Assembly (NCBI RefSeq): GCF_963921235.1
Contig: NC_086107.1
Span: forward strand, 94,552,001 to 94,616,000
Length of the DNA stretch: 64,000 bases
Direction: 5' to 3'
From: Mobula hypostoma
Lineage: Eukaryota
How positions within the stretch are numbered: position 1 is the first letter of the stretch; each line of letters opens with the position of its first letter. Made by a program: the position numbers and the translations under genes. Positions 1 to 64,000 of this stretch are shown here, one piece after another. Under the pieces are notes generated by a model. That model did no database searches. It worked only from the letters and a program-made list of their open reading frames with translations, and had not been told where the DNA came from.

Positions 1-139
1 ATTCTACTAGAAACTTCTTAGTTCTAGTAGCTGGAGTCACGCGACTTGAATCTAGCTATTTTATAGATTAATTGTTATCACTGGAAGTCTTAGCCTCAAT
101 CTTGACTCTCAAAGAAGCCTTGGATCGCAAGAACATCCG

Positions 140-385
140 GAACCAACATCTCCTATCAAATTCATTCTTCTTCAGCTCTTTCCCTCTTCCACCTATCCCC
201 TCCCAGCTTCTCACTTTATCCATACTCCCCCACCCATCTACTCTCCCCCTCGCCTGGTCTCACCCGTCTCCTGCCAGCTTGTACTCCTTCCCCTCCACCC
301 ACCTTCATATTCTGACTTCTTCCCCCTTCTTTTCCAGTGCTGATGGAGGGTCTCAGCTGAGTTCCTCCAGCATTTTGTGTGCGTT
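140..385 (+). mobile_element. Penelope-like element (PLE) 3' terminal-repeat fragment
   Basis: Pyrimidine-rich tract, then a decayed ctgatg..gggtctc motif and gagttcctccagcattttgtgtg. The same terminus is attached to GIY-YIG-coding fragments at 1115-1765 and 19125-20850. Confidence 0.7.
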
Positions 386-1114
386 GTGCAAATCTAAATG
401 AGCTTTCCTCTAATCATTCCAAACAACATTTCTTCCCCACCCCACCCCCACAAATGGGACTAGACTGTGAAGACCAGTGAACTATTCAACCATGCAAGAC
501 ATCACGACCACGACCACCAAGGGACTGAATCCTGAGCTCCAGGGGCGAAGTACGTGGAGTGCTCCAATTTCCTCAAACGTCCCAAGGAAATTCAGGTTGG
601 GTGGATGAATTGGCCACTGTAAGTTACCCCCGCTCTTGTGTGTAGGTGAGTGGTGGCACCTTGGAAGAGTTATTGAGAATGTGAGGAGAATGATACATGG
701 GATTATTGTAGGATTGGTCTAAGCGTGTGGTTGACAGTAGAACAAAGAAACACAATAGAAGCAATGCAGTGTTTTTCATTGATTCTATTGAATTTCTTTG
801 TTCTACTGTGAATGCCTGCAAGAAAATGAATCTCAGGATAGAATATAGTGGCAAATATGAAAATAAATTTACCTTGTACTCTCTGCCACAATCCAGGCCT
901 CATTGTTTATGAAGCACCAGTAGTGTCATACTGCTGGCTTTTTAAACTTGTCATAAATGCACCTTATGCTAAATGTCAATCTTCTGGAATATATTTTATT
1001 ATTTGTGGTAATATTACTTCATGTGTTGTATGTAAGATGCTTGTATTGTATTGTGCACCTTGGCCCGGAGGAATGTTGTTTCATTCGGTCGCTTACATGT
1101 ATATGGTTGAATGA

Positions 1115-1765
1115 CAGTAAACACACACAGAATGCTGGAGGAACTCAACAGGTCAGGCACCATGTATAGAAATTAATAGATAGTCCATGTTTCAGGCAGA
1201 GACCCTTCTTCAGGACTGAGAAGGAAGGGGAAAGACACCAGAAATAAAAGGTGGGGGTGGGGGGAGGGGAAGGAGGCTAGCTGGAAGGTGATAGGCAAAG
1301 CCAGGTGGATGGGAAAGGTCAAGGGCCGGAGAAGAAGGAATCCATTATGAAGAGAGTGGACCTTAGGAGGAAGGGACCCAGGAGGAAGTGACAGGCAGGT
1401 GAGAAGAAGTAAAAGGTCAGAGTGGGGAATAGATGGGGGGGTGAGGGAAGAATTTGTTTACCAGAAGGAAAAATCGATATTCATGCCATCAGGTACCCAG
1501 ATGGAACATACTGTTACTCCCCCACTCTGAGGGTGGCCTCATCATAGCACAAGAGGAGACTGTGGACCAACATGTCAGAACAGGAATGGGAATTAAAACG
1601 CTTGGCCACCAGGAAGTCCCACTTGTGGCGGATGGTGCAGAGGTGCTCAACAAAGCAGCCCCCCCCCCCAATTTAGGACGGGTCTCACCAACGTAGAGCA
1701 GGCCACACCGGACTCAATAGATGACCCGAGCAGAGTCACAGGTGAAGTGTCACCTCACCCGGAAA
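1115..1765 (-). mobile_element. PLE fragment (GIY-YIG C-terminus plus terminal repeat)
   Basis: The minus strand encodes decayed GLLYVGET..RF.EHL, HFNS and EATLR motifs, followed by the shared terminal repeat. Confidence 0.75.
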
Positions 1766-2204
1766 CTTGAACTTGACCCTGACTTACATCGATGGCCAGC
1801 ATGGACAATGCGACGAAGGGCCGGTCTCTGTGCTGCCTCTTCCTCGCTCTCGCCCTGTGTAACTGCTTCCCTCTTCACCCTTAGCACACTCAGCTCCCCG
1901 CCTGGACTTATCGCTCCCTTGATTATCATTCCATTTTACAGTGACCACGTGAAGTAAGCTGCCTCAGAGAGCAAGGAGACAGACTGAGAAAGTAGGGTGG
2001 GGGGGGGTCCCTCTTCTGTTAAGCTTCATAATAACAACTTGCTTTCATTACAGAATTGGTATTCGATCATTATAGTCACGTGTACCAGAGTGCAAAGCTT
2101 GTCTTGCCTACTGTTTATTCAGATCCATTCACCGCACAATGAACTGAATTAGTAATAGAAAACATTCCATCAACTCCTCTCCCATGACCACAAGAAACTC
2201 CTCT

Positions 2205-2880
2205 CCCATGACCTCAGAGCGATCAGAAGTGGAGAGAGTGAGCAGTTTCAAGTTCCCAGGTGTCAACATCTCTGAGGATCTAACCTGGGCCCAACACACC
2301 GATGCAGCTACAAAGAAGGCACAACAGCGGATATACTTCATCAGGAGTTTGAGGAGCTTTGGTACGTCACCAAAAGCACTCGAAAACTTCTACAGATGTA
2401 CTGTGGAGAGCATTCTAACTAGCTACATCACCATCTCTGGTATCGGGGGGGGGGGTACTGTACAGAATCAAAATAAGCTGCAACGAGTTGTAAACTTAGT
2501 CAGCTCTATCATGGGCACTAGTAAACAGGACATCTTCAAGGAGCCATGCCTCAAAAAGGTCGGTGTCCATCATGAAGGACACCCCGTCACCCAGGTCATG
2601 TGTTCTTCCATTGCTACCATCAGGAAGGAGGTACAGAAGCCTGAAGGCACACACTCAACGATTCAGAAACAGCTTCTTCCCCTCTGCCATCCGATTCTGA
2701 ATGGTCTTTGAACCCATGAACACTACCTCACTACTTTTATTTCTATTTTTGTACTACTCATTTAACTATATATATTATTTACTGTAATTCAGTATTTTTT
2801 CTATTATTATGTATTGCAATGAACTGCTGCCTCAAAAACAACAAATTTCACGACCTATGCCGGTGATATTAAACCTGACT
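2205..2880 (+). mobile_element. Rex1/Babar-like LINE 3' fragment
   Basis: ORF 2184-2711 has VERVSSFKFPGVNISEDLTW and NFYRCTVESILT, typical post-RT C-terminal motifs, followed by an AT-rich 3' UTR. Confidence 0.8.
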
Positions 2881-4178
2881 CTGAGAGTTGTGGACACAAC
2901 ACAGCACATCACGTGAACCAGCCTTGCCTCCGTGGACTCTGTCTGTGCTTTACACTGTCTCAGTAAAGCAGCCAGCATAATTTTAACCCTACCCACCCCA
3001 GACATTCTCTCTTCTCCCCTCTCCCACTGGGCAGAAGATACAAAAGCCTGAAAGCACGTCCTACCATCTTCTATCCCACTGTTATCAGACTCTTGATCTT
3101 TTACATGATAAGACAAACTCTCATCCTCACAGTCTACCTCATTTTGATCGTGCACCTGAACTGTACATTTTCAGTTCTCTTTACACTTTGTTCTGCATTG
3201 TTATTGTTTTACCTCATTCTACCTCCATGCACTGCATAATGACTTGATCTGTATGAACAGAATGCACAACAAGCTTTTCATACTAATACCAATAAAACAG
3301 TAACAGAATGCAGAATAAAGTGTAACAGCTAATCAGCACCTTACAATCTAACTGCTAGTGCAGGTAGACAATAAGGTCATAAATGAGATAGAGAGTAAAG
3401 TCAAGAGGCTGCTCTAGGAGACCTTTCCAACAACGGGATAGAAGCTGTCGTTGAGCCTTGTGCTACAAGATTTCACACTTTTGGAGGACAGGAGGGGAGC
3501 AAAGAAAGAATGTCTGGGGTGGGTGGGGTCTTTGATTATGCTGGCTGCTTTATTGAAAAAGTGTAGACTGAGTCCACAGAAGGGAGGCTGGCTTCTGGGA
3601 TGTGCAAAGTTGTGTCCACAGGCAGAACAGTTGCCATACTGTGGTGCATTTGGATAGGATGCTTTCCAGATGGGGCACATTGATGAAAATTGGTATGGGT
3701 TGATGGGGATATGCCAGATTTCTTTAGCCTCATGAGGAGTACAGGCATTGCAGAGTTTTCTTCATCTTGGCATCCACATAGTTAAACGAGGACAAGCTAT
3801 TGGTGACATGTAACTCTCAACCTGCAAACCCGTTGATGTGGACGAGATCATGTGCACCAACCCCCCCCCCCCCACCACCACCACCACCACTTCCTGAAGT
3901 CAATGACCTGCTCTTTTATTGACTGACATTGAGGCAAAGGTTATTGTCATGACAATATGACACTGGGCTTTTATATCCTTCCTGTACTGATTGTTACTTG
4001 CGGTGTGGCCCAATACGGTGGTGTCATCTGCAAACTTGTAGATGGACTGAGAGCAGAATCTGGCCACGCAGTTGTGAGTGTTCAGGGATTGGGGAAGGCA
4101 GCAGAGGACGTGCCCTTGTGGGGCACCTGTGCTTAGAATATAGCAGCTTTAACATAGTAAAACTCCGTTAAAATGCTT

Positions 4179-4370
4179 GGAATGGACTGCCGGCAGCGGT
4201 GGTGGAGGCGGAAACAATAGGGTCCTTTAAGAGACTCCTGGATGGGTACATGGAGCTTAGAAAAATAAAGGGCTATGGGTAAGCCTAACTAGTTCTAAGG
4301 TAAGGACATGTTCGGCACAGTTTTGTGGGCCGAAGGGCCTGTATTGTGCTGTAGGTTTTCTATGTTTTTA
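4179..4370 (+). mobile_element. 5'-truncated CR1 3' end with imperfect target-site duplication
   Basis: WNGLP..VVEA coding remnant and CR1-like tail. Flanked by taaaactcc-(2-3 nt)-aaaatgctt at 4158-4178 and 4371-4390. Confidence 0.7.
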
Positions 4371-4509
4371 TAAAACTCCCCAAAATGCTTCTCAGTCAAG
4401 TAAAATAAGCTGTTAATATTGACATTTGCTTAACGGAGAATGCCTGTTTAATGTGAGGAAGCTGACGCACAGGCAGCCTCCACACAGTCCATAATAAATT
4501 GGGGTCAGG

Positions 4510-4750
4510 GAGCAGTGGCATGGAGTGCGAGATGACTGGGGGGGCCCTTCCTCTGTCTTCACTGTGATGCATCATCAGCTTTCGCCAGCTCCATTGCTGA
4601 GGTCTCGGTTGGAGCACTCTTTTTCCGGACATCCCCTTGACCTTACCACCATGGGTGACCCTACCAAGAGCTAACTACCAGACAGCATCACTTTCAGGAT
4701 CTCAAAAACTCATAGGCCTCTCAAACACAAAATGGTGATGATCCTCAAAG
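4510..4750 (-). mobile_element. RTE-derived non-autonomous fragment (5' UTR-like)
   Basis: The reverse complement contains ctcttggtagggtcacccatg, also present in the element at 52146-52548. Confidence 0.6.
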
Positions 4751-5109
4751 AAGATTGCCAACATCAGTTTTAAGGAACGCCTTAAGTAGAGGAATGAAAA
4801 GGCATAGAAGTGTTTCAGAACAGAAGTCCTAATGAAGGGTCTCGGCCTGAAACGACGACTGTTTATTCTTCTCCATTGATGCTACCTCGCCTGCCGAGTT
4901 CCTCCAGCTTTTTGTGTGTGTTGTTTTGGATTTCCAGCATTTGCAGATTTTCTCATGTTTCAGGACAGAGTTTCAGAGCCTGAAGCACCGCTATTGACAG
5001 CTAATAGTGGGGCATTTAAATCTGGGGACAAGGAAGAGGCCAGACTTAGAGAAACACAGATATTGTAGAAAGTCTAAGAGTTCAAAATTCAAAGTTTTCT
5101 AAAAAATTT

Positions 5110-5380
5110 ATTGAGATACAGCGCGGAATAGGTCCTTCCGGCCCTTCCAGTTGCGCTGCCTAGCAACCCCCGATAGAACCCTAGCCTAATCACAGGACAG
5201 TTTACAATGACCAATTAACCTACCAACCCCACGTCTTTGGACTGTGGGAGGAAACCGAGGCATCCGGAGGAAACTCACACAGTCACGGGGAGAATGTATA
5301 AACTCCTTACAGGCAGCAGTGGGAATTGAACCTGGGTCACTTGTACTGTAAAGCGTCGTGCTAACCACTACGCTACCGTA
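5110..5380 (-). mobile_element. tRNA-derived SINE (V-SINE/HE1-like)
   Basis: Minus strand has A-box/B-box-like gtggttagca and ggttcaattccc, then the core gtttcctccggatgcctcggtttcctcccacagtccaaagac. Confidence 0.8.
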
Positions 5381-6218
5381 CCCTTGCAGATTTTATTATC
5401 AAAGTACATACATGTCACCGTACAACACCGACAAAATGCTGGAGCAACTCAGCAGGTCAGGCAGCACCCATGGAAGTGAATACACAGTCGATGTTCTGAG
5501 CCAGGACCCTTCATCAGGACCGTAACCATATACTTCCCTGAGATTCATTTTGCAGGCATTCGCAGTAGAACAAATAAATGAAAAACCAATCAATGAAAAA
5601 CTATACACAAAAATCAATGAAAAACCATACACAAAGAAGGGTAACCAACCAACATGGAAATACAAAAAAAAATAATAATATACTGTGAATATGAGTTGCA
5701 TTGAATTGAATTGAATTGACTTTATTGCTTACATCCTTCATATTCATGAGGAGTAAAAACCTTTACATCTCCATCTAGATGTGCAATTTATAATAAATAG
5801 TATGTACAACAGGACAGTCAATATAACATAGAAACACAGTTGTGTCTGCATGAGTTAAGCAGTCTGACGGCCTGCTGGAAAAAGCTGTACCCGGAGCCTG
5901 TTGATTCTGGCTTTTATGCTGTGGTACTGTTTCCCAGATGGTAGCAGCTGGAACAGTTTGTGGTTAGGGAGTCCATAGGTCAGTTACTCATACAGGTTCA
6001 GGAGTGAGGAGAACGCAGAGATAGGGACGAGGGCGAGTATGCAGAGAAATTTGTAAAGGAGGAATTTAAAAGGCTAGCAAGTCTCAAGAGTTATGTCCAG
6101 CCAAGGAACTCAGTGTCGCTCATACCCACCCAAGGAGTCATTTCAAACTTCAAATACCCAGTTCTGTTCTGACAGAAAGCAGTACTGTATGTTCCTAATT
6201 TCAGAATTAGGGGCATGA

Positions 6219-6480
6219 GGCGGTGTGGTAGCGTAATGGTTAGCACAACGCTTTACAGTACAGGCGATCGGGGTTCATTCTCTGTCGCTGCCTATAAGAA
6301 GTTAGTACGTTCTCCCCGTGATAGCGTGCATTTCCTCCAGGTGCTCCAGTTTCCCACAGTCCAAAGACTTACCGGTTGGTAAGTTAATTGGTAATTGTAA
6401 ATCGTCCCGTGATTAGGCCAGGGTGAAATCGAGGGCTGTCGGGCAGCATGGCTTGAAGGGCCTATTCTGCACTATAGTTC
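6219..6480 (+). mobile_element. tRNA-derived SINE (V-SINE/HE1-like)
   Basis: tRNA-like head, V-domain-like core and CR1-like tail. Further copies at about 545-710, 7243-7515, 7535-7660, 23305-23510, 23790-23970, 24700-24880, 26555-26840, 43600-43730, 45425-45525 and 55830-56075. Confidence 0.8.
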
Positions 6481-6924
6481 AACACATTTTTTTTAAAACA
6501 CATTTCCAATGCAAGAAACTCTTTACCTCTAAGCCAGCTCAGGAATATACAATTGTAACGAGACCATAAGACATAGAAGCTAAATTAGGCCTGTAAAATC
6601 ACCATACTGCTTTTGTGCTGAAAATCACTCTTACTTGCAACCTCAGTGAAATTACTTCTGCAGGATTTCTATGTTCCTGTGGCTTCAAAGTGATTTTTGA
6701 ATAGGTGGAATGGAATAGTTTTGGTTCATCATTGTCACATGAACCACGATACAGTGAGAAGATTCTCTTGCATACCGTTCATACAGATCAGATCACTACA
6801 CAGTTCACCAAGCTAGAGAAAGGTAAAACAATTACCAGAATGCAGAATAAAGTATAACAGCAGTGCAGGGCAACAATAAAGAAAGATTTGCTTTATAGAA
6901 ACACAAAGTGAAATGCATTAACAA

Positions 6925-7100
6925 GAGAAAACCCTCAGACGCTGGAAATCTGAGCAACACACACAAACTGCTGGAGGAACTCAGCAGGCCAGGCAGCATC
7001 TATGGAAAAGAGTACAGGGTCTCGGCCTGAAACATCAACTGTACTTTTTTTTTACATAGATGCCGCCTGGGCTGCTGAGTTCCTCCAGCATTTTGCGTGC
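6925..7100. repeat. Fold-back (inverted) PLE terminal repeat
   Basis: About 6958-7018 is the reverse complement of about 7039-7099. Confidence 0.8.
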
Positions 7101-8344
7101 ATTGAAGTGAAACGCATTGTTTTGCATCAATGGCCAACGCACAACACAGTCCGAGGATGTCCTAGGGGCAGCCGGCAAGTGTCACCATGCTTCCGGTGCC
7201 AACCACAGCACGCCAACAATTTACCATCCCGTACGTCATTGGGTGGCATGACGGCGTAGTGCTTACCACAAAGCTTGACGGCACCGGCTGTAAGATCAGG
7301 GTTCGATTCCCGCCACTGTCTGTAAGGAGTTTGCACACTCTCCCCGCGAGCGCGTGGGTCTCCTCCCACGTTCCAGAGATGTACGGGTAGGGTTAGCGAG
7401 TTGCTGGCGCCAGAAGTGTGGTGACGTTTGTGGGCCGCCCAGCAAAACCCTCACTGATTTGACTTGATGCAAGTGACAAACGTCACTACCTATATCACGT
7501 AACAAATAAAGCTCCTCTTTGCTCTTTAAAATCTTTGGAAATATGGGAGGAAACTCGAGCACCCGAGCGGTCACAGGGAGAACGTGCAAACTCCCTAAAG
7601 GCAGCGGTGGGAACTGAACCCCCATTTGCCGGTACTGTAAGGGATTATACTGACTGCTACGCATAAGGTGCAAGGTCATAACGATGTAGATTGTGAGGTA
7701 AGGAGTCCACCTTATTGTGCTCGGGAACTGTTCAACAGTGAGGTGGAAGCTGGTCTTCAATGTCTGCTTCCAAGATCTCTCCTGAGCCGACGAAGTGATG
7801 CTGGCAGAGGTAGCCACTCACTCTGTGATTCCAGTTCCATCCAATAGATTTTTAACCCATCTCCCCAAATCTGTGGAGCTTATTCCATAGTCTGCTATTA
7901 ATAAAATGGTCAACCAGTTAGTGACGTCAGCAGCCCCAATTAGGGGCAAGTCCCTGTGTGCACTTCCAGCCATTCCGTCCCACCCCAGAAGGCGAGCTTC
8001 TGTGGGCAGTGTGAGCTCAGTACTGTATCACCACTAGGTAAGCAGGTACCGGTCTTCACAGAATCACAGAAAGGTGACAATACAAAGCCAGTCATTCAGT
8101 TTGCAGAATCAGTGTCAGCATACCAACTGATACAAGAGCAATCCAGCAAGTCCTGAAATTCATTCTCCTCTCAAAGGAAATTTATTATCAAAGTACCTAT
8201 ACTTCATTTTCTTGCAGGCATTCACAGGACACGCACAGAGAAACAAAAGAGTCAATGAGAAACCACACACTAACAAAGACCGGCAAACAACCAATGTGGA
8301 AAAGGCAAACTTTGCAAATGCAAATAGAAGTATATGAATAACAA

Positions 8345-8930
8345 ACACAAAATAGTCTGCAGGTGCTGGAAATCCAGAGTAGCACACACAGAATGCTGGA
8401 GGAACTCAGCAGCCTCAGGCAGCATCCATGAAAATGCATCCACAGTCAACGTTTCGGGCTGAGACCCTTCTCCAGGACTGGAAAGGAAGGGGGAAGATGC
8501 CAGAATGAAAGGGTGGGGGGGAGAGGCAGGAAGGTGCTAGAAGGTAATAGGTGAAGCCGGGAGGGAGGTAAAGGCAAAGAGCTGGAGAGGAAGGAATCTG
8601 GTAGGAGAGTAGAATGGACCATAAGAGAAAGGGAAGAAGGAGGATCACCGGGGGACGCGATAGGTAGGTGAGGAGAGGCAAGAGGCCAGAATGGGGATCG
8701 GAAGAAGGGGGAAGGGGTAGAACTTTTTTTAATCCGGAAGAAGAAATCGATATTCATGCCATCAAGCTGAAGGCTACCCAGACAGTGTTGCTCCTCCAGC
8801 CTGAGGGTGGCCTCATCATGGCACAAGGAGGTCACGGTCCGACATGCCGGAATGGGATCGGAATTAAAATGTTTGGCCACTAGGAAGTTCCGCTTTAGGC
8901 GGATGGAGCACAGGTGCTTGACCTCCGCTC
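8345..8930 (-). mobile_element. PLE fragment with near-intact hammerhead motif (8443-8480)
   Basis: ORF 8446-8949 has VAKHFNS..CHDEATLRLEEQH. Minus strand reads cagtc ctggagaa gggtctcagccc gaaac gtt gactg. Confidence 0.8.
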
Positions 8931-10079
8931 CGTAACAAATAAATAACACAGAGTCCTTTGAAGTGAGTTTACAGGTTGTGGAATCAGTACAGTGTTGAGG
9001 TGAGTGATGTTCTCCACACTGGTTCAGGAGCCTGTCGGTTAAAAGGCAATAACTACTGCTGAACCTAGTAGTGTGGGATCCTGCACCTTCTTTCTGAAGG
9101 CAACAGCGAGGAGAGACGATGGCCTAGATGGTGGAGGTCCTTTAAGATGGACGCTGCTTTCTTGTGGCAGTGCTCCTTGCGGGAGTGCTCAATGGTGGGG
9201 AGGGCTTTGCCTGTGATGGACTGGGCTGTATCCACCATTTATGCAGCTCCCCTCTGAGAACTTTGATTGATCCTGCCTTCACTATTCCCCACTGCAGATT
9301 CTATCCACCAGGCATGTCAAGAAGTTTTCTTTTCAAACTATCACCTCAGGTTCAGATTCATTTATTTATCACACGTACCTCAAAGCTGGAGGTTGGAGGC
9401 CTGATGTCTGAGAGCCTTGGGCCAAGGACTGGGTGATGGGAGGCCTGGAGACACCCTGTCCTAAGGACGTACCCCAAGGACGTGCTGAGGGCAACCCATG
9501 GAGTCACCAAACAGCATCAATTTAGTAAGCCCACCATGTTCTGCAGAACAACACAAACAGCAACAACAACAACAGGTAAACAAGCTTCTTCCCCACCCTC
9601 CCCACTCACAGTCAGGCCTCTAACCCTGGTACAGGGTGCCTCTGGGCCTCCAGCTTCCAGTCCCTGGCCCGGACCTGTTGAGCTCCACTTCAACCTTTGT
9701 GCCTTGACCTCCGGACTTGCTGACATGATGGGTGGGGAGGAACCAGCCCTTCTACATTTGGTAAATGTCATTATAAGACGTATTAGTGGAGGTAAATCTG
9801 GCTAGGGACTTATCAGTGCACGGAAAATGCTGGAAGAACTCAAGCATCACCTATGGAGAGAAATAAACACTCGACGTTTCGAGCCAAGACCCTGTATCAG
9901 GACTGGAAAGGAGGGGAACGGAAGCCAATTGCCTTCATTCTCGCTGGTTCTTGATAAATCCATCAATGGGAACATCTTTCTTCTATCAGCTCCGTCTCTG
10001 TCCCTGCATGGCTTCAACTACCTTTAATCAAGCCACCTAAATTATGACTGGAGGAGAGAATTGCCTGTGACCATCAGAA

Positions 10080-10600
10080 GAAACACCTGTCAGTCCATGG
10101 CCTCCTTTACTGCTATGAAGAGGCCACCCTCAGGCTGGAAGAGTAACACCTCATATTCCTCCAACCTGATGACATGAGGGTAAATTTCTCGAACTTCCGG
10201 TTATTCCTTCTCTTTCCCACTTCTCTCTTTTTTCCAGTCAAAGGACTGGTTTCCCTCTCAGTCCTTCTCTCCTCCTCACCTGCCCATCACCTCCCACTGG
10301 TTTCCCTGCCCCTTCCTTTTCTATGCTCCACTATCCACTCCTGTCAGATTCCTTCTTCTTCTGCCCTTTACCTCTTCCACCTGTCTCCTCCCAGCTTCTT
10401 ACTTCACCCTTCCTCCCCCCACCCACCCAGCTTCCCCCTCACCTGCCACCTTGTACTCTTCCCCTCCTCCTACCATCTTACTCTGGCTCCTTCCCCCAGT
10501 CCTGATGAAGCGTCTCGGCTGAAACTTCAGCTGTTCATTCCCCCTCCACGGATGCTGTCTGACCTGCCGAGTTCCTTCAGCATCTTGTGGGGGTTGCATG
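10080..10600 (+). mobile_element. PLE 3' fragment
   Basis: EATLRLEE remnant, pyrimidine tract and a decayed hammerhead motif at about 10497-10533. Confidence 0.75.
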
Positions 10601-11167
10601 ACGATTCTTCGCCTTCCTTGACTCGGAGCTGCTGAGAATCAGTGCTAAGATGCCCAGGTCAGGCAGAGTTCACAAGCATTACACAATGAATGGTTTCTGT
10701 TCACAATGTTTGTCAGGCGCTTTGTGCACAGGACTCTCAGGACCAGCAAGAACAGGGGATTTTTTTTTTTCTTCTCACCTCATAGACCACATAGAACCAG
10801 TTCAGAGAAGGAGGTGAGTTTCATCCCAGTAGGCGGCTTGCCTTCCATATTTGAAGCTTTATTTGAATGGATCTTCTTGTGCCCAAGTCATACCCTGATT
10901 ATACACAATGCATCTCTGGACAATGCCCCATCAGCAAACAGCTGGGAAAACTGATTGAAAGCATAGACACAAGTTAACCATCATTTAACCTGTGCGTAAA
11001 CCATCACCCCAACATTAACCAGAAAGCAAAATTAATTGAAATGAAAGAACAACTGATATTGGTTAAACAGCATGGGACAACGTGAGAACAACAGGATTGA
11101 GTTGATGAAGATCAAAGTGACATTTCACTTTGTTGCAGCCAGTTGCAGAACGGAGAACCCTCCACAT

Positions 11168-11760
11168 TCATAAGCCATAGGAGCTGAATTAGGCCTTTCA
11201 GCCCATCATGTCTGCTCTATCATTCGATCATGGCTGACTTATGGTGCCTCTCAACCCCATTCACCTGCCTTCTCCCCCGCAACCTTTTTCACCCTTGTTA
11301 TTCAAGAACCTGTCAACATCCACTTTAAATACCCAATGACTTGGCCTCCACAGTCGTCTGTGGTAATGAATTCCACAGACTCACCACCTTCTGGCTAAAG
11401 AAATTCCCCTTCATCTCCATTCTAAGTCAATGTCCCTCTATTCTGAGGCAGTGCACTTTGATCCTAGACTCTCCCACCATAGGAAACATCCTCTCCACAT
11501 CCACTCTATCTAGGCCTTTCAATATGCGATAGATTTCAGTAAGATTCTCTCTCTCATTCTTCTAAACTCCAATGAGTACAGGCCCAGAGTCATTAAACAC
11601 ACTTATACATTAACCCTTTCGTTCCTGGGATTATTCTTGTAAACCCTCCACCTGGACACTAATGCCAACATATTCTTTCTTAAATATGCGGTCCTAAACG
11701 TCTCACAATACTCCAAATACAGTCTGACTAATGCCTTATAAAGTCGTAGCATTACATAAG
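11168..11760 (-). mobile_element. CR1 LINE 3' fragment
   Basis: Minus strand encodes decayed LVR.YLEYC and FFSQKVVSLWNSLP motifs plus a CR1 3' UTR. Confidence 0.85.
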
Positions 11761-12194
11761 ACCATAGGACTAGTTACCCTTGAATGGTCAAACAAAATAC
11801 ACAGGGCAAGAGAATTTTTTTAAAAACCCTTTTTGTTGCGTCCACTGTTTTTTTTAATTCAACGGTTGACAAAATCTGCAGGCTACTGATGATGCAGGGG
11901 AGGGAGGAGAGAAGATCTGCTCCTGGCCTCATGTAAACAGGAAATAAACACAGCACTCCCCTCACTCACCTACATTTACAATGCATCATCTAAACAGGAT
12001 CACTCCCACACAGCACTCCCCTGCCCATGTTCAATGCCATTGAACTTCAGACCCCATTAAATCACTAACCACGCGTCCTTACCAGCCTGTGTATGAATTA
12101 CGTGAAGTTTATTCGTTGGATTTCCATCCCTTTATAACTTTTTTTCCTCCTCTCTCTCTCTTCCCCTCTCCAGCAGCTTTGACAACTTCAGGGG

Positions 12195-12545
12195 CACTCC
12201 CACGCAACCTAACGCAGCGCTGGCCGGAGCCCCGCCTTTCCGCAGATGCTTCCGGATTCCCATTGGCTTAGTTTCCCCCAAATCTCTCCTTTTACTGGTT
12301 GATCATCGCGTCTATCAGCGCTGCGCCAGCAAGCTAGGTTGAGGGCAGCCAGAAACCACTTCCGGCGGAAGGCGGCGGTGTTATGTAATTTGTTTCAAAC
12401 AGTTGTATTTATTTAACGTGTATTTACGGAACAAGAGGTAAGAAAAAATTGAATTCGATATTTATAAGTACTTTATGCCAATTAATACGCGCTGACTGAT
12501 CTTTGCCCCTCTGTGGGTTGCGGCATTTGGCGCCATCTTTGTGAG
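12195..12545. promoter_or_regulatory. CpG-rich housekeeping-type promoter, possibly bidirectional
   Basis: Local CpG enrichment; GC box 12230-12237; ATTGG 12262-12266; paired ETS sites CACTTCCGG/CGGAAG 12357-12371; TTTGGCGC 12526-12533 overlapping YY1-like CGCCATCTT 12531-12539. Outward-facing donors: GAG|GTAAGA (+, 12437|12438) and CTG|GTAAGG (-, 12083|12082). Confidence 0.75.
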
Positions 12546-13373
12546 GGGCATAATCCAGGCTATCAAGGGCTCAGATGGTTTAAATTTAATGCCATAAACA
12601 TGCATGCACTCGATATAAATACCATCAGATCATTTTTATAGCAGCACAGTACATTACAGACATAAATTAGTATAAACTTAACACAGATTATACATAGCTG
12701 AAAACCAGAAACATCACTAAACTCCCTCACCATCAGAATCAAGTGAAATATGTCATTAAATTTTGCAGCAGCAGTACATTGCAATGCAATACAATAAAAA
12801 GTGTGTCTTCAGGCTCCTGCATCTCCTCCTTGTTGGTAGCAATGAGAAGAGTCCTGAGTCCTGGCATGTCCTGGGTGGTGGAGGTCCTTAATGACGGATA
12901 CCCCATTTTGAAGGTATCCTCTTTTGAAGATGTCTTCGATGCTGGGGAGGCTAGTGGCCGTGATGGAACTGGCTTGAGTTTGCAACTTTCTGCAGCTTTG
13001 TCCTTTCCTCTATACCAAATGGTGATGCAACAAGATAGAATACACCCTTGGAGATTTTGGTGACTCCTCTAAGTCCTAATGAAACAGAGCCACTGGCATG
13101 TCTTCTTCATGATTCCATCAATGTGGTGGGCCCAGGATAGATCTTCAGAGGTGCTGACACCCAGGAACTTAAAACTGCTCACTGTTTCCAGGTGTTCCCT
13201 TGACTTTCCCTTTCTGACATCTACGATCACACTCCTTGGTCGTACTGACGTTGAGTGCAAGGTTGTTCTACCACTCAACCAGCTGACCTATCCCACTCCT
13301 GTACGCCTCCTCATCACCACCTGAAATTCTGCCAATAACGGTTGTGTCATCAGCAAGTTTATAGATTTCAGCT

Positions 13374-14027
13374 GTTGGAGGCTACCCAGACAGAATATAT
13401 GGTGTTGTTCCTCCAACCTGAGTGTGGCCTCATCATGACAGTGGAGGAGGCCATGGATGGACATATCAGAATGGGAATGGGAAGTGGAATTAAAATGGGT
13501 GGCCATTGGACGATCCCGCTTTTTCTAGTGGGTGCTCTGTGAAGCGGTCTCCCAATCTTCATCGAGTCTCACCAATATACAGGAGGCCACACCAGGAGCA
13601 CTGGACACATTATATGACCTCAACAGACTCTCAGGTGAAGTGTCACCTCACCTGGAAGGACTGTTTGAGGCCCCAAATGGTAGTGAGGGAGGAGGTGTAG
13701 GGGCAGGTGTAGCACTTGAAAGGATAAGTGCCAGGAGGGAGATCAGTGGGGAAGGACGAATGGACGAGGGAGCCATGTAGGGAGCGATCCCTGCGGAAAG
13801 CAGAAAGTTGGGGGGTGGGGAGGAAAAGATGTTCTTGGTGGTGGGATCCTGTTGGAGGTGATGGAAGTTGCAGAGAATTATGTGCTGGATGTGGAGGCTG
13901 GTGAGGTGGTAGGTGAGGACAAGAGGAACCCTATCCCTGGTAGGGTGACAGGAGGATGGGGTGAGGGCAGACATGCACAAAATGGAAGAGATGACATTGA
14001 GGGAAGCGTTGATGGTGGAAGAAGGAT
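13374..14027 (-). mobile_element. PLE ORF fragment (RT C-terminal linker plus GIY-YIG endonuclease)
   Basis: DRVPLVLTYH..HLQQDPTT (ORF 13648-13980), CS.CGLLYIGET, and ATHFNS..EATLRLEEQH (ORF 13288-13506). Confidence 0.85.
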
Positions 14028-14154
14028 CTCTTTTTGCACTATTTATCTTTCATATATTCTTATCATATTTTATAGTAACTTTTATGTTTTCACAAATTTG
14101 TGTTTTCCCATCATAAATTTCACAACACCTGCCAGTAATAATAAACCTGATTCA

Positions 14155-14790
14155 ATTTCAAGTTCCTGGGTGTCAAGATCTCTGAGGACCTCACCTGGAC
14201 ATAACATATCGATGCAGTTATAAAGAAGGCAAGACATCAGCTATATTTCATTAAGGGTTTGAGGAGATTTTGTTTGTCACCTAAAACACTTGAAAACGTG
14301 TATCATAGAGAGCATTCTGACAGGCTGCATAACTGTCTGGTACTGGGGGGGGGAGGGGCTACTGCACAGGACTGAAAGCTGCAGAAAGTTGTAAAATTAG
14401 TCTGATCCATCATGGGTACTAGCCTCTGTAGCACCCAAGACATCTTCAAGGTGCAGTGCTTCAGAAGGGCGGTGTCCATCAGCCAGGACATGCCCTCTTC
14501 TCATTATTACTGTCAGGAAGGAGGTACAGAAGCCTGAAGGCACACACTCAGCGATTCGGGAACAGCTTCTTCCCCTCTGCCATCCGATTCCTAAATGGAC
14601 ATTGAACCCATAAACACTACCTCTTTTTTTTTAATTATTTCTGTTTTTGCATTGCTTTTAATGTAACTATTTAATATACACTGACTATAATTGATTTATT
14701 TATTTTTTTTATAGTTATCACATATTGCATTGTACTGATGCCACTAAGTTAACAAATTTCACAACATATGCCGGTGATATTAAACCACTT
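14155..14790 (+). mobile_element. Rex1/Babar-like LINE 3' fragment
   Basis: Same sequence family as 2205-2880. Confidence 0.75.
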
Positions 14791-16421
14791 CAGAGATTTA
14801 TTACCTTGACTTGGATGAACTGAAGTTTGTCATTTTGCAGTGGCGGTACAGACCAAAGACATCAAGTAAGAATAAATTACAACAATATATAAAATAGTGA
14901 AGATAATAATAAGGAGGAATTGTTATGACAGAGGAGATATCAGATACTGGAACAACATACAAAGGGCTGAAGGACTCAGTGGGTCAGGCAGCATCTGTGG
15001 AGGGAAATGCTCTTCACTCACATGCTGAATCTCCTTAAACCATTGAGAAAGTAGAAAATTATAAGCGCAAAAGATTATGCAGATGCTGGAGATCTTGAGC
15101 TACACACACATAAAATGCTGGAGGAATTCAACATCGGGAAGCATCTGTGCAGCTTTCTCCAACTTCTACTAATTCCTCACTCTCCCTCCTCCTCTCGTTT
15201 TCTATTCCTCATTCTGGTTACCCTCTCACTCCTTCTCTTCTCCTCACCTGTGGTTCCCCCTCCTCCCTCCCTTTCTTCCATGGTTCACTGCCTTCTTCAG
15301 CTCTTTCCGTCTTCACCTCCCCCTCCCCTCACCTGGTCCTATCTCTCACCTCCTCCACCTTCTTATTCCAGCTTCTTTCTCCTTCCTTCTCAGTCCTCAT
15401 GAAGGGTCACACATCCCAAAACAGCATCGTACTAACTGCTGCACTACTGTGGCTCTGCTGATAGTTTTGTTAATCTGCCACATTCAAGGGTTTTGTGCAC
15501 CGAGCACTTTGTATTAGGATTCCTTTTAAAATTACGTGATCTTTCCTGTTGTCTTATCTCACTAATGACTGTTGTTTCCCCATAACCATTCCCAATTCTT
15601 TTCATACCTATTCCCTTCTACAAAGTTTCCCTGTTCGTCCCACTTCGGAATGTATTTCAAACTTGTTATATGGGTGGCACCTTCTGGTTCCATGACAGAT
15701 CGTTGACCTAAAACACGAACTCTTAATCTCTTTCCACAGATTGCTTGACACAGAACACCACAGCAAAGGACCTTTTAACCTACTTTAAGATATACCTAAC
15801 CCTTCCCTTCCACCTAGCCCTCCATTTTTCCTTCAGCCATACGCTGATCTAAGAGTCTCTTAAAATGTTCATCTTGTATCCACATCTACCACCACTCCTG
15901 CCAGCGTGTTCCACACTTGGCCTTTAAAAAACCTCTTACAACTCACCCACCCCCTACTTTCCTCCAATCACCTTAAAATTAGCCATTTCAACCCTGGGAG
16001 AAAGACACTGGCTGTCCATTCTAGTTACATCTCTTAACATCTTGTACACCTCTATCAAGTCACCTCTCATCCTCCTTCGCTCCAAAGAAAAGCCCTAGTT
16101 CACTCAACCTTTCCTCATAAGACATGCTCTCTAATCCAGGCAGCATCCTGATAAATCTCCTCTGCACCCTCTCTAAAGTTTCCATGTTTTCCTATAATGA
16201 GGTGACCAGAACCGAACTCCAAGTGTGGTCTAATCAGTGTTTTATAGAGCGGCAACATTATCTTGAGGCACTGGAACTCAATCCCCCAACTAATGAAGGC
16301 CAACACACTATATTCTTAACCAAGCTATCAACTTGCGTGGCAACTTTGAGGGATTTATGGCTGTGGATCCCAAAAACCCTGTTTCCCTCAACACTGCTAA
16401 GAATCCTGCCATCAACCCTGT

Positions 16422-16909
16422 CAGTCAGTTCAGAGGGTGCCGTCCCGAATCCAGGGTTGGTGGCTATGCACCTCCATCTTCTTCGATCTTGCGACAGCAC
16501 CGAGTACAGCCTCTCCTCCAGTTTGTTCTCACTGGCCGTCTTGGCACCGACTACCGCCGCCCCCGCCGAACTCGAGCCCGAGGCTGTGTTGGCCTCCAGC
16601 CGCGGCCACTTCTTCGAGCTCGGCCCTTCCTTAGGTACACGGTGCAGCACCCAAGTTCATCACGTCTCTTCTAACTCGGTGCATAGCATACAATTCGTAG
16701 ATACGTGGTGAGGCTTTAATCTCTTCTACGGAAGATGGCCGTTGGCTCACAAGGTGCTCATCCGCCCTTTATCAGGTCTTGTTTTTTTATTTCAGTCCTG
16801 CTGGGTGTCCTCACACCCTCCTCAACAGACTAAGTCCAGTGGGGGAACCGGCCCAAGTCGCCGACCACTCGACCACAGCCCTCAGCCGAGCACCCGCCCC
16901 CCGCCGAAT
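16422..16909 (-). mobile_element. Chimeric RTE-type non-autonomous retro-insertion carrying a host exon fragment
   Basis: Perfect 13-bp TSD ccatcaaccctgt at 16409-16421 and 16910-16922. The 3' end encodes QDRRRWR and ends in tgaactgactg. The 5' part shares ggcggatgag..gtgag..ccaa.ggcca with the RTE-like element at 61040-61570. Confidence 0.85.
16494..16632 (-). pseudogene. ZFTRAF1: Captured fragment of a ZFTRAF1/CYHR1-like N-terminal coding exon
   Basis: Translates to KEGPSSKKWPRLEANTASGSSSAGAAVVGAKTASENKLEERLYSVL. This matches the recalled vertebrate ZFTRAF1 pattern PPKKRLR..(Ala/Gly linker)..GKLEERLYSVLCC. CpG-rich, as expected for a first exon. Confidence 0.75.
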
Positions 16910-17154
16910 CCATCAACCCTGTATTCTACCTTCAAATTTGACCTTCCAAGGGAATCACTTCATTTTTATAAACTGTACTCCGTCTGCCACTTCTTGGCCC
17001 AGCTCTGCATCCTGTCAATGCCCCATATTAACCTACAACAACCTTCAACACAACCCTCAACAGAAGCAACTTTTGTATCATCTGCAAACATACAAGCTCT
17101 AATTTTGAACACTTTGTAGTTTTCTGTCCATCTAGTCGAATAATACATTGTACT

Positions 17155-18130
17155 AGAGATGTAAGAGACTGCAGATGCTGAAATCTGGAGCAACACACAA
17201 AATGCTGGAGGAACTCAGCAGGTCAGGCAGCATCTGTAGAAGGAAATGGACAGTCAATGTTTCAGGTCGAGACCTTTCATCCAGATTCCAAGATAAAGGG
17301 GGGATAAGGAATATAAAGAGGTGGAGGAGAGGAATTACAAACAAGGGAAAATCTGCAGATGCTGGAAATCTGAGCAACACACACAAAATGCTGGAGGAAC
17401 ACAACAGGCCAGGCAGCATCTATGGAAAAGAAGTATAATCGATGTTTCGGGCTGAAACCCTTCGGCAGGACTGGAGAAAAATAGCTAAGCAGTAGACTTA
17501 AAAGGTAGGGGGAGGGGAGAGAGAAACACAAGGTGATAGGTGAAGCTTGGAAGGGAGGGACCATGAAGAGCTGGGAGGGTGATTGGTGAAAGAGATACAG
17601 GGCTGGAGAAGGGGGAGTCTGATAGAAGAGGACAGAAGGCCATGGAAGAAAGGATGGGGGAGAAGCACCAGAGGGAGGCAATGGGTGGGAAAGGAGATAA
17701 AGTGAGAGAGGGAAAAGGGGATGGGGAATGGTGAGGGGGAGGGGGGCATTACCAGAAATTTAAGTAATCAGTGTTCATGCCATCAGGTTGGAGGCAACCC
17801 AGACGGAATATAAGGTGATGTTCCTCCAACCTGAGTGTGGCCTCATCGCAACAGGAGTAAATCTACTCCTCAGCTCTTTTTCTCCAGCTGAAGGGTTTCG
17901 GCCTGAAACATTGACTATTTTTTTTTCCATAGACGTTGCCTGGCCTGCTGAGTTCCTCCAGCATTTTGTGTGTGTTTGGGAGGAAAGGAGCTGGCAGGTG
18001 ATGGGTAGATCCAGGTGGGGAGGGATGATAGGCAGATAGAGGGGGAGAGTGGGATTTGCAATAGGTGGGCTGACAAATGGTGGAGTTGAATGGACAGGAA
18101 GTTGGAGCTGTGGGCAGATGAGACCCAGTG
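17155..18130. mobile_element. Cluster of PLE terminal repeats in mixed orientation
   Basis: Three copies of the gatgctgcctg..gagttcctccagcattttgtgtg terminus plus an EATLRLEEH remnant. Confidence 0.8.
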
Positions 18131-19124
18131 CACCATGAGGATAGAGCTGCTGTAACAATTGTCAAGAATGTCTGTGGGGCCTCAAAGAGGATGGAGATTA
18201 TTTTAGATACGGAAGTGACTCATAAACATCTTATTCACATGACATGTGCTCTTATAGCAAGGTCAGCAGTTTGTTTTCTGTGCAGTAATTCACCAGATGT
18301 AAAGGTCACTGGCAAGATGCCAGTTTATTGTGAGTTCCTAATAGCTGGTCAAGAGACAAACACATTGAAGGACCACTCACTGTGATTTGAAACTGGCTAC
18401 TTCTGCCTCTCACTCATGTGATGTTGGCTCCGTTTTCCCCTCTCTGCTGGCGAATGTGCATCAGAGGGAAACTCCAGGAATCATAAGAAAATTGGGTTAC
18501 GTTCGTAAAGTGGTCAAACACAGCGTCATACAAACTGCAAAGGCCAATGGGGGAAATGAACCAATGGAGATGGCTTAGAGCCTTCTCAAGAAATAGGGCA
18601 GACATTAGATCAGGGAAGTGTTAAAAGTGCAAGGCCTAGCTTGCTGGAACAGAGATGAGATTCAAAATTGCTCATTTGTCATTCCTGAGTACAGGAGCAT
18701 AAAGAACAAAATGATTGTTACTCTAGATTTGGAGCAGAAAAAAATACAATAAGCATAAAGAATACACAATATAAAAGCAATCCTATAAAACAATGTACAA
18801 GTAACCTATATACATGGAGTGTATGTACATGAAGTGAAGCTGGGTGATATGTTTGCAGTGGTACTGGAGTGGGTTGGATTGATGGGTGGAGGTGTTGATC
18901 ACCATGATGGCTTGAGGAAAGCAATTGGCTTTTGAGTCTAGTCATCTTGGCATGGATGCTGCGTAGCTTCCTCCCTGATGGGAGTGAGACCGACAGTCTA
19001 TGAGCAGGGTGGGTGAGATCCTTCATGATATTGCAGGCCTTTTTTTCCAGCACCTTTCTGTATATGTCCTTGATGGCAGGTTGGCTGGGGTCAGTGAGGC
19101 ATTGGGCAATTTTAATTCCCTCAG

Positions 19125-20850
19125 ACATATGAGAAAATCTGCAGATGCTGGAAGTCCAAAGGAACACACACACACACACACACACAATGCTGGGGGAACT
19201 CAGCAGGCCAGGCAATCTATGGAAAAAAGTACAGTCCACATTTCAGGTCAACGCCCTTCATCAGGACTGGTAAGAAAGAGAAGTCTGAGTAAGAAGGTAG
19301 GGGAGGGAAGGAAGTAGTACGAGGTGGTAGGTGATAGGTGAAACTGGGAGACAGGAAGGGGGTGAAGTAAAGACCTGAGAAGTTGATTAGTGAGAGAGAT
19401 AAAGGGCTGGAGAAGGGTGGGGGGGGGGAGGAGGAGGAGGAGAATCTGATGGGAGAGGACAGAAAACCATGTAAGAAAGGGAAGTGGAGGAGCACAAGAG
19501 GGAGGTGATGAGCAGGTGAGGAGATAGGGAGAGAAGGGGGAATGGGAATGGTGAAGGTGGGGGAGGGGATGTGTTACCGCAAGTTTGAGAAATTGATATT
19601 CATGCCTTCAGGTCGGAGGATACCCAGATGGAATAATAATAATGTTGCTCCTCCAACCTGTGGCCTCATGATGGTGGTAGAGGATATGGACTAACATGTC
19701 AGAATGGGTAGCCACAGGAGATCCCACTTTTTGTTGCAGAGTGAAGGGGTCTCCCAGTCTACATAGGGCCTCACTGATATACAAGCCACACCGGATACAG
19801 TAGGTGACCCCAACAGACTCATAGATGAAGAGTCACCTCACCAGGAAGGATTGTTTGGGGCCCTGAATGGTAGCAAGGGAGATGTTGGGGCAGGTGTGGC
19901 ACTTGTTCCACTTGCAAGAATAAAGGGCTGGGTAGGTCAGTGGGGATGGATCTGTCTGGTTGGGCAGGGGGAAGAGGAGGAGGAGAGAAAGGAGGGAAAG
20001 ATGTGTTTGTGGTGGGAATCCATTGTTGGCAGAAGTTACAGAGAATTATGTGCTGGGCATAAAGACTGGTGGGATGGTAGAGAGGACAAGAGGAACACTA
20101 TCCCTGGTGTGGTGGTGGAGGGAGGATGGGGTGATGCAGACATGTGCAAGATGGAAATGGTAGGTAAGGACAGTGTTATGGTGGAGGAAGGGAGGACCCT
20201 TTCTTTGAAGGACATCTCAGTTGTTCTGGAATTAAAAGCCTCATCCCTGAGAGCAGATGCAGCAGAGGTAGAGAAACTGAGAGGGGGGCTGTATTTTTAC
20301 AAGAGACAAGGTGGAAAGAAATATAGTCCAAATAGCTGTGAGAATCAGTGTTTTTATAAAAGATATCAGGAGACTCGACTCCAGAAATGGCCAGATTGAG
20401 AAAGGGGAGAGGGTGTCAGAAATGGACCAGGTAAATTTGAGGGCAGCGTGGAAGTTGGAGGCAAAGTTAAGTCAAAAGCTCAGTGGGTGCAGAAAGCAGC
20501 ACCGATGCAGTTGTTGGTGTAGAGTCAGAAGAGTTGGGGAGTGATTGCAGATTAGGCTTGAAACATCAGCTATTCCACGTAGCTGACAAAAGGGCAGGCA
20601 TAGATGGCACCAATGCAAGTGCCCATGACACCTTGGGTTTGAAGGAAGTGGGAGGAGCCAAAGGAAAATTGTTGAGGGTGAGGGCCAATTCCACCAAAGG
20701 AAAGTGGAGGGCAACTGGTTAGGTCTGTTGTCCAGAAAGAAGCAGAGAGCTTTAAGGCCCTCCTGATGGGGGATGGAGGTGTACGGAGATTGAATATCCA
20801 TAGTGAAAATGAGACAACTGGGGACTAAGGAACTTGGTCATTGAAAAGGC
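19125..20850 (-). mobile_element. Longest PLE remnant (RT, linker, GIY-YIG, terminal repeat), internally deleted
   Basis: MDIQSPYTSIPHQEGLKAL (ORF 20472-20801; RT motif D..SLYT.IP), a decayed GV.MG..G..YA motif, DSVPLVL, and the terminal repeat with hammerhead remnant at 19232-19269. Confidence 0.85.
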
Positions 20851-21639
20851 CAAGAGCATTCAGGATCAAGATTAGCAGTTTTATCCGTTTAGAGGCCTCC
20901 TTTTGTAGGAAAAGTAGGCAGCTACTTTTCAACTTGCACTTAGGCTTGTTGGCTGGAAGGACCTGTAACCGTAATAAATATAAAATTAAATTTGCTTCAA
21001 CTGCAGGGGAGATGAACAGCAGTCACCAGAGAGCACCCACTTGCAGGGAGAATGGGAAATTCAATTCCCATTTATGAGGAAACTAGACCACTCCTGCAGA
21101 AATAATCACTCTCCAGTTACTGAAATTCCACAAGTGTTCCTAAAGCAACATAGGTAACTTCACTTACCTTAATGCTGATGTGACTCCACAACCTATGCAC
21201 TCAGTTTCTTGGTATTAATGTTTGTACAATCTGAATATTGGTTGTCAGTCTTGGTTTATGTGTGTATTCCACCCCCCCCCCCCACAAATTCTGTATTTTT
21301 TATTTCTCGTAGATACCTACAAGATGAATCTCCAGGTACGATGTGGTGACATACACAGTAAGTCAACTTCGAAATTTGAAGAAATTGTGAAATCTGCATG
21401 TAACTAGGAAAATGAATATATGGTGACATGTTCAAAGTATATTATTGAAGTACATGACTGGAAGTTGCAATTTTTTTGTGGGGGGGGAAAGTCACTCAAA
21501 GTGCTCCCCAGTGCACTCTAGCAGGGAGGGACTGAGTAAACAAGAGAAAAATCTGCAAATGCTGGAAATCCAAGTAACACAAGATGCTAAAGGAATGAAA
21601 GAGCAGTCGATGTTTCAGGCAGGGATCCTTCATCAGGAC

Positions 21640-22052
21640 TGATTAAACATGTTCACTAGTTGATTCTGGAGACGAGGGGATTAGACTGAGGAGAGATCAA
21701 GTCACCAAGGTCTGTACTCACTGGAATTCATAAAAATGACATCTTATAAAATTATAAATGGATAGGTAAGATAGAGGCAGCAAAGTTGTTTCCACTGGTA
21801 GGTGAGACTAGAACGTGGCCTCAAAATTTGGGGGAGATTTAGTATGGAGATGAGGAGGAACTACTTTTCCCCGAGTGGTGAAACTCTGGAATTCTGCCCA
21901 ATGAAGCAGTGGAGGCTACCTCAGTAAATATATCTAGGACAAGGTTGGATAGATTTTTGCATAGTAGGGGGAATTAATGGTTATGGGGAAAAGGCAGGTA
22001 GAGAGAGATGGGTACATAGCCAAATGGCCTTCTACTGCTCCCATTTCTATGT
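21640..22052 (+). mobile_element. CR1 LINE 3' fragment
   Basis: Decayed RLILE..GLYSLEF and EMRRNYF..WN motifs. Confidence 0.75.
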
Positions 22053-22823
22053 TCACAAGGTACACCCACTGTATGAGATTGCATGTGTTAACCCAAACTG
22101 AGCTGTGATTTAAGAGGATGACTGCACCTCATGAGTCATCCAGATTCAAGGTTCAGTGTATTCCTCCAAGACACTATTTAACACAATCCTGTACAAACAG
22201 CAGATTCCTATAGAAGTCAGTATGAGGTAGAAGTAACCAAGATGGATGTCTAGTCCTGGAATCTTCCATCCAGTTGGAGCACTTGAGGATGCCTTCCAAC
22301 ATGGCACCAGTTTACCATATTGATCTCTGCAACATGGAGTGTTGCACAAAATCAAAGGCATACAAGCAGATAGTGGACTGTATTTACCCCCAGAGCAGGA
22401 ATGACTAACACCGAGGGATACTTTTAAAGGTGTCTGGAGGAAAGCAGAGGTCAGAGGTAGCAGTGACCCCCCCCCCCCCCAGTGTTAAGTGCATGGAAAT
22501 GTACAGGTGTCGATTTTAACTGACTTAGGAGAAAAGTTAGAATGATCTTGGGGGACCCCTGAGAGCACAGGGGACAATTTTAATTCTCCCCCACACAAAG
22601 GGTGAATTAGCTGCCAGAGGTGGTAAACTATTACAACACTAAGTAACAATTGGACAGGAACTTGGATAGGAAGTGAGGAATCTGAGCTGAACATGGATAA
22701 ATGGATCAGTCAGCATGAAATAAGGGGTTTGTAACAGCCCAGTTGTGTTTCCAACCCATTAGTGCACTGCCAAACCTACCACTACACCTTCTGATGGACC
22801 CAGTTCACTGATGGTTACAGTGC

Positions 22824-22863
22824 AAGAAAAACAAAGACCAAATATATTTTTAAATAGTTTATT
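22824..22863 (-). terminator. Polyadenylation signal with downstream GU/U-rich element
   Basis: Minus-strand AATAAA followed about 15 nt later by ttggtctttgtttttcttg. Confidence 0.65.
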
Positions 22864-25800
22864 GAAATACAGTAAGATACTCAAAAGGCACTTGATCTGA
22901 GAATAGCTCTTCAATGTAAAACCATCCTTTAGGGTCACTCAAGAGGAAACTGCCAGAGGCAATTCCATGCATAAAATCCTGTAACAGCCCATTGCACAGC
23001 AGCAAGGACCCTCCACTTGGAGAAACAGTAACCCCAATAGAGATCTGTACTGCTACACATTCTGACCCAGAACCAGCACATCGCAATCCAAACTCTAACC
23101 CGAGATTCCAGGACAGCAGTCAATGACTGACTGCTTCCCTTGCTGGAGAGCAGGGGAAGGGGCAGGGTCACTCTCAGGGACAGATCACCTACACCAATCC
23201 CCTCGATTCTAAGCTATCATCCAGATCACCCCCCCAACCCCGTTACCAATCACACTTTGGAAGATTGGTGTAAAAAGCTCAATGTCAGGTCAGCCATCAA
23301 TTTCCTGGCAAAATGGTGTAGTAGTTAACGTTAATATTACAGCTCGACACCTGGGTTCAACTCAACTGTTGCCAGTGTAAGGAGTTTGTACATTCTACCC
23401 ATGACTGTACATTTGCTCCTGCATTCCAATTCCAAAGGCTACAGGCTCATAGGCCACATGGGTAGCATGGCTCATTGGGTCACAAGAGCTTACAACCATG
23501 CTGAATCTCCAATACTGGACAAGTACCCCTGATAGACTGAGGCAACCTATTTTTATTCTTTTCTTACTTCTCTAACAGTAAGTGTACCTGTGCACTTGTA
23601 ATGCTACTGTGACACTGCAATTTCCTTTGGGATCTATCTATCTACACTTGCAAAATTACAATTTATAATCTGCCCGCCAGATAAATGTGCAACATTAAAA
23701 GCCACACATTCAAATGGTCATCAGTAATAATAAAAATGAGACTTGTTGTCCATAACCAATAATCTGAAGATGTGCTGGGGGGCAGTACATGCTCATTAAC
23801 TCACTAATCCTACCTTGTGGGCCTTTTGGAATGGGGGGGGAGAAGACTGGAGAACCCAAAGGAAGCCTGTGCAGCCACAGAAAACACACTCCTTGCAGAT
23901 AGTGGCAGGAATCGAAGTCCAGTGATTGCTGGTGCTGTAAAGCCATTGCACAAATTGCTAACACTACTGCCAATTGCGGCCTAGAACCTGTCCTGTCTTC
24001 ACTGCTGTCAGTATTAAGCACAACTTCTCACTCATTAGCTCCAGTACCCAATGCAACTAAAACTCAGATTGATGCAGCCCCAGCCGCTGTGACATGGCAG
24101 AGCAGAGACAAAAGAGTAAATCATCTTCCAGACCACTCTGCAGGATGGTAGCCATTTGATTGTGTCATCTCAGGTCCAGCTGAGAACTTTTCCCAAGAGT
24201 AGTAGTGGTGGTGGGGGGTGGGAAGAAAGGGAGTGTAGTGGTGAAATCGGTAGCAAGTGAACTCACAGCCAGATCACAGCCGCCCAGTTCCCAATTCAGG
24301 ATTTCCTCCTTTCAATCTACAAGAAATGAAAAATAAATCAGGTTAGTTATTGTGCAGTAATCTCTTAACTACATTAACCTCCCAGTTAACAGACCAAATA
24401 CTGTGCAGCTTATTCCAAGCCACTCCAACAATGCATTATGAAATGGAAAAAACCAATGGAGAACAAGAGCGAAGTGCTGGAGGAACCCTGGTCAGACAGC
24501 CTCCATGGAGAATAAACAGTCAACTCTTTGGGCACAACCCTTTCAGGTCCTGTTTATTCCCAAACCCACCCTCCCCCCCCAAATCCATACAGGCTGCCTG
24601 ATCCAAATTCCTCCAACACTTTGCTCATGATCTCCTTAGTCTGTGAGTGCTTCCTCATTTCATAATGAATTATTGGGATGGCTTGGACTGTGTTGGGGTC
24701 AGCCCTCACAAGTCTGAGGCCAACATAGAATGCCCAACACTTAACCTAACCCATAGGGTGACTGGTACGTGGGAGGAAACTGGAGCACCCACTCAATCAT
24801 AGCAAGAATATACGAACTCCTTACAGGGCTCACTGGAGCTGTAAACAACATTACCCTAACCAGTACACTGTGCTACCACACTTCCACTTCACCCTTTAGT
24901 TCATGCTTAAACCACAACCTAAGTAAAAGTGAGTAAAAACAAATTAAACGTGCATTTAATTAATTGTATTTGCTGTTTGTTATCTCTGCACTCTGGTTTA
25001 TCACCCTAATTAGGCAATCTTATTATATATTAAACAATTATTAGACAGTTGTGCAGACACATTTATACACATAAATAATTGTCTACAAGTGATCTCAGGG
25101 TTCCATATGCACTTAATAAAACTTACTTTGAACTTCATCGGGTGCAGAGTGCACCAATCAACGTTAGAAAGCAAGAAGAAAGCAGAGCTCCTGCCAGTCC
25201 TCACTCAGGCACCCAGCATGTCAAAGTCACTGAGTGGCACGTGTGTCGCTCATATACACTCGGAGCCCAGTGCTAGCATCACGGTGAAGACCGGCCTTGG
25301 AGCCGAGACACCCCCCTCCCCACCCCGGTCACTGTACCGATCCCCATGTTCGCACTTACCGGGTATGCAGGCCGCTCTTACCACGGTTCCCACACGTGGT
25401 CCGGCCCGCAGGCCGAGCGGCGTCTCCAGCCCGCCGCGGGGTCAGGAAACCGCCGGTCCCGCAACGTCGTGTCTGCAGCCATTTCGGCCCATCCCGTCCG
25501 CGCCCAGCTCACTCAGCTAACCCGTCCCCCAGCAAAATGACTCGGCCGACCTACCCCCTCGCTCACACACATACTGGGGCAGGAATAAGAGGAGCTTACA
25601 ACAACCACCCACCCCGGAGCTTGCACCCTACACCCACCACTCTATACACCCAAGGACTCATGGACAGCCTCCATTCACCTCCTCAGGCCTGGACTATGGC
25701 TCAGTATTCTCCCCCCCCCCCCCCGGCTCTCCTTCACACCCCTCCCCTCCTCTCCGCCCGAGAATGTAGCCTTTCCCTTACTATCTTCCTCCACCACCAC

Positions 25801-26055
25801 ACATTCCGCCGCCCCCCCCAGTTCAACCTATCCCATCCTATTCTCCGGACCTGTAGATCGCCCCTAAGCTCTGAATCCTACCTTCGCTCCCCCTACCCCC
25901 AGTTATGGACTCCCTCTTCCCTGCCTCCTCCTTCAACTCCCCAACCCTTTACTTTCTACCATATCGTCCCATTCTCCTGGTTTTCCACTCCCTCCACCCC
26001 GCCCTAACAACCCCCCCTCCCCCAGCACCTCCCCGCTTCAGCGCGCCAGACAATG
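22843..26055 (-). ncRNA. Spliced non-coding snoRNA host gene (SNORD88 host)
   Basis: Donors GTAAGT (25359-25354, 25126-25121) and GTGAGT (24266-24261). Acceptors precede 24918, 24316 (ctaac branch point), 24086 and 23142. AATAAA at 22863-22858. Intronic snoRNA and no long ORF. The start site and exon joins are inferred. Confidence 0.7.
25199..25289 (-). ncRNA. SNORD88: Box C/D snoRNA, SNORD88 (HBII-180) family
   Basis: C box GTGATGC (25282-25276); guide AGCACTGGGC, antisense to 28S GCCCAGUGCU; D' box CCGA (25263-25260); D box CTGA (25208-25205); 12-bp terminal stem GCCGGTCTTCAC/GTGAGGACTGGC. The layout matches my recollection of human SNORD88. Confidence 0.9.
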
Positions 26056-26420
26056 AGGGCGACGCCGCTCACCGCGCACGCTTTTATAGACCGGTTCCCC
26101 AGGCCCCCATCCAGGCACAAGGAATCACGCCTGCGTTTACCATCGCCGCACTTTCATATTTTAAAAACCTTGTAACGCTAAATGTGATTTATTCAGCCAA
26201 TTTATTAGAAATAGATTTTTTAAAAAAATAACAGGCATTGCTAAGATTTTAAGGCAGGTTGTTGGTCAGACACGTCATTCATGAAGATGTCAATCAACGC
26301 CGGTCTTAAAGTGACAGTCTCTCCGGCCGCCCTGTTCCTCTCCCCGTCCTAAACTTCCTTCACAGGACAGTCACCCAAAATAAATCCTTCTTCGCACATG
26401 AGGTCACGAGAGAGAGAAAA
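25340..26420 (-). promoter_or_regulatory. CpG-island promoter region of the snoRNA host gene
   Basis: CpG-rich; TATAAAAG on the minus strand (26088-26081) with Inr-like CTCATT about 30-35 nt downstream; strong G skew on the minus strand at 25540-26035; YY1-like aaatggct near 25480. Confidence 0.7.
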
Positions 26421-27084
26421 AGCAAGGTCTGTGTTTTCATATTTTCTCCTGGTACAGAAGTAGGCCATTTGGCCCATCTATGCAGCCTATTCTCTCCCAC
26501 ATGCTGTCAAGCCCCCCCCCCCACACTTACTTTCTACCTTTCAGACACCTTCGGGGTGGCATAATGCTATCACAGCAGTGTCAGCTCAGGCTCAATCCCC
26601 ACCACTCTCTGTAAGGAGTTTGTACGTTCTCCTCATGACCACGCGACATTCCTCTGGGTGTTCCAACTTCCTCCTACTCTCCAAAGACACACAGGTCAGT
26701 AAGTTGTGGGCATGCGACGTTGACACCAGAAGTGTGGTGACACCTGCGGGCTTCCCCCAGGACATCCTCGGACCGTGTAGGTCACTGACGCAAATGACGC
26801 ATTTCACTGTGTCCATATGATAAATAAAGCTAATCTTTAATTTACAGAAGGCAGCTAACCATTCTCTTTCCTCCCCCTCTCGTCGGGCAGAAGATAAAAA
26901 AACCTTAGATTGAGTACCACCAGGCTCAAGGACAGCTCCTATCCCACTGCTCTCAGACTCCAGAACGGACATCTCATATTGCTATAGATGAACTCTTCAT
27001 CTCCCAATCTACCTCATTGTGGTCCTTGCACTCTTCCTGTGTATCTGCACTGCACTTTCTCTGTAAGTGCTGTTATCCTTTCGA

Positions 27085-27580
27085 ACATATAAGTTAGATA
27101 CTTTTTTGATCCCAAAGGAAATTACGGTGTCACAGTAGCATTCCAAGTGCACAGGTACATAAATATTAGAAGAGAAGTAAGAAAGAATTAAAAATGTTAC
27201 CTCAAACAGTCTAACAGGAAGGAGTCATCACTTCTCCGGCTGTAGGTTGACTCATTACAGAGCCCAATGGCCGAGGGTAAGAATGACCTCATATAACACT
27301 CTTTGGAGCAGAGCAGATGTCTTAGTCTATTACTAAAATGCTCCTCTTTTCAGCCAAGGTGGCATGCAGAAGGTGAGAAACGTTGTCCAGAATTGCCAGG
27401 ATTTTCCGTAGGGTCCTTTATTCTACCTCAGCCTCCAGTGTGTCCAGTTTGACTCCTATAACAGAGCCAGCCTTTCTAATCAGTTTATTGAGCCTGTTGG
27501 CATCACCTGTGTTGATGCCATTGCCCCAGCACACCACCGCCTAGAAGATTGTACTGGCGACAACAGACTGGTAAAACATG
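27085..27580 (-). mobile_element. Rex1/Babar-like LINE 3' end
   Basis: Minus strand reads MFYQSVVAST.F..INKL.RKAGSVIG, related to the element at 46086-47633. Confidence 0.75.
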
Positions 27581-27589
27581 CGATGAACA

Positions 27590-28585
27590 TAATTCCATAA
27601 GAGATAGGAGCAGAATTTGGCCCATCAAATTTGCTCCGCCATTCCATCATTGTTGATTCATTATTCCTCTCAACCCCATTCTCCTGCCTTCTCCCCTTAT
27701 TAATCAAGAACCTATCAAACTCTGCTTTAAATATAGAATGACTTGACCTCCCTCCTTGGAGGGAGGAGAAGATGACAACAGTGCGCGCAGCTCTCCGGCG
27801 AAATGATATCGTATTTGTAAGTAGGATGCCGTGCACAATTCTGATTTGATGGAGACAGACGTGAGACGGCACAGAGGAACATCTGGAGAAATTTCTGAAA
27901 TGCCTGGTTCGCTGCTGCTGCTACTGTGTGATCAAGAATCTCCACAGGGAAGTCCCCAAAATCCCCAGCTTTGCCTACTGCTGGCAACCGAGGCTGGGGT
28001 CGAAGCATTTGGCAGAGATGGTGCTCGGTACTCGGTGTCGGAGGACTGATCGGAGCTTGAAGCTTTCGGATGACTCAGGATTGGACTGTGGTCGGGCACG
28101 ACCAGGAGAGTTTTCTTCCTTCTCCTGTCTGCATGAGATGTGGGACTTTCGGGAGACTTTGAACTTTTTTACTGTGCCCATGGCCTGTCCTTCATCAAGT
28201 TATGGTATTGTTGCACTGTTGTAACTATATGTTATAATTATGTGGTTTTTGTTAGTTTTTCAGTCTTGGTCTGTCCTGTGTTTCTGTGAGATCACACCGG
28301 AGGAATATTGTATCATTTCTTAATGGATGCATTACTAAATGACAATAAAAGAGGACTGTGTGTCCTCATAATCTAATCTAATCTGTGGCAACTAATTCCA
28401 CAGATTCACCACTCTCTGGTTAAATAAATTCATCCTCATCTCTGTTCTAAAGAGACATCTTTCTATTCTGAGGCTGTGCCCTTGGGTCCTAGACTCTCCC
28501 ACTATTGGAAACATCCTCTCCACGTCCACTCTGTCTAGGCCTTTCAATATTTGGTAGGTTTCAATTAGATATTCCCTCATTCTTG
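27590..28585 (-). mobile_element. CR1 3' fragment interrupted by a SINE-like element
   Basis: ORF 28392-28580 has LIETYQILKGLDRVD..QRVVNLWN and continues at about 27755-27590. Confidence 0.8.
27758..28384 (+). mobile_element. Unclassified non-autonomous retroelement with (aatct)n tail
   Basis: CpG-retaining sequence of about 625 bp that splits a CR1. It ends in gacaataaaag..aatctaatctaatct. No clean TSD. Confidence 0.65.
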
Positions 28586-29081
28586 TAAACAGTCCCAGTG
28601 GCTGGTCTTCACTGCCCCAGAGAGTTGTGGAAGCTGCTTCACTGGGGATAATAAATAGGAAATAGATCTGTTTTGGAAAGTTCAGAGAACTGAGGGTGAT
28701 AGGGAAGTGACTCAGAGGAGGAGAGGAGATTCAATTCCTAGGCCCAAGCTGTTGATGCTATTGTGAAGAAGGGATGGGAGCAGCTGTACTTCATGAGGAG
28801 TTTGAGTTTTGGTATGTTCCCAAAAACCTGGGCAAATTTCCACGGATGTACAGTGGAGAGCATTCTGACTGATTACAATACCGTCTGGTATGGAGGGGCC
28901 ACTGCACAGGATCAGAACTATCAGCAGAAGGTAGTAAGCTCAGCAAACTCCATCAAGGGCTCTAGCCTCCTCACTGTCAAGCACTTTTTCAAATGATGAT
29001 GTCTCAAGAAGGTTGTAACACACTTTATTAAAGCATCAGTCTTCCCCAATCAGAAGCCTAGAAGAACCATGAGATCTGAGT

Positions 29082-29221
29082 GAATAAACTCTTCTCCAAC
29101 TTCTTTTTGGGTACAGGTATCATTTTTTACCGATGTTTTGATGACAGACTCTGCCATCTTCATCAAAACGTCGGTTAAAATCGATACCTGTACCCAGCTG
29201 GAAGCCCGAGAAGAGATTATT
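29082..29221. repeat. Inverted repeat from a second PLE-like family with decayed hammerhead core
   Basis: Arms tgggtacaggtatc..ccgatgttttgatga and tcatcaaaacgtcgg..gatacctgtaccca (core 29108-29196). Confidence 0.65.
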
Positions 29222-29269
29222 CGTCATACACAGTGGGAAAGCACTAGATCCTTTTTCATGAGGTCTGAA

Positions 29270-31345
29270 AACTGCTGAGAGTCCGATCAGCGGCACCCAA
29301 GTCTGGTGACCAAGAAAATCACAAGAGGTCCAGGTACGATCTCCAGAAAGCCATCTCATAGACAAAGTCACAATTCTGGACCAAACTTTAATCAACCAAG
29401 GAGTCTCGACAGTTGTGACAGGGCTTGAATAATGTCAGCTCTTATAAAGTTAAGTCTGCGGCGTAGGTGACAACAAGGCTTCACTCCCAGATGAGCTCAA
29501 TGCCTTCTACACTCACTTTGAACATCAAAACATGGAGGAACCATCACAGGCTCCAACATCCCCCCACCCCGCATGATTCTGTGACTTCAGTCTCTGAAGC
29601 CGATGTGTGAGCCACCTTCAAGGGGGTGAACCCACGAGAAGCATCCTGCCCAGGTGGGGTACCTGGCCAGATACTAAAGACCTGTGCTGATCAACTGGCT
29701 GGTTTCTTCATTGAGATATTTAACCTCTCACTTCAGCAGTGCGTGGTACCCAACTGCTTCAAACAGATTTCAATTATACCGGTGCCCAAGAACAGCATGG
29801 TGACCTGCCTCGATGACTATGGCCCAGTAACACTTAGATCCACAGTGGTGAAGTGTTTTCAGAGGTCAATGATGAAACACATCAACTCCTGCCTGAGAGT
29901 GACTTGGATCAGCTCCAATTTGCTTACCGAAGCAAAAGGTCCACAGCAAATGCCATCTCATTGGCTCTTCACTCAACCCTGGAACATCTGGACAACAAAG
30001 ATGTATACATCAGGATGCTCTTTATCGACTAGAGCTCAGCATTCCATACCATCACCCCCTCAAAGGTAACCAATAAGCTCCAAGACCTAGGCCTCAGTAC
30101 CTCCTTGTGCAATTGGATCCTGGATTTCCTCACTTGCAGACCCCAGTGAGTTTGAATTGACAGCAACATCTCCTCCACAATCTCCATCAGCGCAGGTGAA
30201 CCACGAGGCTGTGTGCTTCGTCCCCTGCTCTACTCACTTTACACTTATGACTGAGTGGCTAAGCACAGCTCCATTGACATATTCAAGTTTGCTGATGGGC
30301 ACCACTGCCATAGGCTGAATCAAAGGTGGTGATGAATCAACATTTAGGAGTGGGACTGAAAATCTGGCTGAGTGGTGCCACAACAGCAACCTCTCACTCA
30401 GTGTCAGCAAGACCAAGGAGATGATTATAACTTCAGGAAAAGGAAACTAGAGGTCCATGAGCCAGTCCTCACCAGAGGATCACAGGTGGAGAGGGTCAGC
30501 AACTTTAAAGTCCTCCATCTTATCAATTTGGAGGGCCTTTCCTGGGCCCAGCATTTAAGGGCAATTATGAAGAAAGCACAGCAGTGCTTCTACTTCATTA
30601 GGCATTTACAGAGATTCGGCGTGATAATTAAAACTTGTATGGATGTGTTGTGGAGAGTATATTGGCTGGCTGCATCACCGCCTGCTATGGAAACACCAAT
30701 GCCCTTGAACGGAAAATCCTACAAAAAGCAGTGGATCGTGTTTAAAGCCTTCCCAACCATTGAGCTCATCTATATGAAACACTGTTGCAGGAAAGCAGCA
30801 TCCATCATCAGGAACCCCCACCACCCAGGCCATGCTCTCTTCTCTCTGCTGCCATCAGGAAGAAGGTACAGGAGTCTCAGGACTCACACCAGTGGTGCAG
30901 GAACAGTTATTACCCCTCAATCATCAGGCTCTTGAACCAGTGTGGATAACTTCACTTGCCCCATCATTGAAATGTTCCCACAACCTATGTTCTCACTTTC
31001 AAGGACTCTTCATCTCATGTTTTTGATATTTATCGCTTATTTATTAATTATTATTATTTCTTCTTTTTGTTTCTGCACAGCTTGTTGTCTTCTGCCCTCT
31101 CAGGTTGAAGACTCTAGATGAGCAATCTTTCATTGATTCTGTTATGGTTATTATTCTATGGATCTATTAAGTATGCCCACAAGGAAATGAATCTCTGGGT
31201 TGTATATGATGACATATACACCATGGTCCTGGAGGAACGTTGTTTCGTTTTTACTGTGTACTGTACCAGCAGTTTATGGTCGAAATGACAATAAAAAGTG
31301 ACTTGACTTGACTTGATATATATACTCAGATATTAAATTTACTTT
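29270..31345 (+). mobile_element. Rex1/Babar-like LINE, decayed ORF2 (RT) and 3' UTR
   Basis: GVPGQILKTCADQLAGFFIEIFNLSL (ORF 29626-30069), an FKFAD motif, VERVSNFK; several frameshifts. Confidence 0.85.
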
Positions 31346-31815
31346 TAAACTTTTCTAAGAAAGACCATTAAGAAACCTCACCATTCAGAACATGCCCTCT
31401 TCTCATTCCTACATCAGGGAGGAGCTGGAAGACACACACTCAATGCTTCAGGAACAGCTTCTCACTCTCTGCCATCAGATTTCTGAAAAGTCCATGAACC
31501 CATGAACACTACCTCACTATTTTCTCTCTTTTTGTCTGACTTATTTTTATAGTTCTTGTTGCAACTTACAGGTTTTTTTTTTCACTGCACTGTTCTGCTG
31601 CCACAAAACAACAAATCTCATGGGACATATGAGTGATAGTAAACCTGATTCTGATTCTGTTTCTGTGATGAGGCCTGGATCAGGTCAGCCATGATCATAT
31701 TGAACAGAGGGATAGGTTTGAGGGGCCGAGTGGTCATCTCATACCTCTGTTTTCTTGTTCCAATGTAATAAGAACACATACTTGGAAGAGTCACATGCTG
31801 AACTAACATCACATA

Positions 31816-31867
31816 CAGTACTGTACCAAAGTCTTAGGTAGGGTGTCTAAGACTTTTGCACAGTATG
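31816..31867. mobile_element. Tiny Tc1/mariner-type MITE
   Basis: Imperfect TIRs cagtactgtaccaaagtcttag and ctaagacttttgcacagtatg, flanked by TA on both sides. Confidence 0.7.
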
Positions 31868-31869
31868 TA

Positions 31870-32315
31870 GGACCAGAATTAAGACACTTGGCCCACTGAG
31901 TCTGCTCTGTCATTCCATTATGGCTGACTTATTATCCATTTTCCTGCATTTCCCTGACTAATCAAGAAACTTTCAATCTTATTCTTAAATACAACCAATG
32001 ACTTGGCCTCCACAGCCGGCTGCGGCAATGAATTCCACTGATTCACCACCCTCTGGCTGAAGAAATTTCTCCTCATCTCCATTCTAAATGGATGGCCCTC
32101 TATTCTGAGGCTGTGGCTGTAGACTCCCCCACTGCAGGAGACATCCACTCTATCTTGGTCTTTCAACATTTGATGGGTTTCAATGAGATCTTCCTTCATT
32201 CTTCTAAATTTCAGAGGGTGAAGGCCCAGAGACATCAATCGCTCCTCATACAATAAGCCTTTCATTCCCAGAATCATTCTCGTGAACCTCCTCTGAACTG
32301 ACTCCAATGTCAGCA
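31870..32315 (-). mobile_element. CR1 LINE 3' fragment
   Basis: ORF 31918-32316: LESVQRRFTRMILG..FFSQRVVNQWNSLP. Confidence 0.85.
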
Positions 32316-32347
32316 AGCCGTTATGGATCCAGACAGAATGACTTCTA

Positions 32348-32700
32348 ATGGGTGGCAGGGTGAAGATACGTCTCTATCAAAGGCGGTCTAAGGCGCTGCT
32401 TCCCTCTGCTAGCCTGCAGGTCACCCTTAGGCAAGGTGTGGTACTTGCTTAGCCCCCTGATCAGGGTTATATGAAGCCATGGGAGCAGGTGGTGGATGGT
32501 TGTCTGAGCAACTGGTGCATATCACAACTCCTGGTTATGTAACCACTGATACCAGGCAGACAATCTCTGAAAAGAATTGATAATGGCTGGTGTCACCCGT
32601 CTTGAAAAGACACTGCCCAGAAGAAGGCAATGGCAAACCACTTCTGTAGAAAAATTTGCCAGGAATAATCTTGGCATGGCATATTATGAAGATGATGATG
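32348..32700 (+). mobile_element. RTE/BovB-type SINE, copy 1
   Basis: Ends in gaaggcaatggcaaaccact (Bov-A/BovB-like 3' motif) and a gat-repeat tail. A homologous copy lies at 34035-34415. Confidence 0.7.
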
Positions 32701-34034
32701 AAGCGAACATGCTGAGTTTCCTTAACCTCCTGACGAAGTAGCAGTGTTGGTTCTTGGTTAAAGGCAGAAAGAGGGTTAATGTTTCAGCTCTTTCAGAAGT
32801 TATTTTGCTGTTGAGAATGTGGTTTGAATGAACTTGGTGATGGTATTGTAAATAACATATCATTAAGCTATGAAAGATGGAAAACGTTACATTTACTTAA
32901 CCAATGTGAAACGCCCAGTAACTAATTTGTACCCCCTATCCTGGAAGAGAGCTTACCATAAAGCAAAAGAGAAAGTAAAACCCCAGGTTATTATAGCTTC
33001 AGTGCACAGACCTAGCAATTTGAGGTTACAAGCCAGGAAGGTCAAACAGATATCCATCTTAAGAATATAGATTATGTTTGACATGTTGGCTCAGCTGGTC
33101 CTAAGAGAGGTCAAGATGGACTCCAGCCATGGCAGTGCACTCGGTGATAGCGTATAGACCCTTACTGACCTTCAGATGAAGCATTTCTGTTTTTCTTTGT
33201 TGCCCATTCGAAATTTACCCTTGGGAAGCTGACAGAGTTAGAGAGTAAAACAGTAGGGAAACAAAGCCCTTCAGCCCAATTCATTCATGGTGACCGTCAA
33301 GGGTGTGGCCCTCTAAACCCCTCTTCTCTTAGATGGTTGAGGAGGTTTGGCTTGTCACTGACTACTCTAACAAGTTTCTACAAATGTACTGTTGAAAGTA
33401 TCCTGACTGGTTGTATCATGGCCTGGTAGAGTAATTCGAATGCGCAGGAATGTAAGAAGCGGCAGAGTAGTGGACTGTGCTCAATATATCACAGGAACAT
33501 CATCTCCCTACCATTGGTAATATCTGGATGAGGGTCCAGGCACCCATTGGTTAATGGTAGGGGTCCATGGCATAAAAAAGATTGGGAACCCCTGATCTAG
33601 AGGATGTGGGGCCTCAAGAAGGCAACATCCATAATCAAAGATCCCCACCAAAATTCAAGATTCAAAATTCAAGTTCATCATGTGTACAATGAAACATGCA
33701 TAGATTGCATTAACAACCAACACACCAAACAGTGTGATGGGGGCAGCCGGCAAGTGTCGCCACACAATCTGGCACCAAATAGCAAACCCACTATGCACAC
33801 AGCATGTCTCGCCTTCTGGGCCATGTTACCATCGGGCAAGAGCTACAGATGTCGCACACCACCAGGTTCAGGAACAGTTACTTCCCGTCAACCATTTGGT
33901 ATTGAACCAACAGTGACAACCCTGACCAGTACAGCTTAGCAACACTATGACCACCTTGCACTCAAATGGACTTCAATTTCTTCAACCTTCAATGTTAAAA
34001 GTAAATTTATTATCAAAGTATGTAAATGTTATTG

Positions 34035-34415
34035 GTGACAGGATGGAGATATGTCTCTACCAAAGGAAGTGTAAGACACTCCTTCCCTCCGTTATCCTGC
34101 AAGTCTGCAAGTCACCCTTAGGCAAGGTGTAGCACCTGCTTTGCTCCTTCCCCCCACCCCCGGATCAAGGTCAGATGAAGCCATAGGAACAGTGGTGGAT
34201 GGTCGTATGAGCAGCTGCGGCATATCAGAAATCCTGGTTATGCAACCACTGACACCAGATAGACAATCTCTGAAGAGTATTGATAATGACTAGGTAACCT
34301 GCCTTGTAAAGGCACTGTCAGAAGAAGGCAATGGCAAATCACTTCTGTAGAAAATTTTGCCAAGAACAATCATGGTCATGGAAAGATCAATATTTGCAAC
34401 ACAGCACATAATGAT
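34035..34415 (+). mobile_element. RTE/BovB-type SINE, copy 2
   Basis: Collinear with 32348-32700. Confidence 0.7.
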
Positions 34416-36913
34416 TGAACAATGTATATACTAACATATTATAATTCATGTAATCACAGGCATTTACAGAAAAACAGAAATACAATAGGATTTACGAAAA
34501 ACTATACATAAACAGGTAGTTAGGGGGACAGATAAGAGGTTCTGTGGAAGAGGTCTAAAATCCCGGATGGTCTGTTGCCTCCCTGGTGCCAAGGTCCGCG
34601 ATATCTCAGATCGAGTTCTCAGTATTCTCAAGAGGGAGGGTGAGCAGCCGGATGTCGTGGTCCATGTAGGCACCAATGATGTGGGTAGGAAGAGTGAGGA
34701 GGTCCTGAAAGGTGAGTTTAGGGAGTTAGGCGCCAAATTAAAGGACAAGACCTCCAGGATAGCAATCTCAGGATTGCTACCAGTACCACGTGCAGGCGGG
34801 TTTAGAAATAGTAAGATAGCGCCACGTGGCTGAAGACATGGTGCAGAAGGGAGGGCTTCAGATTTATAGATAATTGGGCAGTTTTCCAGGGAAGGTGGGA
34901 CCTGTTCCAGCAGGACGGTTTACATCTGAACTGGAGGGGGACAAATATTCCTGCAGGTAGGTTTGCTAGAGAGGCTCTAGTGGATTTAAGCTAGATACGA
35001 GGGGGGAGGGGAACCAGAGTGTAGGAACAGATGTAGGGGAGAAGGAAGAAAAATAAAATAGTAAAATTGTTTGCGCCGTTAGTGATAAATAGAGAGTAAG
35101 AGCTGGAAAATTTCTTAAATGCATTTATTTTAATGCTAGGAGCATTATAAGAAAGCTGGATGAGCTTAAAGCATGGATTGATACCTGGAAGTATGATGTG
35201 GTAGCTATTAGTGAAACATGGTTACAGGAGGGATGTGATTGGCAACTAAATATTCCTGGATTTAATTGCTTCAGGTGTGATAGAATCGGAGGGACAAGAG
35301 GGGGAGGTGTTGCATTGCTTGTCAGAGAAAATATTACAGCGGTGCTCTGGCAGGATAGATTAGAGGGCTCGTCTAGGGAGGCTATTTGGATGGAATTGAG
35401 GAATGGGAAAGGTGCAGTAACACTTATAGGGGTGTATTATAGACCACCAAATGGGGAGCGAGAATTGGAGGAGCAAATTTGTAAGGAGATAACAGATATT
35501 TGTAGTAAGCACAAGGTTGTGATTGTGGGAGATTTTAATTTTCCACACATAGACTGGGAAGCCCATACTGTAAAAGGTCTGGATAGTTTGGAGTTTGTAA
35601 AATATGTGCAGGATAGTTTTTTGCAGCAATACATAGAGGTTCCAACTAGAGAAGGGGCAGTGTTGGATCTCCTGTTCGGGAATGAGATAGGTCAGGTGAC
35701 GGAGGTATGTGTTGGGGAGTACTTCGGGTCCAGTGATCACAATGCTATTAGTTTCAATATAATTATGGAGAAGGATAGATCTGGACCCAGGTTGAGATTT
35801 TTGATTGGAGAAAGGCTAACTTTAAGGAGATGCGAAAGGATTTAGAAGGAGTGGATTGGGACAATTTGTTTTATGAGAAGAATGTAATAGAGAAATGGAG
35901 GTCATTTAAAGGTAAAATTTTGAGGGTACAGAATCTTTATGTTCCTGTTAGGTTGAAAGGAAAGGTTAAAGGTTTGAGAGAGCCATGGTTTTCAAGGGAT
36001 ATTTGAAACTTGGTTCGAAAAAAGAGAGATATTTACAATAAATATAGGCAGCTTGGAGTAAATGAGGTGCTCAAGGAATAAAAAGAATCTTAATAAAGAA
36101 ATTAGAAAAGCTAGAAGAAGATATGAGGTTACTTTGGCAAGTAAGGTGAAAATAAATCCCAAGGGTTTCTACAGTTATATAAATAGCAAAAAGATAGTGC
36201 GGGATAAAATTGGTCCCTCAGAGAATCAGAGTGGACAGCTATGTGTGGAGCCAAAAGAGATGGGTGAGATTCTGAACAATTTGTTTTCTTTGGTATTCAC
36301 GAAGGAGAAGGATATTGAATTGTGTAAGATAAGGGAAACAAGTAGGGAAGTTATGGAAACTATGATGATTAAAGTAGATGAAGTACTGGCGCTTTTAAGG
36401 AATATAAAAGTGGATAAGTCTCCGGGTCCTGACAGGATATTCCCTAGGACCTTGAGGGAAGTTAGTGTAGAAATAGCAGGGGCTCTGACAGAAATATTTC
36501 AAATGTCATTAGAAACGGAGATGGTGCCGGAGGATTGGCGTATTGCTCATGTTGTTCCATTGTTTAAAAAGGGTTCTAAGAGTAAACCTAGCAATTATCG
36601 GCCTGTGAGTTTGATGTCAGTGGTGGGTAAGTTGATGGAAAGTATTCTTAGAAATGGTATGTATAATTATCTGGATAGACAGGGTCTGATTAGGAACAGT
36701 CAACATGGATTTGTGTGTGGAAGGTCACGTTTGACAAATCTGATTGAATTTTTTGAAGAGGTTACTAGGAAAGTTGACGAGGGTAAAGCGATGGATGTTG
36801 TCTATATGGACTTCAGTAAGGCCTTTGACAAGGTTCCACACGGAAGGTTAGTTAGGAAGGTTCAATCATTAGGTATTAATATTGAAGTAGTAAAATGGAT
36901 TCAGCAGTGGCTG

Positions 36914-38999
36914 ACAATAGACAATAGACAATAGGTGCAGGAGTAGGCCATTCGGCCCCTCGAGTTAGCACTGCCATTCACTGTGATCATGGCTGATCAT
37001 CCACAATCAGTATCCAGTTCCTGCCTTATCCCCATAACCTTTGATTCCGCTATCTTTAAGAGCTCTATCCATCTCTTTCTTGAAAACATCCAGAGACTTG
37101 GCCTCCACAGCCTTCTGGGGCAGAGCATTCCATATATCCACCACTCTCTGGGTGAAAAAGTTTTTCCTCAACTCCGTTCTAAATGGCCTACCCCTTATTC
37201 TTAAACTGTGGCCTCTGGTTCTGGACTCACCCATCAGCTGGAACATGCTTCCTGGCTCCAGCGTGTTCAATCCCTTAATAGTCTTATATGTTTCAATAAG
37301 ATCCCCTCTCAGCCTTCTAAATTCCAGTGTATACAAGCCCAGTCGCTCCAATCTTTCAACATATGACAGTCCCCCCATCCCGGGAATTAACCTTGTGAAC
37401 CTACGCTGCACTCCCTCAATAGCAAGAATGTTGTTCCTCAAATTTGGAGACCAAAACTGCACACAGTACTCCAGGTGTGGTCTCACCAGGGCCCTGTACA
37501 GCTGCAGAAGGACCTCTTTGCTCCTATACTCAATTTCCCTTGTTATGAAGGCCAGCATGCCATTAGCTTTCTTCACTGCTGCTGTACCTGCATGCTTACT
37601 TTCAGTGACTGATGTACGAGAACACCTAGATCATGTTGTACTTCCCCTTTTCCTAACTTGACTCCATTTAGATAATAATCTGCCTTCCTGTTCTTACCAC
37701 CAAAGTGGATAACTTCACATTTATCCACATTAAGCTGCATCTGCCATGCATCCGCCCACTCACCCAGCCTGTTCAAGTCACCCTGCATTCTCATAACATC
37801 CTCCTCACATTTCACACTGCCACCCAGCTTTGTGTCATCTGCAAATTTGCTAATGTTACTTTTAATCCCTTCATCTAAATCATTAATGTATATTGTAAAC
37901 AGCTGCGGTCCCAGCACCGAACCCTGCGGTACCCCACTGGTCACCGCCTGCCATTCCAAAAGGGACCCGTTAATCGCTACTCTTTGTTTCCTGTCAGCCA
38001 GCCAATTTTCAATCCATGTCAGTACTCTGGCCCGAATACCACGTGCCCTAATTTTGCCCACTAATCTCCTATGTGGGACTTTATCAAAGGCTTTCTGAAA
38101 GTCCAGGTACACTACATACACTGGCTCTCCCTTGTTCATTTTCATAGTTACAACCTCAAAAAATTCAGAAAGATTAGTCAAGCACGATTTCCCCTTCATA
38201 AATCCATGCTGACTCGGACCTATCCTGTTCCTGCCATCCAAATGTGTCGTAATTTCATCTTTTATAATTGACTTCAACATCTTTCCCACCACTGACGTTA
38301 GGCTAACCGGTCTATAATTCACTGTTTTCTCTCTCTCTCCTTTCGTGAAAAGTGGGACAACATTAGCCACCCTCCAATCCATAGGAACTGATCCTGAATC
38401 TATAGAACATTGGAAAATGATTACCAATGCATCCACGATTTCTAAAGCCACCTCCGTAAGTACCCTGGTGTGCAGACCATCAGGTCCCGGGGACTTATCA
38501 GCCTTCAGACCCAACAGTCTATCCAACACCATTTCCCGCCTAATATAAATTTCCTTCAGTTCATCCATTACCCTAGGTCCTTTGGCCACTATTATATCTG
38601 GGAGATTGTTGTGTCTTCCCTAGTGAAGACAGATCCAAAGTACCTGTTCAACTCGTCTGCCATTTCCTTGTTCCCCATAATAAGTTCACCCTTTTCTGTC
38701 TTCAAGGGCCCAATTTTGGTCTTAACTATTTTTTTCCTTTTCACATATCTAAAGAAGCTTTTACTATCCTTCTTTATATTCTTGGCTAGTTTACCTTCGT
38801 ACCTCATTTTTTCTCCACTTATTACCTTTTTAGTTATCTTCTGTTGCTCTTTAAAAGTTTTCCAGTCCTCCAGCTTCCCACTCATCTTTGCTATGTTATA
38901 CTTCTTCTCTTTTATCTTTATACTGTCCTTTACTTCCCTTGTCAGCCACGGCCTCCCCTTACTCCCCTTAGGATCTTTCTTCCTCTTTGGAATGAACTT
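36914..38999 (-). mobile_element. 5'-truncated CR1 of a different subfamily, inserted antisense in the outer CR1
   Basis: ORFs 37573-38589 (FADD) and 37007-37576; (ctattgt)n tail at 36914-36934. The outer frame KWIQQWL|DGRRQR rejoins on removal. Confidence 0.95.
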
Positions 39000-39268
39000 T
39001 GGATGGGAGACGCCAGAGAGTAGTGGTGGATAACTGTTTGTCAGATTGGAGGCTGGTGACTAGTGGTGTGCCTCAGGGATCTGTACTGGGTCCAATGTTG
39101 TTTGTCATATACATTAATGATCTGGATGATGGGGTGGTAAATTGGATGAGTAAGTATGCAGATGATACTAAGATAGGTGGAATTGTGGATAATGAAGTAG
39201 GTTTTCAAAGCTTGCAGAGAGATTTAGACCAGTTAGAAGAGTGGGCTGAAAGATAGGTGCTACATTTT

Positions 39269-39597
39269 AAAACCGCAAACAACAGGAATTCTGCAGATGC
39301 TGGAAATTCAAGCAACACACATAAAAGTTGCTGGTGAGCGCAGCAGGCCAGGCAGCATCTCTAGGAAGAGGTGCAGTCGACGTTTCTCTCTCCTCTCGTA
39401 TCCCTTTTGCCTATCACCTGTTCAGCTCTTGGCTCCATCCCTCCCCCTCCTGTCTTCTATCATTTTGGATCTCCCCCTCCCCCTCCAACTTTCAAATCCC
39501 TTACTCCTTCAGTTAGTCCTGACGAAGGGTCTCGACCTGAAACCTCTTCCTAGAGATGCTGCCTGGCCTGCTGCGTTCACCAGCAACTTTTATGTGT
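39269..39597. mobile_element. Fold-back PLE terminal-repeat insertion in CR1
   Basis: Flanked by ggtgctacatttt (39256-39268) and ggtgcttcatttt (39598-39610). Internal inverted arms at about 39317-39371 and 39543-39597. Confidence 0.85.
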
Positions 39598-40439
39598 GGT
39601 GCTTCATTTTGGTAGGACTAATCAAAATAGGACATACGTGGTAAATGGTGGGACATTGAAGAATGCAGTAGAACAGAGGGATCTGGGAATAATGGTGCAT
39701 AGTTCCCTGAAGGTGGAATCTCATGTGGATAGGCTGGTGAAGAAAGCTTTTGGTATGCTGGCCTTTATAAATCAGAGCATTGAGTATACGAGTTGGGATG
39801 TAATGTTGAAATTGTACAAGGCATTGGTGAGGCCAAATCTGGAGTATTGTGTACAGTTTTGGTCACCAAATTATAGGAAAGATGTCAACAAAATAGAGAG
39901 AGTACAGAGAAGATTTACTAGAATGTTGCCTGGGTTTCATCTCCTAAGTTACAGAGAAAAGTTGAACAAGTTGGGTCTTTATCCTTTGGAACGTAGAAGG
40001 TTGAGGGGGGACTTGATAGAGGTATTTAAAATTATAAGGGGGATAGATAGAGTTGACGTGGATAGGCTTTTTCCATTGAGAGTGGGGAAGATTCAAACAA
40101 GAGGACATGAGTTGAAAGTTAAAGGGCAAAAGTTTAGGGGCAACATGAGGGGGAGCTTCTTTACTCAGAGAGTGGTAGCTGTGTGGAACGAGCTTCCAGC
40201 AGAAGTAGTTGAGGCAGGTTCGATGTTGTCGTTTAAAGTTAAATTGGACAGCTGTATGGACAGGAAAGGAATGGAGGGTTATGGGCTAAGTGCGGGGCGG
40301 TGGGACTAGGTGAGAGTAAGAGTTCGGCATGGACTAGAAGGGCCGAGATAGCCTGTTTCCGTGCTGTAATTGTTATGTGGTTATATGGTTATATATAACG
40401 ACAGACAAACAACCAATGAGCAAAACTAGACAAACTGGG

Positions 40440-42050
40440 CACGTAAAAAAATACAAGTTCAAGTTTATTGTTATTCAACTTTGTACATTTATGCCGCCAA
40501 ATGAAACAAAGTTCCGCTGGACCAAGGTGCTCAACACAGTACTCACACACAACACATAAAGTAATATTACCACAGATAAATAAAATATATTCCAGAAGAC
40601 TGACGTTTAGCCTAAGGTGCACTTATGACACAAGTTAAAAAGTAAACAGTATAGTGCTACGTGAGACCTGGGTGGGGGCAGGGAGTTTAGTAGTCTCAAG
40701 GACTGGGAGAAGAAGCTGTTTCCTACCTTGACAGTCCTTGTCCTAATAGTGTGATGCCTCCTGCCTGATGGAAGGGGGTCTAAGAGATTGTGGGGTGGAT
40801 GGGAGGAATCATTGATCACGCTCAGGGCCCTGCGTACGCAGCACTCCTGATAAATATCTCAGATTGGTGGAAGAGAGACTCTGATGATCCCCTCAGCAAT
40901 CCTTTGTAGGGCCTTGTGGTCAGATGCCTTGCTATTGCCATACCAGACAGTGGTGCCACTGGCCAGGACACTCTCAATGGTAGTCCTGTAAAAATTGGTT
41001 AGAATGAGGGGTCGGGGAGCCTCACTCACCCCAGCTTCCTTGGGAAGTGGACACACTGCTGTGCTTTCTTGACTGAAATGTTCAAAGTAAATTTATTAAC
41101 AAAATATGCTACATACTGTATATGTCACCAATCATAACCCTGAGATTTTAGTAAAGAGGACCGGCTGAGATTACATGTGATGTGCACTCCCACAAACTTG
41201 GTGCTCCTAGCTCCTGACTCTCTCCACAGAGGAACCATTTACGTGCAGTGAGGAGCATCAGCCCGCACTTTCTTCAAGTCCACAATCATCTCTTTGGTTC
41301 TGTCCTCGTTGAGACTCAAGTTGCAAGCTTGAGGCTGATAACATGACTTGTAAAGAGTCTTTGAAAATGAATCTATAGGTCACAGAGTCAGTTCGCAGTC
41401 ATAGTGAGTGAAGTGATCCATGCTGGTTCAGGAGCCTGATAGTTGTAGGGTGATTTTTGAACCTGGTGATGTGGGATTTAAGGCTTCTGAATCTCCTGCC
41501 GGATGGTAGTAGTGAGAAGAGAACATGGCCTGGATCGTAGAGGTCTTTAATGATGGATGCTGCTTTCTTGTGGAGGTGCTCCATTCAGATGTGTTCAATG
41601 GTGGTGGTGGTAGGGGGTGGGGAGCTTTGCCTGTGATGGACTGGGCTGTATCCATCACTTTCTATAGCCTTTTACATTCCAGGGCATTGGTGTTTCCAAA
41701 TCAGACTGCAATGCAACCAGTCAAGATACTCTCCACTGTGCCTCTTTAGAAGTTTATCGATGTTTCTGGTGACATGCAAAGCTACACAAACTTCTAAGAA
41801 AGTAGAGACACAGTTGTGCCTTCTTTTTGCTGACAGTTATGAGCTGGTCCCAGGACAGATGCTCTGATTTGTTAACACCAAGGAATTTAAAGTCACTGAC
41901 CCTCTGCACCTCCATTTCCCTGATGAGGACTGGCTGATGGATCTCCAGCTTCATCCTCCTGCACTGTCAATAAAGTTTTATTTTGTTTTTGCTGATGTTG
42001 TGAAAAGCTGTTGTTGTAACAACACACAGGCAGGTTTTCAGTCTCCCTCC
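40440..42050 (-). mobile_element. Mosaic of Rex1/Babar-like 3' fragments
   Basis: NFYRTTIESVL, LPSGRR and VQRVSDFKFLGV motifs in several short minus-strand ORFs. Confidence 0.75.
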
Positions 42051-42243
42051 TCTACATAGATTTGCCACTGCCTTTGCTCTAATTGTGCATAATTTATGTT
42101 TAATTTTCATTTTCCTTGTGAACTCTGTGCCTGTGATGCGGCTGCAAGGAAGTTTTTCATTGCACCTGTGTGCACGTGGACTTGTGCAGATGCCAAATTA
42201 ACTTGACTTTGACTAAGATGAGCCAGCTTCAGACTCTTCAGTG

Positions 42244-42278
42244 AGTCCTGATGAAGGTTTTGACTTGAAACGTCGACT
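42244..42278 (+). ncRNA. Minimal type I hammerhead ribozyme motif, core intact (PLE-associated)
   Basis: agtc-CTGATGA-aggt(tttg)actt-GAAAC-GTC-gact. Stem I agtc/gact, 4-bp stem II, palindromic ACGT in place of a stem III loop, GUC cleavage triplet. Confidence 0.75.
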
Positions 42279-42439
42279 GTTTATTCCTCTCCATAGATGC
42301 TGCCTGACCTGCTGGGTTCCTCCAGCATTTTCTGTTTGTATTGCTCTGGATTTCCAGCATCTGCAGAATCTCTTGTGTTTATGTTCATACAGAGTTGTAG
42401 TATAGGAATTATCTTTTCATCTCCCTTTATTAACTTTCT

Positions 42440-42975
42440 AACATTCTGGAAATAATTGGCAAATTAAGTAATTACCAGAGGGAACTTTTGCACGAAACCA
42501 TTTACGGAGCCAACGGGTGAGCCGATAATTCCTCTCATCAATTTTTCTCTCTGCGACCTCCCTATTCAAATATAATCACAACACCCACCTGCAGGGAGGC
42601 AGATGGATCAATTCTTAAAGAGATAAGAGCGTTAAAGGAGCAATTATTCTCTGCAGATCATGTTATATGTGACTTGGATATTATATCCTTCTCCAATGAC
42701 AAAGGCAAAGGAAAATATTCTGTGTGTTTAAACTTGGCATAAAATGCTTGAGGCATCACACTCATTGTACTCTGAATATCCTCGGGCAATTTAAACGAGT
42801 AGTGATTGGGATTTAATGACTCACTCCTTCATACTCATCCTCTCACCTCCTCACCAGCAGCAGATTATGTTGAGTGCTCAACTAATTAATCACATGGAAA
42901 TTAGGTCTGAGAACAAATTTGACTTCACTTTCTGCCATTAACAAGCCGTTAATTGGATGGCCGCTCATAGGAAGA
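42440..42975. promoter_or_regulatory. Candidate conserved non-coding element or enhancer
   Basis: Repeat-free island with many TAAT/ATTA sites, catttacg, cataaa and TGACTCA; no ORF. Conservation is untested. Confidence 0.4.
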
Positions 42976-43075
42976 TTGTTCCTCAGTCGTGTACACAAGA
43001 GATTCTGCAGATGCTGGGAATCGAGAGCAACACAAATAGAATACTGGAGGAACTCAGCAGATCAGGCAGCATCAA

Positions 43076-43114
43076 CAGTCGACGTTTCAGGCAGAGACCA
43101 TTCATCAGGAGCTG
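43076..43114 (-). ncRNA. Minimal hammerhead motif, core intact but stems weakened
   Basis: Minus strand reads cagctc-CTGATGA-atggtctctgcct-GAAAC-GTC-gactg. Confidence 0.6.
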
Positions 43115-43231
43115 TAAACACAAACAAGAGAAAATCTGGAGACACTGGAAATCCGAGAAACACAAGCAAAATGCTGGAGGAACTCAGCAGGCCAGGCAGC
43201 ATCTGTGGAAAAGAGTACGGGCCGAGACCCC

Positions 43232-43305
43232 TCATCAGGAGCTGTATGTTCATCATCTTCATCAGTATTCATCAGGAGCTGTATGTTCATCATCTTCATC
43301 AGTAT
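43232..43305 (+). repeat. Perfect 37-bp tandem duplication
   Basis: tcatcaggagctgtatgttcatcatcttcatcagtat occurs twice. Confidence 0.9.
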
Positions 43306-44214
43306 TCTCTCTTTGTTTCCAGCAGAAGCAGGACATTTTTGAGTTTCAAGTTGTAATGCCTCTAGCAAGTTAGGAGATCTCAGTATTGCCTTCACCGATT
43401 GTTAAGCAAAGGTTCTGTTTTGAAAATGTCCTCATTTTTGGATCCCTCCATTGCCTCATATTCTATTTATGTATCTATTCTCCTCCACTTAGACACAGTA
43501 TCAAACACTCCTTTGATCCACCATCTGTATTAACTGTCTGAAACCGTTTGCACTCATCTCTCACTGATCCCATTTGATCCCAACCACTTTCCCATCGACG
43601 TCTTCCAGATTCAACCACACATCTACCCTACCAATAATCCCACCAACCCCCATATCATTAGGATGTGGGACAGAACCGGAACACCTGAAGGAAACCAGGA
43701 GAACGTGCAAACTCCACAGAGGTAGCACCAAGCTACATGTGCCAGAGTACATTGGGTGTGTTTTTTTTATTAAGTACAATCGTGAATAATAGCCAGATCA
43801 GAAATGCTGATCAAGTCAACTAGATCCCAAAGAGAACTCTGATAGACTAGTCAGATGGTTCACTACTGCTCAGCGATAGAACACAAAAAAAATCGTATGT
43901 ACAATTAAGAAACATTAAAAAATAGTAGAAATACTGGAGTCATGGTGATCATGATGACGTCTGCTGGAGAGAGACAGTTATACACATGCTGTCCTCCATA
44001 ATTCAAAGAGATTGAAGGATAAGGTTGCAGGGTGACAAAACATGGCAGGAGCACTTGGAACTAAAAACTAATCCCTATTGGGAGAAAACAGCACTTGTTC
44101 TTTCCGCACTGTTCTCCAGCAGTTTAAGGACTAAGTCCAGCTGGAACATAACTCACAGGTGCTCTTGAAAGTCGGGTGTTAACCCTACCTACCAACAACC
44201 AAGCATTGCCATCC

Positions 44215-44405
44215 TGGTCCCCTTCATGATAGCTTATGAAGAAGCATGTGACTTCCCTCCCAGAGATGGTAGGTGTTTATGCACTCGACTCTTGAAGGCT
44301 TGGACCCCATCGTCGCAGATGTTTCCAACCACAGCATCTGGAAGGCTGTTCCAAATTCTGATAGCACAGTGAAGGAAGCTTCTATCCAGTGTGTAGGTTC
44401 TCGCA
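44215..44405 (-). mobile_element. 3' end of a distinct non-LTR retrotransposon (CR1/L2-like C-terminus)
   Basis: RSFLHCAIRIWNSLPDAVV..FKSRVHKHL in ORF 44234-44473. Confidence 0.6.
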
Positions 44406-44555
44406 TCAGTGGAGAGAGTCAGCAGCTTTAAATTCCTGGGTGTTAACATGTCAGATAATTTGCCATGGAACATAGAAAATAGAACATTCCAGCATATTAT
44501 AGGCCTGTCAACCCATAATATGCCAAAATTTCAAGCTACTCTAAGATCAATATAA

Positions 44556-44763
44556 CTTGTCCAATCCTGTTGACCATCGCTCTGTCCTAGAGAGTGATTG
44601 GACAAAAGCTTGTCCAATCCTGTTAGCACCAGTCAGTCCTATAGAGTGATTGGGCTTGTCCAATCCTGTTGAGTGTCAGTCTGTCCTATAGAGTGATTGG
44701 ACAAAAGCTTGTCCAATCCTGTTAGCACCAGTCAGTCCTACAGAGTGATTGGACAAAAGCTTG
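44556..44763. repeat. Palindromic minisatellite, four units of about 46-53 bp
   Basis: Units read cttgtccaatc-variable-gattggacaaaag; the second unit is truncated at its end. Confidence 0.9.
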
Positions 44764-46085
44764 ACAGAAAAGATTTTGTTGTGGAAAGTTTGAGGTCATA
44801 TAGTTTGGGTCTGTAAGAAACAAGTTGTAATATTTCTTCAATACTATGGACCAAGTATACAGTTTAGAAAAGCTAGTGAACAGATGCAAAATGGAATTAT
44901 CTTGGTATCTCATATTCTCGATATTTATTGCTTATTTATTTATTATTATTATTAGTTCTTTCTTTTTGTATTTGCACACCGGTTGAACGCCCATGTTGGT
45001 GCAGACTTTCATTGATTCTACTCTGGATTTATTGGGTATGCTGGCAAAATGAATCTCAGGGTTATACACGGTGACATAGATGTAGTTTGGTAATAAATTT
45101 ACTTCGAATTTTGAAATTGCATCAATGTGCCACCCAAAGGCATGCAAGTCAGTAATTTATGAGCGTGCTATGTTGGCGCCAGAAGAATGGCGACTGTGTT
45201 TTATAATCTTATACCTGGAGACTGTTCAGTATTAACCAGGGGAGTCTGCCCCCAGCTGGTTCCCCAGCCCTGACCCCAGACTCAGTTAATTCATCACTCA
45301 TGGCCTTGGCTTCAACCTGCCAAAACAGATTGACATGGAATGCCCTTGAACTTCTTCACCTCTCTCTATCTTTCTCTCTCTCTCTCTTTAAAGTGCTCCT
45401 TCGACCCTCAAGCCAAAGTTGATTTTGGCAGTATGGTAATGTAGCAGTTATCGTAAAGCTTTACAGCGCTAGCGATCTCCGATTGGGGTTTGATTTCTGT
45501 CTGTAAAGAGTTTGTACGTTCTCTGCTTAAGGGAAGTAGCTCTTCATCTGTTCTTGAAACTGGTGGTGTGGGACTTGACTTTTATACCTCCTGCCCAGTG
45601 GTAACTATGAGAAGATGGCACAACCAGAGGAGAGGGTCGGGCCGATTTTGCGCTGAGGTTGTGAGACTGCCTTGGCTGCTATCCCTTGAGCTTTGCGGCA
45701 ACCTTCCCCGCCAATATTGTGAACTGAACATCAAGACTTTGAGCTTACTCTGGGCTGCTCTGGGAATTTGGATCCAAGGACTCAATATGATTTGGAATGC
45801 TATTGCTTATTTCTATTATCTGCATTTGTGTGTTTTTCCTTCGTGCATAGGGGGTCGGTCTTCCTTTTTTTTTCAAAATTTGATTCTTTCGGGTTTCTTG
45901 ATTTGAGGCTGCCTGTAAGCAGACAAATCTCAAGGTTGCATACTTTGATAATAAATGTACTTACTTCGATGTACTCGTGTTAATTTTGGATAATAATAAT
46001 AAAAAGATTTGAAAAGAAAGAACAAATGTACTTTGAATCTTTGCCCCAGACAGTGGGGAATCTTTGTTGATGGACGTTGCCTCTT

Positions 46086-47633
46086 ATAGTCATAGTCATA
46101 CTTTATTGATCCCGGGGGAAATTGGTTTTCGCTGCAGTTGCACCATAAATAATTAAATAGTAATAAAACCATAAATAATTAAATAGTAATATGTAAATTA
46201 TGCTAGGAAATAAGTCATAGGACCAGCCTATTGACTCAGGGTGTTTGACCCTCCAAGGGAGGAGTTGTAAAGTTTGATGGCCACAGGCAGGAATGACTTC
46301 CTATGACGCTCTGTGTTGCATCTCGGTGGAATGAGTCTCTGGCTGAATGTACTCCTGTGCCCAACCAGTACATTATGTAGTGGATGGGAGACATTGTCCA
46401 AGAAGGCATGCAACTTGGACAGCATCCTCTTTTCAGACACCACCGTCAGAGAGTCCAGTTCCATCCCCACAACTTCACTGGCCTTACGAATGAGTTTGTT
46501 GATTCTGTTGGTGTCTGCTACCCTCAGCCTGCTGCCCCAGCACACAACAGCAAATATGATCGCACTGGCCACCACAGACTCGTAGAACATCCTCAGCATC
46601 GTCCGGCAGATGTTAAAGGACATCAGTCTCCTCAGGAAATAGAGACAGTTTTGACCCTTCTTGTAGACAGCCTCAGTGTTCTTTGACCAGTCCAGTTTAT
46701 TGTCAATTCATATCCCCAGGTATTTGTAATCCTCCACCATGTCCACACTGACCCCCTGGATGGAAACCGGGGTCACCAGTACGTTAGCTCTCCTCAGGTC
46801 TACCACCAGCTCCTTAGTCTTTTTCACATTAAGCTGCAGATAATTCTGCTCACACCATGTGACAAAGTTTCCTACCGTAGCCCTGTACTCAACCTCATCT
46901 CCCTTGCTGATGCATCCAACTATGGCAGAGTCATCAGAAAACTTCTGAAGATGACAAGACTCCGTGCAGTAGTTGAAGTCCGAGGTGTAAATAGTGAAGA
47001 GAAAGGGAGACAAGACAGTCCCCTGTGGAGCCTCAGTGCTGCTGATCACTCTGTCGGACACACAGTGTTGCAAGCACACGTACTGTGGTCTGCCAGTCAG
47101 GTAATCAAGAATCCATGACGCCAGGAAAGCATCCACCTGCATCGCTGTCAGCTTCTCCCCCAGCAGCGCAGGGCGGATGGTGTTGAACGCACTGGAGAAG
47201 TCAAAAAACATGACCCTCACAGTGCTCGCTGGCTTGTCCAGGTGGGTGTAGACACGGTTCAGCAGGTAGACGATGGCATCTTCAACTCCTAGTCGGAGCT
47301 AGTAGGCGAACTGGAGGGGATCTAAGTGTGGCCTGACCATAGGCCGGGGCAGCTCCAGAACAAGTCTCTCCAGGGTCCTCATGATGTGGGAGGTCAATGC
47401 CACCGGTCTGTAGTCATTGAGGCCGCTGGGACGCGGCGTCTTCGGCACAGGGATGAGGCAGGACGTCTTCCACAGCACAGGAACCCTCCGGAGCCTCAGG
47501 CTCAGGTTGAAGACATGGCGAAGTACTCCACATAGCTGAGGGGCACAGGCTTTGAGCACCCTGGTACTGACATCATCCGGTCCTGCAGCCTTGCTCGGGT
47601 TGAGACGTTTCAGTTGTCTTCTCACCTGCTCAG
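46086..47633 (-). mobile_element. Young 5'-truncated Rex1/Babar-like LINE
   Basis: KAAGPD, DYRPVALTS, FFDFSSAFNTI, APQGTVLSP and KFSDD motifs; aataaagtatgactatgactat tail; 5-bp TSD ctctt at 46081-46085 and 47634-47638. Confidence 0.9.
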
Positions 47634-48079
47634 CTCTTGAGGCAGTGCCTACCGTTGGTGGGGAGGGGGGCGAGCCGGTGATGCTTTGGGCTGAGTCCAC
47701 CATTCTCCACAGCTTCTTTGATCAAGCTTTTGGCCGCTTGCCCTGAGATCTCTTTGTGTGGCTCGACCTCAGGTGTTGTTTGGCAATGTTTTGTGAGGAC
47801 TCTTTGGCATTATAAAAGCAGCGAAAGTACAAAATTGTGTTGCTGGGGCTGCACTCCTGAGTGAGATTAACTTCAGGGCAACAAGGTAGTACGGTAAAAC
47901 CAGTGTGAAACTCGGAAGGAGGAGAAGACGAGGGAAAGTCTGAATCAGAATCAACTTTATTATCACTGACTTAATTTACATGAAACTTGTTGTTTTGCAG
48001 CAGCAGTAGAGTGCCAAGACAAAAGTTGCTATTAATTATTAAATTAAGTTGTGCAATAAAAGGAATAATGAGGTCTTAA

Positions 48080-48970
48080 ACATGAGATTCTGCAGATGTT
48101 GGAGATCCAGAGCAACACACACACACACAAAATGCTGGAGAACACTCAACATGTCTTTGGAGAGAAATAAACAGTTGACGTTTCGGGCCGAGACCCTTCA
48201 TCCGGACTGGAAAAGAAGTGGGAAGATGTGTTCACAAACAAGAGAGGATCTGCAGATGCTGGAAATTCAAGCAACACACACACACACACACACACAACGC
48301 TAGAGGAACTGACTAGACCAGGCAGCATCTATGGAAATAAGTACAGTTGACATTTTGGGATGAGACCATTTGGCAGGACAGGAGAAAAAATGATGAGGAG
48401 TAGAGTTAAAAGTTGGGGGGTAGGGGAAAGAGAAACACAAGGTAATGGGTGAAACCGGGAGGGGGAGGGATGAAGTAAATAGCTGGGAAGTTGATTGGTG
48501 AAAGAGATACAAGGCTGGAGAAGGGGGAATCTGATAGGTGGGGATAGAAGCCATAGAAGAAAGAAAAGGGAGGGGAGGAGCACTAGAGGGAGGCGATGGG
48601 CAAGCAAGGAGATAAGGTGAGAGAGGGAAAAGGGGATGAGGAATGATGAAGTGTGGGCATTACCGGAAGTTTGAGAAATTGATGTTCATGCCATCAGTTT
48701 GGAGGCTACCCAAACGGAATATAAGGTGTTGTTCCTTCAGCAAGAGTGTGGCCTCATCACAACAGTAGAGGAGGCCATGGATTGACATATCAGAATAGGA
48801 ATGGGAGGTGGAATTAAAACGGGTGGCCACTGGGAGATTCTACTTTTTCTGGCGGACGGAGCATAGATGCTTGGTGAGATGGTCTCCCAATCCACGTTAG
48901 CTCTCACCCATATACAGCAGGCCACACCGGGAGTACTGGACTCAGTATATGATCCTGACAGACTCACAGG
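48080..48970 (-). mobile_element. PLE fragment with tandem terminal repeats
   Basis: GIY-YIG remnant CGLLYMGES..LGDH, two terminal repeats, and a hammerhead motif at 48172-48209 with one core change (CGGATGA). Confidence 0.85.
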
Positions 48971-50437
48971 AAGATGTGTTCATGGACCGTTCAGAAATCT
49001 GATGGCGGCGGGGAATGAGATGTTCCTGAATAATTGAGGGTGGGTCTTCAGACTCCTGTGTCTCCTCCCCGAGGGAAGTAACGAGAAGAGGGCATGTTAC
49101 CATGATGGTAAGGGTTGTTAAAGGCAGATTGCCACCTTCTTGAGACATCTGCTCTTGAAGATATCCTGAAATGTAGGGAGGGTTATGCGCGAGTCTACAA
49201 CACTCTGCGATCCTGTGTGTTGGAGCCTTTGTAGAAGGCTGTCATTGCCACCATTCAGAATGCTCAGTCATTTGTGACAATTCCCAACGGCGTAGAGCCA
49301 CTGACCTGCCTTTTCTGTGAGTAAACCCGGGAAAAATGCTCTGAGACGCTAAACCAGGAACTTGAAGCTGCTCACCCTTTCCAGCACTGACCCATCAGTG
49401 AGGAACCGGTATGCCTTCTCCCATCTTCCCCCTCCCGAAGTCCACAATCAGTTCCTTGGTCTTGGTCTTACTGGTGCTGAGCACGAGGCTGTTGTTGCAA
49501 CACCACTCAGCCAAACAATCGATCTCACTTGTTGCCTGGGAAAGACAGGGAATCACATTCCAAGTTTTTGTTCACAATCTTGAAAGGGCTGGGTGGGGTA
49601 GATAAAACAAGACTTGTGAAACTTTGTACTGAATAATCAGCTGGAAAACAAACTCAAGCTTCTACAATGCTCTGTGGTTAAATTGTTCCTTATTGATGGT
49701 AGTATGACCCTCCCCTTTAAGGGCAGATCTCTTTGATCATTTTCTCCATCTGTTCCTGCAGACAGATTTCAATCAGCCTAATTAAAAGGGAAGTGTTTAA
49801 TAAGCATCAGCTATTTGTGGGCTGTGCTACTGAGTGTTGGCAGGTCCCTGGAACTGTCCGAGCCAAACCCAGTCTCATTTTGTCTAGCGTCTGTACCCAT
49901 GGTGTCTAGATCATAGAGACGGGCAGCACAGAATCAGGCCCTTCAGCCCATCATTCCGAAGATGATGGCCTGCAAGCCACATTTACTCTCATTGGTAAAT
50001 TGGTTTAAAGTTCTCACCTGTACTGAGATACAGTGAAAGACCTCTCTTGTGTATTGTTCATACAGATCAAATCATAACAATGGTACATTGAGGTAGAACA
50101 AGGTAAAGCAATAACAGAACATAGAATAAAGTGTTGCAGTTTCAGAGAAAGTGTTCCCAACCATTTTTTTTATCCATGGACTCCTACCATTAACTGAGGG
50201 GTCCATGGACTGCAGGTTGGGAACCCCTGCAGCCTGAACGTCTCCTATCCTTGTACCTGTTTTAGTACCTTTTAAATGTCATTAATGTACCTGCCTCAGC
50301 CACTTGCTCTGGCAGCCCATTCCATAGGCAGACCAAATTTTGCCTGGCTGTGGTACATATTAAATGTCTCCCCTCTCACCCCAAACCAGTGCCCTCGATT
50401 TCTCAGCTCTGGGGAAAAAGACTGTGCCTTCACCGTG

Positions 50438-51004
50438 CACTCAGTAACCACGTTATTAGGTACAGGAGGTGCCTAATAAACTGGCCTCTGTGTCTATGCT
50501 CATGGCCTTCTGCTGTTGTATCCTGTCCACTTCGAGGTTCGACATGTTGTGCATTCAGAGATGCTCTTCTGCACACCACTGTTGAAATGCATGGTTATCT
50601 GAGTTACTGTTCCCTTCCTGTCACTTAAACCAGTCTGGCAATTCTCCTCTGAACTTGCTTATTAACAAGTCATTTTCACCCACAGAAATGCCACTCACTG
50701 GATTTTTTTTTTGTTTTTTGCACCACTCTCTGTAAACTCTAGACACTGTTGCGCGTGAAAATCCCAGGAGATCAGCAGTTTCTGAGATACTCAAACCACC
50801 CTGTCTGGCACCAACAAGCCACTAAGTGCCAGTCACTTAGATCACATTTCTTCCCCATTCTGATGTATGGTCTGAACAACAACTGAACCTCTTGACCTTG
50901 TCTGCATGCTCTTATGCATTGAGTTTCTGCCAAATGATTGGCTAATTAGACATTTGTTTTAATGAGCAGGTGCATAGGTGTATCTAATAATGTGGCCACT
51001 GACT
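50438..51004 (-). mobile_element. Non-autonomous Tc1-like DNA transposon
   Basis: TIR-like ends cactcagt..ttattaggtac and ctaataatgtggccactga; decayed transposase HTH start. Confidence 0.8.
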
Positions 51005-51364
51005 TTGTTTATACACTGGTGTTTTCAAATGATTTGGTTGATTAAAATGATCTTTTGAATCTCACCCCGTAGCTTGTATATGAACCTAACGGGTTACCTG
51101 GACAAACACACGTTCACAGACTGGAATTTGAATTGAAATCAGTATTGTCACACGTACCGAGATACAGTGAAAAGCTTGTCTTGCATGCTGTAGAATGGAC
51201 AGTCACTTTGTCACAGAGGTTAGACTGTGAGGTCAAATCACCTCCCAACTCTACCTGACATGCACCTCTGTACATTCCCCAGCAGGAGGCAGCGGAGGGC
51301 AGCCTCTGCAACATAGTCTGGATGGTGCCCTTCCTCTCTGCAGTAATGCCCAGACAATTGTCGC

Positions 51365-51379
51365 GTTGCTATGGGCAAC
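51365..51379. promoter_or_regulatory. RFX X-box-like palindrome in unique sequence
   Basis: GTTGCT-ATG-GGCAAC. Confidence 0.45.
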
Positions 51380-52145
51380 CAGAGAAACAGGGATCTTTAA
51401 CTTCAGCTCACCTACTGAAGGGATAGTGATGGCCAATAATTAGAAAATAGGGATGTGATTTTACTGCTGATCACATTTCTATGTAATCTCGTCAACTGAG
51501 CACACAAAAGCTATACCAAATTCACGGACAGGGAGATGAGCTTTGACCATTCGCCCAGAGTGTGACAATTTTAATAAATTGCCTGTTACTTCAAACTCCA
51601 AATCTGCGTAGCATTTCTGTTTGAACGTAGAGCACAGAACAGTACAGCATTGTATGAGCCCTTTGGCCTCCAATGTTGTGCTGCCCTTTTGACCTACACC
51701 AAGATCAATCAAACCCTTCCCTCCTACACAGCCCAAAACCCTCCATTTTTTCTTACATCCATTTGCCTGTGTAAGAGCGTCTTAAATGTCTCTGTTGTTT
51801 CAGACTCTACCACCAAGGTCTGCCAGGCACCAACCACTTTGTGTAAAAAAAACCTATCTCTGACATTTCCCCAAAACGTTCCTCCACTCGCCTTAGAAAG
51901 ATATCCGCTGGTTTTTAGCCATTGCCACCCTGGGAAAAAGGCTCTGGCTGTCCACTCTATCAATGTCTCTTATCATCGGTATCAAGTCACCTCTCATCCT
52001 CCTTCACTCCAAAGAGAAAAAACTCAGTTTGCCCAACCTTTCCCCATAAGACATGTATGTTAGAGAGAAACTTGATGACAGTAAAACTAGGTTTTGATCG
52101 AAAAATGCTAGTTAAACTAAATAAGAAGCTAGGCCTTGATTCCTT

Positions 52146-52548
52146 CTAGGGGACCACAACCTCGTCGTAGGGTTTGGAGGCTTGCATACCTCATTGATCC
52201 GGAGAGCTACGTTGGCTGGAGTCAGGACTTTACACTTTGGCTCTTGGTAGGGTCACCCATGCCAAACAGGTCAAAGGGTAGAGGCCAGACTAAGAGTGGT
52301 CCACCGGTTCTCCAGGTTCAAGGGTTCAGCTCAGGGCTAACAACCCTGACTGGTAACAGGAACAGTGATGAAGAATCCTTCTACATCTGAGTGCGATAGT
52401 GTTCCCGAGTTTCCAGGACCTGCATGACTGACAGTAGTAAAAACCGAGAGGAAGCTACTGACACGATGAAGGAAGCCCTGAACACCACCAGAGATGGAGG
52501 ACCTTCATTGCTGCCCGAAACGCCAGTGGTGTAACAGGCCTAGAGTAA
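52146..52548 (+). mobile_element. Bipartite RTE-derived non-autonomous element
   Basis: RTE/Rex3-like 5' UTR (ggtagggtcacccatg..gccagactaagagtgg) joined to a W.TFIAA-type 3' end and a gagtaagta tail. Confidence 0.7.
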
Positions 52549-53334
52549 GTAGGACTCAATTATGGAATAAAATGATTGTCCACAAGTCTAACTTAGTTAA
52601 CAGTATTATAATAATAGTCGTACACAATAATATAATCAATTCCGGTGCCGTCGCTCTGCATTCCATGTGTCTACTTCAGAATCAGAGTCAGATTTATCGT
52701 CACTGACAAAAGTGAAACTTGTTTTTGAGCACTAGTACAGTGCAATACACAAAAATTACTATATAGTACATTATAGTAAGAAATTAAAAATAGTAAGGTA
52801 GTGCAAAAAGAGAACAAGATAGCGAGGTAGAAATTACCATAAAAAGTTACAATAAGAAAATATATAAAATAAACAAGTGGTGCAGAAAGAGAGTAGAATA
52901 GTGAGGTAGTGTTCATGGGCTCATGGACCGTTCAGAAATCTGATGGAGGAGGGGACGTAGCTGTTCTTAAGATGTTGAGTGTGAGTCTTCGGGCTCCTGT
53001 CCATCCTCCTTAGTGCTAGCAATGAAAAGAGGGATGCCTTGCTTACAAGTTGTTAGCACAATCCACATCCCCGCAAGATATTAGCCCTCGTGATCCTTTC
53101 CCCGACAACCACAACTAGTTACACAAAGGCTGACTCCTGGTCACCATTTAAATCGTTTCTGATGGGATCTTGCCATGCAGAAATGCATGCAGTAATGCAT
53201 GCAGTCATGGACAGTCATGGAGCACTACAGCACTAAGCTGGCCCTTCAGCCCATCTAGTCTGTGCCAAACTGCTGTTCTGCCTAGTTCCATCAATTTGCC
53301 CTACGTAACCCCCCCATCCATGTGCTTATCCAAA

Positions 53335-54272
53335 CTTCAAAGTTCAAAGTAAATTTATTATCCGTACATATATGTCACCATATACAACCCTGAGATTCAT
53401 TTTCTTGTGGGCATACTGAATAAATCCATAATATAATAATAACCTTAATAGAATCAATGAAAGAAGCACCAACTTGGGTGTTCAACCAGTGTGTGAAACA
53501 CAATAAACCATGCAAATACAAAAAAGAAAGAAATAATAAAACGTAAATAAATAATCAATAAATATCGAGAACATGAGATGAAGAGTCCTTGAAAGTGAAT
53601 CCATAGGTTGTGGGAACATTTCAATGATGGGGCAAGTGAAGTTGAGTGAAGGTATTCCCTTTGGTTCAAGAGCCCGATGGTTGAGGGTAAAAACTGTTCC
53701 TGAACCTGGTGGTGTGAGTCCTGACGCTCCTGATGGCAGCAGCAAGAAGAGAGCACGTCCTGGATGGTAGGGGTCCCTGATGATGGATGCTGTTTTCCTG
53801 TTGTTGTGGCACCATTCAACCAGATTTTCAATCTCCCTCCTACATGCTGATTTGCCACCAACTTTCATTCGGCCTACGACAGTGGTGTCGTCAGCAAACT
53901 TAAATATGTCATTGGAGCTGTGCTTTGCCTCACAGTCATAAGTGTGAAGTGAGTAGAGCAGGGGGCTAAGCACACAGCCTTGTGGTTCACCTGCGCTGAT
54001 GGAGATTGTGGGGAAGATGTTGCTGTCAATCCAAACTCACTGAGGTCTGCAAGTGAGGAAATCCAGGATCCAATCGCACAAGGAGGTATTGAGGCCTAGG
54101 TCTTGGAGCTTATTAATTAGTTTTGAGGGGGGTGATAGTATTGAATGCTGAGTTGTAGTCGATAAAGAGCATCCTGATGTATGCATCCTTGCTGACCAGA
54201 TATTCCCGAGTTGAGTGAAGAGCCAGTGAGATGGCATCTGCTGTGGACCTGTTGTCTCCTTAGGCAAACTGG
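53335..54272 (-). mobile_element. Rex1/Babar-like LINE fragment
   Basis: LSPLLYSL..IFKFADDTTVVG (ORF 53482-53973). Confidence 0.85.
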
Positions 54273-54274
54273 TA

Positions 54275-54890
54275 AGCAAACTTCTCTTAAGTGTTGAAGT
54301 TGAACCCACATCAACCACTTCTGCTGGTAGTTCATTCCACATCCTCAGTTCCTCCTTAAACATTTCACCTTTCACCCTTAACTTACAACGTCTGGTTCTA
54401 GTCTCAACCACCTCAATGAAAAAACTCTGCTTGCATTAACCCTATCTATACTCCTCATGATTGTGTGTACCTCTATCAAATCTTCCCTCATTCTACACTC
54501 TAGGGAATAAAGTACTAACTTTCCCTATAACTCAATTCCTGGTAACATCTCTGCACTCTTTCAAGCTTATTGTTATATTTCCAGTAGGTAGGTGACTAGA
54601 TCTACACACAATACTTCAAATTAAGTCTCATCAACACCTCATATAACCTCAACAAAACATCCCAACTCCTGTATTCAGTGCCCTAATTTATGAAGGACAA
54701 TGTTCCAGAAGCTTTCCTTATGATCCTAGCTACCTGTGACGCAACTTTCAAGGAATTATGGGTCTGTATTCCCAGATCCCTCTGTTCTGCTGATCTCCTC
54801 AGTGCATTAATGTTCATTATTAAGTTCTATCCTGGTTTGACCCCTCAAAGTGCAACACCTCACACTTATCTGCATTAAATTCCATCTGCC
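54275..54890 (-). mobile_element. CR1 3' fragment
   Basis: Decayed RDLGIQ.HNSLKVA and LMRLNLKYC motifs. Confidence 0.75.
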
Positions 54891-54950
54891 TGATACACCA
54901 CCTTCTAGGAATTCTAAACCTGTTTGACCTGAAACAATCGATAGATGACT

Positions 54951-55165
54951 AGCAACACACACAAGGTGCTGGTGGAACGCAGCAGGCCAGGCAGCATCTC
55001 TGGGAAGAGGTGTAGTCGATGTTTCAGGCCGAGACCCTTCGTCAGGACTCGGCCTGAAACTTCGACTGTACCTCTTCCCATAGATGCTGCCTGGCCTACT
55101 GCGTTCCACCAGCATTTTGTGTGTGTTGCTTGAATTTCCAGCATCTGCAGATTTCTTCGTGTTTG
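54951..55165. repeat. Fold-back PLE repeat with hammerhead sequence at the turn
   Basis: Arms at about 54951-55033 and 55048-55130. Similar structures at 55485-55715 and 60171-60287. Confidence 0.85.
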
Positions 55166-56074
55166 CATTGATAGACGACTTGTTTGGTTTCAAACTGTAT
55201 CTGAACAAAGGTATTTTTTTCTGTGGAAGACGATAGCCTGTGGAGCTGTGGAGGGAGGTGCTGACGGAACAGGTTCAGTTGCATTGTGTGGTCCACTGGA
55301 AGGACACAGACATTTCTGCTTAACAGAGGGTTCAACAAAATGACAAAGCCTCTCACGGCTTTTCCATACTAACTGCATTCCTGTCAGGTCCTTTATTTCA
55401 TTACTGAGCTGGCCAGCAGGGGGACCAAGGTGCTTGTTAAAGCACCAAACTAGGTATAAAGTCACCCGGTTAACCAAAGTTTCTTAAACAAGAGATTCTG
55501 CAGATACTGGAAATCCAGAGTAACGCACATAAAATGATGGAGGAACTCAGCAGGCCAGCAACATCTACAGAGAGGAGTAAAGTGTCGACATTTCGGATTG
55601 AAATCTTTCATCAGGACCTGTCAACCAGTTGTGAAAGACCCCGGCCCAAAACGTCGACTGTTTATTTCTCTCTAAAGATGCTGCCTGATATTCTGAGCAT
55701 TTTGCGTGTGTTGCCAATGTTCCTTGTCCATTCACTTGCTAATGAAATCAGCTTGTTGTGACACTGACCAATGCATCAAAACGGCAAGAATGTGATAAGG
55801 AAAAGTAAAAAAGCAAAATTACAGATTAGCTTTATTTGTCACATGTACACTGAAACATAGAGTGAAATGTGTCGTTTGCATCAACAACCAATACAATCCG
55901 AGGATGTGCTGGGGGCAGCCCACAAGTGTCACCACGCTTCCAGCTCCAACGTAGCGTGCCCATAGCTTACTAATCCTAACCCGTACATCTTTGGAATGTA
56001 GGAGGAATCCCGTGCACCCCGAGGAAAAACGTGGCCACAGGGAAAACCTTAAAGACAGCAGCAGGAATTGAACA

Positions 56075-56635
56075 GTGGTGCCCTTGAATGGAAAATCCTA
56101 CAAGAAGTATTGGTATACAGCCCAGTCCATCACGGGCAGAGTCCTCCCCTCCATTGAGTATATCTACACGAAGCACTGTCACAGGAAAGCAGCGTCTATC
56201 GTCAGGGCCCCCCGTCCAGGTCAGTCATGCTCTCTTTTCGCTGCTGCTATCAGGAAGAAGACAGAGGAGTCTTAGGTCCCACACCATCAGACTCAGGAAT
56301 TACCCCTCAATCATCAGACTCTTGAACCAGAGAGGATAACTTCATTCAACTTCACTTGCACCATCACTGAACTGTTCCCACAACTTATGGTCTCACTTTC
56401 AAGGACTCTTCATCTCATGTTCTCTATTTATTGTTTATTTATTTATTTGTTTTTGTATTTGCACAGTTTGTTGTCTTTTGCACACTGGTTGAAAGCCCAA
56501 GTTGGACAGTCTTTCATTGATTCTGTTATGGTTATTATTCTATAGATTTATTGAGTATGCCCACAAGACAATGAATCAGGGTTGTATATGGTGACATATA
56601 TGTACTTTGATAATAAATTTATTTTGAACTTTGAA
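56075..56635 (+). mobile_element. Rex1/Babar-like 3' fragment
   Basis: TAQSITG..RKAASI..LSGRR motifs and the same 3' UTR as at 30930-31345. Confidence 0.8.
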
Positions 56636-56869
56636 CCTTGAGCTTTGGTACTGTGAAGTGTTACGCTAATAGCTATGCTGCCGTGCAAAATCAGCTGGTT
56701 ATCAATGTTTCCTGTCAACTCTCTTGCCAATGGAACCAGCTTCTATTAACATTGACAGATGCATTAAAATGGTGAGACTATGATAGGGAAAGGTAGAAAG
56801 TAAAGGGGAGGGAGAATTCAGGCCAGGCATCAACCATCAGTAGTCCACAACAAGACACCGAGACTGGAA

Positions 56870-59205
56870 GATAGTGTCGGGCTTAGAGGGCATGAGCTGT
56901 AAGAGAGGTTGGACAAAACTTGGGTTGTTTTCTCTAGAATGTAATCTCTAGAACGGAATAATCAGCCAGAATCTTCGTCTCAAGGTCCAAATCTCTAATA
57001 CCAGAGGGCATACATTTAAGGTGAAAGGGGGAAGGGTCAAAGGAGATGTGAGGGGCACATGTTTTACACAACGAGGGGTGGGTGCCTGGAATGCACTGCC
57101 AGGGTTGGTAGTGGAGGCAGATGCAACAGAGGTATTTAAGGGGTTCTTGGATAGACACGTGATATGCAAAGATCGGAGGGATGTTTACATTGGGCAGGCA
57201 GAAGGGGTTTGTTTGCTTAGACATTTAGTTACCATTTGCCTCAACATCATGAGCTGAAGGGCCTGTGCCTGTGCTGTGCTGTCACAGAGCATCACTGAAT
57301 GGATTTCGGCCCATCTAGTCCGTGCTGACCTATTTTTTGACTAGTCCCATCTACCTGTGCCTGGAATATATCCCCCCATAATCTCTCCCATCCGTGTTCC
57401 CTTTGCAAACTTCTCTTAAGACTTCTCTGTAGTACTATGGGCAGTTTTGGGCTCCTTATTTAAGAAAGGATGTGCTGACGTTGGAGAGGGTTCAGAGAAA
57501 GTTCACTAGAATGATTCCGGGAATGAGAGGGTTAACATATGAGGAACGTTTGTCCGCTCTTGGACTGTATTCCTTGGAGTTTAGAAGAATGAGGGGGGAC
57601 CTCATAGAAACATTTCGAATGTTGAAAGGCATGGACAGAGTGGGTGTGGCAAAATTGTTTCCCATATGGTGGGGGAGTCTAGTACGAGAGGGCATGACTT
57701 AAGGATTGAAGGGCGCCCATTCAGAACAGAAATGTGAAAAAAAATTTTTAGCCAGAGGGTGGTGAATCTATGGAATTTGTTGCCACGGGCGGCAGTGGAG
57801 GCCAAGTCATTGGGTGTATTTAAGGCAGAGATTGATAGGTATCTGAGTAGCCAGGGCATCAAAGGTTATAGTGAGAAGGCAGGGGAGTGGGACTAAATGG
57901 GAGAATGGATCAGCTCATGATAAAATGGCGGAGCAGACTGGATGGGCCAAATGGCCGACTTCTGCTCCTTTGTCTTATGGTATAAATGTACTTGTAGTGG
58001 TGTTGATCACTTCCACTGGCAGCTAGCTCCAGTCTCTGAGTGAAGAAGCTCCACCTCGGGTTTCCCTTAAACATTTCACCCTTCACCCTAAACTAGGGTT
58101 GCCAACTTTCTCACTCCCAAGTAAGGGACAAAAGTAGCAGTCAAATACGGGACACTTGTATTTACCCCGAGAAAGACTACCATGACCATGAAACCTTGTG
58201 CGGGCACCTGTGTGCGCATGCGTGCCGTGCACATACATGACGTGCGCATGCGTGAACATGCCTATTTTTTTCCATAAATCGGTTTTGGCTTAATCTTCCT
58301 GATTCTGTTAAGTGAAACTACACTGTACATACATTATTTCTACTTTATATAGTCTGTGTATTTATCATATCATTCCTGCTTTTACTATATGTTAGTGTTA
58401 TTTTAGGTTTTATGTGTTATTTGGTATGATTTGATAGGTTATTTTTTGGGTCTGGGAACGCTCAAAAATTTTTCCCATATAAATTAATGGTAATTGCTTC
58501 TTCGCTTTACGCCATTTTGGCTTACGAACGGTTTCATAGGAACGCTCTACCTTAGCGGGGGGAATACGGGTCAAGTGCAGTCCCATATGGGACAAACCAA
58601 TTTAGCCTAATATATGGGATGTCCCGGCTAATACAGGACAGTTGGCAACCCTACCCTAAACCTATGACCTCTAGTTGTTGTCCCACCCAACCTCTGTGGA
58701 AAAAGCCTGCTTGTATTTACCCTATCCGTACCTCTCATAATTTTGTATACCCTCGTTCTTTCACACTCCAGGGAATAAAGTTCTAAGCTATTCAGTCTTT
58801 CCTTATAACTCAGGACCTCAAGCCCCAGCAACATTCTTGTAAATTTTCCCTGTACTCTTTCAAGATCATTGACATCCTTCCTGTCGGTAGGTGACCAAGA
58901 CTGCACACAATACTCCAAAATAGGTCTCACCAACATATTATACAACTTCAACATAACATTTTAACTCCTGGATTCAATGCCCTAATCTAGGAAGGCCAAT
59001 GTACCGAAAGTTCTCTTTACGACCCTATCTACTCGTGACTGTACTTTCAAGGAATTATGGATTTGTATTCCCAGATCCCTCTGTTCTACCATACTCCTGA
59101 GTGCCCTATCGTTCACTATGTAAGTTCTACCCTGGTTTGTCCTGCCAAAGTGCAGCACCCCACACTTGTCTGCATTAAATTCCATCTACCATTCTTAGCC
59201 CATTT
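56870..59205. mobile_element. Mosaic of CR1 3' fragments in both orientations
   Basis: ORFs 57021-57257 (+), 57472-57702 (+), 58628-58954 (-) and 58982-59185 (-) carry CR1 C-terminal motifs. Confidence 0.85.
58094..58653. mobile_element. hAT-family MITE (560 bp)
   Basis: Perfect 14-bp TIR tagggttgccaact/agttggcaacccta and perfect 8-bp TSD ccctaaac (58086-58093, 58654-58661). Inserted in a CR1. Confidence 0.95.
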
Positions 59206-61039
59206 TTCTGTCCTGTGTTCCAACTCAGTGGGTCAGGCGGTGTCTACAGAGGGAAAAAATATAGACACAGGAGGTACTGCAGATCCTGGAAATCTAGAGC
59301 AATACATACAATGTGCTGGAGGACCTCAGCGGGTCAGGTAGCAACCGTGGTTGGGAATAAACAATTGATGTTTCGGGCCAAGACCCTCCATCAGGGCTGG
59401 AAAGGGAGGAGGGAGAAGTCAGAATAAGAAAGTGGGGGGAGGGGAGGAAGAAGTACAAGATGGCAGGTGATAGGTGAAACCGGGAGAGGGGGACAAATGA
59501 AGTAAAGAGCTGGGAAGTCAACTGGTGAAAGAGATAAATGGCTGGAGAAGGTGGGTATCTGATAGGAGGGGACAGAAGACCAAGGAAGAGAGGGAAGGGG
59601 AGGAGCACCAGAGGGAGGTGATGAGCAAGCAAGGTGAGAAGGTGTGACAGAGGAACAAGAATGGGAAAAATATCTTTACATTTTTCCCTGCAGATGCTGC
59701 CTGACCTCCTGAGTTTTTCCAGCTTCCTGTGTGTTGCTCCAGATTCCAGCATCTGCAGACCGTTCCATAAATCAGAAAAAAAAAACTCTGTCCATCAACA
59801 TGCTGGGGGCTCGTGGTGCCAAACCAATAGATTTGGGACACCAAAGCGGAATAACATCCAACAGTTATTAATATTAATACCCCCACTGCTGATATACAAC
59901 AATGTAATAAATTTTCCAGTGCACATGGTGAGTTTCAAGGGGACTAGAACTAAGTGTCCTCGGTATGGCAACATTACAACCACTTTGCCCTACATAGACA
60001 TTCTTTTGTTTCCATCTTGTTCTTTTTTATATAATTTTGTTCAATTCGTGTTTAATTTGTGTCTTTTTCCCCTATCTGATGCTCTGTGGCCCGTGATGCT
60101 GCTGCAAGTAAATTTTTCGTTGTACCCATGCAGACCCAAGACCTTAAGACATATGAGCAGAATTAGACCAACACACACAAAATACTGGAGGAACTCAGCA
60201 GGCCAGGCAGCATCTACGGAAAAGAGTGAACTTTTTTTCCATAGATGCAGCCTGGCCTGCAGAGTTCCTCCAGCATTTTGTGTGTGTGCTGCTCGGCTTT
60301 CCAGCACCTGCAGATTTTCTCTTGTTTGTGACCAGAATTAGACCATTTATTTAATTATGGCTGATTTATTTTTTCTCTCAACCCCATCCTCCTGCATTCT
60401 CCCCGTCACCTTTGACGTCCTGACTAATTAAGGACTAGTGCCTGCGCATATAACGATAAACTCAAATTTGACCTGTTTTTTTGACAAGTTTTTTTTTCTG
60501 ATTTATGGAACAGATTGCAGATCAGCAGGTCAGGCAGAATTTAAGGGAAGGTGTTGGGGGGGGGAGGAATCGGGGACCCTGCTGTGTGGGAGGGAATGAG
60601 GAAAACACACTACATTGTGCTGAAGGGTGTGCAGGGAAATAGTGAACCATTGGGACCCTCGTTCTCCAGGAAATGCCCTACTACCATTGGGGAGGAGGTA
60701 CAGGAGCCTGAAGGCGCGCACTCAAAGACTCCTGGCTATCACGAGCGGTCCACGGTCTCTGATTGACTGTTATTTATATAATAAAGTCCTCCGGGGAAGT
60801 CAAAGCCCTGGGTGAGCAGCCCCAAGTCCATGTCCGGTGGAGGCCCGATCTGGGGTTAAAGGACTGTGTACGTGTGTGGGTGGGCGGAAGGAAAGGGGGC
60901 TTGTTGTTGCTGTTGTTTTGTTGCTGGCTTGTGCTCTGTGCTGTTTTGCTGAACGTGGTGGGCACGCTATGTGGGTGCCGGAATGTGAGGCGGCTCTTGC
61001 GGGATGCTCGATGGCGCAAACGGCGCATTCCACTGTCAC

Positions 61040-61570
61040 GTGCTGGTTGTCCGTCGTGTCCGATGACGACGGGGAAACCCATCCAAGCGAGTTTTTCGAA
61101 TGGAAAAGCCATTGCACTGTGGGGCAATCCCACTCTCTCGACCTCAGAAGTCCAAGTCCAGTGGTACGAACAAGCGTCACAAACTGGGGTCTTTCTTGGT
61201 TGCAGTGGATGACCATGACGTCTTCTGTACCTTGTCCTGCTCTCTGCGGACCGTTGTAGTACACCTTCCTGGCCATTGGACCTCACTGTAGATCTCATCC
61301 GCCGAGTCTACGAGAGCTGTCTTCGTACGCTGGGACAGGCATGTCCCTATCTCACTGGGGTATGAGGCCTCCAGCTACCCTCACCTGGTTTAGCCCGCTT
61401 GTCGAGGCGGTGTACCAGGATGTGGCCGCTGTCACATGCAAACAGCTACTTGGAGCCAGAGGTGAGAGCTGAGCGTCTGGTTGGGGGACCAAAGGTGAGT
61501 TAGGTGCCCCGGAATGGACACAACAAATCCCCTCACCAGAGGTGCTACCCCGCCCTCCCTGGACACTCCA
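61040..61570 (-). mobile_element. RTE 5'-UTR-like non-autonomous element
   Basis: CpG-retaining insert in a SINE tail, homologous to 61847-62154 (ccccagtgagatagggaca shared). Confidence 0.6.
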
Positions 61571-61846
61571 TATACCCCAAGGTTCAATGTACACATGACA
61601 AATAAACTTGAATCTTAAATCACAGAGAAAGAGAGTCCCACAGCACAAAAACAGGCCCTTCAGCCCAACTGATCAAGTAACCAATCTACAGCAGTCCCAC
61701 GTGCTTGCATTTGGCCCATAACCCTCTAAACCAGGGGTTCTCAACCTTTTTTTTATGCCAGGCACCAATACCATTAACCAAGTCCATTGAACTGCTGCAG
61801 TCTGAACCTTTCCCATCCTTGCACCTGTTTAAGTACCTTTGAAATG

Positions 61847-62154
61847 AGGGTAACTGGGTACCTCCAACCCCAGTGAGATAGGGACAGCCTACCCCAGCAT
61901 GTGAAGCCAGTTCTGGCTGTCTGGGCAGAGGAGACCATCTACAAGATCTAATGACCAGGAAGGTGGAGAGCGAGGGGCACGACAAGGACAGAAGGCGTCA
62001 TGGCTATCTACTGCATCCCAGGAAGTCTCCAGTCATGACGATTCCTCATACCATTGCCAAAGTTTTTCAGGCCGAGAGAGTGGAACTGCCCTGGTGCAAG
62101 GGATTTTTCATTATCAAACAGGTTACGGCCTCATCAGGAACAGCAGACACCAAC
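61847..62154 (+). mobile_element. Truncated copy of the same RTE-like element with 12-bp TSD
   Basis: acctttgaaatg (61835-61846) and accttttaaatg (62155-62166). The empty site is at 50267-50278. Confidence 0.8.
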
Positions 62155-62319
62155 ACCTTTTAAATGTCATCAATGTACACTTCCTCTAGCAGCCCATTCC
62201 ACAGACCCACTAGGTGAAAAAATTTGCTTGGCAGGTACATATTAAATGTCTCCCCTCTCACCCTCAACCAGTGCCGTCGATTTCTCAGCTCTGGGGAAAA
62301 AGACTGTGCCTTCACCGTG

Positions 62320-62886
62320 CTCTCAGTAACCACGTTATTAGGTACAGGAGGTGCCTAATAAACTGGCCTCTGTGTCTATGCTCTTGGCCTTCTGCTGTTG
62401 TAGCCCGTCCACTTCAAGCTTTGACCTGTTGTGCATTCAGAGATACCCTTCTGCACACCATTGTTGTAACACGTTTATTTGAGTTACTGTCACCTTTCTG
62501 TCAACTTGAACCAATCTGGCCATTCTCCTCTGACCTTTCTCATTCACAAGACATTTTCACCCACAGAACTGCGACTCGATGGATGTTTTTCTTTTGTTTC
62601 ACACCATTCTCTGTAAACTCTAGAGACTTGTGTGTGAAAATCCTAGGAGATCAGCTGTTTCTGAGATACTCAAACCACCCCATCTGGCACCAACAATCAT
62701 TCCACTGTCAAAGTCACTTAGATCACATTTCTTCCCCATTCTGATGTTTGGTCTGAACAACAACTGAACCTCTTGACAATGTCTGCATGCTTTTATGCAT
62801 TGAGTTGCTGCCATGTGATTGGCTGATTAAGTATTTGCATTAATGAGCAGGTACACGGGTGGACCTGATTAAGTGGTCACTGAATG
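62320..62886 (-). mobile_element. Non-autonomous Tc1-like DNA transposon
   Basis: ORF 62620-62814 contains MGKKCDLSDFDSGMIVGAR..SISETADLLGFS (Tc1 paired-like HTH). TIR-like ends, with TA on the right. Confidence 0.85.
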
Positions 62887-63034
62887 TATCTTGTGTCCCT
62901 CATGGTTTATACTCCTCTATAGGATCAGCCCTCATTCTACTCCTGATGACTTCACCAGAAAAAGAAAGACTTGAGTTTGAGTTTCCTGGCCTGTGAGTTT
63001 CAAGGTGATTTACAGCCATTGGCAAGCGCCCAGC

Positions 63035-63072
<38 letters not shown>

Positions 63073-63494
63073 GGGAGAGGACAATAGCTGTGTAATGAGT
63101 CCTGACAGGCAGTCCATCCATCACCCTAAACGTTTCCTTCCTGCCCTCTGTGCCAGCCACAAAGCACGCTGTGTTATAGCCTGAGGTTACTGCAAGGCGG
63201 CCTTGCAAACCCACGAACTTAACCACCATGGTCAAGGGCAGTGTGCACAGGGGAAGCCAGAGAGTTGTAATGCTCAGCCAGCACAACACTGGAGGACATC
63301 TCCAAGAGGCAGTACCTCAGGAAGGCAGCACCCATAACTAAAGACCCTACCATCTGAGACAAGCCTTTTCTCATTACAATCATTGGGGCGCAGGAGCATG
63401 AAGACCCACATCCAACAATTGATCAACAGCTTATTCCTGGTCACCGTGAATGGTCCATGAACCCATGACCAGATACTTCGTTATTCCTCTCATT

Positions 63495-63860
63495 TGACAG
63501 AGGTGCGTAAGATGATCATAGGCATAGATAGAATGGACAGCCAGCACCTTTTATCCCAGGGCAGCAATATCGAACATGAGAGGATGTAATTCTAAGGTGA
63601 TTGGAGGAAAGCGTAGGGCGGACATCAGAGGTAGGTTTTTTTACAGAGGGAGTGGTGGGTGCATGGAACACCTTGCAGGTGTAGTGGCAGAGGCAGATAC
63701 ATTAGGATCATTTAAGAGACTTCTCGATAGACACGTGGATCAAAGTGAAAGTGAAGGCTATGTAGGAGGGTTAGATAGATCTTAGAGAAGGTTAAAAGGT
63801 CAGCTCAATGTCCATGAGCAAAGGATTGTACTATAGGGCTCTTTGTTCAATGTTCTATTT
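63495..63860 (+). mobile_element. CR1 3' fragment
   Basis: GIDRMD..RGRFF..VAEADTLGSFKRLLDRHV motifs. Confidence 0.8.
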
Positions 63861-64000
63861 ATGCATTTTTGTAATTTATAGTAACTTCCATGTCTTTGCA
63901 CTGTACTGCTGCCGCAAAACAATAAATTAACGTCATCTAAGCCAGTGAATAAACTTGATCCTTCCTGGTTCTGATTCCTGCAACCTGACCAGGAAGTGTT

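Follow-up and report, generated by a model that had tools for sequence, protein, structure and literature searches.

Minimal hammerhead motifs in a 64-kb window of the Mobula hypostoma genome: probable inert relics of a Penelope-like retrotransposon

The 64,000-nucleotide stretch of Mobula hypostoma DNA analyzed here (the window) raises the question of what the short hammerhead-like motifs scattered along it are, what brought them there and whether any of them could still cut RNA.

Motif copies and their carrier in the window

An initial annotation had proposed about 20 minimal hammerhead ribozyme motifs dispersed by Penelope-like element (PLE) repeats. Local alignment with its 38-nt consensus returned 25 sites with a score of at least 34 and none in the reversed window, and recovered all eight copies that it had given as examples as well as both ends of the range over which it had placed the motifs, 334..59400 (335-357 and 59362-59399). 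A pattern search of the 64 kb for CTGATGA-N13-GAAAC with at most one mismatch gave 10 matches vs. 0.5 expected, the largest shuffle giving 3. One doubtful site (15391-15422) was excluded, leaving a table of 24 copies on which the copy-level counts are based. The consensus itself held only in part: it recovers the 25 sites, but the window majority at position 11.1 is T (14/24), not C, and genome-wide it is a minor form, with 835 exact 37-mers vs. 32,520 identical copies of a CUGACGA variant with G10.1-U11.1. The T at 11.1 may partly have been inherited from a master copy rather than have arisen by decay in place.

The Rfam hammerhead models (canonical type I and III, HH9 and HH10) gave no match at the gathering score in the whole window, nor at E up to 10 between 40 and 62 kb; a pristine genomic copy was likewise without a match at E up to 10. 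Inert PLE-derived sequence makes up approximately 13% of the 64 kb, as follows.

335..357 (+): hammerhead relic, 5' half alone, A9>G, deletion after loop 2
1080..1790 (-): 5'-truncated PLE end, 3' end without tail; endonuclease-coding remnant 1517-1779; hammerhead relic 1182-1218 (-), C17>G, C11.1>T
4825..4960 (+): PLE 3' end with tail; relic 4825-4861, G5>A, U16.1>A, dead core
5424..5522 (-): PLE 3' end without tail; relic 5485-5522, G12>A, A13>G
6920..7099: two PLE ends inverted head to head, 6920-7017 (-) with tail and 7016-7099 (+) without; sole hammerhead remnant a 3' half, 7016-7041 (+)
8340..8930 (-): 5'-truncated PLE end with tail; endonuclease remnant 8785-8922; relic 8443-8480, A6>G
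9824..9916 (-): PLE fragment; relic 9868-9905, G8>A, A9>C
10085..10595 (+): 5'-truncated PLE end without tail; endonuclease remnant 10063-10152; relic 10497-10533 (+), which still has its core letters but disrupted helices I and II
13367..14097 (-): coding remnant of a PLE with no hammerhead detected downstream; it covers residues 528-625 (reverse transcriptase) and 147-289 (endonuclease) of the reference frame
15391..15422 (+): doubtful partial motif match, score 36.5, left uncounted
17163..17857 (-): two tandem PLE ends, each with tail; endonuclease remnant 17778-17853; relics 17437-17473 (-), A6>C, and 17251-17287 (-), whose CUGAUGA box has an insertion
17858..17978 (+): PLE 3' end without tail; relic 17883-17916, CUGAUGA box lost
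19120..20830 (-): longest window copy (1.7 kb), with tail; 19603-20822 (-), remnants of the reverse transcriptase and endonuclease that are 34-38% identical to the reference frames; relic 19232-19269, C17>G
21538..21642 (-): PLE end; relic 21604-21641, core letters intact, ACGU>ACAU, helix II weakened
39276..39386 (-): PLE 3' end with tail, truncated within the hammerhead, starting near G12
39391..39601 (+): PLE end, young subfamily type; relic 39515-39546 (+), CUGACGA, with an intact core and with helix I lost to a deletion
42236..42383 (+): PLE end with tail; relic 42244-42279 (+), core, GUC and ACGU intact, helix I of 4 bp, one helix II G deleted, 10.1-11.1 being A-U if re-registered
42993..43240 (-): two tandem PLE ends, both with tails; relic 43076-43114 (-), which retains core, GUC and ACGU but has U.U at 10.1-11.1 and a helix I with a 1-nt bulge; in the second end, a hammerhead 5' half alone, 43216-43244 (-)
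48078..48980 (-): two tandem PLE ends, both with tails; endonuclease remnant 48723-48971; relic 48172-48209 (-), nearest to the consensus, core killed by U4>G, G1.1>A; dead relic 48344-48381 (-)
54947..55165: inverted pair, head to head, whose 86-nt arms are 91% complementary and separated by 8 nt; minus arm without tail, its relic 55014-55049 lying at the apex of the hairpin with an intact core and ACAU; plus arm with tail, 3' half alone, 55045-55068
55488..55711: another inverted pair; 55584-55617 (-) has an intact core, A.C at 10.1-11.1 and 3 bp in helix I; 55626-55660 (+) has lost the CUGAUGA box
59267..59664 (-): 5'-truncated PLE end with tail; relic 59362-59399, A9>G
60169..60334: two PLE 3' ends in inverted orientation, their truncation points lying downstream of the hammerhead, motif absent; minus arm without tail, plus arm with tail

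The proposed Penelope-like carrier is borne out by several features of these copies. Seven window hammerheads are preceded, at a distance of 300-350 nt, by remnants of the endonuclease or reverse transcriptase, and the copies share a common 3' end while their 5' ends vary. Three tandems and four inverted pairs are present, and a PLE-specific tail of approximately 37 nt is found on 18 of 28 3' ends and is missing from the other 10; in all three inverted pairs scored for it, only one arm is tailed. This pattern of tandems, inverted partners and tails agrees with the PLE descriptions of Craig 2021 (PMC8557442) and Frangieh 2024 (PMC11167929), and the carrier also fits the account in PMC4209133.

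Tandem arrangement is in addition a hallmark of non-LTR retrozymes, short non-autonomous units that cycle via circular RNA. Animal retrozymes (Cervera & de la Pena 2020, PMC7229834; Li et al. 2026 preprint) likewise carry type-I hammerheads related to those of PLE terminal repeats (pLTRs), from which preprint 10.64898/2026.07.22.740005 derives them; the window holds three same-strand pairs 130-186 nt apart, and one retrozyme-like tandem of another hammerhead family (120 nt x 2.9; locus L018) occurs elsewhere in the genome. However, retrozymes form head-to-tail arrays with cleavage sites as their borders, whereas the window copies are truncated ends of PLEs at dispersed positions. Their pair boundaries fall at the PLE 3' end plus tail and not at the cleavage site, the partners differ in 5' truncation point and sequence, seven copies have coding remnants, and Tandem Repeats Finder detected no head-to-tail array with one hammerhead per unit in the window. 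A retrozyme origin of the window copies is thus quite improbable.

Anatomy, covariation and decay of the motif

The motif comprises CUGANGA and GAAA boxes, a 4-bp helix II and an open helix I of 5 bp; in the family consensus, helix III is replaced by a loop-less ACGU directly followed by C17. A single unpaired base lies between A9 and position 10.1, being A in 22 of 23 window cells of family 1; in families 2-4 it is any of A, T, C and G. The invariant core, defined as C3 U4 G5 A6 N7 G8 A9, G12 A13 A14, A15.1-U16.1 and a position 17 other than G, is present in the family consensus and in the 835 and 32,520 exact genomic copies. A G10.1-C11.1 pair characterizes the older consensus, that of the 835 copies, and 25 of 35 instances across families, while the dominant variant has G-U. 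Since positions 15.2-16.2 are palindromic, a helix III formed by two copies is predicted. Such a double hammerhead is nevertheless energetically disfavored, its nearest-neighbour energy of -18.1 kcal/mol being less favorable than that of two monomers (-24) or of the best dimer (-32.3).

Canonical type-I hammerheads, exemplified by Schistosoma Sm-alpha and newt satellite 2, share the catalytic core and the open helix I topology. The canonical form (Rfam Hammerhead_1) has, however, a helix III hairpin and loop-loop contacts, neither of which occurs here. Closer still are the minimal hammerheads described by Cervera & de la Pena (2014, PMC4209133), in line with the initial reading of a type-I motif with a palindromic ACGU in place of a helix III loop. 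Common to both are the two boxes, the unpaired base before helix II, the palindromic, loop-less 15.2-16.2, a helix I of 4-5 bp, the location in PLE terminal repeats and the prevalence of solitary copies in truncated elements, with some opposite-strand pairs. In contrast, helix II has 4 bp in the window family, compared to the 6-8 bp stressed in PMC4209133 (6 bp in genomic families 2-4). A 10.1-11.1 pair also belongs to the published features, with G10.1-C11.1 as the conserved form, and the dominant genomic variant departs from that description by its G-U.

Besides the family of the window, the genome contains three others whose hammerheads differ in helix sequence while the pairing is kept. 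Over 35 instances of the four families, those within one family not being independent, 259 of 315 helix cells (82%) were paired, vs. 120/315, 65/280 and 86/280 (23-38%) with slid partners, and helix II pairs 2-4 each showed 3-4 pair types across families. Further, the majority sequences of two subfamilies are identical across the 37-nt hammerhead while their upstream flank is barely alignable, and in contigs from four runs matching ends exactly at both motif edges, suggesting from sequence comparison that the motif may be under selection.

These data also bear on whether the motif could be a chance hammerhead look-alike within a SINE or MITE-like hairpin repeat multiplied by transposition. Some copies do form near-perfect hairpins (e.g., 54951-55130, with 86-nt arms), weak miRNA-like scores were obtained, and all window copies descend from one family, so that their number is not independent evidence. 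However, most are single arms with PLE coding remnants upstream, the junctions of the hairpins differ and therefore represent separate events, and no block is better conserved between subfamilies than the motif. Together with the helix covariation among independent families and the hammerhead-flanked reverse transcriptase/GIY-YIG frames described below, the coding remnants contradict a chance resemblance, which we regard as scarcely credible.

None of the 24 window copies is intact or retains all helices, and every invariant core base is kept in only seven. Core, GUC, ACGU and a helix I coexist just in 42244 (+) and 43076 (-), both of which have lost the G10.1-C11.1 pair. As had been suggested, decay often affects CpG sites: differences occupy 32% of the cells in the eight CpG columns of the 24-copy table (61 of 191, including 49 transitions), compared to 13% (90 of 698) in the other columns. 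Residual cutting of host transcripts by a few copies, a further suggestion of the initial annotation, was not supported: as no copy is intact, such cutting appears unlikely from the sequences, and published PLE minimal hammerhead monomers showed no detectable cleavage in vitro, with only weak in vitro cleavage reported for such motifs in PMC4209133.

A probable Neptune-type element and its copy number

Eight genomic loci were fetched and seven examined, of which four hold stop-free frames of 785-787 aa with YIDD, CX4CxxC and a GIY..YIG motif with inner cysteines, and two of these four also have DKG. Over the seven loci, DKG lies at residues 190-192 in three and YIDD at 431-433 in all. Pfam RVT_1 (E 3.6e-5, 24 bits) and GIY-YIG (E 8.9e-4, 19.9 bits) both scored under their cut-offs of 29.6 and 22.6, respectively. 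In two of the four frames (L057 and L058), same-strand hammerheads 3,515-3,517 nt apart flank the frame, the upstream one 854 nt ahead of its start, and a further locus (L012) contains a 717-nt tandem (pLTR).

With Neptune-type endonuclease-bearing PLEs (Arkhipova 2006, via Craig et al. 2021, PMC8557442) the element shares a single frame in which a reverse transcriptase with DKG and YIDD, a CX2-5CxxC linker and a GIY-YIG endonuclease containing inner cysteines follow one another. Also shared are partial tandems, a 5'-truncated partner in inverted orientation and, at one end, a tail of 30-40 nt. This placement is one by motifs, and the linker motif is common to Nematis (PMC8557442). Poseidon PAc of Anolis carolinensis (PMC11167929) also has a hammerhead within the repeat between successive frames, and two adjacent reverse-transcription start sites that explain its tail. 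In PAc, however, the frame begins inside the hammerhead, unlike in L057 and L058, and cleavage has been demonstrated as protein-assisted.

Taken with the window data, we consider it very probable that the motifs are dead minimal type-I hammerheads derived from the pLTR of a Penelope-like retrotransposon that is Neptune-type by its motifs. The hammerhead of the living element lies approximately 300 nt past the stop of a reverse transcriptase/GIY-YIG frame of about 787 aa, and 104 nt from the 3' end without the tail or approximately 140 nt with it. Target-primed reverse transcription begins at either of two neighbouring sites, giving ends with or without a tail, and often stops early, giving 5'-truncated insertions that usually still include the hammerhead; new copies arrive beside old ones, as tandems, or with an inverted partner. 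As the literature suggests, in a transcript with two same-strand copies the paired ACGU would build helix III and the RNA be cut after GUC, probably with help from the element's own protein, releasing unit-length RNA. All window copies have mutated since insertion and are now inert. Counting against this reading of the motifs are the missing Rfam matches, the Pfam scores under their cut-offs, the G-U of the commonest variant, the disfavored double hammerhead, the weak in vitro cleavage in PMC4209133 and, in PMC11167929, the unimpaired in vitro insertion of core mutants and an absence of RNA-seq ends at the site in Anolis, as well as the breakpoint census described below.

This kind of motif has already been described, and it is the size of the family that is unusual in this genome: 72,574 copies lie within two mismatches of a 33-nt core (control, 0), far above the figures of approximately 4,000 for coelacanth and 9,000 for Xenopus in PMC4209133, which, in the sections considered here, does not name cartilaginous fishes among the carriers.

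Junctions of genomic insertions

The motif could instead be a conserved cis-element of the PLE whose present role is other than self-cleavage, such as a protein-binding fold or a DNA/cDNA hairpin aiding strand switching or second-strand priming, its hammerhead likeness being ancestral baggage. The abundance of the G-U variant and the disfavored double hammerhead are in line with this proposal, as are the inverted dimers: in many of them the junction coincides exactly with the helix I complement (CAG|GACTG, a class with 25 members among the first 100 of 279 matches), and others are joined, at 47 loci, at the GTCGAC palindrome, with target-site duplications in two of three inspected. Frangieh 2024 (PMC11167929), moreover, found insertion in vitro unimpaired by core mutations. 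On the other hand, a mere hairpin needs none of the invariant catalytic letters, all of which are kept in four families with differing helices, and cleavage is documented for PLE hammerheads of fungi (PMC4209133) and, with protein assistance, for that of Anolis (PMC11167929). We therefore hold such a role to be unlikely.

The same junctions may be considered under the hammerhead reading. Homology breaks are commonest exactly at the scissile bond (279, vs. 47-169 at eight other positions), while the breakpoint census around that bond gave no robust footprint. The 47 insertions that are perfect palindromes have their axis at C17|G1.1, and both of those with readable flanks have target-site duplications of their own. 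Reverse transcription running off the 5' end of a hammerhead-cleaved RNA would leave such breaks and palindromes. It is a rather doubtful proposal that the genome holds the largest single hammerhead family yet counted, with at least 72,574 near-consensus members of which 32,520 are identical, and that its junctions record ribozyme action; if true, these junctions would give the first footprint of PLE minimal hammerhead cleavage in vivo.

Minimal hammerheads in the window

In the window (GC 45%, CpG observed/expected 0.33; assembly of 3.48 Gb in 200 contigs), tiled local alignment of the 38-nt consensus hammerhead located 25 sites, compared with none in the reversed window, and all eight hammerhead coordinates named in the initial annotation were found again. 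The pattern CTGATGA-N13-GAAAC, with at most one mismatch allowed, matched 10 times vs. 0.5 expected. The consensus consists of helix I (CAGUC), the CUGAUGA box, an unpaired A, helix II (GGGU-CUCG-GCCC), GAAA, C-G, U, C17 and the returning helix I strand (GACUG). With the minimal hammerheads of Penelope-like elements (PLEs) it shares an additional base ahead of 10.1, a 10.1-11.1 pair and palindromic positions 15.2-16.2, which are all the features that the accessible text of Cervera and de la Pena (PMC4209133) gives as emerging outside its search descriptor; helix I also agrees with the 4–5 bp stated there. The proposed identity as a minimal type-I hammerhead was supported. Rfam hammerhead models matched neither the window nor a pristine genomic copy, as fits a motif without helix III.

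The energetics were analyzed with a folding model. The minimum free-energy fold of the monomer holds helices I and II at -12.0 kcal/mol, with the hammerhead-like structure at -9.6 kcal/mol, while the symmetric double hammerhead reached -18.1 kcal/mol vs. -24 kcal/mol for two monomers and -32.3 kcal/mol for the best dimer. Since the double hammerhead lies above both, the active dimer is, on these modelled energies, not favoured by thermodynamics alone. This agrees with the weak in vitro activity of PLE minimal hammerheads described in the accessible text of PMC4209133.

None of the 24 window copies was identical to the consensus, and the anticipated enrichment of decay at CpG sites was apparent, with 32% of cells changed in CpG columns vs. 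13% elsewhere. Every invariant core letter was retained in seven copies (10497+, 21604-, 39515+, 42244+, 43076-, 55014- and 55584-), only two of which, 42244+ and 43076-, additionally kept GUC, ACGU and a helix I; G10.1-C11.1 was lost in both. No two of these better-kept copies lie together on one strand. Because cleavage of published PLE hammerhead monomers was not detectable according to the accessible parts of PMC4209133, the residual cutting of host transcripts suggested initially for a few window copies would appear improbable. Of the 128 stop-to-stop frames of at least 90 aa in the window, 120 were analyzed with Pfam and gave LINE domains only, with no definable host gene; the ALKBH8_N match of several frames probably marks the tail of a LINE ORF2 and not a gene of the host.

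Features of the window outside the PLE family
25198-25290 (-): SNORD88-like C/D box snoRNA, 50.5 bits vs. a gathering score of 46, the sole Rfam match of the window at gathering
35093-36934 (+): LINE fragment (for this and the following four taken together, Exo_endo_phos plus RVT_1, and several frames matching ALKBH8_N)
37573-38619 (-): LINE fragment
46228-47721 (-): LINE fragment
2148-2711 (+): LINE fragment
30372-30935 (+): LINE fragment

Penelope-like elements around the motif

With one repeat arm as the nhmmer query, 30 arm copies were detected in the window, where PLE-family-related sequence amounts to 8,506 bp (13.3%); for annotation purposes, this family thus accounts for about 13% of the window. 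The copies have a common 3' end and a variable upstream reach of at most ~550 nt before the hammerhead. By tblastn with the frames of L012, a locus elsewhere in the genome, endonuclease or reverse transcriptase remnants were found 300–350 nt upstream of seven window hammerheads (1182, 8443, 10497, 17437, 19232, 48344 and neighbours), and a further coding remnant, at 13402-14097, has no hammerhead after it.

Three same-strand tandem pairs and head-to-head inverted pairs at four loci, the latter with differing junctions, were observed in the window. A tail of ~37 nt beyond the 3' end was present on 18 of 28 3' ends, the other 10 ending before it, and was confined to one arm in all three inverted pairs scored. 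In the accessible text of Craig 2021 (PMC8557442), PLEs are characterized structurally by partial tandems, a truncated partner in inverted orientation and a 30–40-nt tail on one end; that of Frangieh 2024 (PMC11167929) accounts for the tail by two reverse-transcription start sites lying side by side.

Paired copies in the window
17473/17288: same-strand tandem pair
43240/43110: same-strand tandem pair
48379/48209: same-strand tandem pair
54951-55130: inverted pair with 86-nt arms, 91% complementary, and a CUGACGA box in the apical loop

Two other readings of the window copies were rejected: that of MITEs or SINEs, which is contradicted by the PLE coding remnants and by helix covariation across families (see below), and that of retrozymes, as the window contains no hammerhead array. 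In annotation, hairpin-shaped inverted PLE pairs may be mistaken for MITEs, or for miRNA precursors or genes. The inverted pair at 60187-60271 folds as a long hairpin with weak miRNA-precursor-like Rfam scores (mir-3192, E 0.12; mir-505, E 0.37; both far below gathering).

A genome search with the 645-aa L012 frame yielded 136,456 candidates at first look, of which 68 gave scored matches. Frames of 785–787 aa without stops were present at four of seven examined loci (eight fetched), all four with YIDD, a CX4CxxC linker and GIY..YIG with inner cysteines; DKG was found at three of the seven. The Pfam matches to RVT_1 (E 3.6e-5) and GIY-YIG (E 8.9e-4) were both below the Pfam cut-offs. At two loci (L057 and L058), two same-strand hammerheads 3,515–3,517 nt apart flank the frame, the downstream one lying ~300 nt past its end. 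The linker motif points to an element of the Neptune (or Nematis) type.

Abundance, covariation and selection

The 33-nt core occurred 72,574 times genome-wide with up to two mismatches, compared with 0 in the control. The exact consensus was present in 835 copies, and a variant with CUGACGA and U11.1, the form adjoining the stop-free frames, in 32,520 identical 37-nt copies, many having an inverted twin within 100 nt. This points to a very large, recent burst of the CUGACGA/U11.1 PLE subfamily. Since the dominant variant already carries U11.1, the T at this position in window copies may be partly inherited.

PLEs are present in all vertebrate lineages (PMC4350176), hammerheads, usually of the minimal type, occur in all known PLEs (PMC6155905), and a 2026 preprint (10.64898/2026.07.22.740005) reports one chondrichthyan with PLEs and retrozymes, each according to the accessible portion of the source. 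No published description of this family was found in the accessible literature, and cartilaginous-fish motifs may already be listed in the supplements to PMC4209133 and to the preprint. The element is of a known kind, correctly read from the outset, and stands out chiefly by its scale. This genome combines young identical copies by the tens of thousands with stop-free frames, four hammerhead families side by side and plentiful junctions of the tandem and inverted types, and so offers a good natural system for questions on PLE hammerheads.

A gapped descriptor recovered 459 further motifs genome-wide vs. 48 in the control. The new motifs make up at least three more families (loci L016-L031), whose helices II are 6 bp long and unrelated in sequence; one of these families also differs in helix I. 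A tblastn search of 2-kb loci of families 2–4 with the frames of family 1, that of the window, gave nothing relevant. In 35 instances representing all four families, pairing was seen in 259 of the 315 helix cells (82%), compared with 38%, 23% and 31% when partners were slid. Given this pairing, the lack of helix covariation, on which the initial annotation would have abandoned the hammerhead reading, was not what was found. At L018:755-1105, 2.9 tandem units of 120 nt, each with one family-3 hammerhead, look like a non-LTR retrozyme array.

The majority sequences of two subfamilies (seven genomic loci and eight window copies) were identical across the 37-nt motif; their upstream flanks were barely alignable, and those downstream were ~80% alike. 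In sequencing contigs from four runs with four different organism labels (at least 80% likeness), matches ended en masse exactly at both motif edges, and where one L012 hammerhead departs from the consensus, at three positions, those contigs carry the consensus letter. These comparisons and the helix pairing across families provide evidence that the hammerhead motif is under selection in master copies. A rival explanation holds that efficient cleavage is not what selection maintains; its main point is that the most successful lineage has G-U at the otherwise highly conserved 10.1-11.1 pair.

Junctions at the cleavage site

To our knowledge, a role of PLE minimal hammerheads in transposition is unproven and their cleavage has never been shown in vivo. 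When starts of homology were counted by position, a peak of 279 was observed at G1.1, immediately after the scissile bond, vs. 47–169 at eight other positions, including two distal controls (k33 and k36).

Homology starts by position
G16.2: 83
U16.1: 52
C17: 47
G1.1: 279
A1.2: 106
C1.3: 92
U1.4: 91
k33: 146
k36: 169

Among the first 100 matches at G1.1, 56 fell into structured classes (helix-I microhomology and small indels), leaving a remainder of ~123, which is not above that at the two distal controls (~107 and ~128). On this basis, the reading of the peak as a cleavage footprint was rejected, also because identical hot spots are predicted from the natural GTCGAC palindrome and from the complement of helix I.

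Among copies with a homology break beside the cleavage site, perfect 24-nt palindromes of two PLE arms, with their axis at C17|G1.1, the centre of the natural GTCGAC, recurred at 47 loci genome-wide. Three were inspected (L013, L014 and L015), with own target-site duplications at L013 and L014; the second palindrome arm of L014 measures just 34 nt. In a frequent class of inverted dimers (examples at L032, L034 and L035), one inverted arm crosses the entire motif as far as C3 and its partner begins at G1.1, the two being joined via the 4–5-nt complement of helix I. Helix I of the ribozyme seems to act as a snap-back or microhomology site at the DNA level.

Follow-up and report, generated by a model that had tools for sequence, protein, structure and literature searches.

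A 488-bp block in the window (the whole 64,000-nt stretch of Mobula hypostoma DNA analysed here, in whose coordinates positions are given) contains a fragment of the host ZFTRAF1 (CYHR1) gene next to a LINE-like 3′ tail. The best overall explanation, which we consider probable, is a retroposed chimera belonging to a ZFTRAF1/tail family. The features discussed below are collected in Table 1.

Table 1. Features of the insertion and its surroundings
Feature	Position	Strand	Evidence
Target-site duplication (TSD), left copy	16409..16421	.	13 bp, identical to 16910-16922
TSD, right copy	16910..16922	.	13 bp, identical to 16409-16421
Host of the insertion: old LINE ORF2 fragment	16261..16419	-	protein identity to ORF at 39554-40309
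5′ segment, 277 bp, with a core (16698-16837) that is a very abundant repeat	16633..16909	-	contig depth
Six codons CCTVYL, other frame	16632..16649	-	tblastn to ZFTRAF1 CCTVCL
ZFTRAF1 (CYHR1) fragment from the presumed first coding exon, 46 codons	16495..16632	-	protein match; in frame with tail
3′ tail of the element, 24 codons SQDRRRWR...SELT, then CTGA-type repeats	16422..16494	-	translation; contig loose ends

Insertion and target site

The 488-bp block is a real insertion with a TSD. The 13-mer ccatcaaccctgt was read from the sequence on both sides of it as a perfect repeat, and the enclosed block (16422-16909) has a CpG observed/expected ratio of 0.83, compared with 0.33 for the window and 0.32 and 0.17 for the two 1-kb flanks; the initial annotation had described it correctly as a CpG-rich insert between perfect 13-bp repeats. 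Contigs were available from four public runs (X1, X5, X9 and X12, the last an RNA run by guess only), which come from three organisms. In these contigs, paralogues of the flanking repeat are uninterrupted across the insertion site and have one TSD copy only: joints such as 16412→16919 occurred in one, three and one contigs of X1, X5 and X9, respectively, and X12 contained 12 contigs with a loose end at 16421 that continue like the sequence after 16922.

The insertion lies within an old LINE, as had been proposed. Over 34 aa, the flanking ORF2 fragment is 47% identical (E 8e-7) to the LINE ORF at 39554-40309; it lies on the same strand as the inserted element and is high-copy in all runs. Its clade is presumably CR1. 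The element itself is present as a single copy within the window. Its 5′ junction was found also in organism B, where one contig (X5 record 24, 16852-17010, depth 6.8) crosses the TSD with five other letters and seven gaps.

Identity and breakpoints of the ZFTRAF1 fragment

On the minus strand, one frame reads ...KEGPSSKKWPRLE...ENKLEERLYSVL and then SQDRRRWR...SELT with no stop, i.e., the previously noted in-frame switch to SQDRRRWR is real and the open frame can be read through to SELT. The 46 codons before the switch are 63-69% identical to residues 64-112 of ZFTRAF1 from Pristis pectinata. In the pairwise alignment 31 of 49 residues are identical, the ENKLEERLYSVL run included (composition-corrected E 1e-8), and two identical runs, of 12 and seven residues, are spaced as in ZFTRAF1. 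The Pristis protein was the only match (E 8e-6) among 408 candidates from a library of 5.8 billion proteins, and the best five of 101 proteins by score were all chondrichthyan ZFTRAF1, in line with the ZFTRAF1-like coding earlier suspected in the middle segment. HMMER, run with the 78-aa frame against 1.84 billion representative proteins, gave no matches at E ≤ 0.001. All 16 ZFTRAF1 sequences compared, from lamprey to mammals, have the motif KLEERLYSVL unchanged, which points to the gene as the donor. By these alignments, the middle segment is ZFTRAF1-derived.

The match is restricted to residues 64-112 of 407, plus a displaced six-residue piece, and Pfam found no domain in the insert, unlike a ZFTRAF1 gene or processed pseudogene, which would be similar all along its coding sequence and in the zinc-finger domains. 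In the gene, the piece includes a basic stretch of the KKRAR type.

All 16 ZFTRAF1 sequences continue straight through YSVL-CCTVCLDLPKAS, five isoforms part only after ...KASVYQ, 15 codons beyond YSVL, and all five chondrichthyan proteins continue through ...LEEGPSS. Judged from these data, in which the exon end is deduced from mostly mammalian proteins and the breakpoints are not placeable to the base, the captured piece appears to come from within the first coding exon, with both breakpoints inside that exon. The captured ZFTRAF1 exon of the initial annotation thus keeps its origin but not its completeness. Splicing is unlikely as the capture route because neither breakpoint lies at the inferred exon end. 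Exon-trapping of the SVA_F1 type, which yields a piece ending at a splice donor, was likewise rejected, the break following YSVL and the isoforms placing the exon end 15 codons further on.

Directly upstream of the fragment, CCTVYL matches CCTVCL, which comes right after YSVL in ZFTRAF1. This match was obtained by tblastn with all five chondrichthyan queries (five of six residues identical, E 0.24 when taken alone). An internal nucleotide duplication of the ZFTRAF1 part was dismissed, as 77 of 500 shuffles reach its score. The CCTVYL piece fits neither simple model.

Copy number and the 3′ tail

The ZFTRAF1/tail unit constitutes a high-copy family and not a one-off. Matching contigs, flank paralogues included, numbered 5970 in X1, 5565 in X5, 4651 in X9 and 366 in X12. 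Over the ZFTRAF1 part, X1 contained at least 95 distinct contigs, 85-95% similar, and another letter at position 16585 was found in 95, 93, 81 and 7 contigs of X1, X5, X9 and X12, respectively. The summed X1 depth of the ZFTRAF1 part was 9,002-14,521 vs 5.66 in the single-copy-looking bin 17062-17080, a thousands-fold excess that is no exact count, summed contig depth not being a copy number. Of the 32 contigs listed, eight span the ZFTRAF1/tail junction (16494/16495) and cover no fewer than 31 nt on either side of it (two from X12, one from X5, five from X9), and in an 827-nt contig (X9 record 25) the unit has unlike sequence on both sides. The initial annotation had made a gene-fragment-carrying family conditional on multiple copies; these exist, with the same junction in three organisms and with different flanks. 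The block is quite likely a copy of such a family, mobilised by a LINE.

Depth was uneven, at 30-50 thousand for the tail and the 5′ core and about 10 thousand for the ZFTRAF1 part; CpG density explains this weakly (rho -0.39, p 0.11) and was set aside as its cause. As regards age, 19 or more listed positions of the 488-bp copy depart from the letter that most copies carry. Four majority differences are non-synonymous: V35A, V36G and T40A bring back the residue found in Pristis, and N23D introduces one similar to it. The majority letters shift the copy towards ZFTRAF1, which suggests a family founder nearer the gene. Six of them restore a CpG singly, 16552 and 16553 only jointly. An endonuclease/reverse-transcriptase ORF is absent from the copy, which may be 5′-truncated, and the minus-strand frame is immediately preceded by two stop codons; judging from these stops, the family is probably non-coding. 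A word-indexed protein search at similar lengths yielded one candidate and no match, and a protein-guided scan of metagenome contigs for other copies yielded 598 pattern stretches, none of which was confirmed. Exact 20-23-mers of the insert were absent from the metagenome, prokaryote-genome and viral collections.

The tail appears LINE-like, to judge by its DR..WR motif and the terminal repeats. Its frame is open up to these CTGA-type repeats, and the combination of motif, open frame and repeats may be RTE/BovB-like. Other copies run on as (TCAG)n (plus strand) and then into unrelated flanks, with 73 loose ends at 16430 in X5 and 71 in X9. Summed X1 depth over 16446-16501 was 39,659-52,635, and over 16474-16529 depth was uniform across the ZFTRAF1/tail junction, which suggests that tails of this kind nearly always have the ZFTRAF1 end attached. 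Within the window, no LINE shares the tail, the CR1-type LINE ORFs are without DR..WR, and the motif occurs nowhere else as a LINE-type C terminus, the two other six-frame matches being in stop-ridden frames. The tail peptide reached best scores of 0.86-0.87 in the ESM Atlas, for unnamed clusters and below the lead threshold. A tail hairpin (-22.9 kcal/mol, z -0.84) was discarded as a recognition stem because 42 of 200 shuffles were at least as stable.

The 5′ segment

The summed X1 depth of the 5′ core was 28,370-43,485. By 16902 it had dropped to about 100, which means that this 5′ terminus is common to few copies. The core has 3-4 times the depth of the ZFTRAF1 part and so occurs mostly without it. 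None of the 32 listed contigs bridges the 16632/16633 junction, whereas ten listed pieces end at 16631-16635, five of which continue for 16-304 nt unlike the 488-bp copy. Because no listed contig bridges the junction and five differ upstream, the three-part structure may not be a feature of the family.

An RTE-type 5′ end had been proposed from a motif common to this segment and 61271-61303. This motif is a 10-mer at chance level, and the best local alignment of the segment to 60501-62000 (score 13) was reached by six of 100 shuffles; no small-RNA head was found, and the proposed relation could not be upheld. Searching the insert against Rfam (E ≤ 10) gave a chance match to sR33 only (12.5 bits), and ARAGORN found no tRNA genes in it. 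A classical pol III SINE was rejected accordingly, as no tRNA, 5S or 7SL head was detectable with these two tools. The whole insert folds with a z of -2.12 (two of 100 shuffles as low).

Proposed origin and alternatives

We infer the enzyme, the template switching and the direction of reverse transcription as follows. The block would be one copy retroposed by target-primed reverse transcription, in which a LINE reverse transcriptase nicked the old LINE fragment, primed on the 3′ end of the element RNA and left the 13-bp TSD. The 3′ 211 bp (16422-16632) would represent a high-copy, non-coding retroposon family of the cartilaginous-fish lineage, in which about 140 nt from within the first coding exon of ZFTRAF1, a CpG-rich exon, are joined in frame to a LINE-like 3′ end. 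This end would consist of the terminal codons, DR..WR motif included, of a LINE ORF, followed by (CTGA)n. Capture presumably proceeded from host gene to element and not in reverse; the route would be RNA template switching, or else juxtaposition at the DNA level and read-through, and less likely splicing. The fragment may since have been copied passively, because the adjoining tail would be recognised by the reverse transcriptase. The 5′ 277 bp would come from, or be common with, an even more abundant repeat. We lean towards a further template switch, here or in a minor subfamily, that joined them to a 5′-truncated ZFTRAF1/tail unit; that they form the regular 5′ half of the family is a tentative alternative.

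All 488 bp could also form a fixed tripartite SINE-like unit of one family (RTE 5′ end, ZFTRAF1 and RTE 3′ end), of which the present copy is full-length. A single TSD pair encloses the entire block, all three parts are multi-copy, and RTE-derived families made of LINE 5′ and 3′ ends are on record in Table 1 of PMC3747384. We nevertheless regard this as rather unlikely, given the unbridged 16632/16633 junction with five contigs continuing differently upstream, the mostly separate and deeper 5′ core, the few copies with the same 5′ terminus, and the chance level of the 10-mer that was its sole stated RTE link at the 5′ end.

It is improbable that the 3′ 211 bp are what 5′ truncation left of a longer element, which might be an autonomous LINE with ZFTRAF1 in frame near its C terminus. 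The frame shared by the ZFTRAF1 piece and the tail codons would suit such an element, but an in-frame join arises by chance in one of three cases. The uniform depth across the junction agrees with it, too, as do the contigs that diverge on the upstream side of 16635 and an X9 copy ending at 16582, as 5′-truncated copies would. The two stops just upstream in the 488-bp copy speak against it, and no longer protein with a ZFTRAF1/tail C terminus was found in the searched libraries, which is weak evidence because these libraries returned no copy of any length.

Compared with these readings, a single-locus retrocopy in which a ZFTRAF1 mRNA fragment and a LINE tail were combined would match the one copy in the window but is scarcely credible, being refuted, unless the contigs are artefacts, by their number and similarity in X1 and by the junction bridged in three organisms. 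Similarly remote is a ZFTRAF1 likeness due to chance or low complexity, or to the gene having taken the stretch from a repeat: Ala, Gly and Ser are frequent in the region and the whole-library HMMER search was empty, but the composition-corrected alignment, the correctly spaced identical runs, the shift of the majority letters towards the gene and the invariance of KLEERLYSVL across vertebrates including lampreys all oppose it. This repeat is not known from lampreys.

Comparison with known elements

For the retroposed ZFTRAF1/tail chimera, the closest analogue appears to be SVA_F1 with MAST2. As described in PMC6139936, human SVA_F1 (MAST2 exon 1) and chimpanzee pt_SVA_D6 (STK40 exon 1) carry a GC-rich first exon and were amplified with L1 and poly(A) as subfamilies of 84 and 94 copies. 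In both, the exon stands in place of the 5′ end, stops exactly at the splice donor and was gained by splicing. Like them, the present family would be a non-autonomous non-LTR retrotransposon with host first-exon sequence. It differs in that the ZFTRAF1 fragment appears exon-internal on both sides and adjoins the 3′ tail, which is a specific LINE-like one with (CTGA)n, and in a copy number that, by the contig counts, would be far higher.

LINE-1 chimeric insertions (U6/L1, mRNA/L1) are described as TSD-flanked products of template switching, ligation or trans-splicing (bioRxiv 10.1101/2025.02.02.635956). They resemble the block as TSD-flanked joins of a LINE 3′ part and another RNA; unlike these mostly single insertions, the ZFTRAF1 chimera would have become a prolific source. 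Among the entries in Table 1 of PMC3747384, the RTE-derived non-autonomous Bov-A2, MAR4, RTESINE1 and RTE1-N1_LA are built from LINE 5′ and 3′ ends, whereas the chondrichthyan SINEs HE1/V-SINE, SacSINE1 and SINE2-1_CM have tRNA heads and CR1-type tails. With the former, the family shares its shortness, the lack of a small-RNA head and a putative LINE-type 3′ end, any RTE kinship of its own being tentative, but it has a host exon piece, not reported for any of them. With the latter, it shares the host group and a putative dependence on a LINE tail, but it has no detectable tRNA, 5S or 7SL part, and its tail has DR..WR.

Implications

No publication that we found connects CYHR1 or ZFTRAF1 with a transposable element. 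DNA transposons are well known to capture host coding sequence, and non-LTR retroelements do so rarely. The textbook non-LTR cases, SVA_F1 and pt_SVA_D6, have fewer than 100 copies, and the ZFTRAF1 family looks like thousands. If correct, this would mean that captures of gene fragments can found major repeat families. The ZFTRAF1 fragment would also be a datable marker, comparable with the gene in each lineage. Moreover, many near-copies of a conserved first exon would exist genome-wide and might influence annotation, read mapping and RNA-level cross-talk.

It is conceivable, yet quite doubtful, that the ZFTRAF1 piece is no passive passenger and acts as a basic NLS-like stretch in the C terminus of a partner LINE, or as a CpG-island promoter or anti-silencing sequence by analogy to MAST2 in SVA_F1. 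The latter activity would explain the success of the family, and dispersed copies in both orientations could then yield antisense or small RNAs matching ZFTRAF1 exon 1.

Insertion of the block into a LINE fragment

When both strands of 16200-17150 were read, the same 13-mer was found at either end of a 488-bp block (see table), which bears out the perfect target-site duplication (TSD) and the CpG-rich insert described in the initial annotation. Because this one TSD encloses the whole block, the 488 bp came in together. The G+C content of the block is 58%, and its CpG observed/expected ratio is 0.83 vs 0.33 for the whole window and 0.32 and 0.17 for the 1-kb flanks; one copy exists in the window. 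As had been proposed, the block interrupts an old LINE fragment, and the two are oriented alike: the minus-strand frame downstream of the block (16261-16419) shares 47% identity over 34 residues with the LINE ORF at 39554-40309 (E 8e-7). The block is a TSD-flanked insertion within this fragment. Several copies of its LINE type, presumably CR1-like, are present in the window and carry endonuclease and reverse-transcriptase domains.

Features of the block and of LINEs in the window (summed depth, run X1, differs from copy number and gives orders of magnitude only)
Feature	Positions	Strand	Reading	Summed depth
TSD copies	16409-16421; 16910-16922		ccatcaaccctgt	
Block	16422-16909			
Tail codons 55-78	16494-16423	minus	SQDRRRWR...SELT	
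ZFTRAF1 part, codons 9-54	16632-16495	minus	KEGPSSKKWPRLE...ENKLEERLYSVL	
5′ segment	16633-16909			
Depth interval	16446-16529			39,659-52,635
Depth interval	16530-16641			9,002-14,521
Depth interval	16642-16669			1,647
Depth interval	16698-16837			28,370-43,485
Depth position	16902			~100
Depth interval, single-copy-looking	17062-17080			5.66
LINE endonuclease domain	35093-35845	plus		
LINE reverse-transcriptase domain	36062-36934	plus		
LINE C-terminal part	39554-40309	plus		
LINE apparently breaking the plus-strand LINE (35093-40309)	37007-38619	minus		

Adjoining the insertion, a short abundant repeat unit of ~100 bp was observed at 17163-17978 and at ~20 other places (e.g., 6920-7011, 43120-43214, 55049-55165, and 60230-60329) in both orientations and at 75-95% identity; two of its copies form an inverted pair (17376-17500/17858-17976). 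Open frames at 2148-2711 and 30372-30935 match Pfam PF09004 (ALKBH8_N; E 1.1e-8 and 2.2e-4), and LINE ORFs at other places of the window also contain the matching stretch LVRP.LEYCVQFWSP. We take PF09004 to match C-terminal parts of LINE ORF2, in which case both frames would be LINE remnants rather than genes.

An internal exon fragment of ZFTRAF1

A stop-free minus-strand frame, directly preceded by two in-frame stops, runs from 16656 to the block end and passes from ZFTRAF1-like codons into the SQDRRRWR tail, in agreement with the in-frame switch noticed initially; the block DNA terminates in CTGAACTGACTG, adjoining the TSD. In a word-indexed search of 5.8 billion proteins, limited to longer proteins, the sole match among 408 candidates was zinc finger TRAF-type-containing protein 1 (ZFTRAF1, also CYHR1) of Pristis pectinata (44 bits, E 8e-6), which supports the suspected origin of the middle part. 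Pairwise, 31 of 49 residues were identical to Pristis residues 64-112 (E 1e-8, composition-corrected). A second search with this Pristis region yielded 101 ZFTRAF1/CYHR1 proteins, and the best five against the element peptide were all chondrichthyan (Pristis 69%, Scyliorhinus 62%, skates 60% and 58%, Callorhinchus 60%), with lampreys and tetrapods ranking below them by score. This marks the host as a cartilaginous fish, and the fragment seems nearest to sequences of ray type. KLEERLYSVL is unchanged in all 16 aligned ZFTRAF1 proteins from lamprey to mammals; therefore, the sequence passed from the gene to the repeat. A whole-library HMMER search gave no match at E <= 0.001, which we ascribe to the size of the library and to its representatives differing at the N-terminus.

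All 16 aligned sequences continue unbroken through YSVL-CCTVCLDLPKAS, and five isoforms (two mustelid/pangolin, three unnamed) part only after ...KASVYQ, so that the first coding exon would end 15 codons past the element's 3′ breakpoint. On the 5′ side, ...LEEGPSSKK is continuous in five of five chondrichthyan proteins. Given this read-through at both sides, both breakpoints would lie inside the first coding exon, as judged by protein sequences, which for the exon end are mainly mammalian. What moved from gene to element is an internal exon fragment.

The fragment's start is immediately preceded by six codons of a different frame (16632-16649, minus strand), which read CCTVYL. In ZFTRAF1, CCTVCL directly follows YSVL, so the order in the block is circular-permutation-like. 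The match is weak alone (E 0.24; with the exact adjacency, roughly 1 in 1000), and no nucleotide-level repeat was found behind this piece.

A dispersed multi-copy family

Logan contigs of four public runs, X1 and X12 (organism A, the latter guessed to be RNA), X5 (organism B), and X9 (organism C), were aligned to 16250-17080 at a likeness of at least 85%. Including flanking-LINE paralogues, 5970 (X1), 5565 (X5), 4651 (X9), and 366 (X12) contigs aligned; those of X1 comprised 387 at >=99%, 1056 at 95-99%, 2522 at 90-95%, and 2005 at <90% likeness. Summed depth, read as an order of magnitude, indicates thousands of copies. Distinct contigs are firmer evidence: C replaces T at 16585 in 95, 93, 81, and 7 contigs (X1, X5, X9, and X12), and contigs with another letter number 89, 87, 77, and 8 at 16590 and 78, 87, 65, and 8 at 16539, in the same order. 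The ZFTRAF1/tail junction (16494/16495) is spanned, by no fewer than 31 nt to either side, in 8 of the 32 listed contig pieces (X12 records 9 and 10, X5 record 18, X9 records 25-29), and one listed X1 piece falls one base short of this bar. X9 record 25, an 827-nt contig holding 16435-16582 between unlike sequences, is another locus and apparently 5′-truncated. At 16430, 73 (X5) and 71 (X9) contigs go on as (TCAG)n and then as unrelated A+T-rich sequence; therefore, the sense-strand family end is (CTGA)n. The fragment/tail junction is common to many dispersed copies ending in this simple repeat, and the suggested multi-copy nature holds for the ZFTRAF1/tail unit. The observation is real and goes beyond a single event, its ZFTRAF1 origin and its multiplicity both being supported. 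X5 record 24 (16852-17010; five other letters, seven gaps, depth 6.8, ~97% likeness) extends across the 5′ junction, with the same flank beyond it, and the differently labelled organism B therefore has this insertion too.

Translating the majority letters of the ZFTRAF1 part codon by codon gave N23D, V35A, V36G, and T40A; in codons 24 and 42 the change is synonymous. Of the four replacements, three regain the Pristis residue and the remaining one leads to a similar residue. With these changes, a 20-residue run ending in YSVL equals that of Pristis, and the family founder was therefore nearer to the gene than the block copy is. The block copy diverges from the majority at no fewer than 19 of 488 positions; six of these majority letters restore a CpG singly, the 16552/16553 pair only together. 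The block's richness in CpG therefore reflects moderate age and an origin from CpG-rich sequence rather than protection from decay.

X12 record 14, a 407-nt contig of depth 77.6, matches only 16532-16631 (eight differences), followed by 304 nt unlike the block copy. At 16587 it carries a private letter that yields Ser, the ZFTRAF1 residue; in X1 and X5 this letter is found in a single contig each (depth ~8). The record could represent exon 1 of the host's own ZFTRAF1.

The 5′ segment

Ten of the 32 listed pieces end at 16631-16635, the exact start of the ZFTRAF1 likeness; five of these (X12 records 13 and 14, X9 records 26, 29, and 30) continue for 16, 24, 45, 175, or 304 nt unlike the block copy. 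Three begin at 16638-16650. None of the 32 spans 16632/16633, a lack that falls short of proof as repeat contigs are short and the source locus itself lies in several pieces. The 5′ core (16698-16837) reaches 3-4 times the depth of the ZFTRAF1 part and therefore mostly occurs without it; the unevenness in depth is only weakly accounted for by CpG density (rho -0.39, p 0.11). This evidence counts against a simple three-part family, and the fixed unity originally assumed is not supported. We consider it somewhat more likely than not that the 16632/16633 join is peculiar to this insertion or a minor subfamily, and give a regular family structure a somewhat less than even chance.

The motif said to be common to the 5′ segment and an RTE-like element proved to be a 10-mer only: the best local alignment to 60501-62000 was equalled by 6 of 100 shuffles. 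The 277 bp had no Pfam, Rfam, or tRNA match. None of the several open frames (138-238 aa) present on the two strands of 59294-62744, including the supposedly RTE-like 60774-61307, had a Pfam match.

The tail and a putative partner LINE

A six-frame scan of the window for the pattern DR..W[RKQ] gave three matches, the tail among them. Since the frames around the remaining two (plus strand, at 837 and 17631) are riddled with stops, the tail is the window's only LINE-type C-terminal match. The window's own CR1-type LINE ORFs end differently; therefore, the tail comes from another LINE type, and no partner LINE sharing it was found within the window. Its frame is open into the terminal repeats; were the (CTGA)n longer, which is the case in other copies, the frame would run into a TGA within the repeat. 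We take this open-frame layout and the DR..WR motif to be features of RTE/BovB elements; the RTE assignment is not supported. A predicted tail hairpin was no better than shuffles. Depth is uniform over 16474-16529, so nearly every such tail in these genomes carries the ZFTRAF1 end, as would be expected of a highly successful non-autonomous family or, alternatively, of a LINE that itself contains the piece.

Putative mechanism and known analogues

Copies would arise when a LINE enzyme that recognises the specific 3′ end carries out target-primed reverse transcription. The founder may have arisen through template switching from a LINE-type RNA to ZFTRAF1 mRNA, or through read-through across a DNA-level juxtaposition, and a further switch could have added the 5′ half.

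Literature searches linking CYHR1 or ZFTRAF1 to transposable elements turned up no account of the family, which may already be named in repeat databases. Isolated cases of LINE-1 joined to mRNA fragments are listed in bioRxiv 10.1101/2025.02.02.635956. RTE-derived units made from LINE ends are on record in a review, and the chondrichthyan SINEs it lists have tRNA heads and CR1-type tails (PMC3747384). The closest analogues of the ZFTRAF1-bearing family are SVA_F1, with the MAST2 first exon (84 copies), and pt_SVA_D6, with the STK40 first exon (94 copies), described as exons that are spliced on, GC-rich, and promoter-active (PMC6139936). Compared with these as described, the ZFTRAF1 family differs in fragment position, breakpoints, tail type, and apparent copy number.

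Follow-up and report, generated by a model that had tools for sequence, protein, structure and literature searches.

A retroposon family of Mobula hypostoma carrying a circularly permuted piece of ZFTRAF1 exon 1 between the ends of an RTE-like LINE

The CpG-rich insert analyzed here, found in a 64,000-nucleotide stretch of the Mobula hypostoma genome (the window: NCBI RefSeq assembly GCF_963921235.1, contig NC_086107.1, positions 94,552,001 to 94,616,000, forward strand), is a member of a non-autonomous retroposon family, with a full length of approximately 570 bp and roughly 10^3 copies. In this family, a piece of the first exon of the host gene ZFTRAF1 is set between the 5' and 3' ends of a LINE. 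This gene piece is circularly permuted, with its last 40 nt placed first, followed by its first 138 nt, which represents one exact turn of a 178-nt unit. The permutation is new beyond the original prediction, made from the letters of the window alone, which had proposed that template switching placed a piece of host RNA inside a LINE-mobilized unit, a proposal supported here by the presence of LINE ends and gene filler in the same element.

Structure of the insert

The insert extends from position 16422 to position 16909 (488 bp), with its sense strand on the minus strand, and is bracketed by a perfect target-site duplication (13 of 13 positions, CCATCAACCCTGT) at 16409-16421 and 16910-16922. 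Its GC content is 0.582, and it contains 33 CpG dinucleotides, with a CpG observed/expected ratio of 0.83, versus 0.19 and 0.13 in the 500-bp flanks. The predicted length, CpG richness and duplication are thus confirmed, as is the three-part structure, made up of a LINE 5'UTR, ZFTRAF1 exon 1, and a LINE 3' end. On the minus strand, the frame of the insert reads ..PKEGPSSKKWPRLE..ENKLEERLYSVLSQDRRRWRCIATNPGFGTAPSELT, and the element terminates in ..tgaactgactgac. The features of the region are as follows:

16115..16315, minus strand: host sequence with CR1-like reverse-transcriptase C-terminal motifs, split by the insert (open reading frame ..LPLYKTLIRPHLEF..; 0 Pfam families)
16409..16421, no strand: target-site duplication, copy adjoining the 3' tail of the element (CCATCAACCCTGT, the same as 16910-16922)
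16422..16493, minus strand: 3' end of the LINE, in which the final ~60 nt of its ORF (..QDRRRWRCIATNPGFGTAP..) are followed by a degenerate (ACTG)n tail (74-nt match of 95.9% identity to LINE copy L074 at its 3' end)
16494..16631, minus strand: ZFTRAF1 exon-1 piece B (gene L034, 1691..1554), in the native frame of the gene, KEGPSSKK..ENKLEERLYSVL (128 of 138 nt identical to the gene of this genome; protein match to ZFTRAF1)
16632..16648, minus strand: ZFTRAF1 exon-1 piece A (gene L034, 1553..1514), a 17-nt remnant with 23 nt deleted, read from the window sequence (all 40 nt kept in family copies)
16649..16909, minus strand: part derived from the LINE 5'UTR, 5'-truncated within the loop of the terminal hairpin of the family (identity of 84-86% between 16665-16875 and the 5'UTRs of LINE copies L074 and L077)
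16910..16922, no strand: target-site duplication, copy adjoining the 5' end of the element (perfect match to 16409-16421)
16966..17214, minus strand: same old LINE remnant, upstream of the insert, with a FADDTK.. motif (0 Pfam families)

The window copy is 5'-truncated by approximately 65-70 bp in comparison with the full-length copies of the family, and lacks 23 nt of the first gene piece (piece A), two losses which the original prediction had missed. The insert has no Rfam match at E<=1 in the window copy, and the sole Rfam match in the interval 15500-18000 is a sub-threshold SNORD24 (E 0.49) located outside the insert, while Pfam recovers 0 families in the frame of the insert.

The flanks contain, on the minus strand, the CR1-like reverse-transcriptase motifs FADDTK.. 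and ..LYKTLIRPHLEF, which are presumably marks of CR1. Given that Pfam finds 0 families in either of the flanking ORFs, the assignment of the host sequence to an old CR1 is a motif-level call only. A motif that had been thought to link the insert to positions 61271-61303 is shared by chance, with no match being found there by either three full-length family copies (blastn) or the partner LINE (blastn and tblastn). Elsewhere in the window, outside the insert, the full-length copies match only at E >= 0.04, whereas the partner LINE matches only inside the insert, as both DNA and protein.

The family and its partner LINE

The search for the family returned 2153 first-look candidates, and all 40 of the 40 that were scored are near full length, with 82-100% identity. 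The 30-mer spanning the junction between piece B and the tail (<=3 mismatches) occurs at 802 places and the 27-mer spanning the junction between pieces A and B at 797, numbers which are bounds rather than a census, with none in the reversed-pattern controls. Copies at different loci share the same junctions and have different target-site duplications, which bears out the expectation of a multi-copy family, and they are found throughout the genome in both orientations. In a crude exact scan, end repeats of at least 8 bp are present in 30 of the 55 rows, and of at least 10 bp in 16 of the 55, and one copy (L042) has an 18-bp target-site duplication. The starts of the copies vary from position 1 to position 251 (55 rows). 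The family is thus dispersed with target-site duplications and variable 5' truncation, and its 3' end is common to an autonomous LINE of the same genome, as in the stringent type of LINE-mobilized retroposon.

From 5' to 3', the element is composed of an inverted arm, the LINE 5'UTR to just past the start codon of the short first ORF, piece A (40 nt), piece B (138 nt), and the end of the LINE ORF. The extra ~65 nt at the 5' end of the full-length copies is an inverted copy of the LINE-derived part, with approximately 55 nt being the inverse of the sequence that follows, which forms a terminal hairpin (-75.5 kcal/mol, z -4.33). At the other end, the terminal module comprises the final ~60 nt of the ORF of the LINE, whose native stop codon lies inside the (ACTG)n tail. 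No pol III head derived from tRNA, 7SL, 5S or snRNA was found in the window copy, the 5' part being LINE 5'UTR, and the family is therefore an internally deleted LINE with host filler, and not a classical SINE. The SINE family carrying a gene fragment, as originally envisaged, thus holds as a multi-copy family and not as a SINE. It may already have been catalogued as a non-autonomous RTE, with the gene piece passing unnoticed. The literature searched contains no link between ZFTRAF1/CYHR1 and transposable elements or SINEs, nor a circularly permuted retrotransposon family of this kind.

The partner LINE is represented by one near-full copy (L074, 2893-6118, ~3.2 kb), in which the ORF is broken. 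Its only domains are Exo_endo_phos and RVT_1, its ORF terminates in ..AQDRRRWRCIATNPGFGTAPTD, with the stop codon within the (ACTG)n tail, and a short upstream ORF overlaps the start region. This copy is homologous to the element only in the 5'UTR and over the final ~75 nt, and it contains no ZFTRAF1-like segment. The LINE 5'UTR is 88-89% identical to the family over approximately 210 nt, and the true 5' end of the LINE is based on two copies that reach it, from six short stretches. Twelve of the 30 tail-only loci are copies of the LINE truncated to between 89 and >1575 bp, with variable 5' ends, and these 12 APE+RT loci have nothing beyond the final ~75 nt in common with the element.

The homologs of the LINE have ORFs of 900-980 aa on contigs of approximately 3-3.6 kb, and the best named matches are "Craniofacial development protein 2" and a Bombyx endonuclease-reverse transcriptase. 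The former name is presumably tied to BovB/RTE, and no paper on this link was found in the literature searched. The architecture is that of an RTE, a ~3.2-kb element with a single long ORF encoding APE and RT, neither RNase H nor a gag-like ORF1, hardly any 3'UTR, and a tail of short repeats. By its size, architecture and the names of its matches, and not by a tree, the partner LINE may be considered RTE-like. The RTE-type ends that had been predicted are thus upheld in that both match a single APE+RT LINE, with the 3' end joined in frame, and the clade label is derived from these same three attributes.

The permuted ZFTRAF1 fragment and its reading frame

In the protein search, the only match of the middle segment is the zinc finger TRAF-type-containing protein 1 of Pristis pectinata (E 8e-6, 31 of 49 residues identical), which is the gene that had been predicted. 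At the DNA level, the segment is 93-95% identical to exon 1 of the ZFTRAF1 of the same genome, a gene with four coding exons (contig C5), arranged in the same order as the sawfish protein. A majority-rule reading of 53 copies agrees with the gene at 175 of the 178 positions, differs from it at positions 37, 85 and 150 of the permuted unit, and has no majority indel, and the permuted string A+B aligns to all 38 of 38 copies, mostly end to end, and with up to 96% identity in the best case. Family copies account for 98 of the 102 ZFTRAF1 protein matches scored in this genome.

The order in the gene is 1691..1554 and then 1553..1514, whereas in the element it is 1553..1514 and then 1691..1554. Piece A lies directly downstream of piece B in the gene, and the exit point (1553) and the entry point (1554) adjoin with neither gap nor overlap. 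The captured exon piece is thus ZFTRAF1 exon 1, as foreseen, though it is a circularly permuted 178-nt part rather than a simple exon. The non-colinear junction, in which gene position 1514 is joined to 1691, is found in 38 of 38 copies, and the string CTA/AGGAAGG (the slash marks the join) in nearly all of the 53. The unit stops 4 nt short of the exon-1 splice donor, with the exon ending past the junction at CAG/gt (1510), and 1691 is not immediately preceded by an AG; as it stands, the junction of pieces A and B is not a canonical back-splice junction. Its sequence would correspond to the canonical donor joined to a cryptic AG acceptor (1691-1690) on condition that two C's ("CC") had disappeared.

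The upstream part of the open frame of the element starts at the short first ORF of the LINE itself. In intact copies, a 93-aa fusion frame contains the start of this first ORF, ZFTRAF1 residues, which include a nuclear-localization-like KKRPR motif, and the LINE C-terminus, with the native stop in the tail. A search for homologs of near the same length as the 122-aa open frame returned 45 candidates, none of them with E<=0.001. The frames are still open in 19 of the 53 copies, and the substitutions per non-CpG site at codon positions 1, 2 and 3 (81/3064, 51/2624 and 58/2461, respectively) reveal no third-position excess. Coding constraint on the copies is rejected on this basis, which does not bear on past master copies, and the family copies decay neutrally.

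Origin of the chimera and its meaning

The founding element was probably a chimeric cDNA formed during LINE reverse transcription, when the enzyme switched to a ZFTRAF1 RNA that was circular or circle-like and then returned to the LINE RNA, and was subsequently amplified in trans. The reverse transcriptase would start on the LINE 3' end and switch to a small ZFTRAF1 exon-1 RNA, either circular or closed end to end, which would be copied until the enzyme reached its own starting point. It would then return to the LINE RNA in the 5'UTR, bypassing approximately 2.9 kb of the LINE body, and a snap-back at the end would add the hairpin arm. The chimera would retain both the presumed 5'UTR promoter of the LINE and the 3' module recognized by its reverse transcriptase, so that the enzymes of the LINE could amplify it in trans. 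A linear RNA re-entered by the enzyme, or an event at the level of the DNA, would yield the same sequence. In its most specific form, that the family is the fossil of a LINE reverse transcriptase that ran exactly one lap round a non-canonically closed ZFTRAF1 exon-1 circle, left at its own product, and then gave rise to a family of ~10^3 copies, the reading is a tentative one. If true, it would represent the first case in which a circular host RNA was captured by a LINE and the product amplified, as far as the literature searched shows.

The same chimera may have been copied from an ordinary linear ZFTRAF1 RNA, such as an mRNA, a pre-mRNA fragment or a free exon-1 splicing intermediate, although this appears unlikely. 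The enzyme would enter at 1554, run to the 5' end of the RNA at 1691, jump to 1514, the 3' end of the molecule it had just copied, and stop at 1553, at its own RNA:cDNA duplex, in a total of three jumps and with no covalent circle. End-to-end template jumping is typical of LINE-type enzymes, the junction lies away from splice sites, and the 3' end of the fragment is only 4 nt from the end of the exon, as in a slightly trimmed free 5' exon, all of which are compatible with a linear template. This path needs one jump more than a circle, however, and has to assume an RNA 5' end at 1691; the first entry would be internal, and the second jump would have to land on the same molecule.

A DNA-level origin is less probable still. 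Here, the first exon of ZFTRAF1, a CpG island, would have given rise to an extrachromosomal circle of ~178 bp (microDNA), and either this circle or a tandem duplication of the segment would have been end-joined into an internally deleted LINE, which became the master copy. MicroDNAs are described as small, GC-rich, exonic circles, which fits the 178-bp fragment, and the non-canonical junction is also consistent with this route. Nothing about a DNA circle, however, would explain an end 4 nt from the exon-intron border or the exclusion of the intron, and a separate large deletion of the LINE body would be needed at the same spot; the LINE parts and gene pieces also lie in one transcriptional orientation and in frame, an orientation that the cDNA route provides for free. 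There is practically no chance that the middle segment is LINE ORF with a fortuitous likeness to ZFTRAF1. No support was found for this idea, even though the upstream frame of the element begins at the first ORF of the LINE, and it is refuted by the agreement of the family majority with the gene, by the limits of the homology of the near-full LINE copy, which has no such segment, and by the colinearity of the gene with the sawfish protein.

The family can be compared with a number of known systems. SVA_F1, for example, is a composite non-autonomous retroposon subfamily that acquired the CpG-rich exon 1 of MAST2 and was amplified, which resembles the present family in the gain of a CpG-rich first exon from the host. 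In SVA_F1, the exon is found at the 5' end, was gained by splicing/transduction and is colinear, whereas the fragment described here is internal and circularly permuted.

Non-colinear retrocopies derived from circRNAs provide a precedent (PMC4897178), including 33 mouse copies derived from circRFWD2, the mechanism of which has been termed "mysterious" (Dong et al. 2016, PMC4897178). Like the family, these pseudogenes have a non-colinear host exon, as expected from reverse transcription across a circle junction, are multi-copy, and are associated with retroelements, in their case through the enrichment of LTRs in the flanks (PMC4897178). The circRFWD2 junction is a canonical exon 6-exon 2 back-splice, whereas that of the family falls within exon 1, 4 nt short of the donor. 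The family piece is also exactly one turn, is placed between two LINE ends, and has reached ~10^3 copies, which carry target-site duplications and the tail of a LINE.

Double template switches have been described in LINE reverse transcription (Gogvadze et al. 2007, PMC2104539). The bi- and tripartite chimeric retrogenes (PMC2104539; U6/L1 chimeras, Law and Burns 10.1101/2025.02.02.635956) share with the family the fusion of transcripts in one orientation, a LINE 3' end in the last position, direct repeats, and double switches. They are mostly single insertions, with 33 bipartite fungal elements carrying non-coding RNA, and none is reported in the literature consulted with a return to the 5'UTR of the same LINE, a permuted host exon, or a thousand-copy family (PMC2104539, 10.1101/2025.02.02.635956). 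The R2 SIDEs (PMC3414825) and the RTE-related short retroposons (PMC6007223) are non-autonomous derivatives of LINEs that arose through internal deletion. As in the family, both termini of the parent LINE are retained, the 3' end and a microsatellite-like tail are shared with it, and mobilization is in trans; in the family, by contrast, the deletion point is filled with a 178-nt host coding fragment.

For genome annotation, copies of the family will give false matches to ZFTRAF1-like exons. In vertebrates, the capture of host genes by LINE-type elements is rare, and usually results in a single dead insertion. The present chimera reached about a thousand copies, and a coding fragment of the first exon of a conserved ubiquitin-ligase-like gene has therefore been spread genome-wide, in both orientations. 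The fusion frame, or the CpG-island fragment itself, may have aided this success, and the hundreds of copies could be a source of RNA antisense to ZFTRAF1 exon 1. An RTE-like LINE can, it appears, yield a partner element through two template switches rather than by simple deletion. The exact one-turn permutation would be a footprint of how the enzyme handles its template, and provides a testable case of how circular or circle-like RNAs enter genomes.

The insert and its copies in the genome

The insert represents one copy of a short non-autonomous retroposon, in which pieces of exon 1 of ZFTRAF1 are placed between the 5' part and the tail of a LINE. It occupies 488 bp (16422-16909) between perfect copies of CCATCAACCCTGT at 16409-16421 and 16910-16922, and its GC content (0.58) and 33 CpGs (o/e 0.83, versus 0.19 and 0.13 in the 500-bp flanks) agree with the CpG-rich insert flanked by perfect direct repeats that was originally described. 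Read on the minus strand, it contains the open frame ..PKEGPSSKKWPRLEANTASGSSSAGAAVVGAKTASENKLEERLYSVLSQDRRRWRCIATNPGFGTAPSELT and ends in ..ctgaactgactgac. The same strand of the flanks carries reverse-transcriptase-like motifs of an older LINE (FADDTK.., ..LYKTLIRPHLEF), which we take to be marks of CR1; given that a Pfam search of the ORFs with these motifs recognised no family, the proposed "old CR1" host stands at the level of motifs only. A weak SNORD24-like match at 17006-17086 on the minus strand (24.4 bits, below the gathering score of 41; E 0.49) is probably due to chance. An ORF at 58628-58954, also on the minus strand, contains ..MLKLYNMLVRPILEYCVQSWSP.., a motif presumably of the C-terminal region of a CR1/L2-type reverse transcriptase, and resembles that part of another such remnant.

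In the 3.48-Gb assembly to which the window belongs, the search recovered 2153 first-look candidates, and all 40 scored matches were near full length, with 82-100% identity. Using patterns taken from the window, with up to three mismatches, the 30-mer across the junction of the gene and the LINE tail was found at 802 places (395 forward, 407 reverse), and the 27-mer across the internal gene/gene junction at 797 (393 forward, 404 reverse), with 0 occurrences of either reversed control pattern. The multi-copy family with common junctions that had been envisaged is thus present throughout the genome. Individual copies begin anywhere between positions 1 and 251 of a full-length copy, and their 3' ends consist of (ACTG)2-5. 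A crude exact-match scan without shuffle control, in which 3 of the 55 rows duplicate others, found end repeats of at least 8 bp in 30/55 rows and of at least 10 bp in 16/55, while one copy (L042) has an 18-bp duplication at its ends. One family copy occurs twice, with identical flanks, about 100 kb apart and in opposite orientation (L027 and L028, G000:C12:197074931 and 196974014), which suggests an inverted segmental duplication.

LINE origin of both ends

The 78-nt tail alone yielded 1255 candidates in the genome search, 30 of which were excised. Eighteen are family copies, and the remaining 12 have only the last ~75 nt in common with the element, the homology stopping exactly at the junction of the gene and the tail. 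Upstream of this point, these 12 loci share sequence over graded lengths (89, 116, 253, 309, 478, 670, ~900, ~975, and >1575 bp), which is the pattern of 5'-truncated LINE copies. Their frame ends in ..GRQRTTWYDNVRQWTGLSNAEARKRAQDRRRWRCIATNPGFGTAPTD, with the stop codon within the (ACTG)n tail, so the element's SQDRRRWR.. is the C-terminus of the LINE fused in frame to ZFTRAF1, which accounts for the in-frame switch noted in the original prediction.

A near-full copy of this partner LINE (L074, 2893-6118; ~3.2 kb) contains the Exo_endo_phos and RVT_1 domains, and its frame is broken into several pieces. Its relatives are ORFs of 900-980 aa on contigs of ~3-3.6 kb, several of which bear the name "Craniofacial development protein 2", a label that we presume to be attached to BovB/RTE-derived sequence; a literature search on this link found no supporting paper. 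The size, the single APE+RT ORF, the near-absent 3'UTR, and the short-repeat tail fit an RTE-like element. In the "RTE-type ends" of the original prediction, then, both ends are those of a LINE, and the RTE label is a putative one, based on size, architecture, and the names of the hits.

The 5' part of the element is 88-89% identical to the LINE 5'UTR over ~210 nt, and the match reaches ..ATGAACTTGGGC, just beyond the start codon of a short upstream LINE ORF. Compared with the five LINE 5' ends that reach beyond it, ~125 nt of the 5'UTR are absent from the element, the LINE 5' terminus being based on two copies. The extra 5' arm of the element is an inverted copy of the LINE-derived sequence that comes next, and in the predicted fold of a full-length copy the first 138 nt form a single long hairpin (-75.5 kcal/mol, z -4.33). 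The LINE copies are 90-96% identical to each other in pairwise comparisons. At one locus (L073, G000:C71:30574200-30582200), two copies lie head to tail, ~3 kb apart, with 99.9% identity over the 3' 1729 bp, which points to a local duplication; one of them has its 5' segment of ~650 bp in the opposite orientation to the body, which resembles the outcome of twin priming.

In the window, similarity to the LINE is confined to the insert, at 16665-16875 and 16420-16493. The motif thought to be common to the insert and 61271-61303 was not recovered, as neither the LINE, compared as DNA and protein, nor the family copies match the window near 61271. Overlapping ORFs of 140-174 aa are present on both strands at 60774-61298, in a GC-rich stretch described as RTE-like in the original reading, which resembles the partner LINE neither in DNA nor in protein sequence.

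Permutation of the ZFTRAF1 fragment

When the open frame of the insert was compared with longer proteins, the sole match was the zinc finger TRAF-type-containing protein 1 isoform X2 of Pristis pectinata (E 8e-6; 31/49 identical), the gene expected from the outset, and the alignment stops exactly at ..KLEERLYSVL. A search with the same sawfish protein placed the gene of this genome on contig C5, where its coding sequence is split over four exons; the first of these covers residues 1-127, and its end is CAG/gtacag at position 1510 of locus L034, in which gene positions count down along the coding strand. Of 102 scored protein matches to ZFTRAF1 in the genome, 4 are the gene exons and 98 are family copies, whose query spans start between residues 43 and 60 and end at 112/113. 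Sampled 31-mers of exon 1 and its 5' region (L034:1480-2000) are present in sequencing runs of seven organisms from 7 studies (shares 0.5-0.94), which suggests that the exon may be very highly conserved among relatives; no run with this stretch is recorded as RNA. Two pieces of this exon were captured.

Captured pieces of ZFTRAF1 exon 1, by DNA comparison with the gene (coding strand)
Piece B: gene 1691..1554, 138 nt, codes EGPSSKKRPRLEADSASGSSSAGAAAGGAKAASENKLEERLYSVL
Piece A: gene 1553..1514, 40 nt, codes CCTVCLDLPKASVY

The pieces adjoin directly in the gene, as B then A, and stand as A then B in the element, which reads LINE 5' part, 1553..1514, 1691..1554, LINE tail. The gene sequence in the element therefore starts at base 1553 and ends at its neighbour, 1554, so that the 40 + 138 nt amount to exactly one turn of a 178-nt unit in which 1514 is joined to 1691. 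If the two break points were independent, such precise abutment would be expected by chance in roughly 1 of 178 cases. The permuted string aligns to 38/38 copies, mostly end to end (best identity 96%). Across 53 copies, obtained after dropping three duplicate rows and including one row that appeared unrelated at the junction, the majority base is that of the gene at 175/178 positions, with no majority indel, and the A/B junction reads CTA/AGGAAGG in nearly all copies. As the gene is colinear with the sawfish protein, the permuted order is the derived state. This exact one-turn permutation is the most interesting feature of the element, and lay beyond the original view, as the loss of 23 nt of piece A from the window copy left only piece B to be seen. 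Homology among aligned copies extends 65-70 bp beyond the 5' end of the window copy, which is thus a 5'-truncated copy of an element of ~560-575 bp.

Origin and fate of the family

Beside the observed anatomy, common LINE ends, mobility marks, and gene identity, we infer a route of origin, of which the simplest form is as follows. Reverse transcription would begin at the 3' end of the LINE RNA, and the enzyme would switch onto ZFTRAF1 exon-1 RNA, copy exactly one lap, and halt on meeting the start of its own product. A return switch to the LINE RNA, within the 5'UTR, would be followed by a run to the 5' end, where snap-back would yield the hairpin arm. LINE enzymes have been shown to make double template switches (PMC2104539), and non-colinear retrocopies of circular RNAs are documented as well (PMC4897178).

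The template is perhaps slightly more likely than not to have been a circular or closed-loop ZFTRAF1 RNA, and a covalent circle needs the fewest jumps. Re-entry of the enzyme into a linear RNA, which needs more, appears unlikely, if less so than a DNA route through microDNA or tandem duplication, which we regard as improbable; the 3' end of the fragment lies close to the exon border, which speaks for RNA as the source, whether a circle or a free 5' exon that had been trimmed, rather than for DNA. The 1514/1691 junction is not a canonical back-splice, as the exon-1 donor follows only 4 nt later and no AG precedes 1691; with the loss of two C's, it would correspond to the donor and a cryptic AG acceptor (1691-1690). 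At L034 1714-1730 (gene strand), ~34 nt upstream of the 5' end of the fragment, exon 1 contains CCCTCCCTCTAACCCGTCGCAG, which combines a run of pyrimidines with CAG and the branch-point-like motif CTAAC and could be relevant to the use of a cryptic acceptor.

After capture, the chimera retained the 5'UTR, the presumed promoter, and the 3' module used by a LINE enzyme of this type, and would have been copied in trans. Intact copies have an open frame of 121-124 aa, with 93 aa from the LINE ATG: MHL(L/V)RRDMMNLG is followed by piece A, which is read in a shifted frame, by piece B, read as in ZFTRAF1, and by the LINE C-terminus. Mean divergence of the 53 copies from their majority is 15.9% at CpG sites and 3.0% elsewhere. 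Outside CpGs, the substitutions per site are 81/3064, 51/2624, and 58/2461 for the first, second, and third codon positions, without an excess at the third, and the frame is still open in only 19/53 copies, so the copies decay neutrally. A large protein collection contained no predicted protein of near length similar to this frame, and searches of the open-access literature gave no description of the family, nor of another LINE-derived family in which a host exon is permuted.

The original observation is confirmed, and its interpretation is essentially right. The element is akin to two known kinds, the chimeric template-switch products of LINEs and the circle-derived retrocopies, and is notable for its amplification to about a thousand copies.
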